Notes: generated by a model not told the origin, from the letters alone. A stretch of DNA of 64,000 nt from Candidatus Poribacteria bacterium (GCA_963663765.2 CAXXUA010000004.1:736001-800000), one strand, 5' to 3'. Shown: positions 1 to 64,000, numbered from the stretch's first letter. Numbers and translations are program-made.

Positions 1-504
1 ACCAGACGCAACGCATTGTCACAGATGTTCTCTCAACAAGCTTGGCAACTGCTGAATGCAAATTTTGAAACAGCAATTACGACAGATAATTATCAAGCAC
101 GAGGAAAGATGTTATTTGGTGCTTATCTTGCGGGTGTAGCAATAGAAAACTCAATGCTTGGTGCGGCTCATGCATGCGCTAATCCATTGACTGCAAGATA
201 TGGAATTACACACGGTATCGCTGTGGCTTTGATGTTACCGCATGTCATTCGGTTCAATAGAAATATCGTAGGTGAGTCTTACAACGAACTATACTCCGAT
301 GGGGATATAGCTGATAGAATTGAAAAATTAATGAAAGTTGGAGATATACCGAACACATTACAACGGTGGTCTGTCCAATATCAAGGAAAAACAACAGATA
401 TTCCCAAGTTAGCAGATGAGGCATCAGTCCAATGGACTGCACAGTTTAATCCACGGTCTTTAGCCATACATGATTTGATTAGATTATATGAACAGATATT
501 TTAA
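1..504 (+). CDS. Iron-containing alcohol dehydrogenase family protein (C-terminal part, starts before the window)
   Basis: Fe-ADH signatures LGAAHACANPL and HGIAVALMLPHV, plus C-terminal NPR. Confidence 0.85.
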   Translation, partial: TRRNALSQMFSQQAWQLLNANFETAITTDNYQARGKMLFGAYLAGVAIENSMLGAAHACANPLTARYGITHGIAVALMLPHVIRFNRNIVGESYNELYSDGDIADRIEKLMKVGDIPNTLQRWSVQYQGKTTDIPKLADEASVQWTAQFNPRSLAIHDLIRLYEQIF

Positions 505-1681
505 AAAACCAGATTTTACTTCAGAACGGTCTTTACACACTTTTACATCTACAGCACAATTAGTTTTATTTCTTGTTGTCATACTTTTTCTAAATCTCAA
601 CCTTGCTTGGGGTGACTGGGCAACATTCAGAGGAAATCCACAACTCACTGGGGTTGCAGATTCGAAACTCCCAGAAAAACTTGATTTGCTTTGGGCTTTT
701 AAAGCAGGAGATATTATTGAATCTACAGCAGCCGTTGTTGATGATGTCGTTTATGTCGGTGCTTTAGATGGGTATCTGTATGCAATTGATGCAGATAGTG
801 GTAAAGAAACTTGGAAATACCAAGCTGATGGTCCAATAAAATCTTCCCCATCTATCAATAACGGTGTCATCTATTTTGGTGACGATGATGGTACTTTTCA
901 CGCAGTAGATTTTTCTACACGTCAAATGATGTGGCAATATAAGACTGAAGGCGAAATAATATCATCTGCAAACTTTTCTGATGATCTTGTGCTGTTCGGT
1001 TCTTACGATGGATTCCTTTACTGCTTGAATAAAGACAAGGGTAATTTCTTATGGAAATTTGAGACTGAAGGTTTCATTCATGGTACTCCAGCAATTTACG
1101 GAGATTTTACCATTGTCACAGGATGTGATAGTTACCTTCGAGTCATCAATATAAAGGATGGTAAGCAAACACAACAGGTTAATCTTGGTGCGTATGTAGG
1201 AGCAAGTCCTGCTATCCTTAATGCTGAAACTGATACAGAAAATAAGTCTTTACTTCATGCATATTGCGGCACTTATGGTAACGAAGTGTTAGGGGTTGAC
1301 TTGAATTTAGGAGAAATCGCATGGGAATATGAGAACCCAGATCGACAACTACCGTTCTTTGCATCTGCAGCCGTAACGAAGAATCTTGTGATTATTGGTG
1401 GACGCGATAAAATGATGCATGCACTCTCACCTGAAACAGGTGAACCAATTTGGACTTATTCAACAAAATCACGAATAGAATCATCCCCGGTGGTAGTTGG
1501 TAAACGCGTATTTTTTGGAACATCACGTGGGATATTTCTTGCTCTTGACATTGAAACTGGAGAAGAAGTTTGGAGTTTTGAGACTGGATCGTCAATCGTT
1601 GCTTCACCGAGTGTGGCTGATGGAAAAATATATATCGGAACAGAGGATGGCATCCTCTACTGCTTTGGAGAAAAGAAATAA
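488..1681 (+). CDS. PQQ-like beta-propeller repeat protein, secreted (BamB-like)
   Basis: Hydrophobic leader, WATFRGN motif, repeated SSPxVxxxxVYxG...LYAxDxxxGxxxW blades. Confidence 0.85.
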   Translation: MNRYFKKPDFTSERSLHTFTSTAQLVLFLVVILFLNLNLAWGDWATFRGNPQLTGVADSKLPEKLDLLWAFKAGDIIESTAAVVDDVVYVGALDGYLYAIDADSGKETWKYQADGPIKSSPSINNGVIYFGDDDGTFHAVDFSTRQMMWQYKTEGEIISSANFSDDLVLFGSYDGFLYCLNKDKGNFLWKFETEGFIHGTPAIYGDFTIVTGCDSYLRVINIKDGKQTQQVNLGAYVGASPAILNAETDTENKSLLHAYCGTYGNEVLGVDLNLGEIAWEYENPDRQLPFFASAAVTKNLVIIGGRDKMMHALSPETGEPIWTYSTKSRIESSPVVVGKRVFFGTSRGIFLALDIETGEEVWSFETGSSIVASPSVADGKIYIGTEDGILYCFGEKK

Positions 1682-3021
1682 TGTCCGAAACAAGACCTGA
1701 ACCTGCAACAGCAGGGATAGAATCAAAACAGACCACAGTTGGTAGCGTTTTTGTCTCAAACTATCCACCATATTCTATATGGAATGATTCGGCTGTTCCT
1801 GACGTGCATCAAGCACTGGGTGAAAAGCCACGTCCTGACGCTACACTTGGCCTCTATCTTCATATCCCATTTTGCAGAAAGCGATGCAAATTTTGTTATT
1901 TTAGAGTATATACCGATAAAAACAGTTCGGAAATTGACACCTACCTAAATGCACTGGCAAAAGAGGTAGAACTATACAGCAAACAACCAGCAATTGCCAA
2001 TAGACCTTTGCGATTTGTCTATTTTGGTGGGGGTACGCCTTCCTACATCAGCGTCAAACACTTAACTGCATTAGTAGAGCGGGTAAAAAATGTGATGCCT
2101 TGGGATGCTGCGGAAGAGGTCGCTTTTGAATGTGAACCAGGCACTCTGACTCAGAAAAAACTGGAAGCAATAAAAGAAATCGGTGTAACGCGCTTGAGTC
2201 TCGGAGTTGAAAATTTGAATGACGAAATTCTTGCAGAAAACGGCAGAGCGCATCTTTCAAAAGAGGTATATCGCATCCATCCTTGGATACAAGAATTAGC
2301 ATTTGATCAAGTGAACATTGACCTTATCTCAGGTATGATAGGGGAAACATGGGTAAGTTGGCGCGATACAGTCAAAAAGACCATTGACCTTGATCCCGAT
2401 AGCATCACCGTCTATCAGCTTGAATTGCCGTTTAACACAGTCTATTCCAAAGATATCCTTGGAGGAGATGCGTTGCCTGTTGCAGATTGGAAACTAAAGC
2501 GGGAATGGCATCAATATGCATTTGAGCAATTTGAACAAGCAGGTTATGTAGTATCCAGCGCTTACACTGTCTTAAAAAAAGATAAACAGAGTCAGTTTGT
2601 CTATCGTGACGCAGTTTGGCAAGGTAGCGACATGATAGGAACAGGGGTCGCGTCATTTTCACATCTCAGCGGGTTACATTTTCAAAACGCACCTTCATGG
2701 GGTGATTATCTTGGTAATCTTGAAGAAGATAAATTACCTGTCTACCGCGCACTGAAACCAACTGAAACTGAAAAATTGACACGAGAAATGATTTTGCAGC
2801 TCAAACTCGGTAAAATCAGACCTTCCTATTTCAAGGAAAAATTCGGTGCAGACATCCTTAAGCAATATGCGGATGCTTATGATAAACTACAAAATGACCG
2901 AATGTTGCATGTGAATGCGGTATCTGATGAGATCGTATTAACCCAACGTGGTTTGCTTCGAGTTGATAGTCTACTTCCAACGTTTTATGCACCAGAACAT
3001 CAGAATACACGATATACCTAA
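1681..3021 (+). CDS. HemN-like (coproporphyrinogen III oxidase family) radical SAM protein
   Basis: YLHIPFCRKRCKFC (CxxxCxxC), YFGGGTPS, RLSLGV; start codon overlaps the upstream stop. Confidence 0.85.
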   Translation: MSETRPEPATAGIESKQTTVGSVFVSNYPPYSIWNDSAVPDVHQALGEKPRPDATLGLYLHIPFCRKRCKFCYFRVYTDKNSSEIDTYLNALAKEVELYSKQPAIANRPLRFVYFGGGTPSYISVKHLTALVERVKNVMPWDAAEEVAFECEPGTLTQKKLEAIKEIGVTRLSLGVENLNDEILAENGRAHLSKEVYRIHPWIQELAFDQVNIDLISGMIGETWVSWRDTVKKTIDLDPDSITVYQLELPFNTVYSKDILGGDALPVADWKLKREWHQYAFEQFEQAGYVVSSAYTVLKKDKQSQFVYRDAVWQGSDMIGTGVASFSHLSGLHFQNAPSWGDYLGNLEEDKLPVYRALKPTETEKLTREMILQLKLGKIRPSYFKEKFGADILKQYADAYDKLQNDRMLHVNAVSDEIVLTQRGLLRVDSLLPTFYAPEHQNTRYT

Positions 3022-3069
3022 GCAACCTGATTTAGTACAATTATTTAATATCATAGTTGGAGTGAAAAC

Positions 3070-3306
3070 ATGAATACAAATCTCATTGATTGCAATCCAT
3101 CAATTATGATGGGAAAACCAGTAATAGTGGGGACCCGTATACCGGTGGATTTAATATTAGAAAAATTCGCAGCGGGTGAGACAATTGATGAATTACTTGA
3201 TTCCTATCCACGTTTAACAAGCGAAGGTGTACTCGCAGCTTTTGCTTTTGCAGCCCAAGCTATTCGCGCAGATGTCGTTTATCCAATTCCAAACGATACA
3301 TCATGA
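3070..3306 (+). CDS. DUF433 family antitoxin
   Basis: PSIMMGKPVIVGTRIPV...G ETIDELLDSYPRL motif. Confidence 0.9.
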   Translation: MNTNLIDCNPSIMMGKPVIVGTRIPVDLILEKFAAGETIDELLDSYPRLTSEGVLAAFAFAAQAIRADVVYPIPNDTS

Positions 3307-3656
3307 AATTACTAATAGACGAGAGCGTTAACAAGGTAGTTGTGGATAAACTTCGGAATAATGGATTTGACGTATTATATGTTGCGGAATTTTCACCAAG
3401 TGTGGACGACGAAACTGTACTTACTCATGCTAACAATTCTCGTTCCCTTTTGCTTACTGCAGATAAGGACTTTGGGGAACTAGTTTTCAGATAAGGACGA
3501 GTTCACAGAGGTGTTGTATTAATTCGTCTCGCGGGTTTGTCACCAGAAACAAAAGCAGATATTATTTTAGATATCTTTACAAGATTCGGTGATGAGTTGC
3601 TGCATTCATTCAGTGTTATTTCACCAGGTAGACTTAGAATTCGACAAAGCCTATAG
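3303..3656 (+). pseudogene. DUF5615 PIN-like toxin with an in-frame TAA at 3492-3494
   Basis: MKLLIDESV...LLTADKDFGELVFR*GRVHRGVVLIRL...RLRIRQSL; the frame continues to TAG at 3654-3656, giving the normal ~117 aa length. Confidence 0.8.
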
Positions 3657-3710
3657 TTCACAAATAATTATAGGTAGTATTTCCTTGAGTGACATCAGTT
3701 TTCTCATAAT

Positions 3711-4961
3711 ATGGATAATTACACACAACTTCATCGCTTGCATGAAATACTTGCACAAGTATTAGAAACTAACGCCTTTTACAAGCAGAAACTCACCGAT
3801 GTTGGAATTAGTCATCCCAACGATATTCAAACAATAGCGGACTATCAGAAACTCCCATTCACAACAAAAGACGAACTGAGCAATGATCAAGTATCTAACC
3901 CACCATACGGTACAAATCTGACATATCCTATTGAGCAATATACTTGTCTCCATCAAACATCAGGGACAACTGGATCCCCGTTGCGATGGTTAGATACGAA
4001 GGAGTCATGGGATTGGTGGGGAAAATGTTGGCGTGATATATATAGTGCTGCAGGTGTGACATCAGCAGATCGGTTTATGATAGCCTTTTCTTTTGGTCCG
4101 TTTATCGGTTTCTGGAGTGCATATCACGGTGCGCAACAACTGGGTGCATTAACTATTGCAAATGGCGGTTTGAGTTCAGAACAGAGAATTCGTGCTATCC
4201 TCAGTAACGATGTGACGGTGGTAATCTGTACACCAACTTACGCACTACGTCTTGTGGAAGTCGCTGAACAAGAAGGTGTTGACTTAAGTAAAGATTCCTG
4301 TGTCCGAGTGACTATCCATGCAGGGGAACCCGGGGCAAGTCTGTCTGCAACTAAACAACGAATTGAGGATGGTTGGGGTGCGCGTGCTTACGACCATGCA
4401 GGTGCTACCGAAGTCGGAGCATGGGGTGTGATGTGTACACCACAAGCTGGGGTGCACCTTAACGAGAATGAGTTCATCTGTGAAGTGCTGGATACAGAGA
4501 CAGATAAACCTTCAGATGAAGGTGAGTTGGTTATTACAAATTTAGGTCGGATTGGCATGCCGGTTATCCGCTACCGTACAGGTGATTATGTTAGGTTGAA
4601 ATCTGAGAAATGTGAATGTGGAAGTTCACACCGTGTGCTTGACGGTGGCGTTATCGGACGCATTGACGATGCAATTATCGTTCGCGGATTGAATGTGTAT
4701 CCTGCGACGATTGAGAATATCATCATGAAGTTTCCCGATGTGAGTGAATTCGCTGTACGTGCTTATCGAACAGAAACGCTTGATGAACTTGAGGTTCAAA
4801 TAGAATCTACAAACAAAAATCCTGCTGATACTGCAGTAACCGTCAGTAATGCTATACGAAATGCGTTAGGTTTACGGACAATTGTGAAAGTTGTCCCACG
4901 TGGAACACTGCCGAGATATGAACTCAAATCAAAACGGTTCACGGATGAACGTTATTTGTAA
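3711..4961 (+). CDS. Phenylacetate-CoA ligase (PaaK) family AMP-binding protein
   Basis: TSGTTG P-loop, AGEPG, YDHAGATE, IRYRTGD, GRIDD. Confidence 0.85.
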   Translation: MDNYTQLHRLHEILAQVLETNAFYKQKLTDVGISHPNDIQTIADYQKLPFTTKDELSNDQVSNPPYGTNLTYPIEQYTCLHQTSGTTGSPLRWLDTKESWDWWGKCWRDIYSAAGVTSADRFMIAFSFGPFIGFWSAYHGAQQLGALTIANGGLSSEQRIRAILSNDVTVVICTPTYALRLVEVAEQEGVDLSKDSCVRVTIHAGEPGASLSATKQRIEDGWGARAYDHAGATEVGAWGVMCTPQAGVHLNENEFICEVLDTETDKPSDEGELVITNLGRIGMPVIRYRTGDYVRLKSEKCECGSSHRVLDGGVIGRIDDAIIVRGLNVYPATIENIIMKFPDVSEFAVRAYRTETLDELEVQIESTNKNPADTAVTVSNAIRNALGLRTIVKVVPRGTLPRYELKSKRFTDERYL

Positions 4962-4975
4962 TGGGAAATCTCCTC

Positions 4976-5005
4976 TTGACAATCCAATTCATGAGAGGTT
5001 ATAAT
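4976..5005 (+). promoter_or_regulatory. Sigma70-type promoter
   Basis: TTGACA-18bp-TATAAT, both hexamers exact. Confidence 0.65.
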
Positions 5006-5023
5006 TATTGAACAACGTAAGAG

Positions 5024-5197
5024 TTGACGACTAATTTGGCAGACTACGAACTTGACGAAATTCACAGAACCGAAAAATTAGGTGCTTACTACCGAGCATT
5101 GGATAAAGAATTCCGAAAAGCAGAGTACAAATTTGCACATTTACCACTTGAGAAACCTGAATCCACCGAATCAGGAGACGAAAAAGCAGTAGATTAA
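5024..5197 (+). CDS. Small hypothetical protein (57 aa, TTG start), absent from the ORF track
   Basis: Open frame MTTNLADYELDEIHRTEKLGAYYRALDKEFRKAEYKFAHLPLEKPESTESGDEKAVD just after the consensus promoter. Confidence 0.45.
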   Translation: MTTNLADYELDEIHRTEKLGAYYRALDKEFRKAEYKFAHLPLEKPESTESGDEKAVD

Positions 5198-5267
5198 ATG
5201 GTGAAATTTTACCTTTGATACAAGATGTAACAATCCAAATACAGTCTGCTTTGCTAAAGACTTACCT

Positions 5268-6542
5268 ATGACTACTAACTCCAGATTTGATGCCATCATA
5301 ATCGGCGGTGGACCTGCAGGAAGCACTGCAGCCACACTCATTGCACAACAAGGTTATCGTGTGCTTCTCTTAGAACGCGACGCTGAACCCGCGTTTAAAA
5401 TCGGTGAGTCGCTCATACCTGCTACATACTGGACTTTCAAAAGACTCGGCATGCTTGAAAAGTTAAGAGAGAGTCATTTCCCACAGAAGTTCAGTGTGCA
5501 GTTTTTTACCCGCACTGGAAAAGCGACTAATCCGTTCTATTTCTTTGAGACCAATCCCCATGAAAGTGCGATAACCTGGCAGGTCTTGCGCAGTGAGTTT
5601 GACCAGATGCTGTTGGATAACGCAGCAGAAAAAGGCGTAAATGTGCGACGGGGTGTGAGTGTTCGCAAAGTGATTTTTGAAGATGATAAAGCGTTAGGTG
5701 TCGTTGCACAGAACGGCATGAGTGATAACCTTGAAACGATACATAGTACTGTTATTGTAGATTCAACGGGACAACGTTCTCTAATTGGTAGACAGTTAAA
5801 CCTAAACACAATTGAACCCAATTTGAAAAAAGCATCTCTATTTACACACTATGACGGTGGGTATCGTGACGAGGGTTTAGATGAAGGTGCTACGCTCATC
5901 CTACATACTGAGGATAAAGATTCCTGGTTTTGGTCAATTCCGCTCCCATACAACCGCACCAGTATCGGTGTTGTCGGTGAATTGGATTATCTACTCCAAA
6001 ATCGTAGAGAACATAACGGTAAACTGAACGCACAAAAAATCTTTGATGAGGAGTTGGAGAAATGCCAACCTTTGAAGCAACGGCTTGAAGGTTCAAAACA
6101 ACTATTTCCTATACAGACAACAAAGGATTTTTCATATCGCGCCAGTCGTATCGCAGGTCAGAATTGGGTGTTGATTGGTGATGCATTCGGGTTCTTAGAT
6201 CCTGTTTATTCAACGGGTTTGTTTTTGGCACTCAAATCAGGAGAAATGGCTGCTGATGTTATAGTTGATGCATTTCGGTCAAATGATTATTCTGAAGCGA
6301 AGTTAGGAAGTTGGGGACAAGTATTTGTTGATGGTATGGAAGCATTTCGGAAATTGGTTTACGCATTTTATACAAAGGAATTCAGTTTTGCACGATTTCT
6401 GACAGAGTATCCAGAGCATCTCGGTGGCATTGTGGACATATTAAGCGGTGATGTCTATAGACGTGATGTAACCCACATCTTTCCTGATATGTCAAAGATG
6501 TGCTTTTTTCCTCCTGAAGTTCCACTCCAACGTTCTACGTAG
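5268..6542 (+). CDS. Flavin-dependent halogenase-like FAD oxidoreductase
   Basis: GGGPAG FAD motif, KIGESL, WFWSIP (WxWxIP), IGDAFGFLDPVYSTG. Confidence 0.8.
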   Translation: MTTNSRFDAIIIGGGPAGSTAATLIAQQGYRVLLLERDAEPAFKIGESLIPATYWTFKRLGMLEKLRESHFPQKFSVQFFTRTGKATNPFYFFETNPHESAITWQVLRSEFDQMLLDNAAEKGVNVRRGVSVRKVIFEDDKALGVVAQNGMSDNLETIHSTVIVDSTGQRSLIGRQLNLNTIEPNLKKASLFTHYDGGYRDEGLDEGATLILHTEDKDSWFWSIPLPYNRTSIGVVGELDYLLQNRREHNGKLNAQKIFDEELEKCQPLKQRLEGSKQLFPIQTTKDFSYRASRIAGQNWVLIGDAFGFLDPVYSTGLFLALKSGEMAADVIVDAFRSNDYSEAKLGSWGQVFVDGMEAFRKLVYAFYTKEFSFARFLTEYPEHLGGIVDILSGDVYRRDVTHIFPDMSKMCFFPPEVPLQRST

Positions 6543-6639
6543 TGGAAACAACATATCAATATGTAACATTTCCTGTTTAATTAAAAAACTACATACGTAA
6601 GTATAAAATTTAGACCAATTATTCTTAAGGAGAACATAA

Positions 6640-7689
6640 ATGAAAATAATCAAAACAAATCTAATCGTCTTCTTACTCGCTATTGCTATAAGTTATAGTA
6701 TTGGATGCGATAATGCCTCAAAGAAGGATGCTGACAATGGCGATAACGGTGAAGCAACTACTGCAACAACTGAAGATAAAAATACATCAGAACGGCAATT
6801 TCTTAGCATTGGTACAGGGACACTACGGGGCGCGTTTCATCCTGTTGGCGCCGCGATTGCTGACGTCGTTAACCAAAATATGACAGAAAAAAAGTGGGAA
6901 GTCACTGCTGAAGGTACGAAAGGTACACAGCAAAACATACGTTTACTGGTAGCCGAAGATAGTACGTTAGAATTTGCGATGGCGAATGCTGCGATCTCTT
7001 ATTTTGCTGTTCGCGGTGAAGGTGCGTGGGAAACTGAACAACCCATTCGTGCTGTAATGACACTTGCACCGAATGTTGCTTTATTTGTTACGCAGAAATC
7101 CTCCGGTATTTCATCAATGCAGGATCTCAAAGGTAAAAGAGTCGTTGTAGGACCTGCAGGAGCTGGTTTTGAGTATTTCTTGAAGCCACTATTTCAGGAA
7201 CACGGTCTGACCTATGATGATTTTACTGACCTAAATGGCACATACGGTGATGCTACTGATATGTTGGCGAACGGTTCTGCAGATGCAGCGTTTATGGGAG
7301 GTGCGATTCCTATTCCTGCGGTTATACAAGCGGGTTCATCTCAAGATATTCTGTTTATTCCGTTTGATGAATCAGCGTTGAAAACCCTATTTGAGAAGTA
7401 TCCATTTTTTAATGAAGTGACAATTCCTCCAAATTCTTATGAAAAGATACAACCCGAAGCGTTTTCTTCCATGAATGTTGGCTCAATGCATCTTATCACT
7501 GCTGAGAATACTGACGAAGATATGGTTTACCACTTTACAAAAACATTGTATACGCATCGTTCTGAAGTGGTTGATGCACATCCTGCTGGTAAGGCGATCA
7601 ATGAAAAGAATGCTGTCAAAGATGTAGGAACACCATTTCACCCGGGGGCAATCCGTTTTTATAAGGAAATTGGTATTTGGAATGAATAA
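6640..7689 (+). CDS. TAXI family TRAP transporter solute-binding lipoprotein
   Basis: Lipobox SIGC, LSIGTG...G, TKGTQQN, PFHPGAIRFYKE. Confidence 0.9.
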   Translation: MKIIKTNLIVFLLAIAISYSIGCDNASKKDADNGDNGEATTATTEDKNTSERQFLSIGTGTLRGAFHPVGAAIADVVNQNMTEKKWEVTAEGTKGTQQNIRLLVAEDSTLEFAMANAAISYFAVRGEGAWETEQPIRAVMTLAPNVALFVTQKSSGISSMQDLKGKRVVVGPAGAGFEYFLKPLFQEHGLTYDDFTDLNGTYGDATDMLANGSADAAFMGGAIPIPAVIQAGSSQDILFIPFDESALKTLFEKYPFFNEVTIPPNSYEKIQPEAFSSMNVGSMHLITAENTDEDMVYHFTKTLYTHRSEVVDAHPAGKAINEKNAVKDVGTPFHPGAIRFYKEIGIWNE

Positions 7690-7705
7690 GTAATGTCAAA
7701 ATCAT

Positions 7706-7735
7706 TTGACATTACAATTAAACTCATGGTATTAT
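7706..7735 (+). promoter_or_regulatory. Promoter of the tRNA pair
   Basis: TTGACA-18bp-TATTAT just upstream of tRNA-Phe. Confidence 0.55.
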
Positions 7736-7746
7736 AAATACCTGAA

Positions 7747-7819
7747 GCCGAGATAGCTCAGTCGGTAGAGCAGTAGACTGAAAATCTATGTGTCGGCAGT
7801 TCGATTCTGCCTCTCGGCA
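7747..7819 (+). tRNA. tRNA-Phe(GAA)
   Basis: Cloverleaf GCCGAGA/TCTCGGC, anticodon loop CTGAAAA, T-loop TTCGATT; CCA not encoded. Confidence 0.95.
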
Positions 7820-7844
7820 TTTTCTTTTTGCATCAATATATCAA

Positions 7845-7916
7845 GCCGGTGTAGCTCAGTGGAAGAGCGACTGATTCGTAATCAGTAGGTCGGAGGTTCA
7901 AATCCTCTCATCGGCT
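7845..7916 (+). tRNA. tRNA-Thr(CGT)
   Basis: GCCGGTG/CATCGGC acceptor, CTGAT-TCGTAA-ATCAG anticodon arm, TTCAAAT. Confidence 0.95.
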
Positions 7917-7920
7917 TTTT

Positions 7921-9003
7921 CTATTGTTTCTTTTCATGGGCTAATTCTTGCTCAAGTGATGTAATAATTGCTAAAAATGTTGCGTGCGGATCAAGATCAT
8001 ATACCTTTCGGTACATCTCAAGTGCTTTCGGCTTATTCCTAAGATAACTTTCATATATTTCTGCCATTTCCTGCCAAGCTTGTATTTCATCTGGATCAAG
8101 TTCTACGATTTCCTCATAGACTTCTAATGCATCTGCATAAGGCCGTGTTGCTGCTTCACGTTTTAGGGCATTTGCACGTACATACAATAAACGTATGAGA
8201 TCGTCTCTTATCTCTTGTATCTCTGGTTGGATTTTATAAGCTTCTTTTAAAAGAATAATTGATTGTGCCTCAAGACGAGCGATCTCTGCCATATCTACAC
8301 TGGTGAGTTCTCGGTCAACGAAACGATACGACTGAAGCATCTTGTTGTAAGTGCGAGATAATTGAAGTCGTGCAAGTATGCCTATCGGTGCTTTCTGTGA
8401 TGTAATATTCTCATATTCAGGATCGTTTTCAATTGCAGATTTATAGTATGTTGTTGCTTCCTTATACTGTTGACTACCTTGATATAAAACTCCGAGTAAG
8501 TAGTTTGCTTCAGCATTTTCTGGATTTATTTTCAACAACTTCAAAAACTGCTGAGTTGCTTCTGCTGGTAAGCTATCATCACGGAGGAATTTGCCACTGA
8601 GCATTAGCACTTCTTCATGGTCAGGTTGAATATGTGCAGCGTGTTGCAGTCTTACTTTAGCATCCTTGAACCAATTACTCTGGGAATAGATATCTGCAAT
8701 GCGTAGGTTGATGTGCAGTCGGTCTTTCTCATTCTGTTCTGTTTTGTCAACGTCATATACTTGTAATGCTTGCCAATAGAGGTTGACCGCCTTACCGAGA
8801 TCCTGCTTTTCATAAAGCGCATCTGCTTCAGCTAAATATTTTGCAGCATCAGATATAGTTGGGGTACTTGGGTGAGTTCTGCTCTTCCCTATGTAGACTG
8901 CTGCAACCACGAAAAAACCAACAATTGAAACAATTTCTATATATGTTAGCAATCCAATGGAGGGAAAAAAAGAACTGTTTTCGTTATGTTTGGTAGATTC
9001 CAT
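7921..9003 (-). CDS. Membrane-anchored TPR protein
   Basis: N-terminal TM helix; TPR repeats such as AEANYLLGVLY...EATTYYKSAIENDP. Confidence 0.8.
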   Translation of the reverse strand: MESTKHNENSSFFPSIGLLTYIEIVSIVGFFVVAAVYIGKSRTHPSTPTISDAAKYLAEADALYEKQDLGKAVNLYWQALQVYDVDKTEQNEKDRLHINLRIADIYSQSNWFKDAKVRLQHAAHIQPDHEEVLMLSGKFLRDDSLPAEATQQFLKLLKINPENAEANYLLGVLYQGSQQYKEATTYYKSAIENDPEYENITSQKAPIGILARLQLSRTYNKMLQSYRFVDRELTSVDMAEIARLEAQSIILLKEAYKIQPEIQEIRDDLIRLLYVRANALKREAATRPYADALEVYEEIVELDPDEIQAWQEMAEIYESYLRNKPKALEMYRKVYDLDPHATFLAIITSLEQELAHEKKQ

Positions 9004-9012
9004 AATAATCCT

Positions 9013-10890
9013 TTACAAAGTGCCTACTTTTTCAGAATTAGCTTCAGTCTCAACCTCATCAATTATATCCAACATATCTTCTGCGTTTATGAATTTTTCA
9101 ATTCTCTTGAAAATTTTTCCTTGACCGTTCAAGAATATCACGACAGGTAATCCACGAATTTGATATTTCTCTGTCAAAACCTTGTCTGTTTCTGTAGTAA
9201 AATCAAGTTTAACTGTGATGTAGTTCTCTAATCTATCAACAACTTCTTGATTTGAAAAAGTCTTATGATCCAACTCATTACATGCACCGCACCATTTTGC
9301 ATAAAAATCCAGCATTACCAGTTTATTTTCCTGACTGGCAGTTTCTAATGCCGTAGGTTCATCATACACCCAATCTAAATGTGGTCCTGCAACGGGTTGC
9401 GCTAACCCTCCAACTATCATGAAAGCTCCCAGAATTGCTAAACCAAGACCAAATGCCTTTCTTACTTGCATCGATTTAGATACACCCCTGATTCGTTGTG
9501 TTAACTTACTAAGGTATAAGCCAACGAGAATAATTACAGCGGCTATTGCAAAAAATGGTATAGAGTTTTGAAGAAATCCTGTTATGGGTGCGAATATCTT
9601 AAGGTCTTTGAGGAAGTAGAGCGCGACCGTAATGATTGCTATTCCAAATATATTTTCCAATATATACATCCAACCACCTGAACGCGGAAGGGAAGAGATC
9701 ATACCAGAGAATGTACCGATGCATATAAACAATAAACCCATACCGAGTGCATAAGTGAACATCAACCAGAAACCAAGCCATAAACTGCTTGTAGTTGCGA
9801 TATATGTCAATACAGCTGCTAAAGCAGGTCCGGTGCAGGGTGCAGCAATGACACCAGCAACCGTTCCCATAGCAAATGCACCAAGAAATCCAGTACCGCC
9901 AACAGTATTAAGTCTGTTCTGCATTGATGATGGCAGCTGAATTTCAAATACACCAAACATAGACAAACCCAGTGCAAAAAGTATGACGCTAATGCTTCCG
10001 ATGACCAACGGATTTGCCATAATTGTTCCGAATACCGCACCTGTTGAAGCGACAGCAATCCCAAGAATAGAATAAGTAAGGATAATACCAAAGACATAAA
10101 CAACAGAAAGCACAAAAGATTTCAACTTACTTGCGGACTCACTTGCACCAAAAATTGAAACCGTAATCGGAATTAAGGGATAAACACACGGAGTCAAACT
10201 TGTTGCTATACCCCCGAAAAAAACCAAAAGCAGTGCAAGCCATGTTCTTCCACCTGAAAGTGCTCCAGCTATCTTACCTTCCTTCTTACCACTATTTAAC
10301 TGTCCATCTTCAAAATTGAGATTTGCAAAAATTGCTTCGTTGGCAGGTATAACAGATTCTTCATTGCTGACAACTTGGATCGGTATCTGTATGTCTTTAG
10401 TTTCAGGTATGAGACACTGTTCGTCGTTACATGCTTGATAGGTTAGTTGTAAATCTAATGTCATTGTCTCTATTGGTGCATTTTTCTGAACTGTTGCAGG
10501 AATAGCAATAGTAATAGTATCGTGATATACTGAAGCTAAACCGATTGAAGCAATTTCAAGCGTGTCTCCAGAGGGATATATCACCTTGTCAAAAGTGAAA
10601 TCAGAAATATCAGGGAGGGTGACTTCAGTTGCAATAAGATTTTCTTTAGTAGGATTAGCGTTTACATGCCATCCCGCTGCGATTTCCACAACAATTGCAA
10701 TTTGGAAATCAGTTCCAGGTTGAACCTTGTCTAATGATAAATATCCTTTAGCAGTCAGTTTTTCAACAGGTTGGTCTTCAGACAAACCCAGTTCTGGAAA
10801 CTGTGCTGAGACATAAATTGGATATATTGTTAAAATAAAGGTTAACAAAAATATCTGCTGAAACTTCTTTAGTCTTCCATGCTTTGACAT
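9013..10890 (-). CDS. dsbD: Protein-disulfide reductase DsbD family
   Basis: N-domain YQACNDEQCLIP, TM motifs LTPCVYP and AAPCTGP, C-terminal Trx DFYAKWCGAC. Confidence 0.9.
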   Translation of the reverse strand: MSKHGRLKKFQQIFLLTFILTIYPIYVSAQFPELGLSEDQPVEKLTAKGYLSLDKVQPGTDFQIAIVVEIAAGWHVNANPTKENLIATEVTLPDISDFTFDKVIYPSGDTLEIASIGLASVYHDTITIAIPATVQKNAPIETMTLDLQLTYQACNDEQCLIPETKDIQIPIQVVSNEESVIPANEAIFANLNFEDGQLNSGKKEGKIAGALSGGRTWLALLLVFFGGIATSLTPCVYPLIPITVSIFGASESASKLKSFVLSVVYVFGIILTYSILGIAVASTGAVFGTIMANPLVIGSISVILFALGLSMFGVFEIQLPSSMQNRLNTVGGTGFLGAFAMGTVAGVIAAPCTGPALAAVLTYIATTSSLWLGFWLMFTYALGMGLLFICIGTFSGMISSLPRSGGWMYILENIFGIAIITVALYFLKDLKIFAPITGFLQNSIPFFAIAAVIILVGLYLSKLTQRIRGVSKSMQVRKAFGLGLAILGAFMIVGGLAQPVAGPHLDWVYDEPTALETASQENKLVMLDFYAKWCGACNELDHKTFSNQEVVDRLENYITVKLDFTTETDKVLTEKYQIRGLPVVIFLNGQGKIFKRIEKFINAEDMLDIIDEVETEANSEKVGTL

Positions 10891-10931
10891 AATTAAGTTC
10901 TCCTTGATAGAGACTTATTTTCTGTGAATAT

Positions 10932-11250
10932 TATACCATTCTTCCGTAGGTCGGGTAGAGGCACGAAACCCGACATGATAGCCACAATCAATACAAATCG
11001 GATGTCGTTACTCTACCCGACCTACGAAAAAAGGCAAATTATAAAGTAGAAATGGTATTATGGTGAAATTTGAAAATTATTTTACATTTCTACAATTTAC
11101 CATATTGGCTGTCATGTAAGTATCCTATTCTTTTCTTTGGTAGGAGCGTCCTCCTGGTCGCGACGGTATTGATACATGTCTCCATACGGTCGCGACCAGG
11201 GGTCGCTCCTACCTGTGCAAGTGTGTAATTAATTCCATAATTTACCATAG
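10932..11250. repeat. Cluster of GTAG...CTAC REP-like palindromes inside TATACC.../TATGGT...-ended MITE-like elements
   Basis: GTAGGTCGGGTAGAG...CTCTACCCGACCTAC and GTAGGAGCG...CGCTCCTAC; related copies near 14760, 46450-46540, 49477 and 54655. Confidence 0.7.
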
Positions 11251-11288
11251 TATGTATTAACTATTGTCTGAACGAATTAGTTTACACA

Positions 11289-12908
11289 TTATCGCGGTTC
11301 AAGTACGACACAAGGTAGAATCATCTCTTCAAATGAAATACCACCGTGTTGAAAGCTGTTATGAAATAACTCTTTATATGAGTTAAATTGCCTTTCATAT
11401 ACGAAGTAATAATCTCCTTTTGCAATAATATAGTTTTTTTCATTTGACTCATAAGGCAGACGGTATTCTTCAGGATTTTCAACAAGCAACCCTGCGATGG
11501 GATCACACGTAATGTCTTTTCCGTCTTTCGTTCGTAATCCAGATGAGAGTTCATACTGGCTGGAGATTTTTGCAGCGTTCTGACATAAGACTGAACCGTG
11601 ATCAGATGTAATAATTACTGTCATACCCTTTTCTGCAGCGATGTTTATGATTTCGCTAAGTCGTGAATTTCTAAACCAAGTTTGTACAAGTTTGCGAAAC
11701 GCTTCTTCACTGGGGATAAGTTGTTGAAAAAGGGATACATCACTACGAAGATGAGTGAGCATATCAAGGAAATCAACAACAAGTGAAGCAAAACTTACAT
11801 AGTTAGTCTCGGTTAACCATTGTAGGTATTGGATTTCTCCGCGTTCATCAAAAATCTTGAAATAGTGTGGTGTTGGTTTGAGAACTATACCGTGTCTTTC
11901 AAACTGCAAATGCATTAGGTCTTTTTCATACCGATTGATGCTTGTATGGCCATCTTCAGGCTCCGCATATAGTTCTGGATACCGTTCAGACAAATCTCTT
12001 GGAAATAACCCGCTGAAAATAGCATTTCGAGCATAACGTGTTGTCGTTGGTAAAATTGAATAGTAATAGTGTTTAGTCATGTGAAAATCACGGTAAAGAA
12101 CTTGTTCAAATTGCAACCAATGATCCATTCGCATGCAGTCAATTACAATAAAAAGCACAGATTTACCAATCTGAATTTCAGGTAAAACATACTTGTAGAA
12201 GACATCAACTGATAGGGTTGGTGAATTATCTCCCTCAAGCCAATGTGTGTAGTTGTCCTGTATGTAGTTTGCAAAAGCAGAATTTGCCTCCAGTTTTTCT
12301 TTGGTATGAATTTCTTTAAGTTCGCCAACGTTGGTAAGTCCGTCTAATTTGATATCCCATTCTAAAAAGTGCAAATACATCTCTATCCATGTCTGCCAAT
12401 CATATTTAGCATACTGTTCAACCACAGACTGGTTCTGATTGTATTCTAAAGTGACCTGTTTGTTAAAATTCTTTACGTAAGCTTGTGGTGTATATGCTTC
12501 CTGCATTTTCTGTTTTTCAAGCAGGAAAGTAAGCGATGTAACTAACTGTCTGGGACTTGTAGGCATTATTAGGACATCATTAGCCCCATGAAAACTTGCT
12601 TTTTCTATTATTTCTTGACCACCAGTGTTGGACAACAAAATGATGGGTATGTGTGCGTCAACTTTACGGATGTGTGAAAGTATGTCATCAGAACGAGCTG
12701 GCATATCATAATTTAATAGAATGGCGTGAAACTTTAATTCACGACATAAAGCAACCCCATCTTCAATGTTATCTGCAAATGAAACATCAAATCCGTGGTA
12801 TTCTAAAAACTGAATATAGGGTTTCAACTCTGATTTTATATTAGGATTTTCAAGTGACTTTACAGTTGAACTGTTTACCCACAGAATATTCCATCTTGTT
12901 TTTCTCAT
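11289..12908 (-). CDS. PorX-like receiver-PglZ domain protein
   Basis: REC-like N-terminus; PglZ motifs VIDCMRxDxW, SILPTTTRYARNAIFSG, TSDHG, FQHGGISxEEM. Confidence 0.85.
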   Translation of the reverse strand: MRKTRWNILWVNSSTVKSLENPNIKSELKPYIQFLEYHGFDVSFADNIEDGVALCRELKFHAILLNYDMPARSDDILSHIRKVDAHIPIILLSNTGGQEIIEKASFHGANDVLIMPTSPRQLVTSLTFLLEKQKMQEAYTPQAYVKNFNKQVTLEYNQNQSVVEQYAKYDWQTWIEMYLHFLEWDIKLDGLTNVGELKEIHTKEKLEANSAFANYIQDNYTHWLEGDNSPTLSVDVFYKYVLPEIQIGKSVLFIVIDCMRMDHWLQFEQVLYRDFHMTKHYYYSILPTTTRYARNAIFSGLFPRDLSERYPELYAEPEDGHTSINRYEKDLMHLQFERHGIVLKPTPHYFKIFDERGEIQYLQWLTETNYVSFASLVVDFLDMLTHLRSDVSLFQQLIPSEEAFRKLVQTWFRNSRLSEIINIAAEKGMTVIITSDHGSVLCQNAAKISSQYELSSGLRTKDGKDITCDPIAGLLVENPEEYRLPYESNEKNYIIAKGDYYFVYERQFNSYKELFHNSFQHGGISFEEMILPCVVLEPR

Positions 12909-13202
12909 GTTTTTACCCTCCCATAGAATCTATACGGTATCAATCTTTAGGTCTGGTAAATCAACGCTTATGATACTTTATACCAATTCTAATTAATTTT
13001 GACTCATTAAGGAATTCCACTGTTGTTGCTGCTTAGAGGTAACTCCAACCATATCTTTGCAGTAAATGAGAAATTATAAAATTAGAAATGGTATAATATA
13101 GTAGTGGTTCCCTCAACATCTGTATTAGAAATTGGAACGTTTCGCAGTATACGGATACAATTTAAAGACAAGTGAGTTAAAGGTTGGAACGAGTTAATCA
13201 GT

Positions 13203-14513
13203 TTAGATATTTGATACGAATCGTCCAGGATTAAGTATATTGTTTGCATCAAATTGAGATTTGATCTGTTTCATGATGTAAAGAGTCTTGCCGATTGACC
13301 CCCAAGCATCTATTAGTCTTTTTAATCCTATCGGTGCGGACTCAATAATCAAGTTACCACCCATTTTTATAGCACTTTCTCGTAGTTGGCTTAGCCTGTT
13401 TGAAATATGATTATAATCAGAATTAGTATCTAAATGTATTTTGAGATACAGAACACCATTACCCAACAAAACCATCATCTCATCGTTATCTCTAATTGCA
13501 AGTTCAACAAATTTGATAATATCTGTTCGTTTTAGGTTTAACTTTACAAACACAGTATGATCACTCTGATCTACTGATGGATACTCTTGAAGTATGTTTT
13601 TAACCTTCTGATATGATTCCGATTCAACCTTTTTCACACTTATATTTTTACTTTGTTGCAGTAATGTTTGAACAAAACGGACTTGCCATCTGACAGTATC
13701 AGGATCACCAGCAAATCCAATTACGAGTGTTGGCTTCTTTTCTGTCAACCCATTTAATTTGAAATTAAACAGCATGTTTACAAACATAGGCAATGATTGT
13801 GAACTAACAACATTTAATCCTGCTATAGCAGCGTCATGCATACTGTGAAACTGCACTACGACGATCTCTTGATGTAATGGAAGTGGAGATAATTTAAGCG
13901 ATATATCGGTGATAATTCCAAGCGTGCCAAAGGATCCAATATAGAGTTTATTGAGATCATAACCTGCTACATTTTTTACAACTTTACCACCACTCTTGAC
14001 GAATTTACCATCAGCATGAACCACATGCAACCCCAATACAAGGTTTCTTGCCGTTCCGTATCTTAGACGCAGTGGACCGCTTGTATTCGTAGCAACGATT
14101 CCTCCTATAGTACATCTGTCTGCATAAGGAGGATCAATAGGTAAAAACTGCCTGTGTGTTGATAACGTATCTTGTAAGTCTTTTAATAGTAATCCAGCTT
14201 CAACAGTAACAGTCAAATCCGCGGGTTCATATTCTATTACTTTATTCAGACGTTTTGTTGAAAGGACAATATCCGGACTCTGTGCAAAGTTCCCAATTCC
14301 AAGTTTTGTTCCTGAACCTGCAGGTAATACTGTCAAGTTGTTTTTTGATGCATATCGTAGAATATTTTGAATGTCCTCAACTGTTTCAGGTTCAACAACT
14401 ACTTGAGGAACACAGTTATCATAGTTATAGTCACTAACTATGGAATCTGATATACAATTGTTTTCTCCAACAATCTGTTTTAGTTCATAGCCTAATGTTT
14501 CTGTGTTTTCCAT
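13203..14513 (-). CDS. FAD-binding oxidoreductase, glycolate oxidase GlcE-like
   Basis: EYEPADLTVTVEAG, TIGGIVATN, GGKVVKNVAGYDLNKLYIGSFGTLG, FDxxxxLNPGR. Confidence 0.85.
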   Translation of the reverse strand: MENTETLGYELKQIVGENNCISDSIVSDYNYDNCVPQVVVEPETVEDIQNILRYASKNNLTVLPAGSGTKLGIGNFAQSPDIVLSTKRLNKVIEYEPADLTVTVEAGLLLKDLQDTLSTHRQFLPIDPPYADRCTIGGIVATNTSGPLRLRYGTARNLVLGLHVVHADGKFVKSGGKVVKNVAGYDLNKLYIGSFGTLGIITDISLKLSPLPLHQEIVVVQFHSMHDAAIAGLNVVSSQSLPMFVNMLFNFKLNGLTEKKPTLVIGFAGDPDTVRWQVRFVQTLLQQSKNISVKKVESESYQKVKNILQEYPSVDQSDHTVFVKLNLKRTDIIKFVELAIRDNDEMMVLLGNGVLYLKIHLDTNSDYNHISNRLSQLRESAIKMGGNLIIESAPIGLKRLIDAWGSIGKTLYIMKQIKSQFDANNILNPGRFVSNI

Positions 14514-15017
14514 TTAACACTTTGCCTTTCATAAGGTTGAAACATAACGTCTGATTAACAAGGTGTTTTATAGTTACTACTTGGTCTTACTACACCACTT
14601 ATTTATAGACATAGTAAGACGAATTTCAATAAAATTCAATGCATACACGTTATTATAATGTGGACAATTTCAGTCTGTTTATAGTATATCATTAAACCAC
14701 TGTGAATTCAAAAAGATTAACGAACAAACAGGGTTATTTAGTTTTCCTCTTATATTCGGTAGGAACGACCCAGTGAATGCCATTGGGCAAATGCGCGTAT
14801 GGCATTCGCCATGATTCATACCATTGATTTAATAGTCACGACCGTTCCCTGTGTTGGTAGGAACGACCAGAAGGTCGCTCCTACTGAATAAAAGAATAGA
14901 ATCCTTACATGACAGTAATTATGGTAAATTGTAGAAATGTAAACTTATTTTCAAATTTAACCATAAATAGATTGTAATTATATCAAAATCTTGAATTATA
15001 GTTGTGATATAAATATA

Positions 15018-15465
15018 CAGGGTTATTTAGATTTACTGAAAGTTAATACACGGGTTCGGTTTCCTAACCGAACTTTATGCATCAATTTTAGATTATTGAA
15101 ACATGAACATCGCTCTTTAGTGGTTTTCTTGCTATGTATTTATAATATGTTTCCATTGATGATCTCCTACTTAAACGGATGACTACTGGATTCTTCAGCA
15201 ATAGACTTTTATTTTATGCTAAAATTAATTGCCGAAAGAACCACTAAATGGTTTACTCGCTAAACATTTATTATGAACACAACTTAGTAATAGATTCAAA
15301 AGCCTCCTACCCCCGCTTGCAGGGGATAAAGTGGGGTTGGATTTAGGGAATTCAAAACACAATAACTTAGCGAGTCAACCACTAAAGAACTGGACAAGAT
15401 GGCACTCCATAAAATTAACGACATAGCAAAATAAAATCAAAAATATTGAAAACTAAATAACCCTG
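15018..15465. mobile_element. MITE with CAGGGTTATT(C/T)AG...AACT(G/A)AATAACCCTG ends (ISAs1-like termini), carrying nested elements
   Basis: Terminal inverted repeats; arms homologous to 62619-63083; nested 15249-15381 element with CTAAA duplication. Confidence 0.65.
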
Positions 15466-15664
15466 TTACTTTCCAAAGGAGTTCTCACCTTATGGAAAAT
15501 CTATGGTTTCAGTATTGAAAATGTAGTTACTTTATTTTATTTGATGGTTTTTCAATGACTGCAAATCTTGTATAGCCATTTTCGGAGTTGCGATAATCCA
15601 CAGTTTCCCATTTCATGTATACATCATGCATTCTCATGATAACATAATCTGTATTTTTACTATT

Positions 15665-16755
15665 CAGGACTTACGCAGTCTCAAAGATTATCGATGGATT
15701 TGAGAGTTGATATCGCATATAATCATCCAATAAACTTTGTTTAAGTTCATAAATTGTTTTGCCAAGTTTACGCGCAACACGTTTCAAACAGACCCATATT
15801 TGAAAACAACAGGCAATATGATTTCTTTGGGCACGCAACTTGCGACATTGACATTTGCCAATACCCGTGACTTGTTTGATCTCACGATGGAGTTGTTCAA
15901 TCTTCCAACGTATACGACATTCTTGGTGTGCCGCATCCGCATCCGATTGAGATAAATCGTTTGTCACAATATATTCCGTGCGCCCGGTAGAGGAGGCTAT
16001 CCGGAACAACTTGACTTGATACCCTTTTGGAAACTTCTTGATGTGCACGCTTTTCCCTTGCCGGATTTCTGTCCGGGTCCAAGATAGGTCTTGGACTTGT
16101 TGGTGCGGTTGCTCGCCATCCGTATCGTTTACAAGACGATTTCGTTTCAGGGGCACGTAGTAAATCTTAGAAAGTTTTTCAATCGCTTTCATAACTTGCA
16201 TGGAGGCATACCAAGTATCCATTAGCACCGTCCGAAACGGTATCTGTTTTTTAGAGTAAGCGTTGTGCAACATTTCCAGTAAATGGTCTATTTTGGTTTT
16301 ACCATCATGATCTATGTCATAAATACGGTAATCAATAATCCAATACTCTTCTGTCTTTGGATTGACATAGATACACGTCACAATACCAATGCCTTTAACG
16401 ACTTTTTTGTCGCTACCACTCCACTGAGAACGGAGGACCTCAATCTCTTTCGCATAGAGTTTAGGTAGCACAACATCGTCAAAAACAATGTAGCCATCAT
16501 CATCAAACTCAATGTCGTTTTTGACCGAGTTCCAAAGTTCATTCGCGGGGATGTTTTCACCGCTCAGAAACCGATTGATTTGATCGTGGCTCCACTTATC
16601 AGTATGGTCTGCCATATAGGTTTGTGTAAAGTTTGTAAAACTTGATAACAAAAATTGACAATAATCTGAATATAAACTTTGTTTCTTTTCGGAAAGTGTA
16701 AATGTAATCATAATGGAATAGTATAGCACAAATCTATTATAGTGCGTAAGTCCTG
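15665..16755 (-). mobile_element. IS701-family insertion sequence (1091 bp)
   Basis: TIRs CAGGACTTACGCA / TGCGTAAGTCCTG, 5-bp target duplication CTATT (15660-15664 and 16756-16760), transposase inside. Confidence 0.9.
15671..16711 (-). CDS. IS701-family DDE transposase
   Basis: SHDQINRFL, IVFDD, VLMDTWY, RWKIEQLHREIKQVTG, CQCR..RAQRNHI. Confidence 0.9.
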   Translation of the reverse strand: MITFTLSEKKQSLYSDYCQFLLSSFTNFTQTYMADHTDKWSHDQINRFLSGENIPANELWNSVKNDIEFDDDGYIVFDDVVLPKLYAKEIEVLRSQWSGSDKKVVKGIGIVTCIYVNPKTEEYWIIDYRIYDIDHDGKTKIDHLLEMLHNAYSKKQIPFRTVLMDTWYASMQVMKAIEKLSKIYYVPLKRNRLVNDTDGEQPHQQVQDLSWTRTEIRQGKSVHIKKFPKGYQVKLFRIASSTGRTEYIVTNDLSQSDADAAHQECRIRWKIEQLHREIKQVTGIGKCQCRKLRAQRNHIACCFQIWVCLKRVARKLGKTIYELKQSLLDDYMRYQLSNPSIIFETA

Positions 16756-18112
16756 CTATTTAAACTTTGTTTCCATGTTCTATTAAAACCAAACAGTCTT
16801 TGAAAAAAATGTTCTCTACGGTAGAACTTATCCAAGTTCCAGTTCTGATATCTGAATCGCTCACCAGAGTCCCATTTCCATTTGCCTTCTTTTTCAACAT
16901 CCGTCAAGCCTATCCAGTATTCGCTGTGACCAAAGACAGCCTCAAGCCATTTCTGTTCTGATTCATTTGTAATTGTAACAAGATAAGCATTCTCGAGAGA
17001 TGCTTTCTCTACTGCATCTTCTCTACTGCTGCAAATTATCCGTTTATACAAGTTTCCATTTTCTGGATTCAGAATCCATACACCTTCTATTGGAAATATA
17101 AATCTTGAATGTTTGTGTTCATCTCTCTGGTTTTTCTCTTGTTTTTCATTCAACCCTGTTGAATTCCCATTGAGAGATAACTGGATAATATCAGTAGACT
17201 TATCACCTGAAAGCAAAACAGGCTTAAAATTACCTGCAAGCAGGAAAGGTTCAGAGTTACCTGAAAGTCCACGATGGTTAACTGAGAATGCAAATATCCC
17301 TGGAGCGTAGAAGCTATATTCAAATATTCCGTTTTCATCTGTTTGGACATGAACAGGATGATTATACGGATGACGGTTGACAGCATAACGGTTTAGTTCA
17401 GCAAACTCAACTATAACAGAGGCATTTGATAGTGGTTCACCATTATCAAAAACAATTCTCACACGAATCACTAATGGATTCTCCATAGTTGCCATGAGGT
17501 GCACATTCTCCATAATTGATCCAGGTTTTATGGTGAATGTTACCGCACCAAAAGATGGAAAGAATGAGTATTGATGTGGAATAATTGTAGCTTGAGCGAA
17601 TTTTATTGAGTGGATTCTTGGTAGGTGTTTATACTTCCTTTTTGTTGATTCTGTAGGTGTTGTATCATTCTCAGGTGGTGTTTCTGGTAGAACTAAAATT
17701 TGTACTACACCTGGAGTTATGTTGTTAAATCTGAACTTACCTTCAGAATCGGATTTAGCTTCAAGATAGAGTGGACGTTTTTTCTTGGACAAACCATTTT
17801 GTTTCTTGATAACATTTGATGGTGGGTGTTGAAGAATGTAGAATGGATATGTCTTGATGTCGTAAATTGGATCAATTGTTCTGCTAAGTATGTTGATTTC
17901 AACAGCAAGTAGGATAACGGTTGCATCAGCAATTGGTTCCCCTTTGAGATCTGTTATGACTCCTGACAGACTTGATGTTTCTTCATCTGTGTTTCCATAG
18001 AATGTTATACCGAATGTAAATATAAGAGCGAGTGCAAACAACAGAATGAATTGCTTTTTTGAATTGAATGTAATCATTATGTGTCCCTTTTATGTTAGGT
18101 TACGACTTTTTT

Positions 18113-20209
18113 CTACTTCTTGATCTTTATATCCTCTTTTTCCAGAATAGCGTTCTTAACAAGAGGCAGGAATTTATTCTTGGAACCCAATATCATCCAT
18201 CTTTTTGAAAAGAAATCAAGTGCAACAGGTGTGTTTGCTTCGTTAGCAGTATAATTTTTCCTGAGCCAATTCGTGTAAGTCAGTGGATCTCCGTTTTGCC
18301 ATTTTTGGAATGCTCCTTCATACGTAGAACGTAAACCTATCCAAAAAAATCTTCTATCAGTAAAACGAGATTCCAACCATTTTTGTTCAGCTTCATCATT
18401 TATGGTAACGAGGTAAGCTTTTTCTGCATCTGCTTTGGTTTTGGCATCATCCCAACTATCACATTGAATTCTTCTGTAAGCGTGACCATTTTCAGGATTT
18501 ATAGACCATTTTGCTTGAAGAACTTTCAAATACTCCTGACGTTTTTTCTTCTGTTTCTCTATTCCTCTCAGTTTGAAAACAAGCTTATCGTCCCATAGTC
18601 CTTTTTCCAAACGGAACCATCTTGATTTCGCTGTTGCGCCAAGATATTCAACATTAACTGCAAACTCAGTTTTCGGTTGTGGTATATTTCTAAGATCTTC
18701 TACGAAGTAACCTTGAGAATCTGTTGTAGTTTGTGCATCTGATTTAGTCATCATTGAACTATTAGTAAAAAAGTAAAAAGATGTTTCACGCACGCGTTCC
18801 TTTATTGTTAAGATTACTTGAGCATTGGCAAGTGGTGAACCATCCCTTTGAAGTATCATTCCCCTAATCCGTCTGAGTGGAGGCTTCACTGTTACAACGA
18901 TGTTCTCAAGAGGTGTACGCTCCTCAACGACAAAGGTTAGTTTACCAAACCAGTCTGGTTTATACGATTGGCTGCCAGGAGGAAATAAAGTGACAAGTCC
19001 AATGTTAAGTGATGCGATAGAATAATCTGCACCTCCTTCTGGTAGTAAAACGAATTGTGATTTTCCAGGACTGATGTTGGTAAAAGTAAAAGCACCCTGT
19101 TTATCGGTTGTTACCTGATTCCATTCAGATAATGGTATAGGTTGGTTATCTTGGTTAGGTTCTAAAGGTTTAATGGTTAGTGTAAGTCCTGGAACAACTT
19201 TGCTATTGCTGTCAATGACTCTACCTGAGATAGATGTTGCCCCCTCTTGAGATATAGTCTCGACTTGTGCAATATTGTCTGCATCGGTCTGTGATGCATC
19301 TGCAGTTGGTGCATTTGGACTGTTAACTGCATTAATGTCTTTTGCTTGAGGATCTGGTCGTCCCATTTGGTTTCGAATCGCCGGTTTCTCAGTAGAATCA
19401 ATCACTTGTCTTGCATCTGTTATTTCAATCGTCCGTTCAGATTCTGCGTCAATACTGTATGGCTCTTGAAAATGGATTAGTTGTTTTGCCCCAACACTGA
19501 TCAATAGTAATACGATAATTGCTGCTGCTGAAGAAACTATCCACGGCATTACCGGTTTACTTGTTGAAGGAGCTGCCGGAGATAAGTTGGAGATTTTTTG
19601 CATGATATTCTCAGATAACTCTTGTGGTAATTCGAAACTGCCGAAGTTTTCCTGAATAAGTGCTTCTTCACCTTTGAGGCGATTCCGTGCGCGATGTAGA
19701 CGAATCTTGACAGTATTTGTTGATACACCAAGGAATTCACCGATCTCTTCACACGATAAGCCTGCAAGGTAATGCATCGTTATCACCGTACGATCACTTT
19801 CTTTTAGTCTACTAAGCAGTTTTCTAACTACTGACCTTTGATTCTCCTTTCTCTGCTCTTCGCGTTCTTGTATCTTATATTCAGTATAATACACCTCTTC
19901 CAACTCCATAGGATTGGTTTGTTCTAAGGATTCTAACTGCGGCTTTTTCTTACGGTGCCACATTTTGCAGATATTGGTCGTAATGACATATAACCAACCA
20001 GAGAAACGGTGGGGGTGTTTTAAACTGCTGAGTTTCTGATATGCAGTAATAAAGGCATCTTGTGTTATCTCTTCTGCAGTATGGAAATCACCAATCTTCT
20101 GCCATGCAAGCGTATGTATCTGTTCTTGATATTTTTCCACAAGCAATGCAAACGCTTGTTGATCCCCTGCAAGTGTTTGTTTGACCAGTTCAGAATCACT
20201 TTGTTTCAT
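18113..20209 (-). CDS. ECF sigma factor fused to a TM helix, carboxypeptidase-regulatory-like domains and a C-type lectin domain
   Basis: Region 2 AEEITQDAF..FSGWLY; region 4 EIGEFLGVSTNTVKIRLHRAR; TM WIVSSAAAIIVLLLISVG; CTL YLVTINDEAEQKWL...FWIGL. Confidence 0.85.
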   Translation of the reverse strand: MKQSDSELVKQTLAGDQQAFALLVEKYQEQIHTLAWQKIGDFHTAEEITQDAFITAYQKLSSLKHPHRFSGWLYVITTNICKMWHRKKKPQLESLEQTNPMELEEVYYTEYKIQEREEQRKENQRSVVRKLLSRLKESDRTVITMHYLAGLSCEEIGEFLGVSTNTVKIRLHRARNRLKGEEALIQENFGSFELPQELSENIMQKISNLSPAAPSTSKPVMPWIVSSAAAIIVLLLISVGAKQLIHFQEPYSIDAESERTIEITDARQVIDSTEKPAIRNQMGRPDPQAKDINAVNSPNAPTADASQTDADNIAQVETISQEGATSISGRVIDSNSKVVPGLTLTIKPLEPNQDNQPIPLSEWNQVTTDKQGAFTFTNISPGKSQFVLLPEGGADYSIASLNIGLVTLFPPGSQSYKPDWFGKLTFVVEERTPLENIVVTVKPPLRRIRGMILQRDGSPLANAQVILTIKERVRETSFYFFTNSSMMTKSDAQTTTDSQGYFVEDLRNIPQPKTEFAVNVEYLGATAKSRWFRLEKGLWDDKLVFKLRGIEKQKKKRQEYLKVLQAKWSINPENGHAYRRIQCDSWDDAKTKADAEKAYLVTINDEAEQKWLESRFTDRRFFWIGLRSTYEGAFQKWQNGDPLTYTNWLRKNYTANEANTPVALDFFSKRWMILGSKNKFLPLVKNAILEKEDIKIKK

Positions 20210-20508
20210 GTTGCACCTCACAATCTTTGTCTTCTTTTAACATAAAGATGCTATTTGGATATAGAAGGTTTCACTTTTGTATTATTTTCAAAAGATATTT
20301 ACATCTGGATCAGATTTATGATAAGAATAGCATAGAAATTAATAACTGACAAAACAAATCAATATCTGTACTTCTCTGAGGAGTGTGCATAAAGAAAAGC
20401 AATCTCAAATATGGTCTTAAAAGTTGTAGGCACGCTCCGCGTGCCGTCCACAAGATCAAAGCATCTCAATAGATTATACTAACACAACGAGGACAATTCC
20501 ATATAAAG

Positions 20509-20630
20509 TAGGACTTACGCAGTTTTCATGATTTGATGAAAAATTATGACGAAAATTGTGTAATTTTCAGCATTTTTTCGGTTTCCAGCGCGCCTACAAA
20601 GCACGCCTACAACTGGGTGCGTAAGTCCTG
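20509..20630. mobile_element. 122-bp IS701-derived MITE
   Basis: (T)AGGACTTACGCA...TGCGTAAGTCCTG, duplication TAAAG. Confidence 0.85.
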
Positions 20631-20839
20631 TAAAGAAATACTTGATGAGAGACGTAGCCAATGTTGGCACATAATATATTTATGTACACCCCTCACTTAT
20701 CTAATGATTATGAAATTTCTAATAAAAGTGAGTTTGAATATAAGAGATTGGTTCATCATGGGAATTCAATCGAAAGAAAGCAGTTCCAACGTACCCCAAA
20801 ACACCGTCTTTGCTCCAGCGGAGCAATATGTTTATAGTA

Positions 20840-21033
20840 ACGTGAGTTCAAAAATAAAGTTTGAGTTTTTGGTATTTAGAGAACCCTTTTGATATAATGA
20901 AATAATTATCCAACACAAAAGGAGTTCTCTGATGTTTATCATATCACTTTTCTGTAATATTGACGACTTTTTTAACGTCTACTATAGTTTCCTTGTTTTC
21001 GTCCAAACATTTCGGGATCCAGTTGATCAATAA
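20840..21033 (+). pseudogene. Probable IS982-like transposase 5' remnant
   Basis: ACGTGAGTTC terminus, AGGAG RBS, then MFIISLFCNIDDFF followed by decay. Confidence 0.5.
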
Positions 21034-21414
21034 GAGGTTATCAATCCCAGTCCCTATCTGATTTCAAAAGGGATCGAATGGTCTCAAATCACGATACCCT
21101 ACCTTTGAAACCCTCATCATAACTGGGGCACCAGCATTTTCAAGGCAACTTTGGTGTCGGAAAAAGCGATAAAAATCGTAGTTTTTGTTTCCTTTTTCTT
21201 TGAAAGGTCCGTCCAAGTTCTGTGCTACCTTTTGAGGTGTTATTTTCTCAATGCGGGTATGGGTTTGTGTGCGCTCATAGTTGATATGGTTTTCCACATT
21301 CATAGGACAAAAACAAGGTAGTTTGGACAATTTTCTTCCAACATGTGTTGATAAGAAATTGGTTCACCGATTATGTTATCAATCTTGAGTTCCGTAGGAA
21401 CGGCATATAAGAAT

Positions 21415-21809
21415 AAACATATCGTCCCTACGGGACTAAAGAGCTTGGAAGGGAACTCGTTTTCTATCAACATATCGTCCCTACGGGACTAAAGAGCTTG
21501 GAAGGGAACTCGTTTTCTATCAACATATCGTCCCTACGGGACTAAAGAGCTGTGGAGTGTATTCTTTTTCTATAAACATATCGTCGCTACCAAATCAACG
21601 CCAAATGCGCCAAATCAACGGTATGAATGCCATTAAGGCATTCCCCATAAGGCATTTGTCGGGACTAAAGAGCTGTTGAGTGTATTCTTTTTCTATAAAC
21701 ATATCGTCGCTACCAAATCAACGCCAAATGCGCGTATGGCATTTGGCGGGACTAAAGATTTGTGTAGGGTTTTCGTTTTCTCTAAACATATCGTCCCTAC
21801 GGGACTAAA
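21415..21809. repeat. Tandem array of six ~53-bp REP-like units (AACATATCGTCCCTACGGGACTAAAG core)
   Basis: Period 53; two units interrupted by 34-70 bp hairpin inserts; reverse-complement family at 62740-63005. Confidence 0.85.
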
Positions 21810-22003
21810 TGGTTCACTCGCTAAACAATTATCATATAGAGAACGGACGGAATAGATCCAAAAGCCCCTCACCCTTGATAAGGGGTCAGGGTGGGTTGGA
21901 AATTTAGGAATGTCAAACATAGAATACTGAAATTACTTGGCGAGTTAACGATTTAGGGGTATCATGTGGAGAAACGCAAGATCTAAATACTAAGGAGAAC
22001 AGT

Positions 22004-22747
22004 ATGCACAAATGGACTATCATAATATCGTTTTTACTGGTTTTACTATTTACTGCGATGTTTGCCTACACACATAGTGGGGGCCTTGACGAAAATGGCG
22101 GACACACTAACCATGCAACTGGAGAGTATCATTATCATTCGCAAGGAGACGAAGATATTCCAGCAGTTTCTGATGCCCCACCTGAAACTATTCCTCCAGC
22201 TATACCTTTTCCGGTTAAAGATTTCACTGAATACACGGCTTACAAAGTAATACGTATTGTTGATGGCGATACAGTTAGAATTGATATTGATGGCACAGAA
22301 ACAAGCGTAAGACTTATCGGTGTAGATACACCAGAAACGGTGCATCCGAACAAACCGGAAGAAAAATATGGTAAAGAAGCATCAATATTCATTCATAATC
22401 TTTTAAAAGGTGAATCTGTTTATTTAGATACTGATCCTCAGAACACAACAGATATATTTGGACGGAAGTTAGCATATCTTTACCGTGCGCCTGATGGGTT
22501 GTTCGTGAATTGAGAGATCATACGTCAGGGATATGGATTAGTGTATACAGATTTTCCGTTTGAATATATTGATTTATTTAGGCAATACGGTAAACGCGCA
22601 CGTTTAACCAAGAAAGGTTTATGGTCAGAGCAGGATGTTATACCTAATCCAGGAGGAGAAATATCTAATCCAGCTGATGTAAACGGTGACGGTAAAGTTA
22701 ACATTTTAGACCTTGTCACCGTCGCTAATGCATTTGCCAACAACTGA
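22004..22747 (+). pseudogene. Secreted YHYH-thermonuclease (SNase)-dockerin protein with an in-frame TGA at 22511-22513
   Basis: HSGGLDENGGH..YHYH; VDGDT..VRLIGVDTPE..DIFGRKLAY..LFVN*EIIRQGY..KKGLWS; DVNGDGKVNILDL; both ORF pieces are in the same frame. Confidence 0.8.
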
Positions 22748-23150
22748 TGAGTTGGACCGCGCACTTGGTGTTAATTTTTCTTGAACTTGTAGCGAGTAAG
22801 AGCTAATAATTCAAAGTAAATGGAGATCTGAAGCAGTAAGAAAAGGATACAAATAATCTCTCTTTCTTTCCTATTTGACCAAATCCTTATGTTTTACTCA
22901 CTATGACTTCTTTTAAAGGAAGTTTTACTTTACAAACTATATTTTCTCTGTTTAAATGGCGTCTACCGGTCATGGCGCATCCTTAAATTGACACCTAATT
23001 AACACCTATGGGTATTCCCCTGGCTGCTTGCACAACAGGTCTAAATCCTTAAATTGATGCTGATGTGTATCCCTCGCGATCGCTCTTACAAAAACACCTT
23101 GACAAACTGATTCTTTTTTGTAAAAAAATGTGAAAAAATTATAAATTTAC

Positions 23151-23179
23151 TTGACATTTGTAAATTCAGTGAGTATAAT
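23151..23179 (+). promoter_or_regulatory. Sigma70 promoter of the iron locus
   Basis: TTGACA-17bp-TATAAT, exact consensus. Confidence 0.75.
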
Positions 23180-23282
23180 TAACAAAACTTGTGCATTATT
23201 TTTTGAAATTAGTGCAATTATATACAGGGTTATTCAGTTTTAAAAGTTTTCTGTTTTAGGTTAGTAATTTAGTATACTTTAG

Positions 23283-23301
23283 GATAATGAGAATCATTAT
23301 C
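23283..23301. promoter_or_regulatory. Fur box
   Basis: GATAATGAGAATCATTATC, 18/19 match to GATAATGATAATCATTATC, upstream of iron-uptake genes. Confidence 0.8.
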
Positions 23302-23407
23302 AATACAATCAGCATTTTCTTACCTAACCTAAGTTGAAAGTTGAGTTTTGATAACTTTATATTATGATATTGAATCTCAATATCATAATATGTTTTGATA
23401 AATTATT

Positions 23408-24622
23408 ATGATAACACGATTTAATATTCCATTAATTCTGGGATTGTGTTTCATGTTTAGCATCAATGCTGATGCAGATACAAATCCGTTTTCAGTTTCT
23501 GGTTATGGTGTAATCAACTATGCACATTATGATTGGGACTTAGATCCAAACAGGCGCGCATCAATTGACATAGAACGTTTTGTTGTTGCTCCAAAATACC
23601 AAATCAGTGACATAATCCGACTTGAAGCGGAAATAGAGTTTGAACACGGTGGTACTGGCAGCACTATGGAATTTGACAAATTCGAAGAATTCGGTGAATT
23701 TGAGATGGAGATTGAAAAAGGTGACGAAGTCATTGTAGAAAAACTCGCTGCTGTTTTTTCATTACACCCATATCTCAATTTCCGCGTTGGACATATAATT
23801 GTTCCCGTTGGACTTGTTTCAAAAAGACACAGACCACAACACTACTTTACCACAACCCGACCCGAAGCAGAAACTCATCTCATTCCGACCATTTGGCACG
23901 AGACAGGAGTTGAAACATTTGGCTCCTTCGGTCCATTGTATTATCAGGTACAAATAGTCAACGGGTTGGATTCTACTGGATTTAGTTCCCGTCATTGGAT
24001 AGTACCTGGACGCCAATTACGATTTGAGACGGTCAACGCTGAAGCACCTGCATTCGTCGGTCGGCTTGAATATGTGTTTGATGAGAATGTAACCGTTGGT
24101 GTATCTGGCTACTTTGGAGACTCAGCTGCAAATCGTCCAAAACCAGACGTAGATTTTGACGCACACGTCAGTATCCTGAGTGTTCACGGGTTTTACGAGT
24201 TAAATGCTTTGAAAGTGAGAGGGTTGTTCTTGTGGGGCGCACTTCAAAACGCTGATAAATTGTCAAGAGTCAACCGATCTCTTTCAAATAATCTGAATGT
24301 AAAACGTACCCCCTTAGGCAGCTCAGCATTGGGTTGGTACATTGAAGCAGGATATGATGTATTATCATTTCTTACAAACGCTGATACATACTTTCAAGAA
24401 TTGGATGTATTTGCACGTTTTGATTATTATGATACTATGGCAAGTGTAGAAGGAATTATCTTTGACAACCCACGTTGGGAAAGAGCTACCTGGACATTTG
24501 GCGTAAATTACCATGTTCACCCAAAGATGGTTTTCAAATGTCATTATTCATTACGCAGATTAGCTGAAATAGATGAAAACAAAGAAAATACTTTTTCACT
24601 TGGTCTCGGTTTTCAATACTAA
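23408..24622 (+). CDS. Outer-membrane beta-barrel porin-like protein (imelysin-associated)
   Basis: Signal peptide, EIEFEHGG motif, alternating beta strands, C-terminal GLGFQY. Confidence 0.75.
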   Translation: MITRFNIPLILGLCFMFSINADADTNPFSVSGYGVINYAHYDWDLDPNRRASIDIERFVVAPKYQISDIIRLEAEIEFEHGGTGSTMEFDKFEEFGEFEMEIEKGDEVIVEKLAAVFSLHPYLNFRVGHIIVPVGLVSKRHRPQHYFTTTRPEAETHLIPTIWHETGVETFGSFGPLYYQVQIVNGLDSTGFSSRHWIVPGRQLRFETVNAEAPAFVGRLEYVFDENVTVGVSGYFGDSAANRPKPDVDFDAHVSILSVHGFYELNALKVRGLFLWGALQNADKLSRVNRSLSNNLNVKRTPLGSSALGWYIEAGYDVLSFLTNADTYFQELDVFARFDYYDTMASVEGIIFDNPRWERATWTFGVNYHVHPKMVFKCHYSLRRLAEIDENKENTFSLGLGFQY

Positions 24623-24672
24623 CAAATAATATTGCGGTTAAACACCGCAGAAAAAAATAAAATGGAGACATT

Positions 24673-25767
24673 ATGAAGATCTATATTATGAAGATCTATA
24701 AAGTTTGGACATTGTTCTGTTTTTTCCTATTAGCAATCTCGCTTGTTATAGGATGTGATGGTGATGAAGACGAACAAGATGATGATGCAGCATTCAATGC
24801 AAGTGCAATGTTAGATGATTTCGCTAATACTGTTATATTGGCTACATATACCGATTTGGATAACAAAGCAGGAGAACTACTGGCAGCTGTTAACACATTA
24901 GCAGAAGAAAACACTCAAGCAAATCTCGTAAATGCACAACAAGCATGGGTCGCTACAAGAACGCCTTGGGAACAGAGCGAAGCCTTCTTATTTGGTCCTG
25001 TTGACACACAAGGTCTTGATCCCGCTTTAGATAGTTGGCCCGTTAATCAAGTTGATTTACAACAGGTCTTGGATGGTGACGATGAATTAACTAAAGAACA
25101 TGTCGCTGGATTAGAAGAGACACTGAAGGGTTTTCACACTATTGAATTTCTGCTGTTCCGCAATGGTGATCAACGAATAGCATCAGATATAACAGTTCGT
25201 GAAATGCAATACCTTGTTTCAACGACAGAGATTCTAAAAGATAGTACTTTACAACTGAAACTTGCTTGGACACAAGAAGGTGAAAATTTTAGCAATACTA
25301 TAACTACTGCTGGGGAAGGAAATCCTGTCTATCCGTCACAAAGTTCAGCAGTACAGGAAATGGTTAACGGTATGATCACTATTGCTGATGAAGTTGCGAA
25401 TGGAAAAATATCCGATCCATTTACCGAATCGAATACAACACTCGTAGAATCACAATTCAGTTACAACTCTATATCAGACTTCCAAGATAACATACGCGGA
25501 ATTCAGAATGTTTACATGGGTAAATACGAAAGTGATGGGGAAGGACTAAATGAATTTGTGAAAAGTCAGGATGCTGACTTAGATAGCAGATTTCAGACTG
25601 AAATACAAACTGCTATTGACACAATCGGTGCAATTCCTAAACCTTTCCGAGAGTCAATTACAACACACCGTCCAGATGTTCAGGATGCTATTGATGCTGT
25701 TAGTACTGTTCATTTAACACTTCAACAGGACATTCTTCCACTTATTCAAAGAAGTGAGTTTAATTAA
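24673..25767 (+). CDS. Imelysin-family (IrpA-like) iron-regulated lipoprotein
   Basis: Lipobox VIGC, WEQSEAFLFGP, DSWP, GFHTIE (GxHxxE), ESQFS. Confidence 0.9.
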   Translation: MKIYIMKIYKVWTLFCFFLLAISLVIGCDGDEDEQDDDAAFNASAMLDDFANTVILATYTDLDNKAGELLAAVNTLAEENTQANLVNAQQAWVATRTPWEQSEAFLFGPVDTQGLDPALDSWPVNQVDLQQVLDGDDELTKEHVAGLEETLKGFHTIEFLLFRNGDQRIASDITVREMQYLVSTTEILKDSTLQLKLAWTQEGENFSNTITTAGEGNPVYPSQSSAVQEMVNGMITIADEVANGKISDPFTESNTTLVESQFSYNSISDFQDNIRGIQNVYMGKYESDGEGLNEFVKSQDADLDSRFQTEIQTAIDTIGAIPKPFRESITTHRPDVQDAIDAVSTVHLTLQQDILPLIQRSEFN

Positions 25768-26057
25768 TACTGGTGTCATTTATCATAAACGATTAAAAGT
25801 TTCAACATTATACCATTTCTAATAGATTCTATAGCATAATATTGTAGGTAGTGGTTAGCAGAGAGACCTTCACCACATAATACCAAATTAACCTAAATTG
25901 TAGGGTGGGTCTCTGTATCCATCCGTGTTCTCGGCACAAAAACAATACGAATCACGTTAATTTGGAATAAGATGATATCTGGTTTTTAATGTCGTAGGTC
26001 GCATCTAAACTCCGACTCATGAAAAAATTATTTAGGCTGTCTATCAATTAGAAAGAA

Positions 26058-27479
26058 ATGGAATTACAGATGGAAAAAATGAAAGTTAATTTAACGATTT
26101 TTTACTTCGTTTTACTCTTAGTGCTGATTAACGGATGCGAATTAAATCGCTCATCCGAGAATTTGTCCTCTACTCCAATAAATGCAACTGGGGCATTGTC
26201 TGGTGGAGATACAACAATCTTTGACGCAACAAGTCATGCGTTTTCACAACCTGCACCCAATCTGTCTCCTGCTGCACTTGATGAACATTTAGAAGGGGAT
26301 GTAGAATTTGAAGCAGTCTTTGTAACTGCACCTGCAGTTGTGAATCCCGGTTTAGGACCTATATATAATAATGTATCTTGTATCAATTGCCATAGTCGTG
26401 ATGGTAGAGGACGACCCCCAGATATGGATGAAAAATTGGTTTCAATGTTGTTCAGACTTAGTCTTCCAAATTCTGGAAATGAGGAGTCTGGAAACTCACC
26501 TATTCCTGTTCCCGGTTTTGGTACACAGTTGAATAATCGTGCTATCTATGGTACACCTGCTGAAGGTTCAGTCAAGATTGATTATACAGAACAACCATTG
26601 ACTTTACAAGACGGTACGCGAGTACACCTTCGCTATCCAAATTACTCTCTTACTAATACCTATCACCCATTACCTGATGACTTACAAGTATCACCACGAG
26701 TAGCACCTGTCGTTTTTGGTCTCGGTTTATTGGAAGCAATTCCTGAAGAGACAATACTTGAAAACGCAGATGAGAATGATAACAACGGAGATGGAATTTC
26801 TGGAAAACCGAACTATGTTTGGGATGTAGTCAACAAAACTTATGCTCTGGGTCGTTTTGGATGGAAAGCAAATCAGCCGAACCTGCTTCAGCAGGTCGCT
26901 TCTGCATATCATGATGATATGGGGATAACGACTTCATTGTTCCCATTAGAAAATTCTACAGGACAATCTCAACTAAAGCAAAACAAACCAACACCTGAGG
27001 TGAGTGACGAGATTTTAGATGTAGTGACATTTTATGTGCAAACTTTAGCAGTTCCTGCTCGTAGGGATGTTGAAGATCCTCAGGTCAAACAAGGTGAGAG
27101 ACTCTTTGCACAAGCACAATGTTTAGATTGTCATATTCCTACATTGAGAACAGGTGTGTTAACAGGTGTTCCTTCTGTCAGCAATCAAACAATTCACCCC
27201 TATACAGATTTATTGTTACACGACATGGGACCCGATTTAGCAGACAATCGTCCTGATTTCCAAGCAAGTGGCTATGAATGGCGAACACCCCCATTATGGG
27301 GTATTGGTTTGGTTAGAACTGTCAATGGTCATACTAATTTCTTGCATGATGGAAGAGCAAGAGACTTAATGGAAGCAATACTCTGGCACGGAGGAGAAGC
27401 TGAAAAATCACGTGAAATTATTTTGGAGATGTCAAAGTCTGAACGTGATGCACTAATCGCGTTTTTAGAATCTTTGTAG
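26058..27479 (+). CDS. Di-heme oxidoreductase family (DUF1111) c-type cytochrome lipoprotein
   Basis: CINCH and CLDCH heme motifs, GRFGWKA, TDLLLHDMG, WRTPPLWG, LHDGRAR. Confidence 0.9.
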   Translation: MELQMEKMKVNLTIFYFVLLLVLINGCELNRSSENLSSTPINATGALSGGDTTIFDATSHAFSQPAPNLSPAALDEHLEGDVEFEAVFVTAPAVVNPGLGPIYNNVSCINCHSRDGRGRPPDMDEKLVSMLFRLSLPNSGNEESGNSPIPVPGFGTQLNNRAIYGTPAEGSVKIDYTEQPLTLQDGTRVHLRYPNYSLTNTYHPLPDDLQVSPRVAPVVFGLGLLEAIPEETILENADENDNNGDGISGKPNYVWDVVNKTYALGRFGWKANQPNLLQQVASAYHDDMGITTSLFPLENSTGQSQLKQNKPTPEVSDEILDVVTFYVQTLAVPARRDVEDPQVKQGERLFAQAQCLDCHIPTLRTGVLTGVPSVSNQTIHPYTDLLLHDMGPDLADNRPDFQASGYEWRTPPLWGIGLVRTVNGHTNFLHDGRARDLMEAILWHGGEAEKSREIILEMSKSERDALIAFLESL

Positions 27480-27778
27480 TAGATAAACATAAGGTTGAAG
27501 CAGATGAACGAAAGTATTCTTATTTTCTATGGATTGATTACATATCAAAAAATTGAGTTACAGTTGCATGGTGTACTTTGAAATCAGTATTGAAAAAAAG
27601 CTGTTAACTAATATCTACGGTATAACGTTTAATATATTACAGCATCCAGATTGAAATCCTTGGGTAATACCGAACTTGAGTTTTGTATAGAATTGATCAA
27701 AATATTATTACACAATGCTGTGTTTTATTGAATTATTCACTAAATATTTACATAACCTAATTACTGAATGGAGAAATC

Positions 27779-28234
27779 ATGGATCAAGAAAAAAGAGACG
27801 AACTCATAGAAGAACTGATCAAAGTATACTGGATGGAGTTGGAAGCGACTATAAATTATCTTGCCATATCTGTTGATTTAGATGGAATCCGTGCGGAGGA
27901 GATAAAAAAATCGTTAGCAGAAGATATTCAAACTGAAATTACCCATGCCCAGGACCTTGCTTCGCGTATCAAGGAGATAGGTGGTAGTGTTCCCGGTTCC
28001 TTTGAATTTAAACCTGTTCAAGCCTCACTTCAACCACCAGAGGATACTACTGATGTAGTGTCAGCAATTCACGGAGTTATAGAAGCAGAAGACCAAGCGA
28101 TTGAGCAGTATAATAAAATAATCCGTTTATGTGATGGTTTAGACTACGTTACACAAGATCTCTGCATTAGATTGCTTGCAGATGAAGAGACACATCGCAG
28201 GGAATTCAGGGGTTTTCTGAAGGAATATGAATAA
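27779..28234 (+). CDS. Ferritin-like di-iron protein (bacterioferritin/rubrerythrin-like)
   Basis: E..ExxH (TEITHA) and E..DEETH carboxylate motifs. Confidence 0.8.
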   Translation: MDQEKRDELIEELIKVYWMELEATINYLAISVDLDGIRAEEIKKSLAEDIQTEITHAQDLASRIKEIGGSVPGSFEFKPVQASLQPPEDTTDVVSAIHGVIEAEDQAIEQYNKIIRLCDGLDYVTQDLCIRLLADEETHRREFRGFLKEYE

Positions 28235-28267
28235 GAACAGCTTAAATTCACAGATAGAACTACAGTA

Positions 28268-28355
28268 TATCTCATAAGTGCAAATTTGTCTAAATTCACC
28301 GGATCGCGTGTTGTATAATTCAAGGTTAAAAACCCCATCTACGATTTATGAGATA
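28268..28355. mobile_element. ~87-bp MITE (ATCTCATAA...TTATGAGATA)
   Basis: Terminal inverted repeats; similar copies at 38234-38320 and 53018-53103. Confidence 0.7.
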
Positions 28356-28360
28356 TACTG

Positions 28361-28398
28361 AAAAAGAACATCGGGTGGTATTTCCCGATGTTCTTTTT
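28361..28398. terminator. Bidirectional intrinsic terminator
   Basis: AAAAAGAACATCGGG-loop-CCCGATGTTCTTTTT between convergent genes. Confidence 0.8.
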
Positions 28399-29033
28399 TA
28401 TTCTGGGTCTACTGCTTTTTTAAGTTTCATTACTGGTATTGAAGTGTAAGTGGAATTAAGTTCCATTGAGTTTTCCTCAATAGTGCAAATGGACTTCTTA
28501 AAGGGTGTAAAGATATTTAAGTTAAATCCCATGAGCAATTCTTGATATGCTGATTCCTTATCCCCATCGAATGCACTTTCAATAAAGTCTTCTGGCATTG
28601 CGGAAATGTCTAAATCTGTATTTTCAGTTTCTAATGTCAATTGAGAGGATGTAAGAGTGTAAGTACCGGTCAGCATTCCTGCAATTGTGATATTACCTTC
28701 AGTGTCTTGTGTTTCAGGAAAATCATGCATTTCTGCATCAATATTCATAGACCATGTATCTTCTTCTGTAAAACTGTAGGATAAAGTTTCAACCTTTATT
28801 TTAGGTCTCTCTTCTTCATCAGGTTCATTTTCATTAATGAAGTAAAGCGGTGGTTTGCCATTGATGGTAATAATATTCCAAGTTCCAATCAGTTCTTCAA
28901 TAGAAACCGTTGGAGCAGTAATTGGTGGTTCAACTATGGGTTTTTCTGTTGTATCTTCATCCTCTCCACATCCAATCATAGTCATAGTGAATAGACAAAA
29001 CAGTAGAATTAGGTTTGGTATTAATTTTTGCAT
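28398..29033 (-). CDS. Hypothetical lipoprotein (lipocalin-like)
   Basis: Lipobox MIGC, LIGTW motif. Confidence 0.65.
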   Translation of the reverse strand: MQKLIPNLILLFCLFTMTMIGCGEDEDTTEKPIVEPPITAPTVSIEELIGTWNIITINGKPPLYFINENEPDEEERPKIKVETLSYSFTEEDTWSMNIDAEMHDFPETQDTEGNITIAGMLTGTYTLTSSQLTLETENTDLDISAMPEDFIESAFDGDKESAYQELLMGFNLNIFTPFKKSICTIEENSMELNSTYTSIPVMKLKKAVDPE

Positions 29034-29225
29034 TTTTTATTCTCCAATAGTAAGATTAACAATATTACATTTAGTTAGTAAGATTAACAATAATAAATTT
29101 AGTTGAAGTATGGGTCGATATTAATTAATATTTTTGTAATAATAGATTTTGTCCTGCGATACCTGCCATCACATTGGTGTTTTATTACTACCTGATTATA
29201 GTTCTACAGTGGAAATGTCTTATGT

Positions 29226-30305
29226 TTACTGTGTTTGGTAGACTTTTTCACGTGTGTGGAATCCGCTTTCAATGATAACTTCGTCAAGGTTGTCTTTATC
29301 AACTTGGATGGGTATAAGTATGATGGATGGTACATCGATTTTGCCGTTGTTGACGGTCTGATTTGCATTTTCAAGGGTTTCCCCTTTTGCAAGTGCGACA
29401 GCAGCTTTTGCTGCTACAGTAGCGATGGTTGGTATGGGTTTGTATACGGTCATTGTTTGTGTGCCTTTTACAATACGTTGGCATGCTCCTAAATCAGCAT
29501 CTTGTCCAGAAACAAGGACACTACCTGCAAGATTTTGTCCCTCAAGAGCTGTTACTACACTACCTGCTGTGCCATCATTGGATGCCACGACAGCGTCAAT
29601 CTGGTTGTTCGTCTGTGTTAAAACTTGTTCAGTAATGTCAAGAGCTTCATTTTTGTCCCAATCGACAACCCAATGCTTGCCATCAGCAACTAACTTTATA
29701 TCCCCACTATCTATTGCAGGTTGCAAAGCGCGAAGTTGTCCTTCTCGTAGAAGATGAGCGTTATTATCACCAGGGTCTCCACCGAGTAGGAAGTAATTCC
29801 CTTTGGGTTTTTTACGGAATAGATATTCCGCCTGCATATATCCGACCTGTTTATTGTCAAAGGATATATATAGATCTGGTTCACTCTCTCGGATTAATCT
29901 ATCGTAAGCGATGACTTTGATGCCTTCAGCATGTGCGGATTTTACAATCTGTGATGATGCAACACTATCTATTGGAATTACGACAAGGACATCTACGTCT
30001 TGGGTAATCATGTTTTCAGCTTGTTGGTTCTGTATATTAGGGTCATCATCTGCGGATTGCACAATTACTTCTGCACCGAGTTTTTTAGCTTCTGCAATGA
30101 AAAAATCTCTATCTTTCTGCCATCGTTCAACGCGTAAGGAACCTATTGACAAACCGATTTTGATTTTATTATCAGTTTTGTCTGTGCAGCCTATTAACAT
30201 TGTAGTACAGCACATTACAAAAAGGATGTGGAGTGCTAATGATCTTATTGCCAAACATCTCAATTGATACATAGATTGTTTTTTATTGAATTTCACTGTT
30301 ATCAT
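29226..30305 (-). CDS. xylF: D-xylose ABC transporter substrate-binding protein
   Basis: LRVERWQKDRDFF, AYDRLI, YISFDN, GQDADL, QTMTVYKPI. Confidence 0.8.
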   Translation of the reverse strand: MITVKFNKKQSMYQLRCLAIRSLALHILFVMCCTTMLIGCTDKTDNKIKIGLSIGSLRVERWQKDRDFFIAEAKKLGAEVIVQSADDDPNIQNQQAENMITQDVDVLVVIPIDSVASSQIVKSAHAEGIKVIAYDRLIRESEPDLYISFDNKQVGYMQAEYLFRKKPKGNYFLLGGDPGDNNAHLLREGQLRALQPAIDSGDIKLVADGKHWVVDWDKNEALDITEQVLTQTNNQIDAVVASNDGTAGSVVTALEGQNLAGSVLVSGQDADLGACQRIVKGTQTMTVYKPIPTIATVAAKAAVALAKGETLENANQTVNNGKIDVPSIILIPIQVDKDNLDEVIIESGFHTREKVYQTQ

Positions 30306-31566
30306 CTCCCTTATTTTGTTCCTGTGTAATTACATCTGCATGAGTTGATTTAAGTACATCTCCTCTTTTTAAGTCAAATGTTTTTTCGACTATTTTCACG
30401 ATAGAAAGACGGTCATTACGGATTTCAACAACAGCGACAGTAGCGATTTTCTTTTTAACATAATCAAGTATATCACCAGTGTCAACATCTCGAATGGGTT
30501 GAGCATCTGTGTAGACATCAAACTTTTGGTCAATTGCTAAACCCCTTGCTGAACCAGCATTTATGTATATCATATCAGGATTTTCGCTATCAACATAGGT
30601 GATTTTGATGGGTCGTTTTATAGCTTCTTCATCAACTTTCATTTCTTGGTCACCATTTTCAGTAGGTTCATCCCAAGGTGTGATAAAGTTTGGTCCGTAG
30701 TTGTCCCTGAGTGCAAGCACAACCTTGATGAGAGCTTCATTTGTGACCATCCCAAGGAGGGTTCTATCATATTCAGGAGATGCGAATCTGATTTTATTCA
30801 GTTCTGTTGGTTTTGCAATTGGACGAACATTTGTACCTTTTTTCTCAGAAGTCATACCGAACCGTAGGTCTGTTCCAGCTTCTGTGACCGAGGCTTGTAA
30901 TCCTGATACTTGTGTACCAGCAAGACTGTGATAGCGAGTTTCTGAAATGGGTACTGTAGTTACTTCACTTCCTGATGCTTCATAGAATTTCACATTTAGT
31001 TTGACGAATGCCTTGTATCTATATGCTAATGCAGCGAAACCTGTCATATAACTTGCTGAAATAGGTGCGGAGGTGGATTCTCTCCCGCTCTCAGTCAAAC
31101 TTCGTGAAGCGTTGGCTCTCATGCGCGACTGATTGAATTTTTGAATTTCACCGAGAACGATAGCGTCAGCTTTGAGAAGTTTTGCGATTTTGGCGCGTTG
31201 TTCTTTATTTAGTTTTTTGAGATCATGTCGAGATAATGACATTTGTGCCATTGCATCCAGTAGTTCATCCCGTGATATGGGTTGGTATACGGTTGTTTCT
31301 GCAAGCTTGCGATTTAAGATTGTTGCGAATCCAGATTCTAAATCCCATTTTTTCTTTGTTCCAAAAATTCTCCCAATGAAGTTTGGTATACATCCACACC
31401 CCGTTGATGAATCAAATCGACTATTGTCTTCAAAGTATAGGACTGCTATTCGTTTTGTGGATGGATGAGTATTTGGTTGTGTTGTGGTCTTGCTATATGC
31501 CTCATGTCCGAATAGCAGGCACGTGCTAAATACTATCAATAGTATTGAAAGAAATAATCGTTTCAT
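30283..31566 (-). CDS. CsgG/FlgT-like secreted protein
   Basis: KRIAVLYFED..., ADAIVLGEI, C-terminal IYINAGSARGL...DTGDILD. Confidence 0.6.
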   Translation of the reverse strand: MKRLFLSILLIVFSTCLLFGHEAYSKTTTQPNTHPSTKRIAVLYFEDNSRFDSSTGCGCIPNFIGRIFGTKKKWDLESGFATILNRKLAETTVYQPISRDELLDAMAQMSLSRHDLKKLNKEQRAKIAKLLKADAIVLGEIQKFNQSRMRANASRSLTESGRESTSAPISASYMTGFAALAYRYKAFVKLNVKFYEASGSEVTTVPISETRYHSLAGTQVSGLQASVTEAGTDLRFGMTSEKKGTNVRPIAKPTELNKIRFASPEYDRTLLGMVTNEALIKVVLALRDNYGPNFITPWDEPTENGDQEMKVDEEAIKRPIKITYVDSENPDMIYINAGSARGLAIDQKFDVYTDAQPIRDVDTGDILDYVKKKIATVAVVEIRNDRLSIVKIVEKTFDLKRGDVLKSTHADVITQEQNKGDDNSEIQ

Positions 31567-31728
31567 TTCAGTTTACCTCATTGTTCGATATTTGAATTTT
31601 TGCATGTACCCGGAAGATTCTATGGTTAATTGAGAATAATAATGTTTGTGCTGTAAATCTAACATATAGAGGTGTTTCATCATTTTACTAATATAACAGC
31701 ATTAACAACTTATATCAAGTTAAATCAG

Positions 31729-32060
31729 CAGGGCTATTCAGTTTTAAGAATCTATCGTTATTCCAGTTAACTTTGGGTTAAGATAAGTGAATATATAGGG
31801 ATTATTGTTGTATTCTTTATTAACGTCTAAACCAGGATTTTCAAGATTAGTAGATTATCAAGATATTTCTCATCAGATCCTATTCCAAAAGAGGCCATAA
31901 ACACATATCAAAAACCCTTGACAAGGTAAATCCTGAAAATCTGGTAATCCTGAAAATCCTGGTTCAGAAAAAGAATGGGTTAACTCCCAAAAATAAGCTA
32001 ACTCAAGGATTAACAACTGTGATAGAATTTACTCGATAAATTGAAAACTGAATAACTCTA
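31729..32060. mobile_element. CAGGG-ended MITE with internal CAGGATTTTC/GAAAATCCTG palindrome
   Basis: Ends CAGGGCTATTCAGTTTT / AAAACTGAATAACTCT. Confidence 0.55.
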
Positions 32061-32125
32061 CCATTGGTTTGAAATGAGATGTTTCAATTGTTAGGATATG
32101 ATACGATATAGATAAAAAATATGTT

Positions 32126-33238
32126 TTGAGAAGGACTATGCTAATGAATCCTGTAAGAATAGGAGTTATCGGATGTGGTGCAGTTGCACAGGTTCAGCAT
32201 TTGCCTAACCTGATTCATCTACACCGTGAGTTTGAAGTGCCAATTGTATGTGATCTTTCACTGGGTGCTGCACAAGCCGCAGCAAAGAGATTCCATATTC
32301 CACATTTTGTCACAGATTACAAAGAGGTATTGGAAACCGATATTGATGCTGTGTTGCTGTGTCATGCTGATCCTAAGACTGAAGTTGCAGTTGCTGCTTT
32401 TGAAGCAGGTAAGCATGTATTTATTGAGAAACCTGTTTGTTTTTCACTACAAGAGATTGATTTGATACTCACAGCACAAAAGCAAACGGGCAATGTTGGA
32501 CAAGCAGGATATATGAAGGTGTTTGATCCAGCATTTCAATTTGCAAAGCGAGAGGTTGAACAGATGAACGACTATCGGTTTGTTCAGGTTAACCACTTGC
32601 ATCCGAATAATAGGTTACATCTTAGTCAATTTGATGTGGAACGATTTGATGATGTTTCATCAGAACAATTACTACCTTTACAAACTGCGCGTGCCACAGC
32701 GCGTATGCAAGCAATAGGTGCCGTGTCTGATGCGGTATCTCGTGCATTCTTTCTGCTTTCCGGGAGCATGATACACGACATCTACGGTTTACGTGTTATG
32801 CTTGGACTACCGAGTGAGGTTATCAATGCTGATGTCTGGGCGGAAGGTGGTGGTGTGAACATTGTACTTGGGTATCCAAATGGTGCGCGTTGTGTTGCGA
32901 CTTGGGTTGATTTACCGGAACTCTGGGACTTTAAGGAAACTTTGGAGATATATGGTAGCAGTAAACGCGTGCAGGTTTCGTATCCCTCAGGCTTTTCACG
33001 TGGAATTCTATCTGAGGTGACAATTCAAGGTATAGATGCAAATGGGACTACCTACACTAAAACACCTGCGATTGATTGGGAAAGTGCTTTTGTCCGAGAA
33101 CTACGACACTTCTATTCTTGTATTATGACGGGGGAAACTTGTATGACACCTATTGAATCCGCACGGGATGATATTCAACTCATTATTGATATTGTGGAAT
33201 GTTATAAGAATAGAACTCCTATTATGGTGAATAATTGA
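32126..33238 (+). CDS. Gfo/Idh/MocA family oxidoreductase
   Basis: IGVIGCG, AGKHVFIEKP; true start probably 32138 or 32144. Confidence 0.9.
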   Translation: MRRTMLMNPVRIGVIGCGAVAQVQHLPNLIHLHREFEVPIVCDLSLGAAQAAAKRFHIPHFVTDYKEVLETDIDAVLLCHADPKTEVAVAAFEAGKHVFIEKPVCFSLQEIDLILTAQKQTGNVGQAGYMKVFDPAFQFAKREVEQMNDYRFVQVNHLHPNNRLHLSQFDVERFDDVSSEQLLPLQTARATARMQAIGAVSDAVSRAFFLLSGSMIHDIYGLRVMLGLPSEVINADVWAEGGGVNIVLGYPNGARCVATWVDLPELWDFKETLEIYGSSKRVQVSYPSGFSRGILSEVTIQGIDANGTTYTKTPAIDWESAFVRELRHFYSCIMTGETCMTPIESARDDIQLIIDIVECYKNRTPIMVNN

Positions 33239-33255
33239 AATATAGTAGACTATAG

Positions 33256-33412
33256 CAGGACTTACGCACCCAACGGTAGGCGCGCTTTGTAGGCGGGGAA
33301 TGCCAAAAGGCATTCATACCGTTGATTTGGCGCTGGAAACCGAAAAAATGCTGAAAATTACACCATTTTCGTCATAATTCTTCATCAAATCATGAAAACT
33401 GCGTAAGTGCGG
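33256..33412. mobile_element. IS701-derived MITE carrying a 35-bp insert (157 bp)
   Basis: Duplication TATAG; sits in the left end of a TATAGT...ACTATA element (33241-33560). Confidence 0.85.
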
Positions 33413-33587
33413 TATAGAATTAATTGGACATTCTGTTAGGTTCGGTTAGGAAACCAAACCAACCGAGGGTGTTGAAACACTAACTGTTAGTTGTCTCCGT
33501 ATCTGCACAAACTAACAGTTAGTGCTACAAAATATCCTATTAATTATATGCTTTACTATATACTATATATAGCTTCTAAATGAAATT

Positions 33588-33833
33588 CAGGACTTACGCA
33601 GTTTTCATGATTAAGAGAAGAATAATGACGAAATTGTCAGTATTTTTCGGTTTTAAGCGCGCTTACATGAAGATTAATTTAATAATTCGGTAATAGATAT
33701 TTCTCACACGGTAGGCGGGGAATGCCTTAATGGCATTCATACCGTTGATTTGGTGCTTTGTAAGCGCGCTGTTTGGTCTTGATGTGCCAGCCGCGCTTAC
33801 AAAGCGCACCTACCGTTGTATGCGTAAGTCCTG
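33588..33833. mobile_element. IS701-derived composite MITE
   Basis: Same TIRs, flanked by TGAAATT direct repeat, with nested inserts. Confidence 0.75.
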
Positions 33834-33838
33834 TGAAA

Positions 33839-35932
33839 TTATTCTTCAGCTGTTTCAGTATCAACTTCAACATCTGCAGGAAGAACTTCTAATTCGATTT
33901 CTGTATCACCCGTCACGATGAAGCGATTGATGATCAATGCTGTCCCTGTAATAGGTATCGGACGTGGTGTTGGATCCATTTCTTCCATCATTTCTTCTTC
34001 GTCAACGATGTCAATTACTTCACCATTTTCAGGAGGAGTTTCACCGTTATCAGGAGGAGTTTCACCGTTATCAGGAGGAGTTTCACCGTTATCAGGAGGA
34101 GTTTCACCATCCCCTGGAGTTTCGCCGTCATCTGGAGGCATAACACCATCACCTGGTGGCATTCCTCCCCCAGCGATTCCCTCAAATATCGCTTCAAAGA
34201 ATTGTTCAAAGAAATCTTCAAATAATCCTTCTATAGAGTCCATACCAAGTCCAGGTTCTTCCTCCTCTAAAGTAGCGAGGGTTGCGAGAACCAATCCTCT
34301 ATCATATTGGAGATCCTTTAGTTGACCGATGAGTTGATCCAAATTCTCTGGAGACTGAGCAAATGGACTTCCAAAAGGATTGAATCCATAATCCGTGGCT
34401 GCAGCCATAGATAGACTTGCTTTTCCAGTTTGGAAGTTTTCAGGTATATATAGTTTCACTTCTCTGTACATATTCCGGCTTTGTCCTGCAGCACTCCAGT
34501 GCGGTAGTGTTTCGAGGACGAAAGTTGCAACTTCACCTTGTTTGACTTCCCCGATGACGTGGATGTCTTTTATTTCTGTATGCAGGATATATGGAAGGTC
34601 AGCAATATAGATGTTGACTTCATCTATGGTTGCTCTACCAGCACCATTTGCGAGTATGTTTGTAAAAGACCCGATAATTCTACTCATTCTTGCCAATACA
34701 GTTTCATAGGGATCAGGTGTAATTGAACGGAAAGACTCAGTATAGACTTCATCAGTCTCCTTGAAACTGATTTCCACATGTGCTTCAAGAGTTCCGGTAC
34801 TAACTTCACTACGTATTGCGTCTAATGACGTGGCAGCAACAATAGGTATTGCCAATTCTTCCTGACCATAAGCAACTTTGTGTTTTGTTTCAATTGGCAG
34901 TTGACTATTTACTGGATGATATGCGACATTAACGTCAATCATTGAGGGTAATTTACCCAATTCACCAACAATTCCTGCTCTTAGGTCTTTTGTAATTGTT
35001 CCTATTGGATTACCATAAGCGGAAGCAGATTTATATGCGATTCTTGTATTAGGAACAATTCCATCAACAACAGCTCTGTAGGTGGGCATAGATGCCTGAC
35101 CTCCAAGGAACATGTCGTGGCCGAATGCGACGAATTTATCGTCGTAGACTTGTGTTACAGTTCCAAAACCCCCGATGTTAACAATATCACCCGTAGCAGC
35201 AAACACACCGATCATGTCACCAGCGGTTAGGTTTTTTGAAGCGTTTGCGGGTGGTGCACCGGGTGCTCCGCCGATGCGTGCGTAGAATTCAACATTATTG
35301 TATTGTGTGCCTTGAAGGTGTGATGACAGTTGTCCTAATCTATTGGCATCAACACCAGTAATTGTAACCGGTGTTTTTATAGAAGTGAATGTTGAGTTGA
35401 TGGCAGCTCCGGGTGCGCCAGGTGGGTTCAAGAACTCACCGAAGGTTACATGTTCTAATGTTGCTTCCATTGCATCGATGGGGGTAACCCAGAACCGGTG
35501 TGGTGCTGCTGCCCAATAATCACCATAAGACAGTGCACCGAAGACTTTGCCTTTTATTCCGACTGGACTTCCGGACATACCTTGTGCAAGTCCACCCATC
35601 GCTGTTATAGCTTCATCTGTCAGGACACATTCATAAAGTGGGAATCCATAACCAGAGGGTTGGACTCTTCGGAATTCTGCTTCAAATATTACCTTGCTTG
35701 TGCCCTCAATTGCCGTAATAACTTCAACTGGAGTTTTTGTTGCAAGTCTGCGAACTTCATCTTCATACATACTTTCGAGTGTTACTTCACCAACCAATGG
35801 TGCAGCGTTAAACTCATCTGTAACATCAACAATTGCTGGATTTTCAATTTGTGCTTGTTCTTCATCAGGTGAACAACCTAACTGACCTAAAACCAAAATT
35901 GCAAATGCTACTAAAACAAAAAAACGTTTCAC
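33839..35932 (-). CDS. SpoIVB (peptidase S55)-like lipoprotein with acidic Pro-rich repeats
   Basis: AQGMSGSPV, FVAFGH, TKDLRAGI; (PPDNGET)n repeats. Confidence 0.8.
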   Translation of the reverse strand: MKRFFVLVAFAILVLGQLGCSPDEEQAQIENPAIVDVTDEFNAAPLVGEVTLESMYEDEVRRLATKTPVEVITAIEGTSKVIFEAEFRRVQPSGYGFPLYECVLTDEAITAMGGLAQGMSGSPVGIKGKVFGALSYGDYWAAAPHRFWVTPIDAMEATLEHVTFGEFLNPPGAPGAAINSTFTSIKTPVTITGVDANRLGQLSSHLQGTQYNNVEFYARIGGAPGAPPANASKNLTAGDMIGVFAATGDIVNIGGFGTVTQVYDDKFVAFGHDMFLGGQASMPTYRAVVDGIVPNTRIAYKSASAYGNPIGTITKDLRAGIVGELGKLPSMIDVNVAYHPVNSQLPIETKHKVAYGQEELAIPIVAATSLDAIRSEVSTGTLEAHVEISFKETDEVYTESFRSITPDPYETVLARMSRIIGSFTNILANGAGRATIDEVNIYIADLPYILHTEIKDIHVIGEVKQGEVATFVLETLPHWSAAGQSRNMYREVKLYIPENFQTGKASLSMAAATDYGFNPFGSPFAQSPENLDQLIGQLKDLQYDRGLVLATLATLEEEEPGLGMDSIEGLFEDFFEQFFEAIFEGIAGGGMPPGDGVMPPDDGETPGDGETPPDNGETPPDNGETPPDNGETPPENGEVIDIVDEEEMMEEMDPTPRPIPITGTALIINRFIVTGDTEIELEVLPADVEVDTETAEE
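34030..34120 (-). repeat. 21-bp coding tandem repeat (PPDNGET)
   Basis: TCAGGAGGAGTTTCACCGTTA repeated about 4 times. Confidence 0.85.
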
Positions 35933-36343
35933 TAATTTACTCCTAACTTAGTTTTAATTCTAAATCATTTAATTTAGAAAAATTAATTATATTAGCAGTC
36001 TACCAGAAAACTGAATTAGTTTAATAATAATGTTTTTAGTAGACATATAACAGTAGTTTAATGTCTATATATGGTAGATTTTGGAAATAAATACACATTC
36101 AGCATAGGCAGTATAAGCGTGAGGCATTCTGATTCTGCATTGGTTAGGAAACCTCACTAACCTTATGTCAATAGTGTTAACCGATTTCCAACATTCACCA
36201 TAAATGAGACATTAGTTTAAATAAAATAACGGGAATATATTGAAAGACTTTACCTAACTATTACTAACTATACTTGAGAATTATACCTTATAGATTAAGG
36301 TAATGCAATAAAATATACACAACAATTCATGAGTAGTATTTTC

Positions 36344-37108
36344 TTACCATGCAACCCAACCTCCATCAACAGCAATGGTTTGGCCGGTAACCCAATTTGC
36401 TGCGTCAGAAGCTAAGAATAGCACTGCTCCAACTACTTCGTCTACTTCCCCAACACGTCCCATAGGTATCCGTCGAACGACGTCTTCATAGAATTCTTTT
36501 CGTTGTAGTAGGACATCTGCAAGTGGTGTTCGTGTGAAAGCGGGTGCGACAGCGTTGACGGTAACATTGTGTGGTGCCCATTCAACTGCGAGTCCTTTGG
36601 TGAGAAGTACGACACCCCCCTTACTACCGGAATACGCTGTACGTAGTGGTCCACCAACTAAGCCCATTGTTGATGAAATATTTATAATCTTTCCACTTTC
36701 GCGTTCAATCATAGGTTTGACAAGTTTTTGTGTGAGAAAGAATAGTCCTTTGAGATTGAGATCGTAGATTGCGTCCCAATCTTCTTCAGTAAGGTCTAAA
36801 GCGGGTTTTGGTCGATTGGTACCAGCATTATTGACGAGGACATCAACGCGTCCCCATACATCCAAAGCTGCTTTTGCGCCGTCCTGTACTGATTTCATAT
36901 CACTCACATCAAACACCACAGGTTGTGCTTCTCCGCCATTTTCACGTATCTCTTCAGCGACTTCATCAAGGTCTGATTTTGTGCGGCTGTTAAGAATTAC
37001 TTTAGCCCCCATCTGTGATGCTGCTAATGCAATACCTTTTCCTATTCCTTTACCAGAACCGGTAATCAACATTACTTTTTCGTTCAATTCAAATCCTGGA
37101 AATGCCAT
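36344..37108 (-). CDS. SDR family oxidoreductase
   Basis: TGSGKGIG, NNAG, YSGSK. Confidence 0.9.
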   Translation of the reverse strand: MAFPGFELNEKVMLITGSGKGIGKGIALAASQMGAKVILNSRTKSDLDEVAEEIRENGGEAQPVVFDVSDMKSVQDGAKAALDVWGRVDVLVNNAGTNRPKPALDLTEEDWDAIYDLNLKGLFFLTQKLVKPMIERESGKIINISSTMGLVGGPLRTAYSGSKGGVVLLTKGLAVEWAPHNVTVNAVAPAFTRTPLADVLLQRKEFYEDVVRRIPMGRVGEVDEVVGAVLFLASDAANWVTGQTIAVDGGWVAW

Positions 37109-37263
37109 TTAGTTCCTCCTTCAATTTACAGTGTCTCTCTAAATCATTTGTGGGGTAAGGTTTCTGTACCTCTCCAGGTCTTGGGAACAGAAACAATGGG
37201 TAGGTACAGAGACCCATCCCTACGTAGAAGTTAGAATATCAGAAATGAACCGTTTTTAATGAT

Positions 37264-38142
37264 TTATGAGATAGGTTGTAGTTTTTTGCATTCATAAAGT
37301 TCAGAATCTGTGTAATTACATGCTAATTTTAGAGTGTTTTCCAATAACATAGCTCTTGTCAGTGGACCAACTCCTCCTGGAACAGGTGTAAGATATCCTG
37401 CTATTCCTTTGACCTTTTCAAATTTGACATCGCCGACAAGTCGATCCTCAACTTTGTTTATACCAACATCTATGACGGTAGCTCCTGGTTTTACCATGTC
37501 CGCTGTAATGAACTCTGGTTTTCCGATTGCAGCAACAAGGATATCAGCTTGCTTCGTAATCTCTGCGAGATATTTTGTGCGTGAATGACAGTAGGTTACT
37601 GTTGCGTTACGATTTAGCAGCATCACACCTACGGGTTTTCCCACAAGATGACTTCTACCAACACAAACAGCATGTTTTCCTTCAATTGGTTCTCCAGTGA
37701 GTTCAATAAGTCGTATAATACCCGTTGGTGTGCAGGGAGTAATTCCCTCTCTGTTTATGAATAGGTTTGCTAAGTTTAGGGGAGTTAATCCATCAGCGTC
37801 CTTGTCTGGTGAGATTGTATCTATTATTTCTTGTTCATCAATAGTAATTGGCAGCGGCATTTGCACCAAAATACCGTGAATATCTTGGCGATCATTTAAT
37901 TCCTTTACCATTTCAATCAGTGATTTTTGTGTTATATCGGCGGGCAGTTTTTGGACTTCAGAATGAAAATGTACTTTTTGGCAATCGCGTTGTTTGTGTT
38001 TAATGTAGAGAGTTGAGGCAGGATCGTTGCCAACTTGGATGACAGCGAGTCCAGGAATAATGTTTAGTTTTTTGAGTTTTTGACGGATTTGACTACGGAT
38101 TCGTTGTGCAAGACAAGTTCCGCTTAGAATTTCGGAAGACAA
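37264..38142 (-). CDS. folD: Bifunctional methylenetetrahydrofolate dehydrogenase/cyclohydrolase
   Basis: HGILVQMPLP, KDADG, PCTP, GRSHLVGKP, TPVPGGVGP. Confidence 0.95.
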   Translation of the reverse strand: MSSEILSGTCLAQRIRSQIRQKLKKLNIIPGLAVIQVGNDPASTLYIKHKQRDCQKVHFHSEVQKLPADITQKSLIEMVKELNDRQDIHGILVQMPLPITIDEQEIIDTISPDKDADGLTPLNLANLFINREGITPCTPTGIIRLIELTGEPIEGKHAVCVGRSHLVGKPVGVMLLNRNATVTYCHSRTKYLAEITKQADILVAAIGKPEFITADMVKPGATVIDVGINKVEDRLVGDVKFEKVKGIAGYLTPVPGGVGPLTRAMLLENTLKLACNYTDSELYECKKLQPIS

Positions 38143-38333
38143 TTCGGTTTCCCCAAAAAAGATGGTGTATTTACATTATATATCTAATTGAGGTTTTTGC
38201 GCAAGAATAAAGTTCAGGTATTAATTACAGCGAATCTCATAAATGCAATTTTGTTCAAATTCACAGGATCGCGTGTCTGGTAAATCGGGGTTAGAAACTC
38301 CTCCTACCATTTATGAGATAGGTTGTATTTACA

Positions 38334-40307
38334 CTAATCGGTTTTTAATCGTTTTAGTCGTTCTTGTATAAAGGTTAGAACGGTTTCTTGGCTTTGAAAT
38401 CCGAGTGTTCCAGCTTCATCAATAGCAATTTGCATTTGAATAGGATTATCTGTTAGCATTTTTTCAGCATTTTTGTAATATTCTTCAGCTTTTTTCTTTT
38501 CACTGTTTTCTTGATGCAAAACTGCTAAATAGATATATGCTGCAGCAAGGCGTGGGGAAACAGTCCGGGTTCTGATAAACTCCTCAAATGCGTAACGTGC
38601 ATCAGCAAAACGTTGATCTTCAAAATGGACTCTTCCAATGCGAAATTGTGCTCTATCTGCGTAACTATCCTTATATCCACCTGTCAGATAGAGTTCTCGT
38701 TCTGGATAAGCGATAGTTGTATGGTAAGCTTTCACTGCTTCATCGTATCGTTGTAGTTTTCTATAGATTTCACCTACTTGGAATGTTGCCATCATGGCTT
38801 GCAGCGTATTTGGATGCTGTGAAGTGATTGCGTTGAATGTTTGTAGCGCAGAATTAGGCTTTTCAAGTATTTCCGTATTTATGATACCTATGCGGTAGAG
38901 TGCTTCAGCAGCATACGGGGAAGTGGAATATGCTTGTATTACATCATTATATAGTTCAACAGCCTTTGCATAGTCAAGTAATTCGCGCTCATAGATAGTA
39001 GCGATTTGAAGTTGTGTTCTGACTTTTACATTTGTATCTACAGCATTGTTCTGTATTTGTGAAAGTAGGTTCTGTATCATTGCGAGGTGTTTTAGTGAAT
39101 ATAGTTGAACGTCAACTTTTTTAGCAAATTGTGATTTCGGGTCAGTGGCTATAAGTTTTTGTGCTATGATTAATGCCTTGTCATATTGTTTTTCTTTTAC
39201 AGCATTCTCAAATTTTTCATATTCATACTTTGGAATAGTTTGTGAGAGCGAATTTATTTTTTCTTTAATCAATTCTTTTACTTCTGAAACGTTCTTGTCA
39301 TACATTGAAATCTGTCCAAGGTATACAGGATCAAGTTTCGGAAGGTAGACGTTCAGGAATATTTTGTAAGCGTTTTGTGCTTCCGTATAGTCTTGCAATT
39401 GTTCATAGCATGTACCTAACCAATAATAAACTGCATGCATATTCCAGAAGTTAGGATACTTTTCAACTATAGAATTATATTCATTGATAGCAGTTTGATA
39501 TTTCTTATCTTCGCGTTGTAGATTTGCGATATGGAATAGAGCTTCAGCGGCGAAGTTAGTGGTAGGAAAATTGTTGGCGACATTCTCATATGCTTCAACA
39601 GCCAGAACTAATTGATGAAGTACTGTGTGTCGGATGTGTGCGATTCGCCATTGTGCTTCTGGTGCTAACTTATCAGTAGGAAAATTCTCAAGTAAATCCT
39701 CATACATTTCAATAGCGCGTTCCGGTTGATTGAGTTGTGTGTGAGTCCGGTAAAGTTCTGCAATTTGAAATTGTGCGACTGCTTCTAAAGGCGTGCCTTT
39801 ATATGTGTTGACAGTATTTTTTTGTATCTCTAAGTTTTTTAGTGAGGTGCGAATATCTCGTATCTTACGTTGTCCGATCTCATATACAAAATGTGTTTCA
39901 GGTGCCATTCCAATTAGTCTTCTGAAACTATCAATAGCTTTCTGATATTCACCCATCCGACTATACACATCACCCATCTTTAGATATGCGAGCAGAATTT
40001 CAGCTATAGGGAGACCGTCAGCTCTCATACGAATAATTTTTTCATAGGTTCTTATAGCTTCAGGATATTGGTGAGTATAATTATAATACGTTTCTCCGAG
40101 TTGATGATAGAGTCTACTCCGAGTTTCAACATCTTTTGAGGATTCAGCGAGAGTTTCCAATTTTGAGACTGCTTCTGGAAACCGACGTTCCTTAATTAAA
40201 TCGTTGACTTCATTATCCTGTGCTTGCGCATTTGGGAATACCAATAGGCATAAACATAGGACAGAATATACAAAGTGGTTGAGAAAGGATGAATAATTCA
40301 TTTTCAT
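38334..40307 (-). CDS. Secreted multi-TPR protein (BamD/CpoB-like repeats)
   Basis: Signal peptide; repeated xxFPxxxxAxEAxF/YxIA motifs. Confidence 0.8.
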   Translation of the reverse strand: MKMNYSSFLNHFVYSVLCLCLLVFPNAQAQDNEVNDLIKERRFPEAVSKLETLAESSKDVETRSRLYHQLGETYYNYTHQYPEAIRTYEKIIRMRADGLPIAEILLAYLKMGDVYSRMGEYQKAIDSFRRLIGMAPETHFVYEIGQRKIRDIRTSLKNLEIQKNTVNTYKGTPLEAVAQFQIAELYRTHTQLNQPERAIEMYEDLLENFPTDKLAPEAQWRIAHIRHTVLHQLVLAVEAYENVANNFPTTNFAAEALFHIANLQREDKKYQTAINEYNSIVEKYPNFWNMHAVYYWLGTCYEQLQDYTEAQNAYKIFLNVYLPKLDPVYLGQISMYDKNVSEVKELIKEKINSLSQTIPKYEYEKFENAVKEKQYDKALIIAQKLIATDPKSQFAKKVDVQLYSLKHLAMIQNLLSQIQNNAVDTNVKVRTQLQIATIYERELLDYAKAVELYNDVIQAYSTSPYAAEALYRIGIINTEILEKPNSALQTFNAITSQHPNTLQAMMATFQVGEIYRKLQRYDEAVKAYHTTIAYPERELYLTGGYKDSYADRAQFRIGRVHFEDQRFADARYAFEEFIRTRTVSPRLAAAYIYLAVLHQENSEKKKAEEYYKNAEKMLTDNPIQMQIAIDEAGTLGFQSQETVLTFIQERLKRLKTD

Positions 40308-40344
40308 ATTTTATTGTTTTGTATTCAATCAGAGTAATATACCT

Positions 40345-40466
40345 CAGGACTTACGCACCCAACGGTAGGCGCGCTTTGTAAGCGCGCTGGAAACCGAAAA
40401 AATGCTGAATATTACACCATTTTCGTCATAATTCTTCATCAAATCATGAAAACTGCGTAAGTCCTG
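40345..40466. mobile_element. 122-bp IS701-derived MITE (no insert)
   Basis: Same TIRs, ATACCT direct repeat. Confidence 0.85.
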
Positions 40467-40591
40467 ATACCTAAATGTTCAAATAAACAATTTCTGTTGT
40501 CATGTTCGGTTTGGAAAACGCACATTTTGGGGTATATAGATTAATATCCAAGAAAAAAGCGATTATGAGATAGGTCATAGAAAATGTTGAT

Positions 40592-41209
40592 TTAGAAATC
40601 GGAGTTAACATTTTTTAGATGTTTATTTGCGATATTTGCTAAATCTGTGCCTTGTGCACGTTCTTTAACACGATTGAGTTGACTGACAGTATCCCACGAA
40701 TCAGAGTTGCGTAGATGTTTATTGCGTAGGGAATCTTCCATACTTCTTTGAATGTCTTGGCGTCGGTACTGTTCTATATGTGCGTCTGCTGTGTCAAGTC
40801 CATTTGCTACATACTCGGACTTATTTTGCAACGGATTTCCTACAAAAAACGCGATAGAAATTACTGCAGCGATGAATAAGCAAACGCTTGCCACCTTCTG
40901 CTGCTGCAAAATGAACATGAACCTTGAAAAATAGTCTGTGAACCGAGACAACAGTGAAGGATTTTCTACTGGTACTTCAGCAAGTTTTCTGTAGAGACGC
41001 ATTTCAAGGTTGTGAGGTGCGATAGGATGCGGTATAAAATCCCCCTCAGCTGCGTCAACAAGGTGAAGCACACGTTCAAAGTCTTTTACCTTACTGGTGC
41101 AAGAATTGCACATGGTTAAATGGTTTTCAAAATTAGGTACCAAAGCGGAATCTAATTCACCATAGGCATAATCAATCGCTTGTGCTTCAAATTTCTTACA
41201 TTTAGGCAT
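40592..41209 (-). CDS. Zinc-binding anti-sigma factor (zf-HC2)
   Basis: HLTMCNSC (HxxxCxxC) plus TM helix, downstream of an ECF sigma. Confidence 0.85.
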   Translation of the reverse strand: MPKCKKFEAQAIDYAYGELDSALVPNFENHLTMCNSCTSKVKDFERVLHLVDAAEGDFIPHPIAPHNLEMRLYRKLAEVPVENPSLLSRFTDYFSRFMFILQQQKVASVCLFIAAVISIAFFVGNPLQNKSEYVANGLDTADAHIEQYRRQDIQRSMEDSLRNKHLRNSDSWDTVSQLNRVKERAQGTDLANIANKHLKNVNSDF

Positions 41210-41231
41210 GGACTTCCTCCTATATTACGTT

Positions 41232-41813
41232 CTATATCTCATTGTTTTCCCAAAGCGGTTGTAGTATCGTCTGTAATTTTTTCATTGCGCGATGTAGATG
41301 TATTTTTACTGTTCCTTCTGCCATTCCAAGTGTTTCTGCGACTTCTTTTATCTGTAGACCTTCATATCGTGTTAACATAAAGACTGATTTTTGTTTTGAT
41401 GAGAGTTCGTCAACTGCTTCGCGGATGATGCGTCCTTTTTCTTTATCTTCTAAGTGTTTTTCAGGATTGCTTGAGATGTCCGTTGCGACAAGTCTTTTCT
41501 CAATAATCTCCTCATCTTCAAATATAAATTCTGGTTTTCTTGCTTTAGAACGGTGATAATCGATGGAAAGATTTGAGGCAATTGTATATAACCATGTAGA
41601 GAATTTTGCTTTTGGCTGCCATGAAGCGAGTGCACGGTATGCTTTGAAAAACACCTCAAGCGTTAGTTCTTCTGCATCTTCGTAATTTCTGACAGAACGT
41701 AGGAGATACCCGAAGATTCTACGTTCGTACCGTTTCATTAAGGTGTCAAATGCCTTCTGGCTACCCGCCTTAAACTGTGTTACGAGGATTTCATCGTCAA
41801 TCATTGTGTCCAT
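41232..41813 (-). CDS. ECF RNA polymerase sigma factor
   Basis: DAEELTLEVF, FSTWLY, EVAETLGMAEGTVKIHLHRA. Confidence 0.92.
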   Translation of the reverse strand: MDTMIDDEILVTQFKAGSQKAFDTLMKRYERRIFGYLLRSVRNYEDAEELTLEVFFKAYRALASWQPKAKFSTWLYTIASNLSIDYHRSKARKPEFIFEDEEIIEKRLVATDISSNPEKHLEDKEKGRIIREAVDELSSKQKSVFMLTRYEGLQIKEVAETLGMAEGTVKIHLHRAMKKLQTILQPLWENNEI

Positions 41814-41954
41814 ATTTTTTGCCAGACTTTCTTTTTGTTTTGAACAACTGATTCTTGTAACGTTTATATTTTTGATTCAGTTTACAAATTATAGGATTTT
41901 TTGTCAAAATTATACATTATTTTTGACAAACATTCAAACAACAGAAATTCTTGG

Positions 41955-42662
41955 GGGTGTGTAAAGTTTTGGTTACTGTGTGTAGGGGCGGGGTCTCCCC
42001 GCACCATAAGCGTCAATTTAAGGATTTTGACGTATTGTGGGAGGGGTTTTCAACCCCGAATTTATGCGCTTTTCCTCTCAATTCGGGGTTGAAAACCCCT
42101 CCCACAAGAGAAATGACAACACTTTTTTCTTAAATTGACGCCTATGGGGCGGGGTCTCCCCGCACCATAGGCGTCAATTTAAGGATTTTGACGTATTGTG
42201 GGAGGGGTTTTCAACCCCGAATTTATGCGCTTTTCCTCTCAATTCGGGGTTGAAAACCCCTCCCACAAGAGAAATGACAACACTTTTTTCTTAAATTGAC
42301 GCCTATGGGGCGGGGTCTCCCCGCCCGAACAGAAACTTTACGCGGGCGAGAAAACCTCGCCCCTACGATGTCCACAGTTCCCTTACGTCAAGCAAGCTTG
42401 ATAGAAACTTTAGATACTTCTTTTATTGTGAAATATACAATTAAGTTTACACTTTTTCTGTAGGCGGGGAATGCCAATAGGCATTCATACCCGGGGAATA
42501 CCTTAATGGTATTCATACCGTTGATTTCTTGATTTCGATCTCCGAATCGCGACTGAACGCCTTGATAGTCGGGAATCGGAGTTCCCTCCTACCCCTGAAA
42601 GTGTAAAAATAATTCTAAAATCCACTATAATATCAGGGTTTCTACAAAAACTTTACACACCC
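41955..42662. mobile_element. 708-bp non-autonomous element with IS256-like ends and nested repeats
   Basis: GGGTGTGTAAAGTTTT...AAAACTTTACACACCC; 9-bp duplication AATTCTTGG; internal 160-bp tandem duplication. Confidence 0.8.
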
Positions 42663-42873
42663 AATTCTTGGAAACCCTTGTGAAGTGTTGTATCTGATCC
42701 ATTATTTTCATTATTAAGGGCTGTTATCTATAAAATTATTTGTTGCTTTATGAGTTTTAATTGGATGTATTGTTTAAAAAATGTTTCCAAATGGACACTT
42801 TTTTCGTTTTTTTGGTAACATTTTAAAATGGTTGTATACCCTGTTATAGAAAGGATTAGTAAGTGCTTCTTAC

Positions 42874-43094
42874 CCTACACTCCGCACTTGTTTTAATACA
42901 TTTTTATAATATTGGGATAAACCCGCATCACATAAGGATTCGCACATTATAATGGAGATTATGAGTTATATATTTGAGACAACCCAACTTGCTATTTTGT
43001 CATTTTAAAATTGAAAATGTTTGCTAAATGTAGTTTCCACACGGGTTTATCAAATTATTATTGAAAAACGCAAATCAGAAGTGCGGAGTGTAGG
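42874..43094. mobile_element. 221-bp MITE
   Basis: TIR CCTACACTCCGCACTT / AAGTGCGGAGTGTAGG, 6-bp duplication TCTTAC. Confidence 0.8.
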
Positions 43095-43355
43095 TCTTAC
43101 TGTTCTTGAAAAATATTTTTCCGTGTAAGTGTAACATTTTTATCTCTTGTTTTTTCGGGGGTCAGAATGTGTCATTTTTGTAAAATCGCTATTATATTTT
43201 GTTATATATCTGATATGTAATATATATTGTAACATAAATAATAGTGTGTGTCAGGTCTTTATTATATAATTTATTGAGGGTGTGTGAAGTTTTCATTGTA
43301 TTATCAGATTAAATCAGATAAAATAATACAAAACACTATTTGTGGAGGTTATTCC

Positions 43356-44375
43356 ATGACAGAGACACAAGAAAAACCGAGAGTGATTCCAGCGTCAGAA
43401 ACAGCAGAACAGATGACAAAAGCAGCTGCGAATTTCTTGGACGTTCTGACACCTGTTTTGCGAGAAAAAGCATGCCAACCTTTTGATGGTAATGAAAGGT
43501 TTCGTTGGCATTATATTCCAATTGAGATGTGGGAACGTCAGGGAGTGTCATTGATAGAGTTAGATGCTAAACAGCAGGAAGCTGCGTTCTCACTTATGCA
43601 AAGTGGGTTGAGTTCTAATGGATACGAGAAAGCACGTGCTATAATTAACTTGGAGAAGATACTCGGAGCAATTGAGAAAAAAACGGGAGATACAAAACTT
43701 GAACGTAATCCAGAATATTATTATTTCACTATTTTTGGTGATCCGACTGGGAACGGTACTTGGGGTTGGCGTACAGAAGGACATCATGTCTCGCTAAACT
43801 TTACGGTCGTCAATCGTGAGTTGATTTCACCAACACCTTTTTTCTTAGGTTCGAACCCTGCAGAGGTGCTTGAAGGTAACGAAAAAGGATTACGTGTATT
43901 GTATGCTGAGGAAGAACTTGCCCGTCAACTATTGACGAGTTTCACACCCTATCAGAAAACTCATGCTGTTATCAATACAGAAGCTCCTGCGGATATTCTC
44001 ACACGCAATGCGCCAAAGGTTGAGTTTGATGCGGTTGAAGGTTTTGCAGCGGAAAATATGCAAACCTATCAGCGCGAACTTCTTATACAATTAGTTCATG
44101 AATATATTGATCGGTTACCGGATGAGGTTGCCAAGATAGAACGTCAAAAACTCCAAGATGGAAGTATCAACGACATTCATTTTGCTTGGGCGGGTGGGGA
44201 AGAACGTAGAACACCTCACTATTATAGAATTCACGGTCCGTTTTTCTTTGTTGAATACGACAATACTCAGAACAATGCAAACCATATCCATTCGGTTTGG
44301 AGACACATTGAGGACGATTTTGGTTTGGATCTGCTTCGGCAGCACTATCACAAAACTGACCATCACGATCATTAG
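43356..44375 (+). CDS. DUF3500 family protein
   Basis: WGWRTEGHHVSLNF, PFFLGSNP, HYYRIHGP..EYDNTQNNANHIHSVWR; GGAGG RBS before ATG 43356. Confidence 0.85.
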   Translation: MTETQEKPRVIPASETAEQMTKAAANFLDVLTPVLREKACQPFDGNERFRWHYIPIEMWERQGVSLIELDAKQQEAAFSLMQSGLSSNGYEKARAIINLEKILGAIEKKTGDTKLERNPEYYYFTIFGDPTGNGTWGWRTEGHHVSLNFTVVNRELISPTPFFLGSNPAEVLEGNEKGLRVLYAEEELARQLLTSFTPYQKTHAVINTEAPADILTRNAPKVEFDAVEGFAAENMQTYQRELLIQLVHEYIDRLPDEVAKIERQKLQDGSINDIHFAWAGGEERRTPHYYRIHGPFFFVEYDNTQNNANHIHSVWRHIEDDFGLDLLRQHYHKTDHHDH

Positions 44376-44391
44376 ACAAGTGTCCGAAATA

Positions 44392-44419
44392 ACAAAGCCG
44401 CCGGTATAGGCGGCTTTGT
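44392..44419. terminator. Bidirectional terminator hairpin
   Basis: ACAAAGCCGCC-loop-GGCGGCTTTGT between convergent genes. Confidence 0.7.
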
Positions 44420-44444
44420 CTATAGGATCATATACAAATATTTT

Positions 44445-45311
44445 TTACCAGACAGATTTTATTCTGCCCCAGGTAGTTGTTGCCTTATTGTCAGGTTCAA
44501 CAGATGTAACTGGATCGGGACTTAGAATTACTAAACCTGTATTCTCACTCTGTTTTGGACCATTGACGATACAATCGGTATACCAACCACTCCACCCCTT
44601 TTGTCCTGGAGTATCTGAATCACCGTCATTAACGCTGACAGCAAAACCGAATTCGTAACCTTCAGAGAATTCTCCACCTTCAATTTGCAATTCCTCTGCA
44701 GAAAATCTGTATTCGTAATAGGTTTCCTTATCGTCTTCGTTTCGGGTAATAGCGACATTTTGACCTGCGACAAGACCAGGACTACCGTGTGTACTTTCAT
44801 TATGTAAAATGATGTCTTGTGCGTTGCCGCTTATGGCAGCGTTATATAGAAAGAGTCTTAGTCCGGCTTCACGCATTCCAGTTGGTTCAAAACCGATTTG
44901 CGCGCTATCGCCATTCCATGCAGCACCACCATTCTGGTGTTCGTCATCCGTAACAGCGATTGCAAGATAAATTGCATCGGGTTCCCAGACGATTGCAAAA
45001 CAGGTTCTGTGGTCATCACGGTTATTCCATATTCCGCCACTCCATTCGCGGAAAACATAGATTTCACCGTCATTACCAGCAAATTCTACTTCGCAAAATG
45101 GTTCATCATTTGTACCTAAAACTGATTCAACGACACCTTCCCATCCTTCTTCATCATTAAGTACACCGTCAATGTCAATAGTAAGGTCATCAGATTTTTT
45201 AGGTGCATTATATACATCATGTGTTTCGCTTCGCCACTGTGCGTCAACATTGATTGTAAACAAAGTTCCAGTTGCAAATAGTGCAATAATCATCACAACA
45301 AATTTTTTCAT
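44445..45311 (-). CDS. Secreted CBM9/DOMON-like sugar-binding protein with C-terminal TWG motif
   Basis: IDIDGVLND, W...IYLAIAVTDD, VNDGD; ends KATTTWGRIKSVW. Confidence 0.75.
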   Translation of the reverse strand: MKKFVVMIIALFATGTLFTINVDAQWRSETHDVYNAPKKSDDLTIDIDGVLNDEEGWEGVVESVLGTNDEPFCEVEFAGNDGEIYVFREWSGGIWNNRDDHRTCFAIVWEPDAIYLAIAVTDDEHQNGGAAWNGDSAQIGFEPTGMREAGLRLFLYNAAISGNAQDIILHNESTHGSPGLVAGQNVAITRNEDDKETYYEYRFSAEELQIEGGEFSEGYEFGFAVSVNDGDSDTPGQKGWSGWYTDCIVNGPKQSENTGLVILSPDPVTSVEPDNKATTTWGRIKSVW

Positions 45312-45340
45312 AGAAAATCTCCTATAATAATTGATGTTTG

Positions 45341-45366
45341 TTTTTTGGGCAGAAAAGACTGCCCAG
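45341..45366 (-). terminator. Intrinsic terminator
   Basis: Minus strand CTGGGCAG-TCTTTT-CTGCCCA hairpin between the two paralogs; followed by an A-tract rather than a U-tract on this strand. Confidence 0.35.
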
Positions 45367-45427
45367 CCAGATTAAGTAGCAAATTCTATCGCTACGATTT
45401 ATTTGGTCATAGCCTCTACGAAAAACG

Positions 45428-46264
45428 TCATTTAGAGGCTTTAACTCTCCCCCAAGTTGTAGTTAGTTTGTTTCTTACATCCACAGCAAGTTCATCAGCT
45501 GAAAGTCTGACGAGTCCTGTATGTTCGCTTTGTTTTGGTCCCTTGACGATGCAATCTGTATACCAACCACTCCAACCTTTCTGTCCGGGAGCATTATCAT
45601 CTCCATCATTTACACAGATTGCAAGACCGAATTCAAAACCTTCTTCAAAATTGTCGCCTTTGTTAATTTCATCAGCTGTAAATTTGTATTCGTAATAGGT
45701 TTCATTTTCATTTTCATTTCGAACTACAGCGACATATTCACTATCATTAAGTCCAGTACCACCTGGTCTTTCATCGTGATAAATGAGGTTTTTTGCATCG
45801 TTGTCTAAAGCGACATTATAGAGTAATAATGCTAACCCACCATCGCGCTTACCGGACATTTCAAATCCAAGTTGTACACTGTCGCCATTCCAAGCACCTC
45901 CAGAATTCTGATGATCATCATCAGTAACACTGATAGCAAGATAGATTGCATCTTCATCCCATACAATTGCGAAGCATGTCTCATGATCTTCTGGACCGTC
46001 CCATGTCCCTCCATTTGCTTCCCATACTTCTTCCTTGCCACCAGCATCAAATTCAACACCACAGAAGGGTTCTCCATTTGTACCAGTAACCGATTCAATT
46101 ACATCTTCCCAACCTTCATCGTCATCCAGTTCACCATCAATTGTAATATCTGCGGGTATTTTAAGTGCGTTGTAAACGTCGTGTGTATCACTCCGCCATT
46201 GTGCGTGTGCAGTTATACTTGTAATCAAAAACAGTAGTGTAATTACAATGAAAAACTTTCTCAT
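45428..46264 (-). CDS. Secreted CBM9/DOMON-like protein (tandem paralog) with TWG motif
   Basis: Highly similar to 44445-45311; ends KLTTTWGRVKASK; start MRKFF after AGGAG. Confidence 0.75.
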   Translation of the reverse strand: MRKFFIVITLLFLITSITAHAQWRSDTHDVYNALKIPADITIDGELDDDEGWEDVIESVTGTNGEPFCGVEFDAGGKEEVWEANGGTWDGPEDHETCFAIVWDEDAIYLAISVTDDDHQNSGGAWNGDSVQLGFEMSGKRDGGLALLLYNVALDNDAKNLIYHDERPGGTGLNDSEYVAVVRNENENETYYEYKFTADEINKGDNFEEGFEFGLAICVNDGDDNAPGQKGWSGWYTDCIVKGPKQSEHTGLVRLSADELAVDVRNKLTTTWGRVKASK

Positions 46265-46393
46265 TATTTTTCTCCTTAGTTTGTACTTCAATGTATATCT
46301 CAAATTGCATGAACCATTAGCATTATGCAATTTTACTATAGTTTTATATTTTAACATATCTTTTTAGAAACGTCCACAAAAAGACATCGTTTA

Positions 46394-46597
46394 CAGGGTT
46401 ATTCAGCTATTGGTTTTTTGGTAGATATTTAAAACATTCGTGAATTAGAAACGTAGTCCAATAGAGCGTATGCGAAACCCGATATGTATTAATTGTGGTT
46501 ATCATGTCGGATTTCGCATAAGCTCTACCCGACCTACGATGTATACTCTAAATGAAATTCATCGACGACAAAGAATGCTTAAAACTGAATAACCCTG
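46394..46597. mobile_element. CAGGG-ended MITE enclosing a REP pair
   Basis: CAGGGTTATTCAG...CTGAATAACCCTG; flanks share CACAA(A/T)AAGACATCGTT. Confidence 0.65.
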
Positions 46598-46631
46598 CAC
46601 AATAAGACATCGTTGGCAATCAATATAAAGG

Positions 46632-48167
46632 TCAACGGTCTTCAATTGTTTTGTCTACCTCATCACTGCCTACGCAGAGAATATATCTGTCGCTTGATCC
46701 GATGTATAGTTTTTCGTTTGCGATGGCGGGTGAAGAAATGAATTTCAAGCCAGCTCTAATTGTCCTTGCATTGTATTTCCACAATACATCTCCATTTGCG
46801 ATATTTAGGCAATAGATCATCCCCGCTTCTGAGGTAACATACATTGTATTTTTCGTTACAGCAGGTGATGAGAGGACAGGACTGCCCAGAGGTTTTGTCC
46901 AGTGAATTTCTCCATTTGTGGCTTTGAGTGTGTAAACGAAACCATCTCGAGAACCGAATGTTACATAATCATTGTGAACGACAATTGCAGTAAGAACTCC
47001 GTCGCCTGCCTTATATTCCCAAACTATATCCCCGTTTTCTATGTTTAATGCGACTACTTTACCTTTAGGGTTTGGACCACTTTCAGCAAAAGTGGCTGTG
47101 CTAAGTCCGAAATAGACTAAGTTCTGATGTGAACTTGGATTTCCCCAGACAGAATACGGCATGGGTTGCGACCAGATTTCCTTACCTGTTTGTGCATCCA
47201 CAGCATAGATTTTATAGTCACCGTAGCCGGTACCGAAGAAAACCTTACCATCCTTTACCAGTGGGGACATGTCCGCATGTACTGCAGGGAAGTGCCAAAT
47301 TTGTTCACCAGCGAGTGCGTCAATACAGTAAACGCCATCTGCACCTGCTGTGAAGTATAGCCGACCTTTCGTGATGAATGGTGTTGACTCTACATGACTT
47401 GCGGTAGTGAAACTCCAGATAGGATCGCCTGTTTGCGCATCAAGACATCTGAGTTGGCACCCGCTATCTTCATGAAAACCTTCACCGATGTAGACTCTAC
47501 CTGCAACAACTGCGGGTGATGATGCGATAGCGATGTCAGAATCGTGTTGCCAGACAATCTCTTTTGTGTCAGTGTCAATACAGTAAGTTGTACCGCTGGA
47601 AGAAAAGAATCCGCCAATTGCTGCGCCGATATAAAGACGGTTACCGACGACTGCGGGTGATGAAAAGAATTGAACCATTTTTCTATTTTCAGCACTGAAT
47701 ACCCAAAATAGAGTTCCGTTTGCTGGACCGGGTAAACCATCAACATTGCCAGTACGATTTGCATCACCTCTAAATGTTGGCCATGTGTTCCCTACTCTGA
47801 TTTTGTTTTCATCTTGTTGTAGTTTGGTAACATCAACAGTTGGTGAGTTCTGTTTGATACCATTTTCAAGGACTTGGAAAGTTATCACTGCAAGTGCAAT
47901 TAACACAACAAGACTAACAAGCGAAACAATAGTTCTACGTACAGTGAAGAAATCGCGCACTTTGTAAAAGACCATCTTGGTTGTGTCTCGTGCGAATACA
48001 AGGGATGTGATTATTGCGACGCCGACAAATGCAAGTATCTGGGGAATGATACTAAGCAGTGCGGTCAAAGGACCAATCAGTTGTGGTATAACAGCATCTG
48101 CAGGAGCTGCAAAACAGACAGGAACTGATAATAAGCTTAATGTTAGTAACCAAGTGGTTTTTGACAT
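46632..48167 (-). CDS. Membrane-anchored PQQ-like beta-propeller protein
   Basis: N-terminal TM segments, WPTFRGD, SSPAV repeats. Confidence 0.85.
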   Translation of the reverse strand: MSKTTWLLTLSLLSVPVCFAAPADAVIPQLIGPLTALLSIIPQILAFVGVAIITSLVFARDTTKMVFYKVRDFFTVRRTIVSLVSLVVLIALAVITFQVLENGIKQNSPTVDVTKLQQDENKIRVGNTWPTFRGDANRTGNVDGLPGPANGTLFWVFSAENRKMVQFFSSPAVVGNRLYIGAAIGGFFSSSGTTYCIDTDTKEIVWQHDSDIAIASSPAVVAGRVYIGEGFHEDSGCQLRCLDAQTGDPIWSFTTASHVESTPFITKGRLYFTAGADGVYCIDALAGEQIWHFPAVHADMSPLVKDGKVFFGTGYGDYKIYAVDAQTGKEIWSQPMPYSVWGNPSSHQNLVYFGLSTATFAESGPNPKGKVVALNIENGDIVWEYKAGDGVLTAIVVHNDYVTFGSRDGFVYTLKATNGEIHWTKPLGSPVLSSPAVTKNTMYVTSEAGMIYCLNIANGDVLWKYNARTIRAGLKFISSPAIANEKLYIGSSDRYILCVGSDEVDKTIEDR

Positions 48168-48191
48168 AGGATCAACTCCGTTTAGGATGTA

Positions 48192-49361
48192 TCATTTCAA
48201 AGAATCAACTGCGTATCGGGTAAGATTCTCAATCAATGGTCGATTTTTTGAAGTATTTGATTTATTGTCGTTACGCATGTTTGTAATGAGATACATACCT
48301 TTTCCGTATTTTAGTTTTGCTACAACGATTTCCTTACCATTGTTAGTAGTTGCAAGCACTTCAAACTTGTCGTTCCACCCACTCCAAGAATCATCAAGCG
48401 AAAGTTGTCCAGAACGGATGTGATGTGGTGCTTTAAACAGATTACCTGCTTTTTCTGTGGGTTGAAAATCATTCCTACCTGTGCTTTCAACACCTTTCAG
48501 TGGTTCTGTTAACCAACCGATTCCGCTAGGTCGGTCATCATCGTTGTCCTGTCCAGAGACAATAACAATGCCGCCATCTTTAACAAATTCCTTAATCTGT
48601 TTTTCCTGATTTTTATTTAAGTGGTACCTACCATCATCAATTGCGCGGTACCCAAGCCATAATATATCAGTGTCGTCAAGATCTGACAAGTCACGTTCGG
48701 TTGTTTGTTCACATGCTATCCAACGTTTACCGACTTTATTGATTCCGGAAATAACCGGATGTTCTTCTTGATAGTTTCTTCTGTTCAATAGAAAGAGTCG
48801 TATGACACCGTCTTTTAGTAGTGCGCGGAGTTCTTTCTGAAGTTCAGGTGTAGAATCTCTACGTGAAACCTTGAATTGATTCAATTTCACTTCTGTATGT
48901 GTAAAATTCCATCTAATCCAACCTCTTTCCTTGTGTTTTGCAACCTGAAGTTGGAACCATATTCCTCTTGTATGTGCGAGACAATCAATTCGATCACCTT
49001 TTTTTAGATAACAGACAATAATCGGATCACCCTTTCTGAGTAATTTGTCAATCTCAGCACGATGATCTTTTTCACCTTTAAAGACATCATATCGAATTTT
49101 TATCACATCAAATTCACTCTTGCCTTTGATATTTTCCTCAACCTTAAAATCAGCGGTTTTTCGTTTAGTGTTTACATCTGAAATCGTTGCGAATACAACG
49201 TTACTGCTCTCACTGACAATTTCAGGGATAGTGTAAGGTCGGGAGATGTATGCATCTGTAATTGATTGTGCGAAAGTGAGAAAACAGACAGTAAGAATTA
49301 CCAATAAGTTTACATGTTTTCGTTGTATTTTATATTGATATGACAAATTATGGTTTTTCAC
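48192..49361 (-). CDS. Secreted hypothetical protein with possible class-I glutamine-amidotransferase-like C-domain
   Basis: Signal-like segment; QIKEFVKDGGIVIV, YGKGMYL. Confidence 0.55.
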   Translation of the reverse strand: MKNHNLSYQYKIQRKHVNLLVILTVCFLTFAQSITDAYISRPYTIPEIVSESSNVVFATISDVNTKRKTADFKVEENIKGKSEFDVIKIRYDVFKGEKDHRAEIDKLLRKGDPIIVCYLKKGDRIDCLAHTRGIWFQLQVAKHKERGWIRWNFTHTEVKLNQFKVSRRDSTPELQKELRALLKDGVIRLFLLNRRNYQEEHPVISGINKVGKRWIACEQTTERDLSDLDDTDILWLGYRAIDDGRYHLNKNQEKQIKEFVKDGGIVIVSGQDNDDDRPSGIGWLTEPLKGVESTGRNDFQPTEKAGNLFKAPHHIRSGQLSLDDSWSGWNDKFEVLATTNNGKEIVVAKLKYGKGMYLITNMRNDNKSNTSKNRPLIENLTRYAVDSLK

Positions 49362-49780
49362 AAAATTCCTCCTATATCATGGTGAAACTGAAAATAATTA
49401 TACCTTATACCAATTCAAATAAATCTTGTCTCATTAAGGAATTCTACTGTTTACTGGCAAGGGGTTACTCTCTTCGGTAGGAGCGACCCGGGGAATGCCA
49501 AAAGGCATTCATACCGTTGATTTGCCGGTCGCGACCGGGAGGTCGCTCCTACCAGATTTCCGCTGCTAATGAGACATTATCACATGAAAATGGTATTATT
49601 TTAGTTAGCTGCTCTGGCAGGTGTGCTATTAATTTTCGCTCTTGTATTATTCGGTAGGAGTAGCCTCCAAATCAAGTAATCAACGGTATGAATGCGTGTA
49701 TGGCATGCCACAGGTCGCTTCTACCTGTTAAGTGTGTAATTTAATTCCAAGATATACTATAAACAAAAGTCTTCACATAT

Positions 49781-50101
49781 CTATTTGAGTTTTACAGCAG
49801 TACCAGTTGCTGTTACCATCAACATGCCGTTGTTTGCACCGAGTACTTGATAATCAATGTCAATTCCGACGACTGCATCAGCCCCTTTCCGTTGTGCAAT
49901 TTCTTGTAATTCCATTATAGCAGTCTCGCGTGCATCTTCAAGTTTGCTCTCGTAGGTTTTTGATCTTCCCCCGATCATATCAGTAATACCAGCCATAAAA
50001 TCACGAAAGATATTTGCTCCCATGATTGCTTCGCCAGTTACTAAACCCAGATATTGTCCTATATCTCTACCTTCAATAGTGTTTGTCGTTGTGGTTATCA
50101 T
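49781..50101 (-). CDS. YbjQ/UPF0145 family protein
   Basis: TTNTIEG...GANIFRD...GGRS..YE...[12 protein letters not shown]...TGTAV. Confidence 0.9.
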
Positions 50102-51246
50102 TATTGTGATCTCCCTCTTGCTGTAATGTACCACACAGATTCGACGATTTCATCGCGGATCCCGTAATACTTGTCATGAAGATTAACAGTTGTACAACAG
50201 TGTGTTGGTAAAATCTCCAGTTTTTCTCCCGGTTTTAGTGAAATCTCAGCGTTTGAGTTGCGATTAAAGACTTGGTTAGGGGCTTGGTCAGAGACTTGCA
50301 TTATACCGTGTTCTTCGGATAGATATTCCATTTCAAGTTCTGGATAATCTATTGGTTGTGGAATTCCAAATTCCTCCGTAAGTACTTTCTTACCAGTGTC
50401 AACAATAATTCGATCTTGTGTTGGACGGCTGACGACAGTTGACAAGACAGTCAAAGCACAATCAAATTTATCACCGACGCCTTGTACGCCGCGATAGTTA
50501 GCATCCATAAAGACATAGGATCCAGCCTGTACCTCTGTTATTTCGGGTATGCTACCAGTTATGTCATAAGTTCCAGTTCCTCCACCACTCAAAATTGAAA
50601 CTTCAATGCCATTATTGATAAGAAGATCTGCTGTATTGAATAGACTTACCATTGCAGTAAGTGTAGCGTTTTTTCTATAATACTTTCCATTCTGTGTTAC
50701 GAGATGTCCCTCATAAGCCATCAAACCCTCAAACTTTAGCTTTGGACATTTGTTTACCTGTTGTGCTAATTTTAGAACTGGGTCTCTGGGTTCAACACCG
50801 CAGCGATTCATACCAATATTAATTTCAATCAAAATCCTTATTGTTACACCTTTTGCTGATGCTGCTTCAGATAGTTCTTGTACATTTTGAACGTCGTCCA
50901 CAGCGACCATTATCTCTGAATGCTTTGCGAGGTTAACAAGACGAGCAATTTTCTGTGTTCCAACTATTTGGTTTGCGATGAGTACATCACGTATACCTGC
51001 ATGAACGACTGCTTCTGCTTCTCCCAATTTTGCACATGTTACACCTATCGCTCCAGCTGCTATCTGTTTATGTGCGATTATCGGTGTTTTATGTGTTTTT
51101 ACATGAGGTCTTAGATTTGCATTTACTGTATCAAAATAACTCGCCATTTTCTGGATATTCGCTTCCATTTTATCCAGATCAATTAACAGTGCAGGTGTAT
51201 CTAAATCCGTTTTGTGTCTACCTATATAATGATTGGTGTTGTGCAT
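50101..51246 (-). CDS. DSD1 / D-threonine aldolase family PLP enzyme
   Basis: [34 protein letters not shown]. Confidence 0.9.
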
Positions 51247-51256
51247 GTAACACTTC

Positions 51257-51379
51257 CAGGACTTATGCAAAAAACGGTAGGCGTGCTTTTTAAGCTCGCT
51301 GGAAACCCTTAATAATGTTGATAATTACATCATTTTCATCACAATTCTTAATTAAATCAAGTATACTGCGTAAATCCTG
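51257..51379. mobile_element. IS701-derived MITE
   Basis: Degenerate TIRs, ACTTC duplication; fills the FAH-DSD1 intergenic gap. Confidence 0.8.
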
Positions 51380-51384
51380 ACTTC

Positions 51385-52338
51385 TTATAGTTGTTGTACA
51401 GGATTCGATAGTGTTCCGAACCCTTCAATATCTATCTTAACAACATCCTTTGGTGCGAGAGGTAAATCATTGGGTACAATTATACCAGTACCAGTGGAAA
51501 CGACAGTTCCGAATGGGATTGGGTTGTCTCGCATCAGAAATTCCGTGAGTTGTTCAAATTTCCAGTTTATTTGTGATGTGTTGACTTCACCTGTATAGAC
51601 TTCCTTTTCGTCCCGAATGATAGTGCATTTCATTTCAAGATTGTAGGGATCGTCAACTTCAGTGGTCGTAAGAAACATTGGTCCGAGTGCACAGCAACCG
51701 TAAAAGACCTTTGATTGCGGTAGATATAAAGGGTTTTCGCGTTCAATATCCCATGCGGAAACATCATTACAGAGTGTGTAACCAAGTATCTCACCTTCAG
51801 CATTTAGAATATAAGCGAGTTCTGGTTCAGTTGCAGTGAGTTTGGAGTCGCTTCGTATCCCGATATGTCCATTTGGACCGATGGTACGTGCTTGTGTTGC
51901 TTTGAAGAAAATCTCTGGTCTATCGGCGTGGTATACGCGGCTATATATATCTTGTTCAGAATCGTCATCTCGCATGTCAGCACTACGTTTGTAAGTTACG
52001 CCGCATCCCCACACCTCAGGTGCATCAATTGGAACAAGTAAGTGTGGTATATTCTCATCTGGAAACACATCCAATTTCTCTAAAGATAATCCGTAGTCTT
52101 CCTCAATTTCTGGTTCGGTATGGTGAAGTCTTGTGAACCGCATAGGAGGAGGTGCAGATACCTTTTCTTGTATATCAGCAAGGAGTACGCCAAGAGATAT
52201 CCGTTCTTCTTGTGCAAGTTTTAGTACATCTAAAACACTCGGTGACTCATCACTTGTTACATCAATTACGTGGTATTCACGTGTAACAACCCCGACTCGT
52301 TTACCTAAATTGGGTAAATGAAATTGGATCAGTTTCAT
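51385..52338 (-). CDS. Fumarylacetoacetate hydrolase family protein (2-keto-3-deoxy sugar acid dehydratase-like)
   Basis: EVWGCGVTYKRS, RPEIFFKA, EPEL, NDVSAWDIERENPLYLPQSK, TGTG. Confidence 0.85.
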   Translation of the reverse strand: MKLIQFHLPNLGKRVGVVTREYHVIDVTSDESPSVLDVLKLAQEERISLGVLLADIQEKVSAPPPMRFTRLHHTEPEIEEDYGLSLEKLDVFPDENIPHLLVPIDAPEVWGCGVTYKRSADMRDDDSEQDIYSRVYHADRPEIFFKATQARTIGPNGHIGIRSDSKLTATEPELAYILNAEGEILGYTLCNDVSAWDIERENPLYLPQSKVFYGCCALGPMFLTTTEVDDPYNLEMKCTIIRDEKEVYTGEVNTSQINWKFEQLTEFLMRDNPIPFGTVVSTGTGIIVPNDLPLAPKDVVKIDIEGFGTLSNPVQQL

Positions 52339-52350
52339 AGTTCTCCAACA

Positions 52351-52968
52351 CTATTTTCCCGATGGTATCAAAGAGTTCTTTTCAAGAAATGCGATAACTT
52401 TCTCTGCGGATTCTTTAATTGAAAGTTCTGCTGTATTAACAGCGACTTCTGGTATTGTTGGTGCTTCATAAGGTGCGCTGATACCAGTAAATTCTTTGAT
52501 TTCCCCAGACCGTGCTTTTTTGTACAATCCTTTTGGGTCACGTTCTTCACATACATCAAGCGGACAATCAACATAGACTTCCACAAATCTATTATCAGAT
52601 ATTAATTCCCTTGCTTGGTCACGGTCGGCGCGGTAAGGTGAAATAAATGCTGTCATCACTATCGTGCTTGCATCTACAAAGAGTTTAGCGACTTCACCGA
52701 CACGTCGTATATTTTCTTCTCGGTCCTCTGGAGAGAACCCTAAGTTTTTGTTCAACCCATGACGGACATTGTCTCCATCAAGTACATAAGTGTGATGGTT
52801 GCGCTCGTGTAATAGATATGCTACTGCGTTTGCTAAGGTAGATTTTCCTGAACCTGATAGACCTGTGAACCAAACGACACATCCTTTTTGGTTAAGCAAT
52901 TGTTCGCGATCTTCTGCTGTGACGGTTGTTTCATGCCACGTAATATTAGTTGATTTTTGTACTGACAA
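52351..52968 (-). CDS. cysC: Adenylyl-sulfate kinase
   Basis: WFTGLSGSGKST, LDGDNVR, RDPKGLY, FTGISAPYE. Confidence 0.95.
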   Translation of the reverse strand: MSVQKSTNITWHETTVTAEDREQLLNQKGCVVWFTGLSGSGKSTLANAVAYLLHERNHHTYVLDGDNVRHGLNKNLGFSPEDREENIRRVGEVAKLFVDASTIVMTAFISPYRADRDQARELISDNRFVEVYVDCPLDVCEERDPKGLYKKARSGEIKEFTGISAPYEAPTIPEVAVNTAELSIKESAEKVIAFLEKNSLIPSGK

Positions 52969-53448
52969 TAGTTGTTCCTCGTGATTTCCTGATAATTCTT
53001 TGATATAAATACATCGTTTCTCATAAATGCGGTTTTGTTCAATTTCACAAGAATGTGTGTCTGGTAAATCGGGGTTAGAAATTCCTCTACCATTTATGAG
53101 ATAGGTTGTAGTAAGTTCTAAATTCTGTTTTCAAGACAGTGTGGTTGAAGTTGAATGAATATATAGACGTTTAATTAAATAGTATATCAAATGTAAGTGC
53201 GAAGTGCAAATTTATATTGATCTGAGGGTATGTATAGTTTTTGGTATCTTGTCTGAACCAGGATTTTCTAATCAAGAATCAACGGTATGAATACCTTATG
53301 AAGTTTAATAAATAAATTAGGTAATGCTATCTAACCCACCATGGTAGGCGTGCTTTGTAAGCGCGCTGGCACATCAAGTCCCAACAGTGCGGTTAGGAAA
53401 CCGTACCTACCGGGTTTGGGAAAACTTATACTATCCGTTTAATAACTT

Positions 53449-53605
53449 CAGGACTTACGCAGTTTTCATGATTTGATGAAGAATTATGACGAAAATGGTG
53501 TAATTTTCAGCATTTTTTCGGTTTCCAGCGCCAAATCAACGGTATGAATGCCTTTTGGCATTCCCCGCCTACAAAGCGCGCCTACCGTTGGGTGCGTAAG
53601 TCCTG
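53449..53605. mobile_element. IS701-derived MITE with 35-bp insert (157 bp)
   Basis: AACTT duplication; near-identical inverted copy of 33256-33412. Confidence 0.9.
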
Positions 53606-53804
53606 AACTTAATCTTTATATGGCATTCCCCAGGGTATGAATGCCTCATGATATTCCCCGAGTCGCTCCTACCGAGAGGTTTCTCTATTCAAAATCCGAG
53701 TATATAGGAAAACGAGATAATCCTGCTATAGGAAAAATGTAATTGACTTTACCTTCGACATCTGATAGTATAATATTTCAAATAAATACTTTAGGAGACT
53801 TTTA

Positions 53805-54587
53805 ATGCATAAAAAGTTTATTACAATCGGGATCACTGCAATATTACTTTTAACAGTCAGTTACACTTATGCTTTAGAACAAAAAGATATCTTAGTTTTT
53901 TATTCGTTTGATATTCTTGATGGTAATATGATCAAGGACGAATCTGGAAAAAATCATGATGCCGAGTTAGTTGGAAATGGTGAACTCGTAGATGGAGAAT
54001 TTAATAAAGCAATCCATTTAACAGGTGGGGTCGTACATTTGAGTAATGCTAACGATGTTGTCAAACCCATCAGTGAGAATGGTGAATTTACGTTGGCAGC
54101 ATGGTTCTATTTAAATAGTCATGCGAATTATGATGGTATCGTATCAATTGAGGTGCCAGGTGGAGATTGCTGCGAATTTCGTATGATGGTAGATCCCAAT
54201 TTCAAGCCGTTTTGGGATGCAGCACATCATGTGGATAGAAAGTTGGATAATTTTACATTTGAATTAAATAAATGGTTCCACTACGTTTTAGTCGCTGATG
54301 GTAAGGATGGAAAAATTTTTGTTAACGGTGAATTTGTCGGATCGCAGCAAGAAAATTTTGAGTTTCCAAATTATGAAGAGGCATCAGTTTTCATTGGTGC
54401 GGGAGAAAGTCTCAATAGTCATAAAGTTGAGGACGCGCTTATTGATGAAGTCGCCATCTATTCAAAAGCATTGACTGAAAAAGAAGTTCAATCCTCTATG
54501 GAACTGGGTGTTAAGGGAGCTCTTGCTGTTGAAGCAGAACATAAATTAGCTCTTACTTGGGGCCAACTGAAATCAGAAAATAAATAA
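53805..54587 (+). CDS. Secreted LamG/concanavalin-A-like domain protein with TWG motif
   Basis: DESGKNHD, FTLAAW, WFHYV..D, IDEVAIYSKALT; ends KLALTWGQLKSENK. Confidence 0.85.
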   Translation: MHKKFITIGITAILLLTVSYTYALEQKDILVFYSFDILDGNMIKDESGKNHDAELVGNGELVDGEFNKAIHLTGGVVHLSNANDVVKPISENGEFTLAAWFYLNSHANYDGIVSIEVPGGDCCEFRMMVDPNFKPFWDAAHHVDRKLDNFTFELNKWFHYVLVADGKDGKIFVNGEFVGSQQENFEFPNYEEASVFIGAGESLNSHKVEDALIDEVAIYSKALTEKEVQSSMELGVKGALAVEAEHKLALTWGQLKSENK

Positions 54588-54707
54588 CTTCAATCATTTT
54601 GAGCTGGTAGGATTAGATAGTTTTAACATTTATTATATATTTTTTTGAGAAAATCGCGACCGGGAGGTCGCTCCTACTACGATACTTTTTTATTAAAATA
54701 TTAGGTA

Positions 54708-55443
54708 CAGGACTTACACAGTTTCTTGATTTAATCAGGAATTATGATGAAAATGATGTAATTATCAGCATTTTTACAGGTTTCCGGCGCGCTTACAAAG
54801 CACGCCTACCGTTGGGTGCGTAAGTCCTGATTAGATACAGGACTTACACAGTTTCTTGATTTAATCATGAATTATGATGAAAATGATGTAATTATCAGCA
54901 TTTTTACAGGTTTCCAGCGCGCTTACAAAGCACGCCTACCGTTGGGTGCGTAAGTCCTGATTAGATACAGGACTTACACAGTTTCTTGATTTAATCAGGA
55001 ATTATGATGAAAATGATGTAATTATCAGCATTTTTACAGGTTTCCAGCGCGCTTACAAAGCACGCCTACCGTTGGGTGCGTAAGTCCTGATTAGATACAG
55101 GACTTACACAGTTTCTTGATTTAATCAGGAATTATGATGAAAATGATGTAATTATCAGCATTTTTACAGGTTTCCAGCGCGCTTACAAAGCACGCCTACC
55201 GTTGGGTGCGTAAGTCCTGATTAGATACAGGACTTACACAGTTTCTTGATTTAATCATGAATTATGATGAAAATGATGTAATTATCAGCATTTTTACAGG
55301 TTTCCAGCGCGCTTACAAAGCACCAAATCATGTAATCAACGGTATGAATTCCTTATGGTATTCCCCGGGTATGAATCATGGAGCGTGCCATACGCGCATG
55401 CTTCTTTAGGCATTCACCGCCTACCGTTTTTGCATAAGTCCTG
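54708..55443. repeat. Tandem array of five IS701-derived MITEs (130-bp period)
   Basis: Units start at 54708, 54838, 54968, 55098 and 55228; ATTAGATA linkers; AGGTA flanks the whole array. Confidence 0.9.
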
Positions 55444-55483
55444 AGGTAATTGAATCTTCCTGTTGAAGTGGGGACAGTCATTT

Positions 55484-55936
55484 ATGAAATTCGGATTTTT
55501 ATCACGTATATTTGAAGGTGCTATGAGCATTGAAAAAACTTACAACCAATGTGACAAAGCGTTAGGTGCTTTACGTTCTTATAACGAAAAACAGCAGCAG
55601 GAAAATGTTCCATATTCCGCCTCAGAAAAAACAGAACTTGATAATGTGGTTAACATTGCTATAGAAAATGCAACGCGACTTGTTGAAAAGGAAGGAGAAC
55701 GGAATTGGCCTGGCGTTTTTCGTGAAATGCACAAGAACTTGGCAAATATATATCTGGAACTTGAGGAATATGATAAGGTTCGTGAAGCGTGTGAACGGCT
55801 GCAAAATTATGGAGAAGTCGGAAAACTGGATGCTGAGGAAGTTATTAAAAACCTCAGTGAAAGAGAAAATGGCGATTCAACATCTACTGACACTGCGAAT
55901 CAACCCCGTCCTCCATCTCAAAGTTCAATTCTATAA
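55484..55936 (+). CDS. Hypothetical protein with a TPR-like helix pair
   Basis: Clean ORF MKFGFLSRIF...; HKNLANIYLELEEYDK. Confidence 0.6.
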   Translation: MKFGFLSRIFEGAMSIEKTYNQCDKALGALRSYNEKQQQENVPYSASEKTELDNVVNIAIENATRLVEKEGERNWPGVFREMHKNLANIYLELEEYDKVREACERLQNYGEVGKLDAEEVIKNLSERENGDSTSTDTANQPRPPSQSSIL

Positions 55937-56197
55937 TGTTGGTTATCTATAACAGAATAAACGTCGTTATAGAGACAATCAAGTTTATATATCCTTCCTT
56001 TTAGCATAAATATCAGCAACATATATAGTAGGCTTTAGAATTAATTTCACATTATGTTAGGCAGAATACGCATGTGGTATTCTGTTTTGGTTATGAAATC
56101 GCATTTACCGTTGGAAATGATAAAATCCGTTAATTTTGTATGAGTGTCCCAAGACTTATATTACCCAGTGTTATGCTTCTTTATACTTCTATGAATA

Positions 56198-58084
56198 ATG
56201 GTATTTTTAAATCCTGTTGCGTTCTACCTATTAGCAACTATCCCGATTGTATTTGCGTTGCATTTTTTGAAGTTACGCAGACAACGATATGTTGTGTCAA
56301 GTATACTACTCTGGCGTACAAGTACTGAGGATCAGAAAGCGAATGTACCATTTCAACGACTTCGGAGTTGGTTGGTGCCGTTTCTCCAATGCTTGTTTCT
56401 ACTCCTCATCGTTACCAGTGTTGCGCGTCCTGCTTTGCGAATACCGGGTATCATACACGGAAAGATCATTTATATCGTTGACAATTCTGCCAGCATGCAG
56501 TCAACAGAGATGGGAGAAACCAGACTTTCACTCGCCAAAAAAGAGGTACTGAAACAGATAATACAGGTTTCTGCAAGTGGCGGTATCATGATAATGGTAA
56601 CACATCCATCAACGCAGCATGTTCATCAAACATTTACTACGGATATACAGAAACTGCAGACAGCGATAGAGCACATCCCATCAACACACATTGGTCATTA
56701 TTCTACATCCGTATTTGACCTTGCATCACGTTATGTAGACACAGATCAGGATCAGATTGTTTTTGTTAGCGATTCTATTAAAAATATTCCTACCACATCT
56801 ATTCCTATCAACGCTGTACCTATAGGAATGACTGCTGAAAACATTGGTATTGTTCAATTCTCTATTGAGCGAATGGCAGACCAATACACAGTACTTGCAA
56901 GGATTCAGAATTGGACTGATTCAGAAAGGGAAGTAGACACACGATTAGAGTTGGAAAGTGAAAAACCGATATCTGAAAAAACAGTGAAAATTCCAGCCGG
57001 AGAGGTACAAACCGTATTGTATTCACTCAGTGCTAAAGATTTGGAGGGTATTTCCATAAGTCTCCATCTCGTTGATGTGGCGGACGACTTTGTTGCGGAC
57101 AACAGAGCTTGGGCAATCCTGCAACCGAAACAGCAATTCCGTATCCTGCTTGTAAGTGACCGAAGTCAACCGTTTTTGACACGACTATTGAGTAGTGCAG
57201 GAGACAACATTGAACTAAAGTCAATATCCACTGCTGAATTCCAATCAACAGGGGATACGGATGTTGTAATATTTGATGGAGGAATCTCTAAGTCAAATAA
57301 CTTTATTAACAATACTGGAAGGGAAAGCATTATCTTTATCAACCCAAAAAGTGCCTTACCAATTCTAACTGAAACCGCTTATGATGTTATTTCAACACCT
57401 GTCTCCGTTATCAAAGAGGAAAAAACGCATCCGATTATGCAAGGTATCTCTTTGTTGGGTTTACACATAAAAGAATCTGTCAATAGAGAAATACCGACAT
57501 GGGGTAATGTCATTATTGAAACGGAGAAGGGGCCTTTAATTTGGCTTGGACAAGATGTAGGACGACAATTATTAGTTTTTGAGTTTGACGCTTTCAATCC
57601 AGAAATCTCATCTTTTCCCATCACCATACCAGATGTTGCACTTTTTGTGTATCAATACTTGGAATGGCTTGAGTCCAGAACTGCTCCGATTCAATCCCTT
57701 GCAGTTCAACAAGGAGTTGATGGAATGAGTTTTCGGACAGGAGAGAAATTGAAAATTGAACTACCCAAAAGTGTAACAGGAATTATACAAGTGAAAAAAC
57801 CTGACGGGACTATAGTTAATTTGGAAAATGATGTATTCACAGAAACAGATCAAGTTGGTGTTTATTCAGTGTATGTTGAAAACGTCTTATATGACCGATT
57901 TGCGCTGAACTTACTTGATGAAACAGAATCCACTCTCTCATCCATCAACCCAGAAATCAACATACAAAAACCTGTAGATAATATAAAAACGTTGAAACCA
58001 CTCATGCAAGAGGTATGGCAATGGGTTGTACTATTCGCTGTCGGTTTCCTCTTGTGTGAGTGGTGGTGCTATCACCGAAGCTAA
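56198..58084 (+). CDS. BatA N-terminal / vWA domain membrane protein
   Basis: FLNP..LHFLK..VSSILLW, IVDNSASM (MIDAS), VSD, C-terminal TM ending EWW. Confidence 0.85.
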   Translation: MVFLNPVAFYLLATIPIVFALHFLKLRRQRYVVSSILLWRTSTEDQKANVPFQRLRSWLVPFLQCLFLLLIVTSVARPALRIPGIIHGKIIYIVDNSASMQSTEMGETRLSLAKKEVLKQIIQVSASGGIMIMVTHPSTQHVHQTFTTDIQKLQTAIEHIPSTHIGHYSTSVFDLASRYVDTDQDQIVFVSDSIKNIPTTSIPINAVPIGMTAENIGIVQFSIERMADQYTVLARIQNWTDSEREVDTRLELESEKPISEKTVKIPAGEVQTVLYSLSAKDLEGISISLHLVDVADDFVADNRAWAILQPKQQFRILLVSDRSQPFLTRLLSSAGDNIELKSISTAEFQSTGDTDVVIFDGGISKSNNFINNTGRESIIFINPKSALPILTETAYDVISTPVSVIKEEKTHPIMQGISLLGLHIKESVNREIPTWGNVIIETEKGPLIWLGQDVGRQLLVFEFDAFNPEISSFPITIPDVALFVYQYLEWLESRTAPIQSLAVQQGVDGMSFRTGEKLKIELPKSVTGIIQVKKPDGTIVNLENDVFTETDQVGVYSVYVENVLYDRFALNLLDETESTLSSINPEINIQKPVDNIKTLKPLMQEVWQWVVLFAVGFLLCEWWCYHRS

Positions 58085-58666
58085 CCCTTCAAGAACCCGA
58101 ACTACCAATGTCTCTTTCCGCATTGCACCGGCAAATCTCGTAACCATTTTGCCATTATAAAATAAAATATAGGTTGGTGTGCCACGTATATGATGTGCTG
58201 TTGTTTGCACTGGATTGTCATTAACTTCTAACTTTGCTACTGTAAAAACGTCACGATACTCTAAAGCAACTTCAGAAACCACCGGTCTCATCAATATACA
58301 GTAAATTCAGTAGACTGAGTGGAATTCAACTAAAATGGGAAGTGATGCATTATTGAGAGTAGCGTTAAAAGTTGCGTCAGTGATTTCAAGCGGAAAGCCA
58401 GAATACTTACCAAAATGGCTTGCTATCAATTGCAGATCAAGTATGTTGATATCACCATCACCGTTTATGTCTGGATTAGGTGTCTGATCTTCTACTGGTA
58501 TCTCACCAAATTGTGAAGCGACATAGACTAAATCAAGGATGTTAATGACTCCATCCGTATTTACATCAGATGCAAGTAGACTATCAAAATCTGTTTCATC
58601 TTGAGCAGAAACTACAGAAAATAGACAAATTGCAAGCAATAAACATATCCATTTTTTCATAAGCAT
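58031..58666 (-). CDS. Secreted dockerin-thioredoxin, predicted selenoprotein (UxxC; UGA at 58307-58309)
   Basis: The two ORFs are in frame: signal peptide, two dockerin loops, ...PILVEFHSVY-U-IYC-ILMRP...IRGTPT; SECIS-like hairpin follows the UGA. Confidence 0.8.
58275..58289 (-). promoter_or_regulatory. Putative bacterial SECIS apical hairpin
   Basis: GAGACC-GGU-GGUUUC, G-first loop about 23 nt 3' of the UGA. Confidence 0.55.
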
Positions 58667-58672
58667 TTTCCT

Positions 58673-60043
58673 TTACATAAGCAATAGATAGGGATTTTGA
58701 ATATATTTGGACACGTTTTGAAGGAACTGTGCGGCAGGTGCACCGTCCACTATACGGTGATCAAACGTCAAGCTGAGTGCTAACATGCTCCGTATTGTGA
58801 TTTCATCTTCGTGGACAATAGGTTTCTTTGCTATCCGACCAACACCGAGAATTGCACACTCAGGTGGATTGATGATCGGTGTAAATGCATCAATACCAAA
58901 ATTACCGAGATTTGTTATCGTGAAAGTACCACCTTGCAGTTCACCTGGAGTGAGTTGATTGTTACGTGCCTTGTCTGCTAAGGTTTTTACCTGTTCGGAG
59001 ATAGCACGCAAACCGATCTGATCAACGCTTCGTATTACAGGTACGACAAGACCATCTTCTAATGCTACTGCAACTCCGATGTTGATGTCTGATAACAACT
59101 CAATCCCTTCTTCTGTGAGTATAGCATTTAGTCTTGGGTGTTCCCGTAATGCTGCAGCAACTATCTTGACTAGTAGATCGGTATAGGTAAGGTTAACTTC
59201 GTCCTTTTGTAGTTCGTCATTGAACAGTGTTCGTAATTCAACGAGTGTTGTCGCGTCAACTTCTGTGTGCAATGTGACACTTGCATTCGTCTGCAGGCTC
59301 ATTGTCATGCGTTCTGCAATAATCTTCCGCATGCCGCTAAGTTTAATCACTTCTGATTCAATAGTTTCAGGACGAAATACTTGCGGGGGTATCTTATCGG
59401 TGACTTGGAGTACATCATCACGTACAATTCTGCCATCTGGACCGGAACCATTGATTGTTGTGAGGTCAAGACCGAATTCCTTTGCTAACCTCCGCGCAAG
59501 AGGCGAAGCTTTAAGGCGCGTTGATTCAGTAGAAACCTGTCCTCTGGTCTCAATAAAACGGTGGACATCATCTTCAAGAATACGACCCCCCGGACCAGAT
59601 GGTTTTACATGTGTTAAATCAATTTTGAGTTTCTCTGCTAACTGTTGAGCAGATGGAGATGCTTTGGTTGGGATTGTCGTTTGGGTAGGACGTAGTGGCG
59701 GCGTTTTTGTTGCAGCAGAAGATGTTGATTCAGTCTGCTCAGGTGCTTCTGACACAGGTAATGCAGTTGCAGTATTTGCCACTATACGTTCAACTTCCTC
59801 TCCTGGTGCTGCAATAATCGCTAACAACGCGTTGACAGGGACATTGCTGCCTTCTTCTGGCAGTATCTGAGCAATAATGCCGTCCATAGGAGCTTCCTGC
59901 TCATGAACAACTTTGTCTGTTTCAATCTCCAACAGGGGTTGTCCTTCGGTAACGGTATCTCCTTCCTTAACAAGCCATTTTCCGATTTTTCCCTTTGTCA
60001 TTGTTTGATCCATTTGAAGCATTCTTAGTTCAACAGCCATCAA
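58673..60043 (-). CDS. 2-oxoacid/acetoin dehydrogenase E2 (dihydrolipoamide acyltransferase)
   Basis: Lipoyl EIETDKV, two ASP.A..LA...G.GP.GRI PSBD modules, DHRIVDG. Confidence 0.92.
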   Translation of the reverse strand: MMAVELRMLQMDQTMTKGKIGKWLVKEGDTVTEGQPLLEIETDKVVHEQEAPMDGIIAQILPEEGSNVPVNALLAIIAAPGEEVERIVANTATALPVSEAPEQTESTSSAATKTPPLRPTQTTIPTKASPSAQQLAEKLKIDLTHVKPSGPGGRILEDDVHRFIETRGQVSTESTRLKASPLARRLAKEFGLDLTTINGSGPDGRIVRDDVLQVTDKIPPQVFRPETIESEVIKLSGMRKIIAERMTMSLQTNASVTLHTEVDATTLVELRTLFNDELQKDEVNLTYTDLLVKIVAAALREHPRLNAILTEEGIELLSDINIGVAVALEDGLVVPVIRSVDQIGLRAISEQVKTLADKARNNQLTPGELQGGTFTITNLGNFGIDAFTPIINPPECAILGVGRIAKKPIVHEDEITIRSMLALSLTFDHRIVDGAPAAQFLQNVSKYIQNPYLLLM

Positions 60044-60049
60044 CTTCTC

Positions 60050-60364
60050 CTATTTTCTTGATGTATCCTCCATAGGTTTTTCTATGAGTTGTAAGAGGCG
60101 TTCTAAGTTCTCATCTTTTTCCAGAATGAGGGCAATTTTTTGGTATTGATCCCCTTTGAAAAACGCCTGCACAAAAGGACTAAAGGCAATCAGCAACTGT
60201 GATCCCAAAAAGTTCAGCGGTTTCCCTGTTTCAAGGAAAATAATTGCCGGTGCGGTAAGATTGCGGCGTTTAATCCATAGTGCCAGTTTTTCTAACAAAG
60301 CGTGTTGTTCTTCTTCCGGTATATCTTCAAGTATACTCGGAATTTCTTGGTTTGGGTTGTACAT
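60050..60364 (-). CDS. Hypothetical protein
   Basis: Tightly spaced in the operon; PAIIFLETGKPLNFLGSQ. Confidence 0.7.
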   Translation of the reverse strand: MYNPNQEIPSILEDIPEEEQHALLEKLALWIKRRNLTAPAIIFLETGKPLNFLGSQLLIAFSPFVQAFFKGDQYQKIALILEKDENLERLLQLIEKPMEDTSRK

Positions 60365-60410
60365 TATATGTACCTACACGATACAATAGGAGTGTAAGAT
60401 TTTCTCAGTC

Positions 60411-61451
60411 TTATATTTCTAAATCGTTTAAATAATCGGCAATGTGCTTTGGTTGACCATCCAGTGTTGTTTCAATTGCGGCGATAACAAGAACGAAACT
60501 CTTGATGTTGTCCTCAATCCGCGTTGCTGAAGGTTTGCCGCCATCAAGCCAGTTCAAAAACTCATCAAAAAGGAAATGATGTGCATGATAACGCATTTCT
60601 GGAGCATTATACACTTCACTTTCTCCACCAACTTTATGGATAGTGATTTGATCATGGTCCGAGATTTCTACAGTGCCTTCCTCAAATTCAGCGCGGTAAT
60701 GTTCATAATTCCATCTTTTAGTGAGGCCTGCTGCTGAGCTGTTGCCCTCGTAGGCAGCATGAACCCCGTTGTTCATTCGCATGAGATAATATCCGCTGGA
60801 ATAATGCTTGAAACTTGACCATTCTGGATTCCAACCGAATCCTAACAAAGTTTCACAATCTCCACCAGAGAGAAATCTTAGCATGTCAAGGTGATGTACA
60901 GATCCCTCAATGAGGAGCGGGTAATTCATATCGTGTCGCCACGCCTTGCTCCAAGACTTGTAGCGACGTAAGTCGCAGGCATACCATCCAACTATATGCT
61001 GTAATCCTCCCAAGCGACCTTCCTCACGAATACGGACAATTTCCTGTTTATTGTTATTATATCGGTAGTTTTGTATAATCACACAAGGCAAACCAGTTTT
61101 CTGTGATGTGCGTACCATTGCTTTTGCTGCGTCTAAAGTATCGGCAATCGGCTTTTCACATAAAACTGGCATACCGTTTTCCATAGCTGCAATTGCAGCA
61201 GGACTGTGAAATTTAGGTGGGGTCGCCACACCACAGAAATCTGCTTTGACCGAGGCACACGCTTCATTAAAATCTGTAAATAGTTGCGATTTACTTAAGC
61301 CTAAATATTCACGCTGCGTTTTTAGGACTTCAGGATTGATGTCTGCTACACCTACAAATTCTACACGGTCACCAAAATATGTGCTGAAGTGGTCTATCCA
61401 GCGACCCCCCATTCCACTTCCACCAATCATCAAACATGTTTTCTTAGCCAT
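60411..61451 (-). CDS. Gfo/Idh/MocA family oxidoreductase
   Basis: MIGGSGMG, CEKP, HHLD. Confidence 0.9.
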   Translation of the reverse strand: MAKKTCLMIGGSGMGGRWIDHFSTYFGDRVEFVGVADINPEVLKTQREYLGLSKSQLFTDFNEACASVKADFCGVATPPKFHSPAAIAAMENGMPVLCEKPIADTLDAAKAMVRTSQKTGLPCVIIQNYRYNNNKQEIVRIREEGRLGGLQHIVGWYACDLRRYKSWSKAWRHDMNYPLLIEGSVHHLDMLRFLSGGDCETLLGFGWNPEWSSFKHYSSGYYLMRMNNGVHAAYEGNSSAAGLTKRWNYEHYRAEFEEGTVEISDHDQITIHKVGGESEVYNAPEMRYHAHHFLFDEFLNWLDGGKPSATRIEDNIKSFVLVIAAIETTLDGQPKHIADYLNDLEI

Positions 61452-61476
61452 AAATGTCCTATCTGAAATACAATAT

Positions 61477-62517
61477 TTACAAATCCAAATCACTCAGATA
61501 ATCTGCAATCTTCTTCGGTTGACCATCCACTGAGGTTTCCATCGCAGCGATGACGAGAACAAAACTCTTGATGTTGTCTTGTATGCGTGTTGCTGAAGGT
61601 TCATCACCATCAAGCCAATTGAGGAATTCATTAAATAGATATGTGTGCGCATAATGTGAGATTGGTGGTGCTTCATATACCTCTCTTTCGCCACCTACGC
61701 GATGAATCGTTATCTGGTTACCGCCTCCTATTTCAACTGTACCTTCCTCAAATTCTGCGCGGTAATGTTCACCGTTCCAACAATTGATGATTCCCGCTGC
61801 AGAACTGTTTCCTTCATAAGAGGCGTGGACACCGTTATCCATACGCATTAAATAATATCCGCTTGAAAAGTGCTTAAAACTTGACCATTCTGGATTCCAA
61901 CCGAAACCAACTAAGCTTTCGCAATCACCACCAGAGAGGAATCGAAGCATGTCAAGGTGATGTACAGAAGCCTCAAAAAGCAAGCTAAAATCCATATCAT
62001 GGCGCCAGTCCACCCCCCACGATAGATAGCGACGATAGTCACAAGCATATCTTCCAACAACATGCTGGAGCCGTCCTAACCTACCTTCTTCACGGATTCG
62101 GACTAATTCCTGTTTGTTGTTTGCATAGCGATAGTTTTGTATGATTGCACACGGTAAACCGGTTTTCTGTGAAGTTCGCACCATCGCTTTCGCTGCGTCT
62201 AAAGTGTCTGCTATTGGTTTTTCGCTGATCACTGGCATACCGTTTTCCATTGCTGCAACTGCTGCAGGACTATGAAAAGGTGGGGGTGTTGCCACTCCAC
62301 AAAAATCTGCCTTGACCGTTGCACACGCCTCGTTGAAGTCGGTGAATAGTTGTGATGAACTTAGTCCTAAAGCTTTGCCTTGTGCTTCAAGGACATTCGT
62401 TTTTATATCTGCTAAGCCGACAATCTCAACGCGCTCACCGAAATTGTTTGTGAATTGACGAATCCAACCACCAGCCATTCCGCTGCCACCAATCATCAGA
62501 CATTTGAGTTTAGCCAT
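61477..62517 (-). CDS. Gfo/Idh/MocA family oxidoreductase (tandem paralog)
   Basis: MIGGSGMA, SEKP, HHLD; long identical stretches shared with the downstream gene. Confidence 0.9.
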   Translation of the reverse strand: MAKLKCLMIGGSGMAGGWIRQFTNNFGERVEIVGLADIKTNVLEAQGKALGLSSSQLFTDFNEACATVKADFCGVATPPPFHSPAAVAAMENGMPVISEKPIADTLDAAKAMVRTSQKTGLPCAIIQNYRYANNKQELVRIREEGRLGRLQHVVGRYACDYRRYLSWGVDWRHDMDFSLLFEASVHHLDMLRFLSGGDCESLVGFGWNPEWSSFKHFSSGYYLMRMDNGVHASYEGNSSAAGIINCWNGEHYRAEFEEGTVEIGGGNQITIHRVGGEREVYEAPPISHYAHTYLFNEFLNWLDGDEPSATRIQDNIKSFVLVIAAMETSVDGQPKKIADYLSDLDL

Positions 62518-62618
62518 ATTTTCTCCTTATGAAACTATGGTAGATTTATGAAATATAAGTAGTTTGCTTAATAATATACGACAATTTTATAAATATTGCT
62601 TGTTTTTCTTTTTTTGGA

Positions 62619-63083
62619 CAGGGTTATTCAGTTTTAAGAGTATTCTGTTCTTAAGATTTACTGAAAGTTAATACCCAGGTCCGGTTTCCTAACCGAATTT
62701 TACGCATCAATTTTAATTTATTGAAAACTGAATATCGCGCTTTAGTCCCGTAGGGACGATATGTGTATAGATAACGAATACCCTCCCAATGTCTTTAGTC
62801 CCGTAGGGACGATATGTGTATAGATAACGAATACCCTCCCAATGTCTTTAATCCCGTAGGGACGATATGTGTATAGATAACGAATACCCTCCCAATGTCT
62901 TTAGTCCCGTAGGGACGATATGTGTATTCTTCTATGTCGTTCCTACGGAACTCTATTGGGATTGAAAACATTTTCTATAAACATATCGTTCCTACGGAAC
63001 TAAAGACATGGACAAGATGGTATTACAAAATATTAACGGTATAACAAAATACTATCAAAAATATTGAAAACTGAATAACCTTG
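62619..63083. mobile_element. CAGGG-ended MITE enclosing a 53-bp tandem REP array
   Basis: TIRs; four direct 53-bp units (62740 onward) plus inverted copies. Confidence 0.75.
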
Positions 63084-63288
63084 TTTTTAGGGAGTGTAAA
63101 GTTTTTTACAATGTGTCTGAACAAGGATTTTCATGATCATCAAGTGATCCAAATTACTTTTTCAAGTGTTTCTACTCGTGTTGGTAGGAATGAACTCCCT
63201 GTCACGACTGTTTGATACATTCCCCGGGTCGCTCCAACCGAAAAAAACAAGGGTTACAAACTCCTCCCACAAGAATATCAAACTACAA

Positions 63289-63410
63289 CAGGACTTACGC
63301 AGTTTTCTTGATTTAATCAAAAATTATGATGAAAATGATGCAATTATCAGCGTTTTTATGGGTTTCCAGCGCGCTTACAAAGCACGCCTACCGTTTTTGC
63401 GTAAGTCCAG
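63289..63410. mobile_element. 122-bp IS701-derived MITE
   Basis: Same TIRs, TACAA duplication. Confidence 0.85.
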
Positions 63411-63554
63411 TACAAATGAATGCCTCTGTAGTTATGAGATGTCTTTGTAGAGTGTCTAAATCAGGATTTTCAAATCAAAGGCATTCATTCCATTGATTTA
63501 GAGGATGTTCCAATAGGTATAATCCCACTTCCCATTTATGCCAGCGACATAAGT

Positions 63555-64000
63555 CTAAGTGTTTAGATTTTCCCGCATGATTCTACCACGCAAGACATAA
63601 TCATCTTTACCATGTCTTACACGGTCAAATTCCGCTTCATTTACTTCTCTTCTTACCACTGCAGGCACACCCATTGCGATTGTTCCGGGAGGAATTTCCT
63701 GTCCTTCACGTACAAGTGTTCCTGCTGCAACTATAGCACGTTCCCCGACTTTGCAGCCTGTCAAGAGGATCGCACCCATTCCAATTAATGCTTCATTACC
63801 GATTGCACAACTGTGAAGAATTGCGCCGTGTCCAATAGTAACATCATCACCGATGTGACACGGTATTTCTTTGTCCATGTGTACCACAGTACCGTCCTGT
63901 ATGTTCGTGCGGCAACCGATAAAGATCGGTTCAAGATCACCCCGCAGCACACAGTTAAACCAAATACTTGAATCCTCGCCAATTTTCACATTGCCGATGA
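63555..64000 (-). CDS. Gamma carbonic anhydrase family hexapeptide protein (5' end outside the window)
   Basis: VLRGD, NIQDGTVVH, IGHGAILH, GVPA. Confidence 0.9.
   Translation of the reverse strand, partial: IGNVKIGEDSSIWFNCVLRGDLEPIFIGCRTNIQDGTVVHMDKEIPCHIGDDVTIGHGAILHSCAIGNEALIGMGAILLTGCKVGERAIVAAGTLVREGQEIPPGTIAMGVPAVVRREVNEAEFDRVRHGKDDYVLRGRIMRENLNT

Follow-up and report, generated by a model that had tools for sequence, protein, structure and literature searches.

A very small, probably mobile non-autonomous repeat in the genome of a sponge-symbiotic poribacterium, closest to the small dispersed repeats of Nostoc

In a 64,000-nt stretch of DNA from a Candidatus Poribacteria bacterium (GCA_963663765.2, CAXXUA010000004.1:736001–800000), analysed as a whole and hereafter called the window, a short asymmetric hairpin recurs inside other repeats and inside copies of itself. 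An earlier note on this DNA proposed that the hairpin is an unusually small mobile element moved in trans. We asked what the unit is, where it inserts, how far it is distributed and what might move it. Positions are counted from the first letter of the window.

A discrete hairpin unit of 34–36 nt

Form A consists of a hairpin, ATACC and the 3′ tail GTTGATTT, starts with GGGGAATGCC, and is present in about 500 copies genome-wide. Its length is 34 nt (n = 172) or 35 nt (n = 258) with an extra 3′ G excluded, and information content falls sharply beyond GGGG…GTTGATTT. The unit is discrete, measures 34–36 nt and has no coding capacity, and the earlier description of it as unusually small was borne out. 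The genome-wide search proposed in the earlier note returned 518 occurrences of the core 12-mer in 6.35 Mb. In the window, this core (ATACCGTTGATT, up to one mismatch) gave 10 matches against 0.49 expected, a number reached by 0 of 100 shuffles, and GGCGTTGATTTG gave two, at 21591 and 21714, a signal that is weak alone (two reached by 4 of 100 shuffles). Among 516 innermost A units, 103, at least 79, 47 and 36 were letter-identical to four master sequences.

The hairpin is under structural constraint: a perfect 7-bp stem was found in 356 of 522 A units, and compensated stem variants (GAATGCT/AGCATTC, n = 19; GAATACC/GGTATTC, n = 16) contrast with 17 one-sided mismatches at those two pairs. Forms B, C and E have hairpins different from that of A, followed by a tail identical to A's; their stems differ, and the loop core and the tail are common to all. 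Form B starts with GCCAAATGCC, and B-type stems vary while the tail stays constant; only one "double-tailed" B was seen. About 45 D-type heads (…CCATGATTCATACC) were counted genome-wide. The termini of A, GGGGAAT… and …GTTGATTT, are not inverted repeats.

Every copy listed in the earlier note was read directly in the sequence. The units, hosts and empty sites in the window are as follows.

14772–14830 (+): degenerate D-type A unit in a REP3 loop; tail match with one mismatch
20585–20597, junction 20591/20592 (−): empty site GTAGGC^GCGCTGG, the sole instance of this exact form in the genome
21416–21590 (+): array of 53-bp tandem units, 3.3 copies (Tandem Repeats Finder); host of form B, showing the empty state GTCCC^GTAGGGAC
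21591–21660 (−): form B (hairpin plus GTTGATTTG), whose loop carries a form A at 21611–21646 (−), inserted at ATAC^GCGC
21714–21747 (−): 34-nt form B at GTCCC^GTAGGGAC, within the loop of the hairpin formed by a 53-bp tandem unit; fold −9.5 kcal/mol, z −3.2
33295–33329 (+): form A with AAAA loop, ending in …GTTGATTTG, at GTAGGC^GCGCTGG; host, the 3′ arm of a REPgc hairpin carried by a MITE; empty counterpart at 20591/20592
33717–33752 (+): form A with TTAAT loop at GGTAGGC^GTGCTTTGTAAGCGCGC, the tag/stem boundary of REPgc
42466–42535 (+): A in A (head-C-head-G-tail-C-tail) after the GTAGG tag of REP2 (…CGATCTCCGAATCGCGAC); fold with two hairpins, −13.8 kcal/mol, z −3.6
49490–49524 (+): form A in the loop of a REP3 hairpin (GTAGGAGCGACC…GGTCGC)
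49668–49714 (−): REP3-like host carrying a degenerate, two-tailed A-type unit; tail match
53270–53660 (−): nested A pair, with two heads at 53620–53660, right arm and two tails at 53270–53296, and the inner head's loop split by a MITE of about 320 bp
53343–53356 (+): empty site GGTAGGC^GTGCTTTG, read directly
53532–53566 (−): form A with AAAA loop in the second copy of the 33256–33408 MITE
55324–55418 (−): composite at GGTAGGC of REPgc, made up of an A head that contains a D-type hairpin (GCATGCGCGTATGGCA-type), a nested A and two tails, both degenerate
63472–63500 (+): degenerate remnant, right arm plus ATTGATTT, read directly

The degenerate copies noted earlier at 14772, 49668 and 63472 were recovered as such, whereas those at 53270 and 53620 turned out to be the two halves of one nested pair split by a MITE. 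Right halves of A abut the same MITE end in 13 genome copies, and the genome contains 378 repeated regions of at least 600 bp; both observations would fit a motif that is only the terminus of some known, larger insertion sequence or MITE. The 13 right halves, however, belong to A units whose loop was split by the MITE, and the matching left half is present. The ends of three of the four insertion sequence families inspected (those that were readable), including a 27-copy TnpB element, are unrelated to A, and next to most A units, with nothing in between, lies sequence of a host repeat that runs uninterrupted in empty copies. The chance that A is such an end, a possibility raised in the earlier note, appears close to negligible.

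Host sites, junctions and nested copies

Form A was found almost only within other repeats, namely REPs, MITEs, B loops and A itself, in line with the earlier description. At least nine unrelated host contexts with empty paralogues were recognized: the REPgc tag, the REPgc 3′ arm, the B loop, the A joint, the REP2 tag, the REP3 loop (both orientations), "host 7", the TAATCC family and one unique hairpin. In another species, A was located in the REP1 tag and in the REP1 loop. Genome-wide, the REPgc tag/stem site was empty in 359 cases (GTAGGCG[TC]GCTTTGTAAGC) and filled in 215 (GTAGGCGG[GT]GAAT), B loops were empty in 63 and A-filled in 62, and the hairpins of 53-bp units were empty in 489 and filled in 91; the exact site GTAGGC^GCGCTGG was empty once and filled 33 times. 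The GTAGGC beside A is part of the host REP and is seen in empty sites too.

The three empty sites cited earlier were verified at 20591/20592 (−), at about 53343–53356 and in the 53-bp units at 21416–21590. Comparison of filled and empty sites upheld the absence of terminal inverted repeats and of target duplication, and classification of A as a MITE of a DDE transposon was rejected on these two features. A C flanks A on the left in about 93% of 430 simple units, and 31 units instead follow the tail of another unit. Among the target positions, adenine at −4 has an information content of 1.4 bits and is followed by variable middle bases (AGGC, ACCC, ATAC), in a set of copies that are not independent.

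The clean C^G junctions described previously were confirmed at the three cited sites and in the main classes, but not in several genome-wide classes, in which bases are replaced. In REP tags, 2–3 bases are replaced on insertion (GTAGG-AG(G)-stem to GTAGG-C[A]-stem). The commonest empty form of the REP3 loop reads ACC-TCC-CGG (354 copies) and filled loops read ACC-C[A]G-CCGG, so that TC is replaced. Where A lies in A, CATACC-G-TTGATTT becomes CATACC-C[A]C-TTGATTT, and in 55 of 65 pairs the linker G is changed to C…C; there is not one occurrence of CATACCGGGGG, and the "pre-made" target CATACCCTTGATT was counted only 4 times. A precise HUH cut-and-paste reaction does not predict these base-replacing junctions.

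Replaced bases and an invariant C…C could also be copied from a donor template with flanking homology, and this possibility belongs to an explanation that needs no dedicated mobilization. A few chance insertions would have been amplified passively along with their mobile hosts, through RAYTs for REPs, DDE transposases for MITEs and slippage for tandem arrays, and nested and composite states would have spread by homology- or microhomology-guided copying, such as gene conversion, template switching at stalled forks or single-strand annealing. The loop type of A tracks its host (TAAAT in REPgc, 51; TTAAT in B loops, 30; AATA in REP2, 11), and therefore many A copies spread together with their hosts. 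Composites were copied whole: 53453–53605 is identical to 33256–33408 at 100%, so that the MITE was duplicated with A included, and REP2 combined with A (AATA loop), a composite family of 15 clusters in this genome, occurs in both G000 and G024. Many A copies are thus not independent insertions, and the truly independent ones may number only tens. Tandem arrays with a 35–36-nt period exist, and tails equal or outnumber heads, with (heads, tails) classes of (1,1) 251, (1,2) 89, (2,2) 58 and (2,1) 3, as expected if slippage removes tandem heads.

Passive spread alone is harder to reconcile with the exact unit ends found in non-homologous hosts, in REP3 in both orientations, and with the diversity of nesting. 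A was found as single, nested (up to seven heads) or tandem direct units and never as inverted doublets. In the 65 strict head-head pairs, host, outer loop and inner loop are combined in 38 ways, as repeated invasion would produce; the outer loop follows the host, the inner loop is mostly AAAA, and 55 pairs have an identical junction. Right-hand homology at A-in-A junctions is only 7–8 nt, and a tail that stays invariant while the stems vary with compensation from family to family resembles a site recognized by a protein. On balance, we consider the explanation without dedicated mobilization unlikely.

Distribution among genomes and search for a mobilizing enzyme

Form A was present in 39 of 39 genomes of the genus (5–566 matches each) and in 63 of 65 genomes of the sister genus. 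Matches numbered 0–3 in the remaining genera of the family and in other families, which is chance level (reversed control, 0–2). An exact 16-mer of A is kept in more than 100 species of the two genera, a conservation that also speaks against purely passive spread, and copy number among species of one genus ranged from 2 to 484. In the intergenic region orthologous to the 33.3-kb site, the MITE was absent in 11 other species, as was A except for one copy at an unplaced position (L018). A is therefore both lineage-specific and dynamic. ORFs of at least 300 aa, which cover 64% of the genome, contained 7 of 415 de-duplicated A sites. The orientation of de-duplicated A relative to GC skew gave an odds ratio of 0.67 (p = 0.048), with a weak skew and unordered contigs. 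No presence/absence polymorphism of A at one orthologous site emerged between close strains: short-read contigs break at A-bearing repeats, and 80 metagenome loci included no near-identical strain locus.

Letter-level conservation across two genera, the almost exclusively intergenic location and a hairpin conserved by compensation would suit a cis-acting signal maintained by selection, for example a binding site for a protein or a structure in RNA or DNA, that became abundant through usefulness rather than selfishness. No Rfam family matched the A unit, and its occurrence inside selfish repeats and inside itself, up to seven heads deep, is hard to reconcile with such a role. The spread of copy numbers within one genus and the orthologous locus described above also argue against it, and we judge a cis-acting signal to be very unlikely.

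No candidate enzyme gene was found in the window, where 12 of 42 ORFs of at least 150 aa were scanned and a genome-wide Y1 scan placed no match, in agreement with the earlier note. This genome has four IS200/IS605 tnpA genes and two RAYTs. Neither the A nor the B motif occurred within 1.5 kb of the four tnpA loci, and around all Y1 loci the only such occurrence was one A in the REPgc array before RAYT-2, a further point against A as the end of a larger element. RAYT-1 is flanked by REP1 and REP2 arrays, and the REPgc array, located before the RAYT-2 gene, consists of the main host of A. Among 18 RAYT loci in 15 other genomes, REP1/REP2 motifs flanked five, and B-like units were found beside RAYTs only in G012 and G043.

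The earlier note had pointed to HUH/Y1 transposases. The RAYTs are flanked by other REPs, and three A-rich genomes (G024, G001 and G010; 122–191 A matches, one a single contig and one in 4 contigs) gave no Y1_Tnp match, with A copies no more decayed than in RAYT-bearing genomes. As a marker of RAYTs, NF047646 scored above cut-off in 18 of 31 genomes, and RAYT presence showed no positive relation to A copy number. A HUH/Y1 mobilizer for A is thus unproven and poorly supported. Of the enzymes in this genome, a RAYT-type HUH protein is the most concrete candidate, although the cross-genome distribution does not require it, and we hold its involvement to be possible with the odds on the other side.

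Other enzyme classes were searched for in selected genomes. IS110 (PF01548, DEDD transposase) had 0 matches in five genomes (control positive in 7 of 14), and A as an IS110/IS1111 mini element was rejected. The tail motif GTTGATT resembles an integron core site; A and B have no 5′ partner site and the integron integrase TIGR02249 did not exceed its family cut-off in five genomes, and assignment to integron attC sites or cassettes (RYYYAAC…GTTRRRY) was likewise rejected. IS91 rolling-circle elements insert next to GTTC/CTTG, and stacked tails of A begin with CTTG; IS91 Y2 (PF04986) had 0 matches in five genomes, in a scan whose control was positive in none of 14 genomes. RVT_1 gave no match in the A-rich genomes G000, G024, G017 and G001 and matched only in G003, which has two A copies. 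Thus, the Y1, IS110, reverse transcriptase and integron-integrase scans of the tested genomes identified no enzyme moving A, and A-rich genomes lacking matches to Y1, IS110 and reverse transcriptase are compatible with passive spread.

The RVT_1 result bears on an RNA-mediated route, in which the unit would be transcribed, reverse-transcribed and inserted. The excess of tails over heads could recall reiterative copying at a 3′ end, and an analogy with the Nostoc repeats points the same way. Because no reverse transcriptase was found in the A-rich genomes, this route is unlikely for A; a series of 5′ truncations is also lacking, the apparent truncations being MITE splits. We rate it as highly improbable.

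Relation to known repeats and proposed mode of spread

The closest counterparts of A are the small dispersed repeats SDR1–SDR8 of Nostoc punctiforme and its relatives, described by Elhai et al. (2008, Genome Res 18:1484), with units reportedly 21–27 nt long. RNA-mediated spread was reportedly proposed for them. As far as the papers citing that work relate, SDR5 inserts precisely between bases 3 and 4 of HIP1. Both groups are far below MITE size and without coding capacity, have hairpins backed by compensatory changes, are nested in other repeats and in their own copies, and are each confined to one coherent lineage; precise, duplication-free insertion at a short specific site is also shared, to the extent that those papers describe it. 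The units here are longer (34–36 nt versus a reported 21–27 nt, compared by description), several hairpin families share one invariant 3′ tail, and insertion is into MITEs and REPs of the GTAG type. HIP1 shows no enrichment (the palindrome has 58 matches, both strands counted), and since the organism belongs to the phylum Poribacteria, A is by definition outside the taxon range of the SDRs (Nostocaceae).

A resembles REP/REPIN-RAYT systems, short extragenic hairpins in hundreds of copies that are thought to move single-stranded without duplication; RAYT genes and GTAG REP arrays are present in this genome, and A inserts at their GTAGG(C) tag. In contrast to REPs, A and B have no GTAG (or CGTC) tag of their own, do not flank the RAYT genes of G000 (no REPtron), and do not form inverted doublets; A also persists at 122–191 copies in Y1-less genomes. 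IS200/IS605 elements, with IS608 and ISDra2 as the paradigm, have asymmetric ends and a subterminal hairpin and are cleaved 13–14 nt 3′ of the hairpin. Asymmetric ends, a subterminal hairpin, duplication-free insertion, apparently 3′ of a short motif, and single-strand-prone targets are common to those elements and to A, for which the cut is a presumed one. Unlike them, A has one hairpin instead of separate left- and right-end hairpins, no clear replication-strand bias and junctions with replaced bases. Its ends are unrelated to those of the resident IS605 loci, tnpA loci included, and of the stand-alone TnpB family, which does not suggest a mini element derived from IS200/IS605.

Yeast mitochondrial GC clusters are palindromic mini-repeats of an organelle genome. 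We know of no conserved single-stranded tail described for organelle mini-repeats, which are set apart from A, by description, through their organelle location and other sequences. Short hairpins that proliferate in non-coding DNA and insert into each other are a likeness shared with the yeast clusters and with the palindromic organelle repeats of Volvox, as far as the account in PMC2670323 goes.

We favour, with a probability of about 0.55, the reading that forms A, B, C and E together make up a single superfamily of 34–36-nt non-autonomous mobile modules, each consisting of a hairpin and the invariant tail GTTGATTT(G), which are moved in trans as single-stranded DNA and then multiplied with their hosts. 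A trans-acting protein that reads single-stranded DNA by shape would bind the hairpin and cut at two fixed points, one immediately 5′ of the hairpin and the other immediately 3′ of the tail. The resulting ~35-nt strand would be joined on the 3′ side of a C where the target DNA itself tends to be single-stranded, and such exposed targets would be the tag/stem boundary or loop of a REP, a B loop and the joint between head and tail in another A. Inserted copies would multiply further with REPs, MITEs and tandem arrays, and stacked heads would later be lost through slippage. The data show the anatomy of the unit, its filled and empty sites, its nesting, its taxon range and its lack of coding capacity; that the intermediate is single-stranded, where the strand is cut and that a dedicated enzyme exists are inferences within this scheme. 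A variant that we find rather improbable is that the modules are moved by machinery other than Y1/Y2 HUH enzymes, DEDD transposases, reverse transcriptases or integron-type integrases, through an unrecognized copying of the ~35-nt strand into exposed hairpins.

In summary, form A is a very small, probably mobile non-autonomous repeat of a sponge-symbiont genome, with the SDRs of Nostoc as its closest counterparts. If the less probable variant with unrecognized machinery were correct, that machinery would leave its mark by replacing one to three target bases, with G becoming C[unit]C where a unit enters its own head/tail joint and AG(G) becoming C[unit] after a GTAGG tag, and Poribacteria and Nostoc would each independently exemplify one general class of minimal mobile DNA.

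Structure and copy number of the hairpin units

In the window, the 12-mer ATACCGTTGATT was matched 10 times with at most one mismatch, against 0.49 expected, and none of 100 shuffles reached 10. The B-specific 12-mer gave two matches there, which is weak taken alone. The genome under study (G000) comprises 6.35 Mb in 15 contigs, with the window at 736001–800000 of contig 4. Across it, ATACCGTTGATT and GGCGTTGATTTG had 518 and 145 matches, respectively. Among the 2347 GTTGATT sites of this genome, 424 were preceded by CATTCATACC (form A), 130 by CGCATTTGGC (form B), and 14 by CGCTTCTGAC; the last represent a third hairpin family, C (GACAGAAGCC-AAAC-GCGCTTCTGAC plus the tail). The fourth family, E, reads GCCGAATGCC-ATAG-GCGCATTCGGC plus the tail. 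The form A units reported in the earlier note at 33295, 33717, 49490, 53532 (minus strand), and 21611 (minus), the form B units at 21714 (minus) and 21591 (minus), the A-in-A cluster at 42466, and the composite at 55324 (minus) were all confirmed on the sequence, and the degenerate copies lie where that note had placed them. The hairpin–tail feature is real, as the note had observed.

Form A consists of a head, H (GGGGAATGCC, a loop of 4–5 nt, and GGCATTCATACC), a linker G, and a tail, T (TTGATTT), and an extra G often lies directly 3′ of the tail. Four master sequences, with the loops TAAAT (103 copies), AAAA (at least 79), TTAAT (47), and ATACG (36), account letter for letter for more than half of the 516 innermost units. 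The A stem was perfect in 356 of 522 units, and two compensated stem variants were present in 19 and 16 copies, respectively. When folded as single-stranded DNA, A and B gave hairpins of 7 bp (−7.2 kcal/mol, z −2.8) and 9 bp (−9.5 kcal/mol, z −3.2), respectively, with the tail unpaired. The unit matched none of the Rfam families. Only 7 of 415 de-duplicated sites were located inside ORFs of at least 300 aa, which make up 64% of the genome, and the orientation of the units relative to GC skew showed a weak bias after de-duplication.

Host repeats, junctions, and nesting

The left flank ended in C in about 93% of 430 simple units, and the other 31 units came after the tail of another unit. The main left flanks were CATACC-C (102), GGTAGG-C, TGTAGGC, or TGCAGGC (151), GCCATA-C (47), and several xCC-C classes. 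The hosts of A were other repeats, and even the sites with unique 20-mers were visibly degenerate members of these host repeats. Besides REPgc, these hosts included the B loop, the head/tail joint of A itself, REP2 and REP3 (GTAGGAG… type), and a few more families.

Filled and empty host sites
REPgc (G[TC]AGGC-GTGCTTTGTAAGCGCGC; often within a MITE with CAGGACTTACGCA ends), tag: 215 filled, 359 empty
B loops: 62 filled, 63 empty
B in the hairpin of the 53-bp unit: 91 filled, 489 empty
REP3: 21 filled, 577 empty
GCTTTGTAGGC^GCGCTGG: 33 filled, 1 empty (plus 195 of the GTAAGC form)
Host 7: about 14 filled, 21 empty

The 53-bp tandem unit, found at 21416–21590 of the window and genome-wide, contains a GTCCC-TAC-GGGAC hairpin and is the main host of form B. 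MITEs themselves insert into A loops, and the "degenerate copies" at 53270/53620 of the window are explained by such an insertion.

Filled sites were compared with empty paralogues using exact 12-nt anchors, which yielded 266 clusters with an empty paralogue.

Junction classes between filled and empty sites
AGGC^GTG: clean; insert H-G-T-G; 77 clusters
ATAC^GCG: clean; 44 clusters
CCC^CGCC: clean; insert H-G-T
CTCC^GATT: clean; REP1 loop in another species
GTAGG-AG-CGATCTCC to GTAGG-C[H-G-T]-CGATCTCC: unclean; 15 clusters
REP3 loop, ACC-TC-CCGG to ACC-C[H-G-T]G-CCGG: unclean
ACC-T-GCC to ACC-C[..]C-GCC: unclean
A in A: unclean

The GTAGG-C[H-G-T] replacement was also found 3′ of REP1 and REP3 tags in G024, an A-rich genome of the same genus. 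All three empty sites proposed in the earlier note were verified on the sequence, and the three junctions that it called clean are so. Beyond these three, AGGC^GTG, ATAC^GCG, CCC^CGCC, and CTCC^GATT were clean classes, and the REP tags, the REP3 loop, ACC-T-GCC, and A in A were unclean. Aligning filled with empty hosts, which the note had expected to reveal an insertion rule, gave no single rule that fits all junction classes. Insertion models were worked by hand on the REPgc, B-loop, host-7, REP-tag, REP3-loop, and A-in-A classes. Neither "insert [unit+G] after C" nor "insert [C+unit]" fitted all classes jointly, and the same was true of one-base duplication with a permuted circle, core-base exchange, and P-nucleotide models.

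In nested clusters, heads pile up at the left end and tails at the right (H-C-H-G-T-C-T), with G beginning the innermost tail and C beginning every outer tail. In the genome, CATACCCGGGG occurred 126 times and CATACCGGGGG 0 times, and the possible pre-made target CATACCCTTGATT occurred just 4 times. The 65 strict head–head pairs represented 38 distinct combinations of host, outer loop, and inner loop, in which the outer loop followed the host and the inner loop was mostly AAAA, and the junction was C/C/G/C in 55 of the 65. The number of combinations, together with the recurring junction, indicates that resident units were invaded many times with the same odd outcome. Clusters with (heads, tails) of (1,1), (1,2), (2,2), and (2,1) numbered 251, 89, 58, and 3, respectively, with a maximum of 7 heads; the excess of tails may mean that slippage has removed tandem heads.

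Much of the copy number is attributable to hitch-hiking, since the loop type tracks the host (TAAAT in REPgc, 51; TTAAT in B loops, 30; AATA in REP2 only), whole MITEs were copied with A inside at 93–100% identity, and REP2 carrying A(AATA) was common to two species. That the unit itself is mobile is argued from its occurrence in at least nine host contexts that are unrelated to one another, at two positions in a single REP family, and in either orientation in REP3, and from the repeated invasion of residents.

The fixed distance from hairpin to 3′ tail, the invariant tail, and the changeable yet paired stem look like the trace of a structure-specific enzyme acting on single-stranded DNA. We therefore favor, at a probability of roughly 0.55, a process in which a strand of about 35 nt would be mobilized in trans into exposed hairpin DNA, and the inserted copies would then be amplified along with their host repeats. 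In the main alternative, which we consider less likely, there would be no dedicated enzyme, and templated copying between repeats together with host mobility would suffice. The junctions with replaced bases favor this alternative; the homology-free host range and the exact unit ends do not.

Distribution across genomes and strains

An A 16-mer was searched with at most one mismatch, and its reversed sequence, used as the control, gave 0–2 matches. The 16-mer was present in all 39 genomes of the genus (5–566 matches each) and in 63 of 65 genomes of the sister genus (1–290 matches). Seven genomes from four other genera of the family had 0–1 matches, and 65 genomes of other families had 0–3. B-type units (GCGC-N7-tail) were found in 38 of the 39 genomes of the genus, with up to 289 matches, and in 8 copies in one other genus, but only at chance level in the A-bearing sister genus. 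Thus, A and B differ in taxon range while their tail is identical. Viral contigs contained 0 matches to the hairpin unit. In G024, about 40 A copies lie within 115 kb (contig 1, 4.35–4.47 Mb) of the 4.8-Mb genome, and seven identical 35-nt units form a tandem array at 1044374–1044602 of the same contig.

At the locus orthologous to the 33.3-kb site, the MITE was absent from 11 other species, and A was absent there too, except for one A of unplaced position in locus L018. Six sequencing runs contained at least half the words of a 10-kb stretch, and the window-bearing runs, which contained 0.45–0.96 of the window's words, included sponge metagenomes. Contigs from four of the six runs over 36000–55999 all ended at repeat clusters.

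Contig stops in the window
About 42.0–43.2 kb
49.43–49.57 kb
53.37–53.58 kb
54.68–55.40 kb

The joints in these contigs stem from paralogous repeats and are uninformative on presence or absence at these loci. Metagenome contigs contained at least 120 stretches with the 20-mer. Two of 80 metagenome loci aligned to G000 at 98%, each as one block of 2.5–2.9 kb without matching flanks, and hence none of the 80 provided a usable near-identical strain locus. The nearest species had 88% identity at the test locus, and its contigs were fragmented too. In the related strain of sequencing run X6, a contig joins window positions 51251 and 51380, so that 128 intergenic bases (51252–51379) are gone, and about 1.4 kb at 44510–45911, spanning two minus-strand ORFs (44445–45311 and 45428–46357), gives way to dissimilar sequence that is about as long.

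Candidate enzymes and related systems

G000 encodes four IS200/IS605 tnpA genes and two REP-associated tyrosine transposases (RAYTs), of which RAYT-1 lies within arrays of REP1 and REP2.

RAYT loci in G000
Contig 4, 620161–623487 (L005), about 115 kb upstream of the window: REPtron with RAYT-1 at 621400–622077, 225 aa (NF047646, 121 bits)
Contig 10, about 24500–25277 (L006, 870–1632): RAYT-2, with a frameshift or a miscall and truncated at the contig end

RAYT-1 has an array of 118-bp period on one side and a long array of REP1 (GTAGGAGGGAACTCCGATTCCCGAC) and REP2 (GTAGGAGCGATCTCCGAATCGCGAC) with 37/40-nt spacing on the other. About eight REPgc units (CTGCAGGCGTGCTTTGTAAGCGCGC) stand in tandem in front of RAYT-2, and the first contains an A with an ATACG loop. 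In view of these loci, a RAYT that acts at the GTAGG(C) tag is an attractive candidate for the agent. Y1_Tnp had no match in the A-rich genomes G024 (one contig), G001 (four contigs), and G010, despite their 122–191 A matches. The HUH/Y1 mechanism put forward in the earlier note is not established. The ratio of exact to one-mismatch A copies in these Y1-less genomes (0.51–0.69) was not lower than in the RAYT-bearing G017 and G002 (0.41–0.49), and where both counts were available (25 genomes), A copy number was no higher in genomes whose RAYT exceeded the family cut-off. Within the trans-mobilization reading, a RAYT-type enzyme as the agent is a tentative, one-in-three guess.

Several other enzyme families were compared with the distribution of A. 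IS110 transposase was absent from five of five genomes while its control responded, reverse transcriptase was found only in the A-poor one of five genomes, and none of the five had an integron integrase above the family cut-off of the model. This model responds to Xer-type recombinases in 13 of the 14 control genomes; at E 1e-10, it matched G000 once and weakly and the other four poribacterial genomes not at all. Tyrosine recombinases may be scarce or divergent in these five genomes. IS91 Y2 was found in none of five genomes, with the control likewise silent. The Uma2 nuclease family was equally expanded in genera without A. These putative nucleases (PF05685) had 6–54 matches per genome in nearly all of the family (51 genomes), with no link to the hairpin element; such an expansion is otherwise typical of cyanobacteria and Deinococcus-Thermus.

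A k-mer census of G000 found 378 regions of at least 600 bp built of 25-mers present at least three times, a very high repeat load. After these regions had been grouped into gene families, annotation of the top 20 gave TnpB, several DDE types, Uma2, WD40, and unknowns. A stand-alone TnpB was the commonest family, with 27 copies of an element about 1.4 kb long, and two multi-copy ORF families of 495 aa (18 copies) and 437 aa (13 copies) had no Pfam match. The ends of four repeat families were inspected for an autonomous partner: three were readable and none ended in the A hairpin or tail, and L081 had no definable ends. The gene-bearing element bounded by the same hairpin and tail, sought in the earlier note, was not found among the families with readable ends. 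In locus L107 (genome G043), a "double-tailed" B-like palindrome, AATCAAC-GCCAAATAC…GGCATTTGGC-GTTGATT, lies at 2680–2722, 270 bp from a RAYT gene, and its two ends pair as attC inverse core sites do. The window also contains two tRNA genes at 7747–7819 and 7845–7916 (Rfam RF00005, 73 and 72 bits, respectively).

The poribacterial family did not pass the tests that define REP/REPIN sequences, IS200/IS605 derivatives, DDE MITEs, attC sites, and IS110 derivatives. To our knowledge, mobile DNA shorter than about 50 nt is essentially represented by one bacterial case, the small dispersed repeats (SDRs) of Nostoc, whose mechanism has been open since 2008. These SDRs, described by Elhai et al. (2008), are the closest known system. 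Like the poribacterial units, they are reported to be small, to have compensated hairpins, to nest in one another, and to insert precisely at short sites; both have a narrow range of taxa and an unexplained mechanism. The poribacterial family differs in being longer, in belonging to another phylum, in having one tail across hairpin families, and in targeting GTAG REPs. A literature search on such repeats in Poribacteria found nothing relevant, which does not prove their absence from print.

In practical terms, short-read assemblies of this uncultured sponge symbiont break at the units and their hosts wherever a site was examined. The poribacterial repeat is of the rare, unexplained kind already known from Nostoc, in a new form, and provides a second, unrelated lineage of such tiny mobile DNA, in which near-identical copies number in the hundreds. 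Copy number varies from 0 to more than 500 across more than 100 genomes, which allows phylogenetic profiling, and the hairpin families sharing a tail, the many complete long-read genomes, and the reproducible odd junction rule make the question of how such DNA moves testable.
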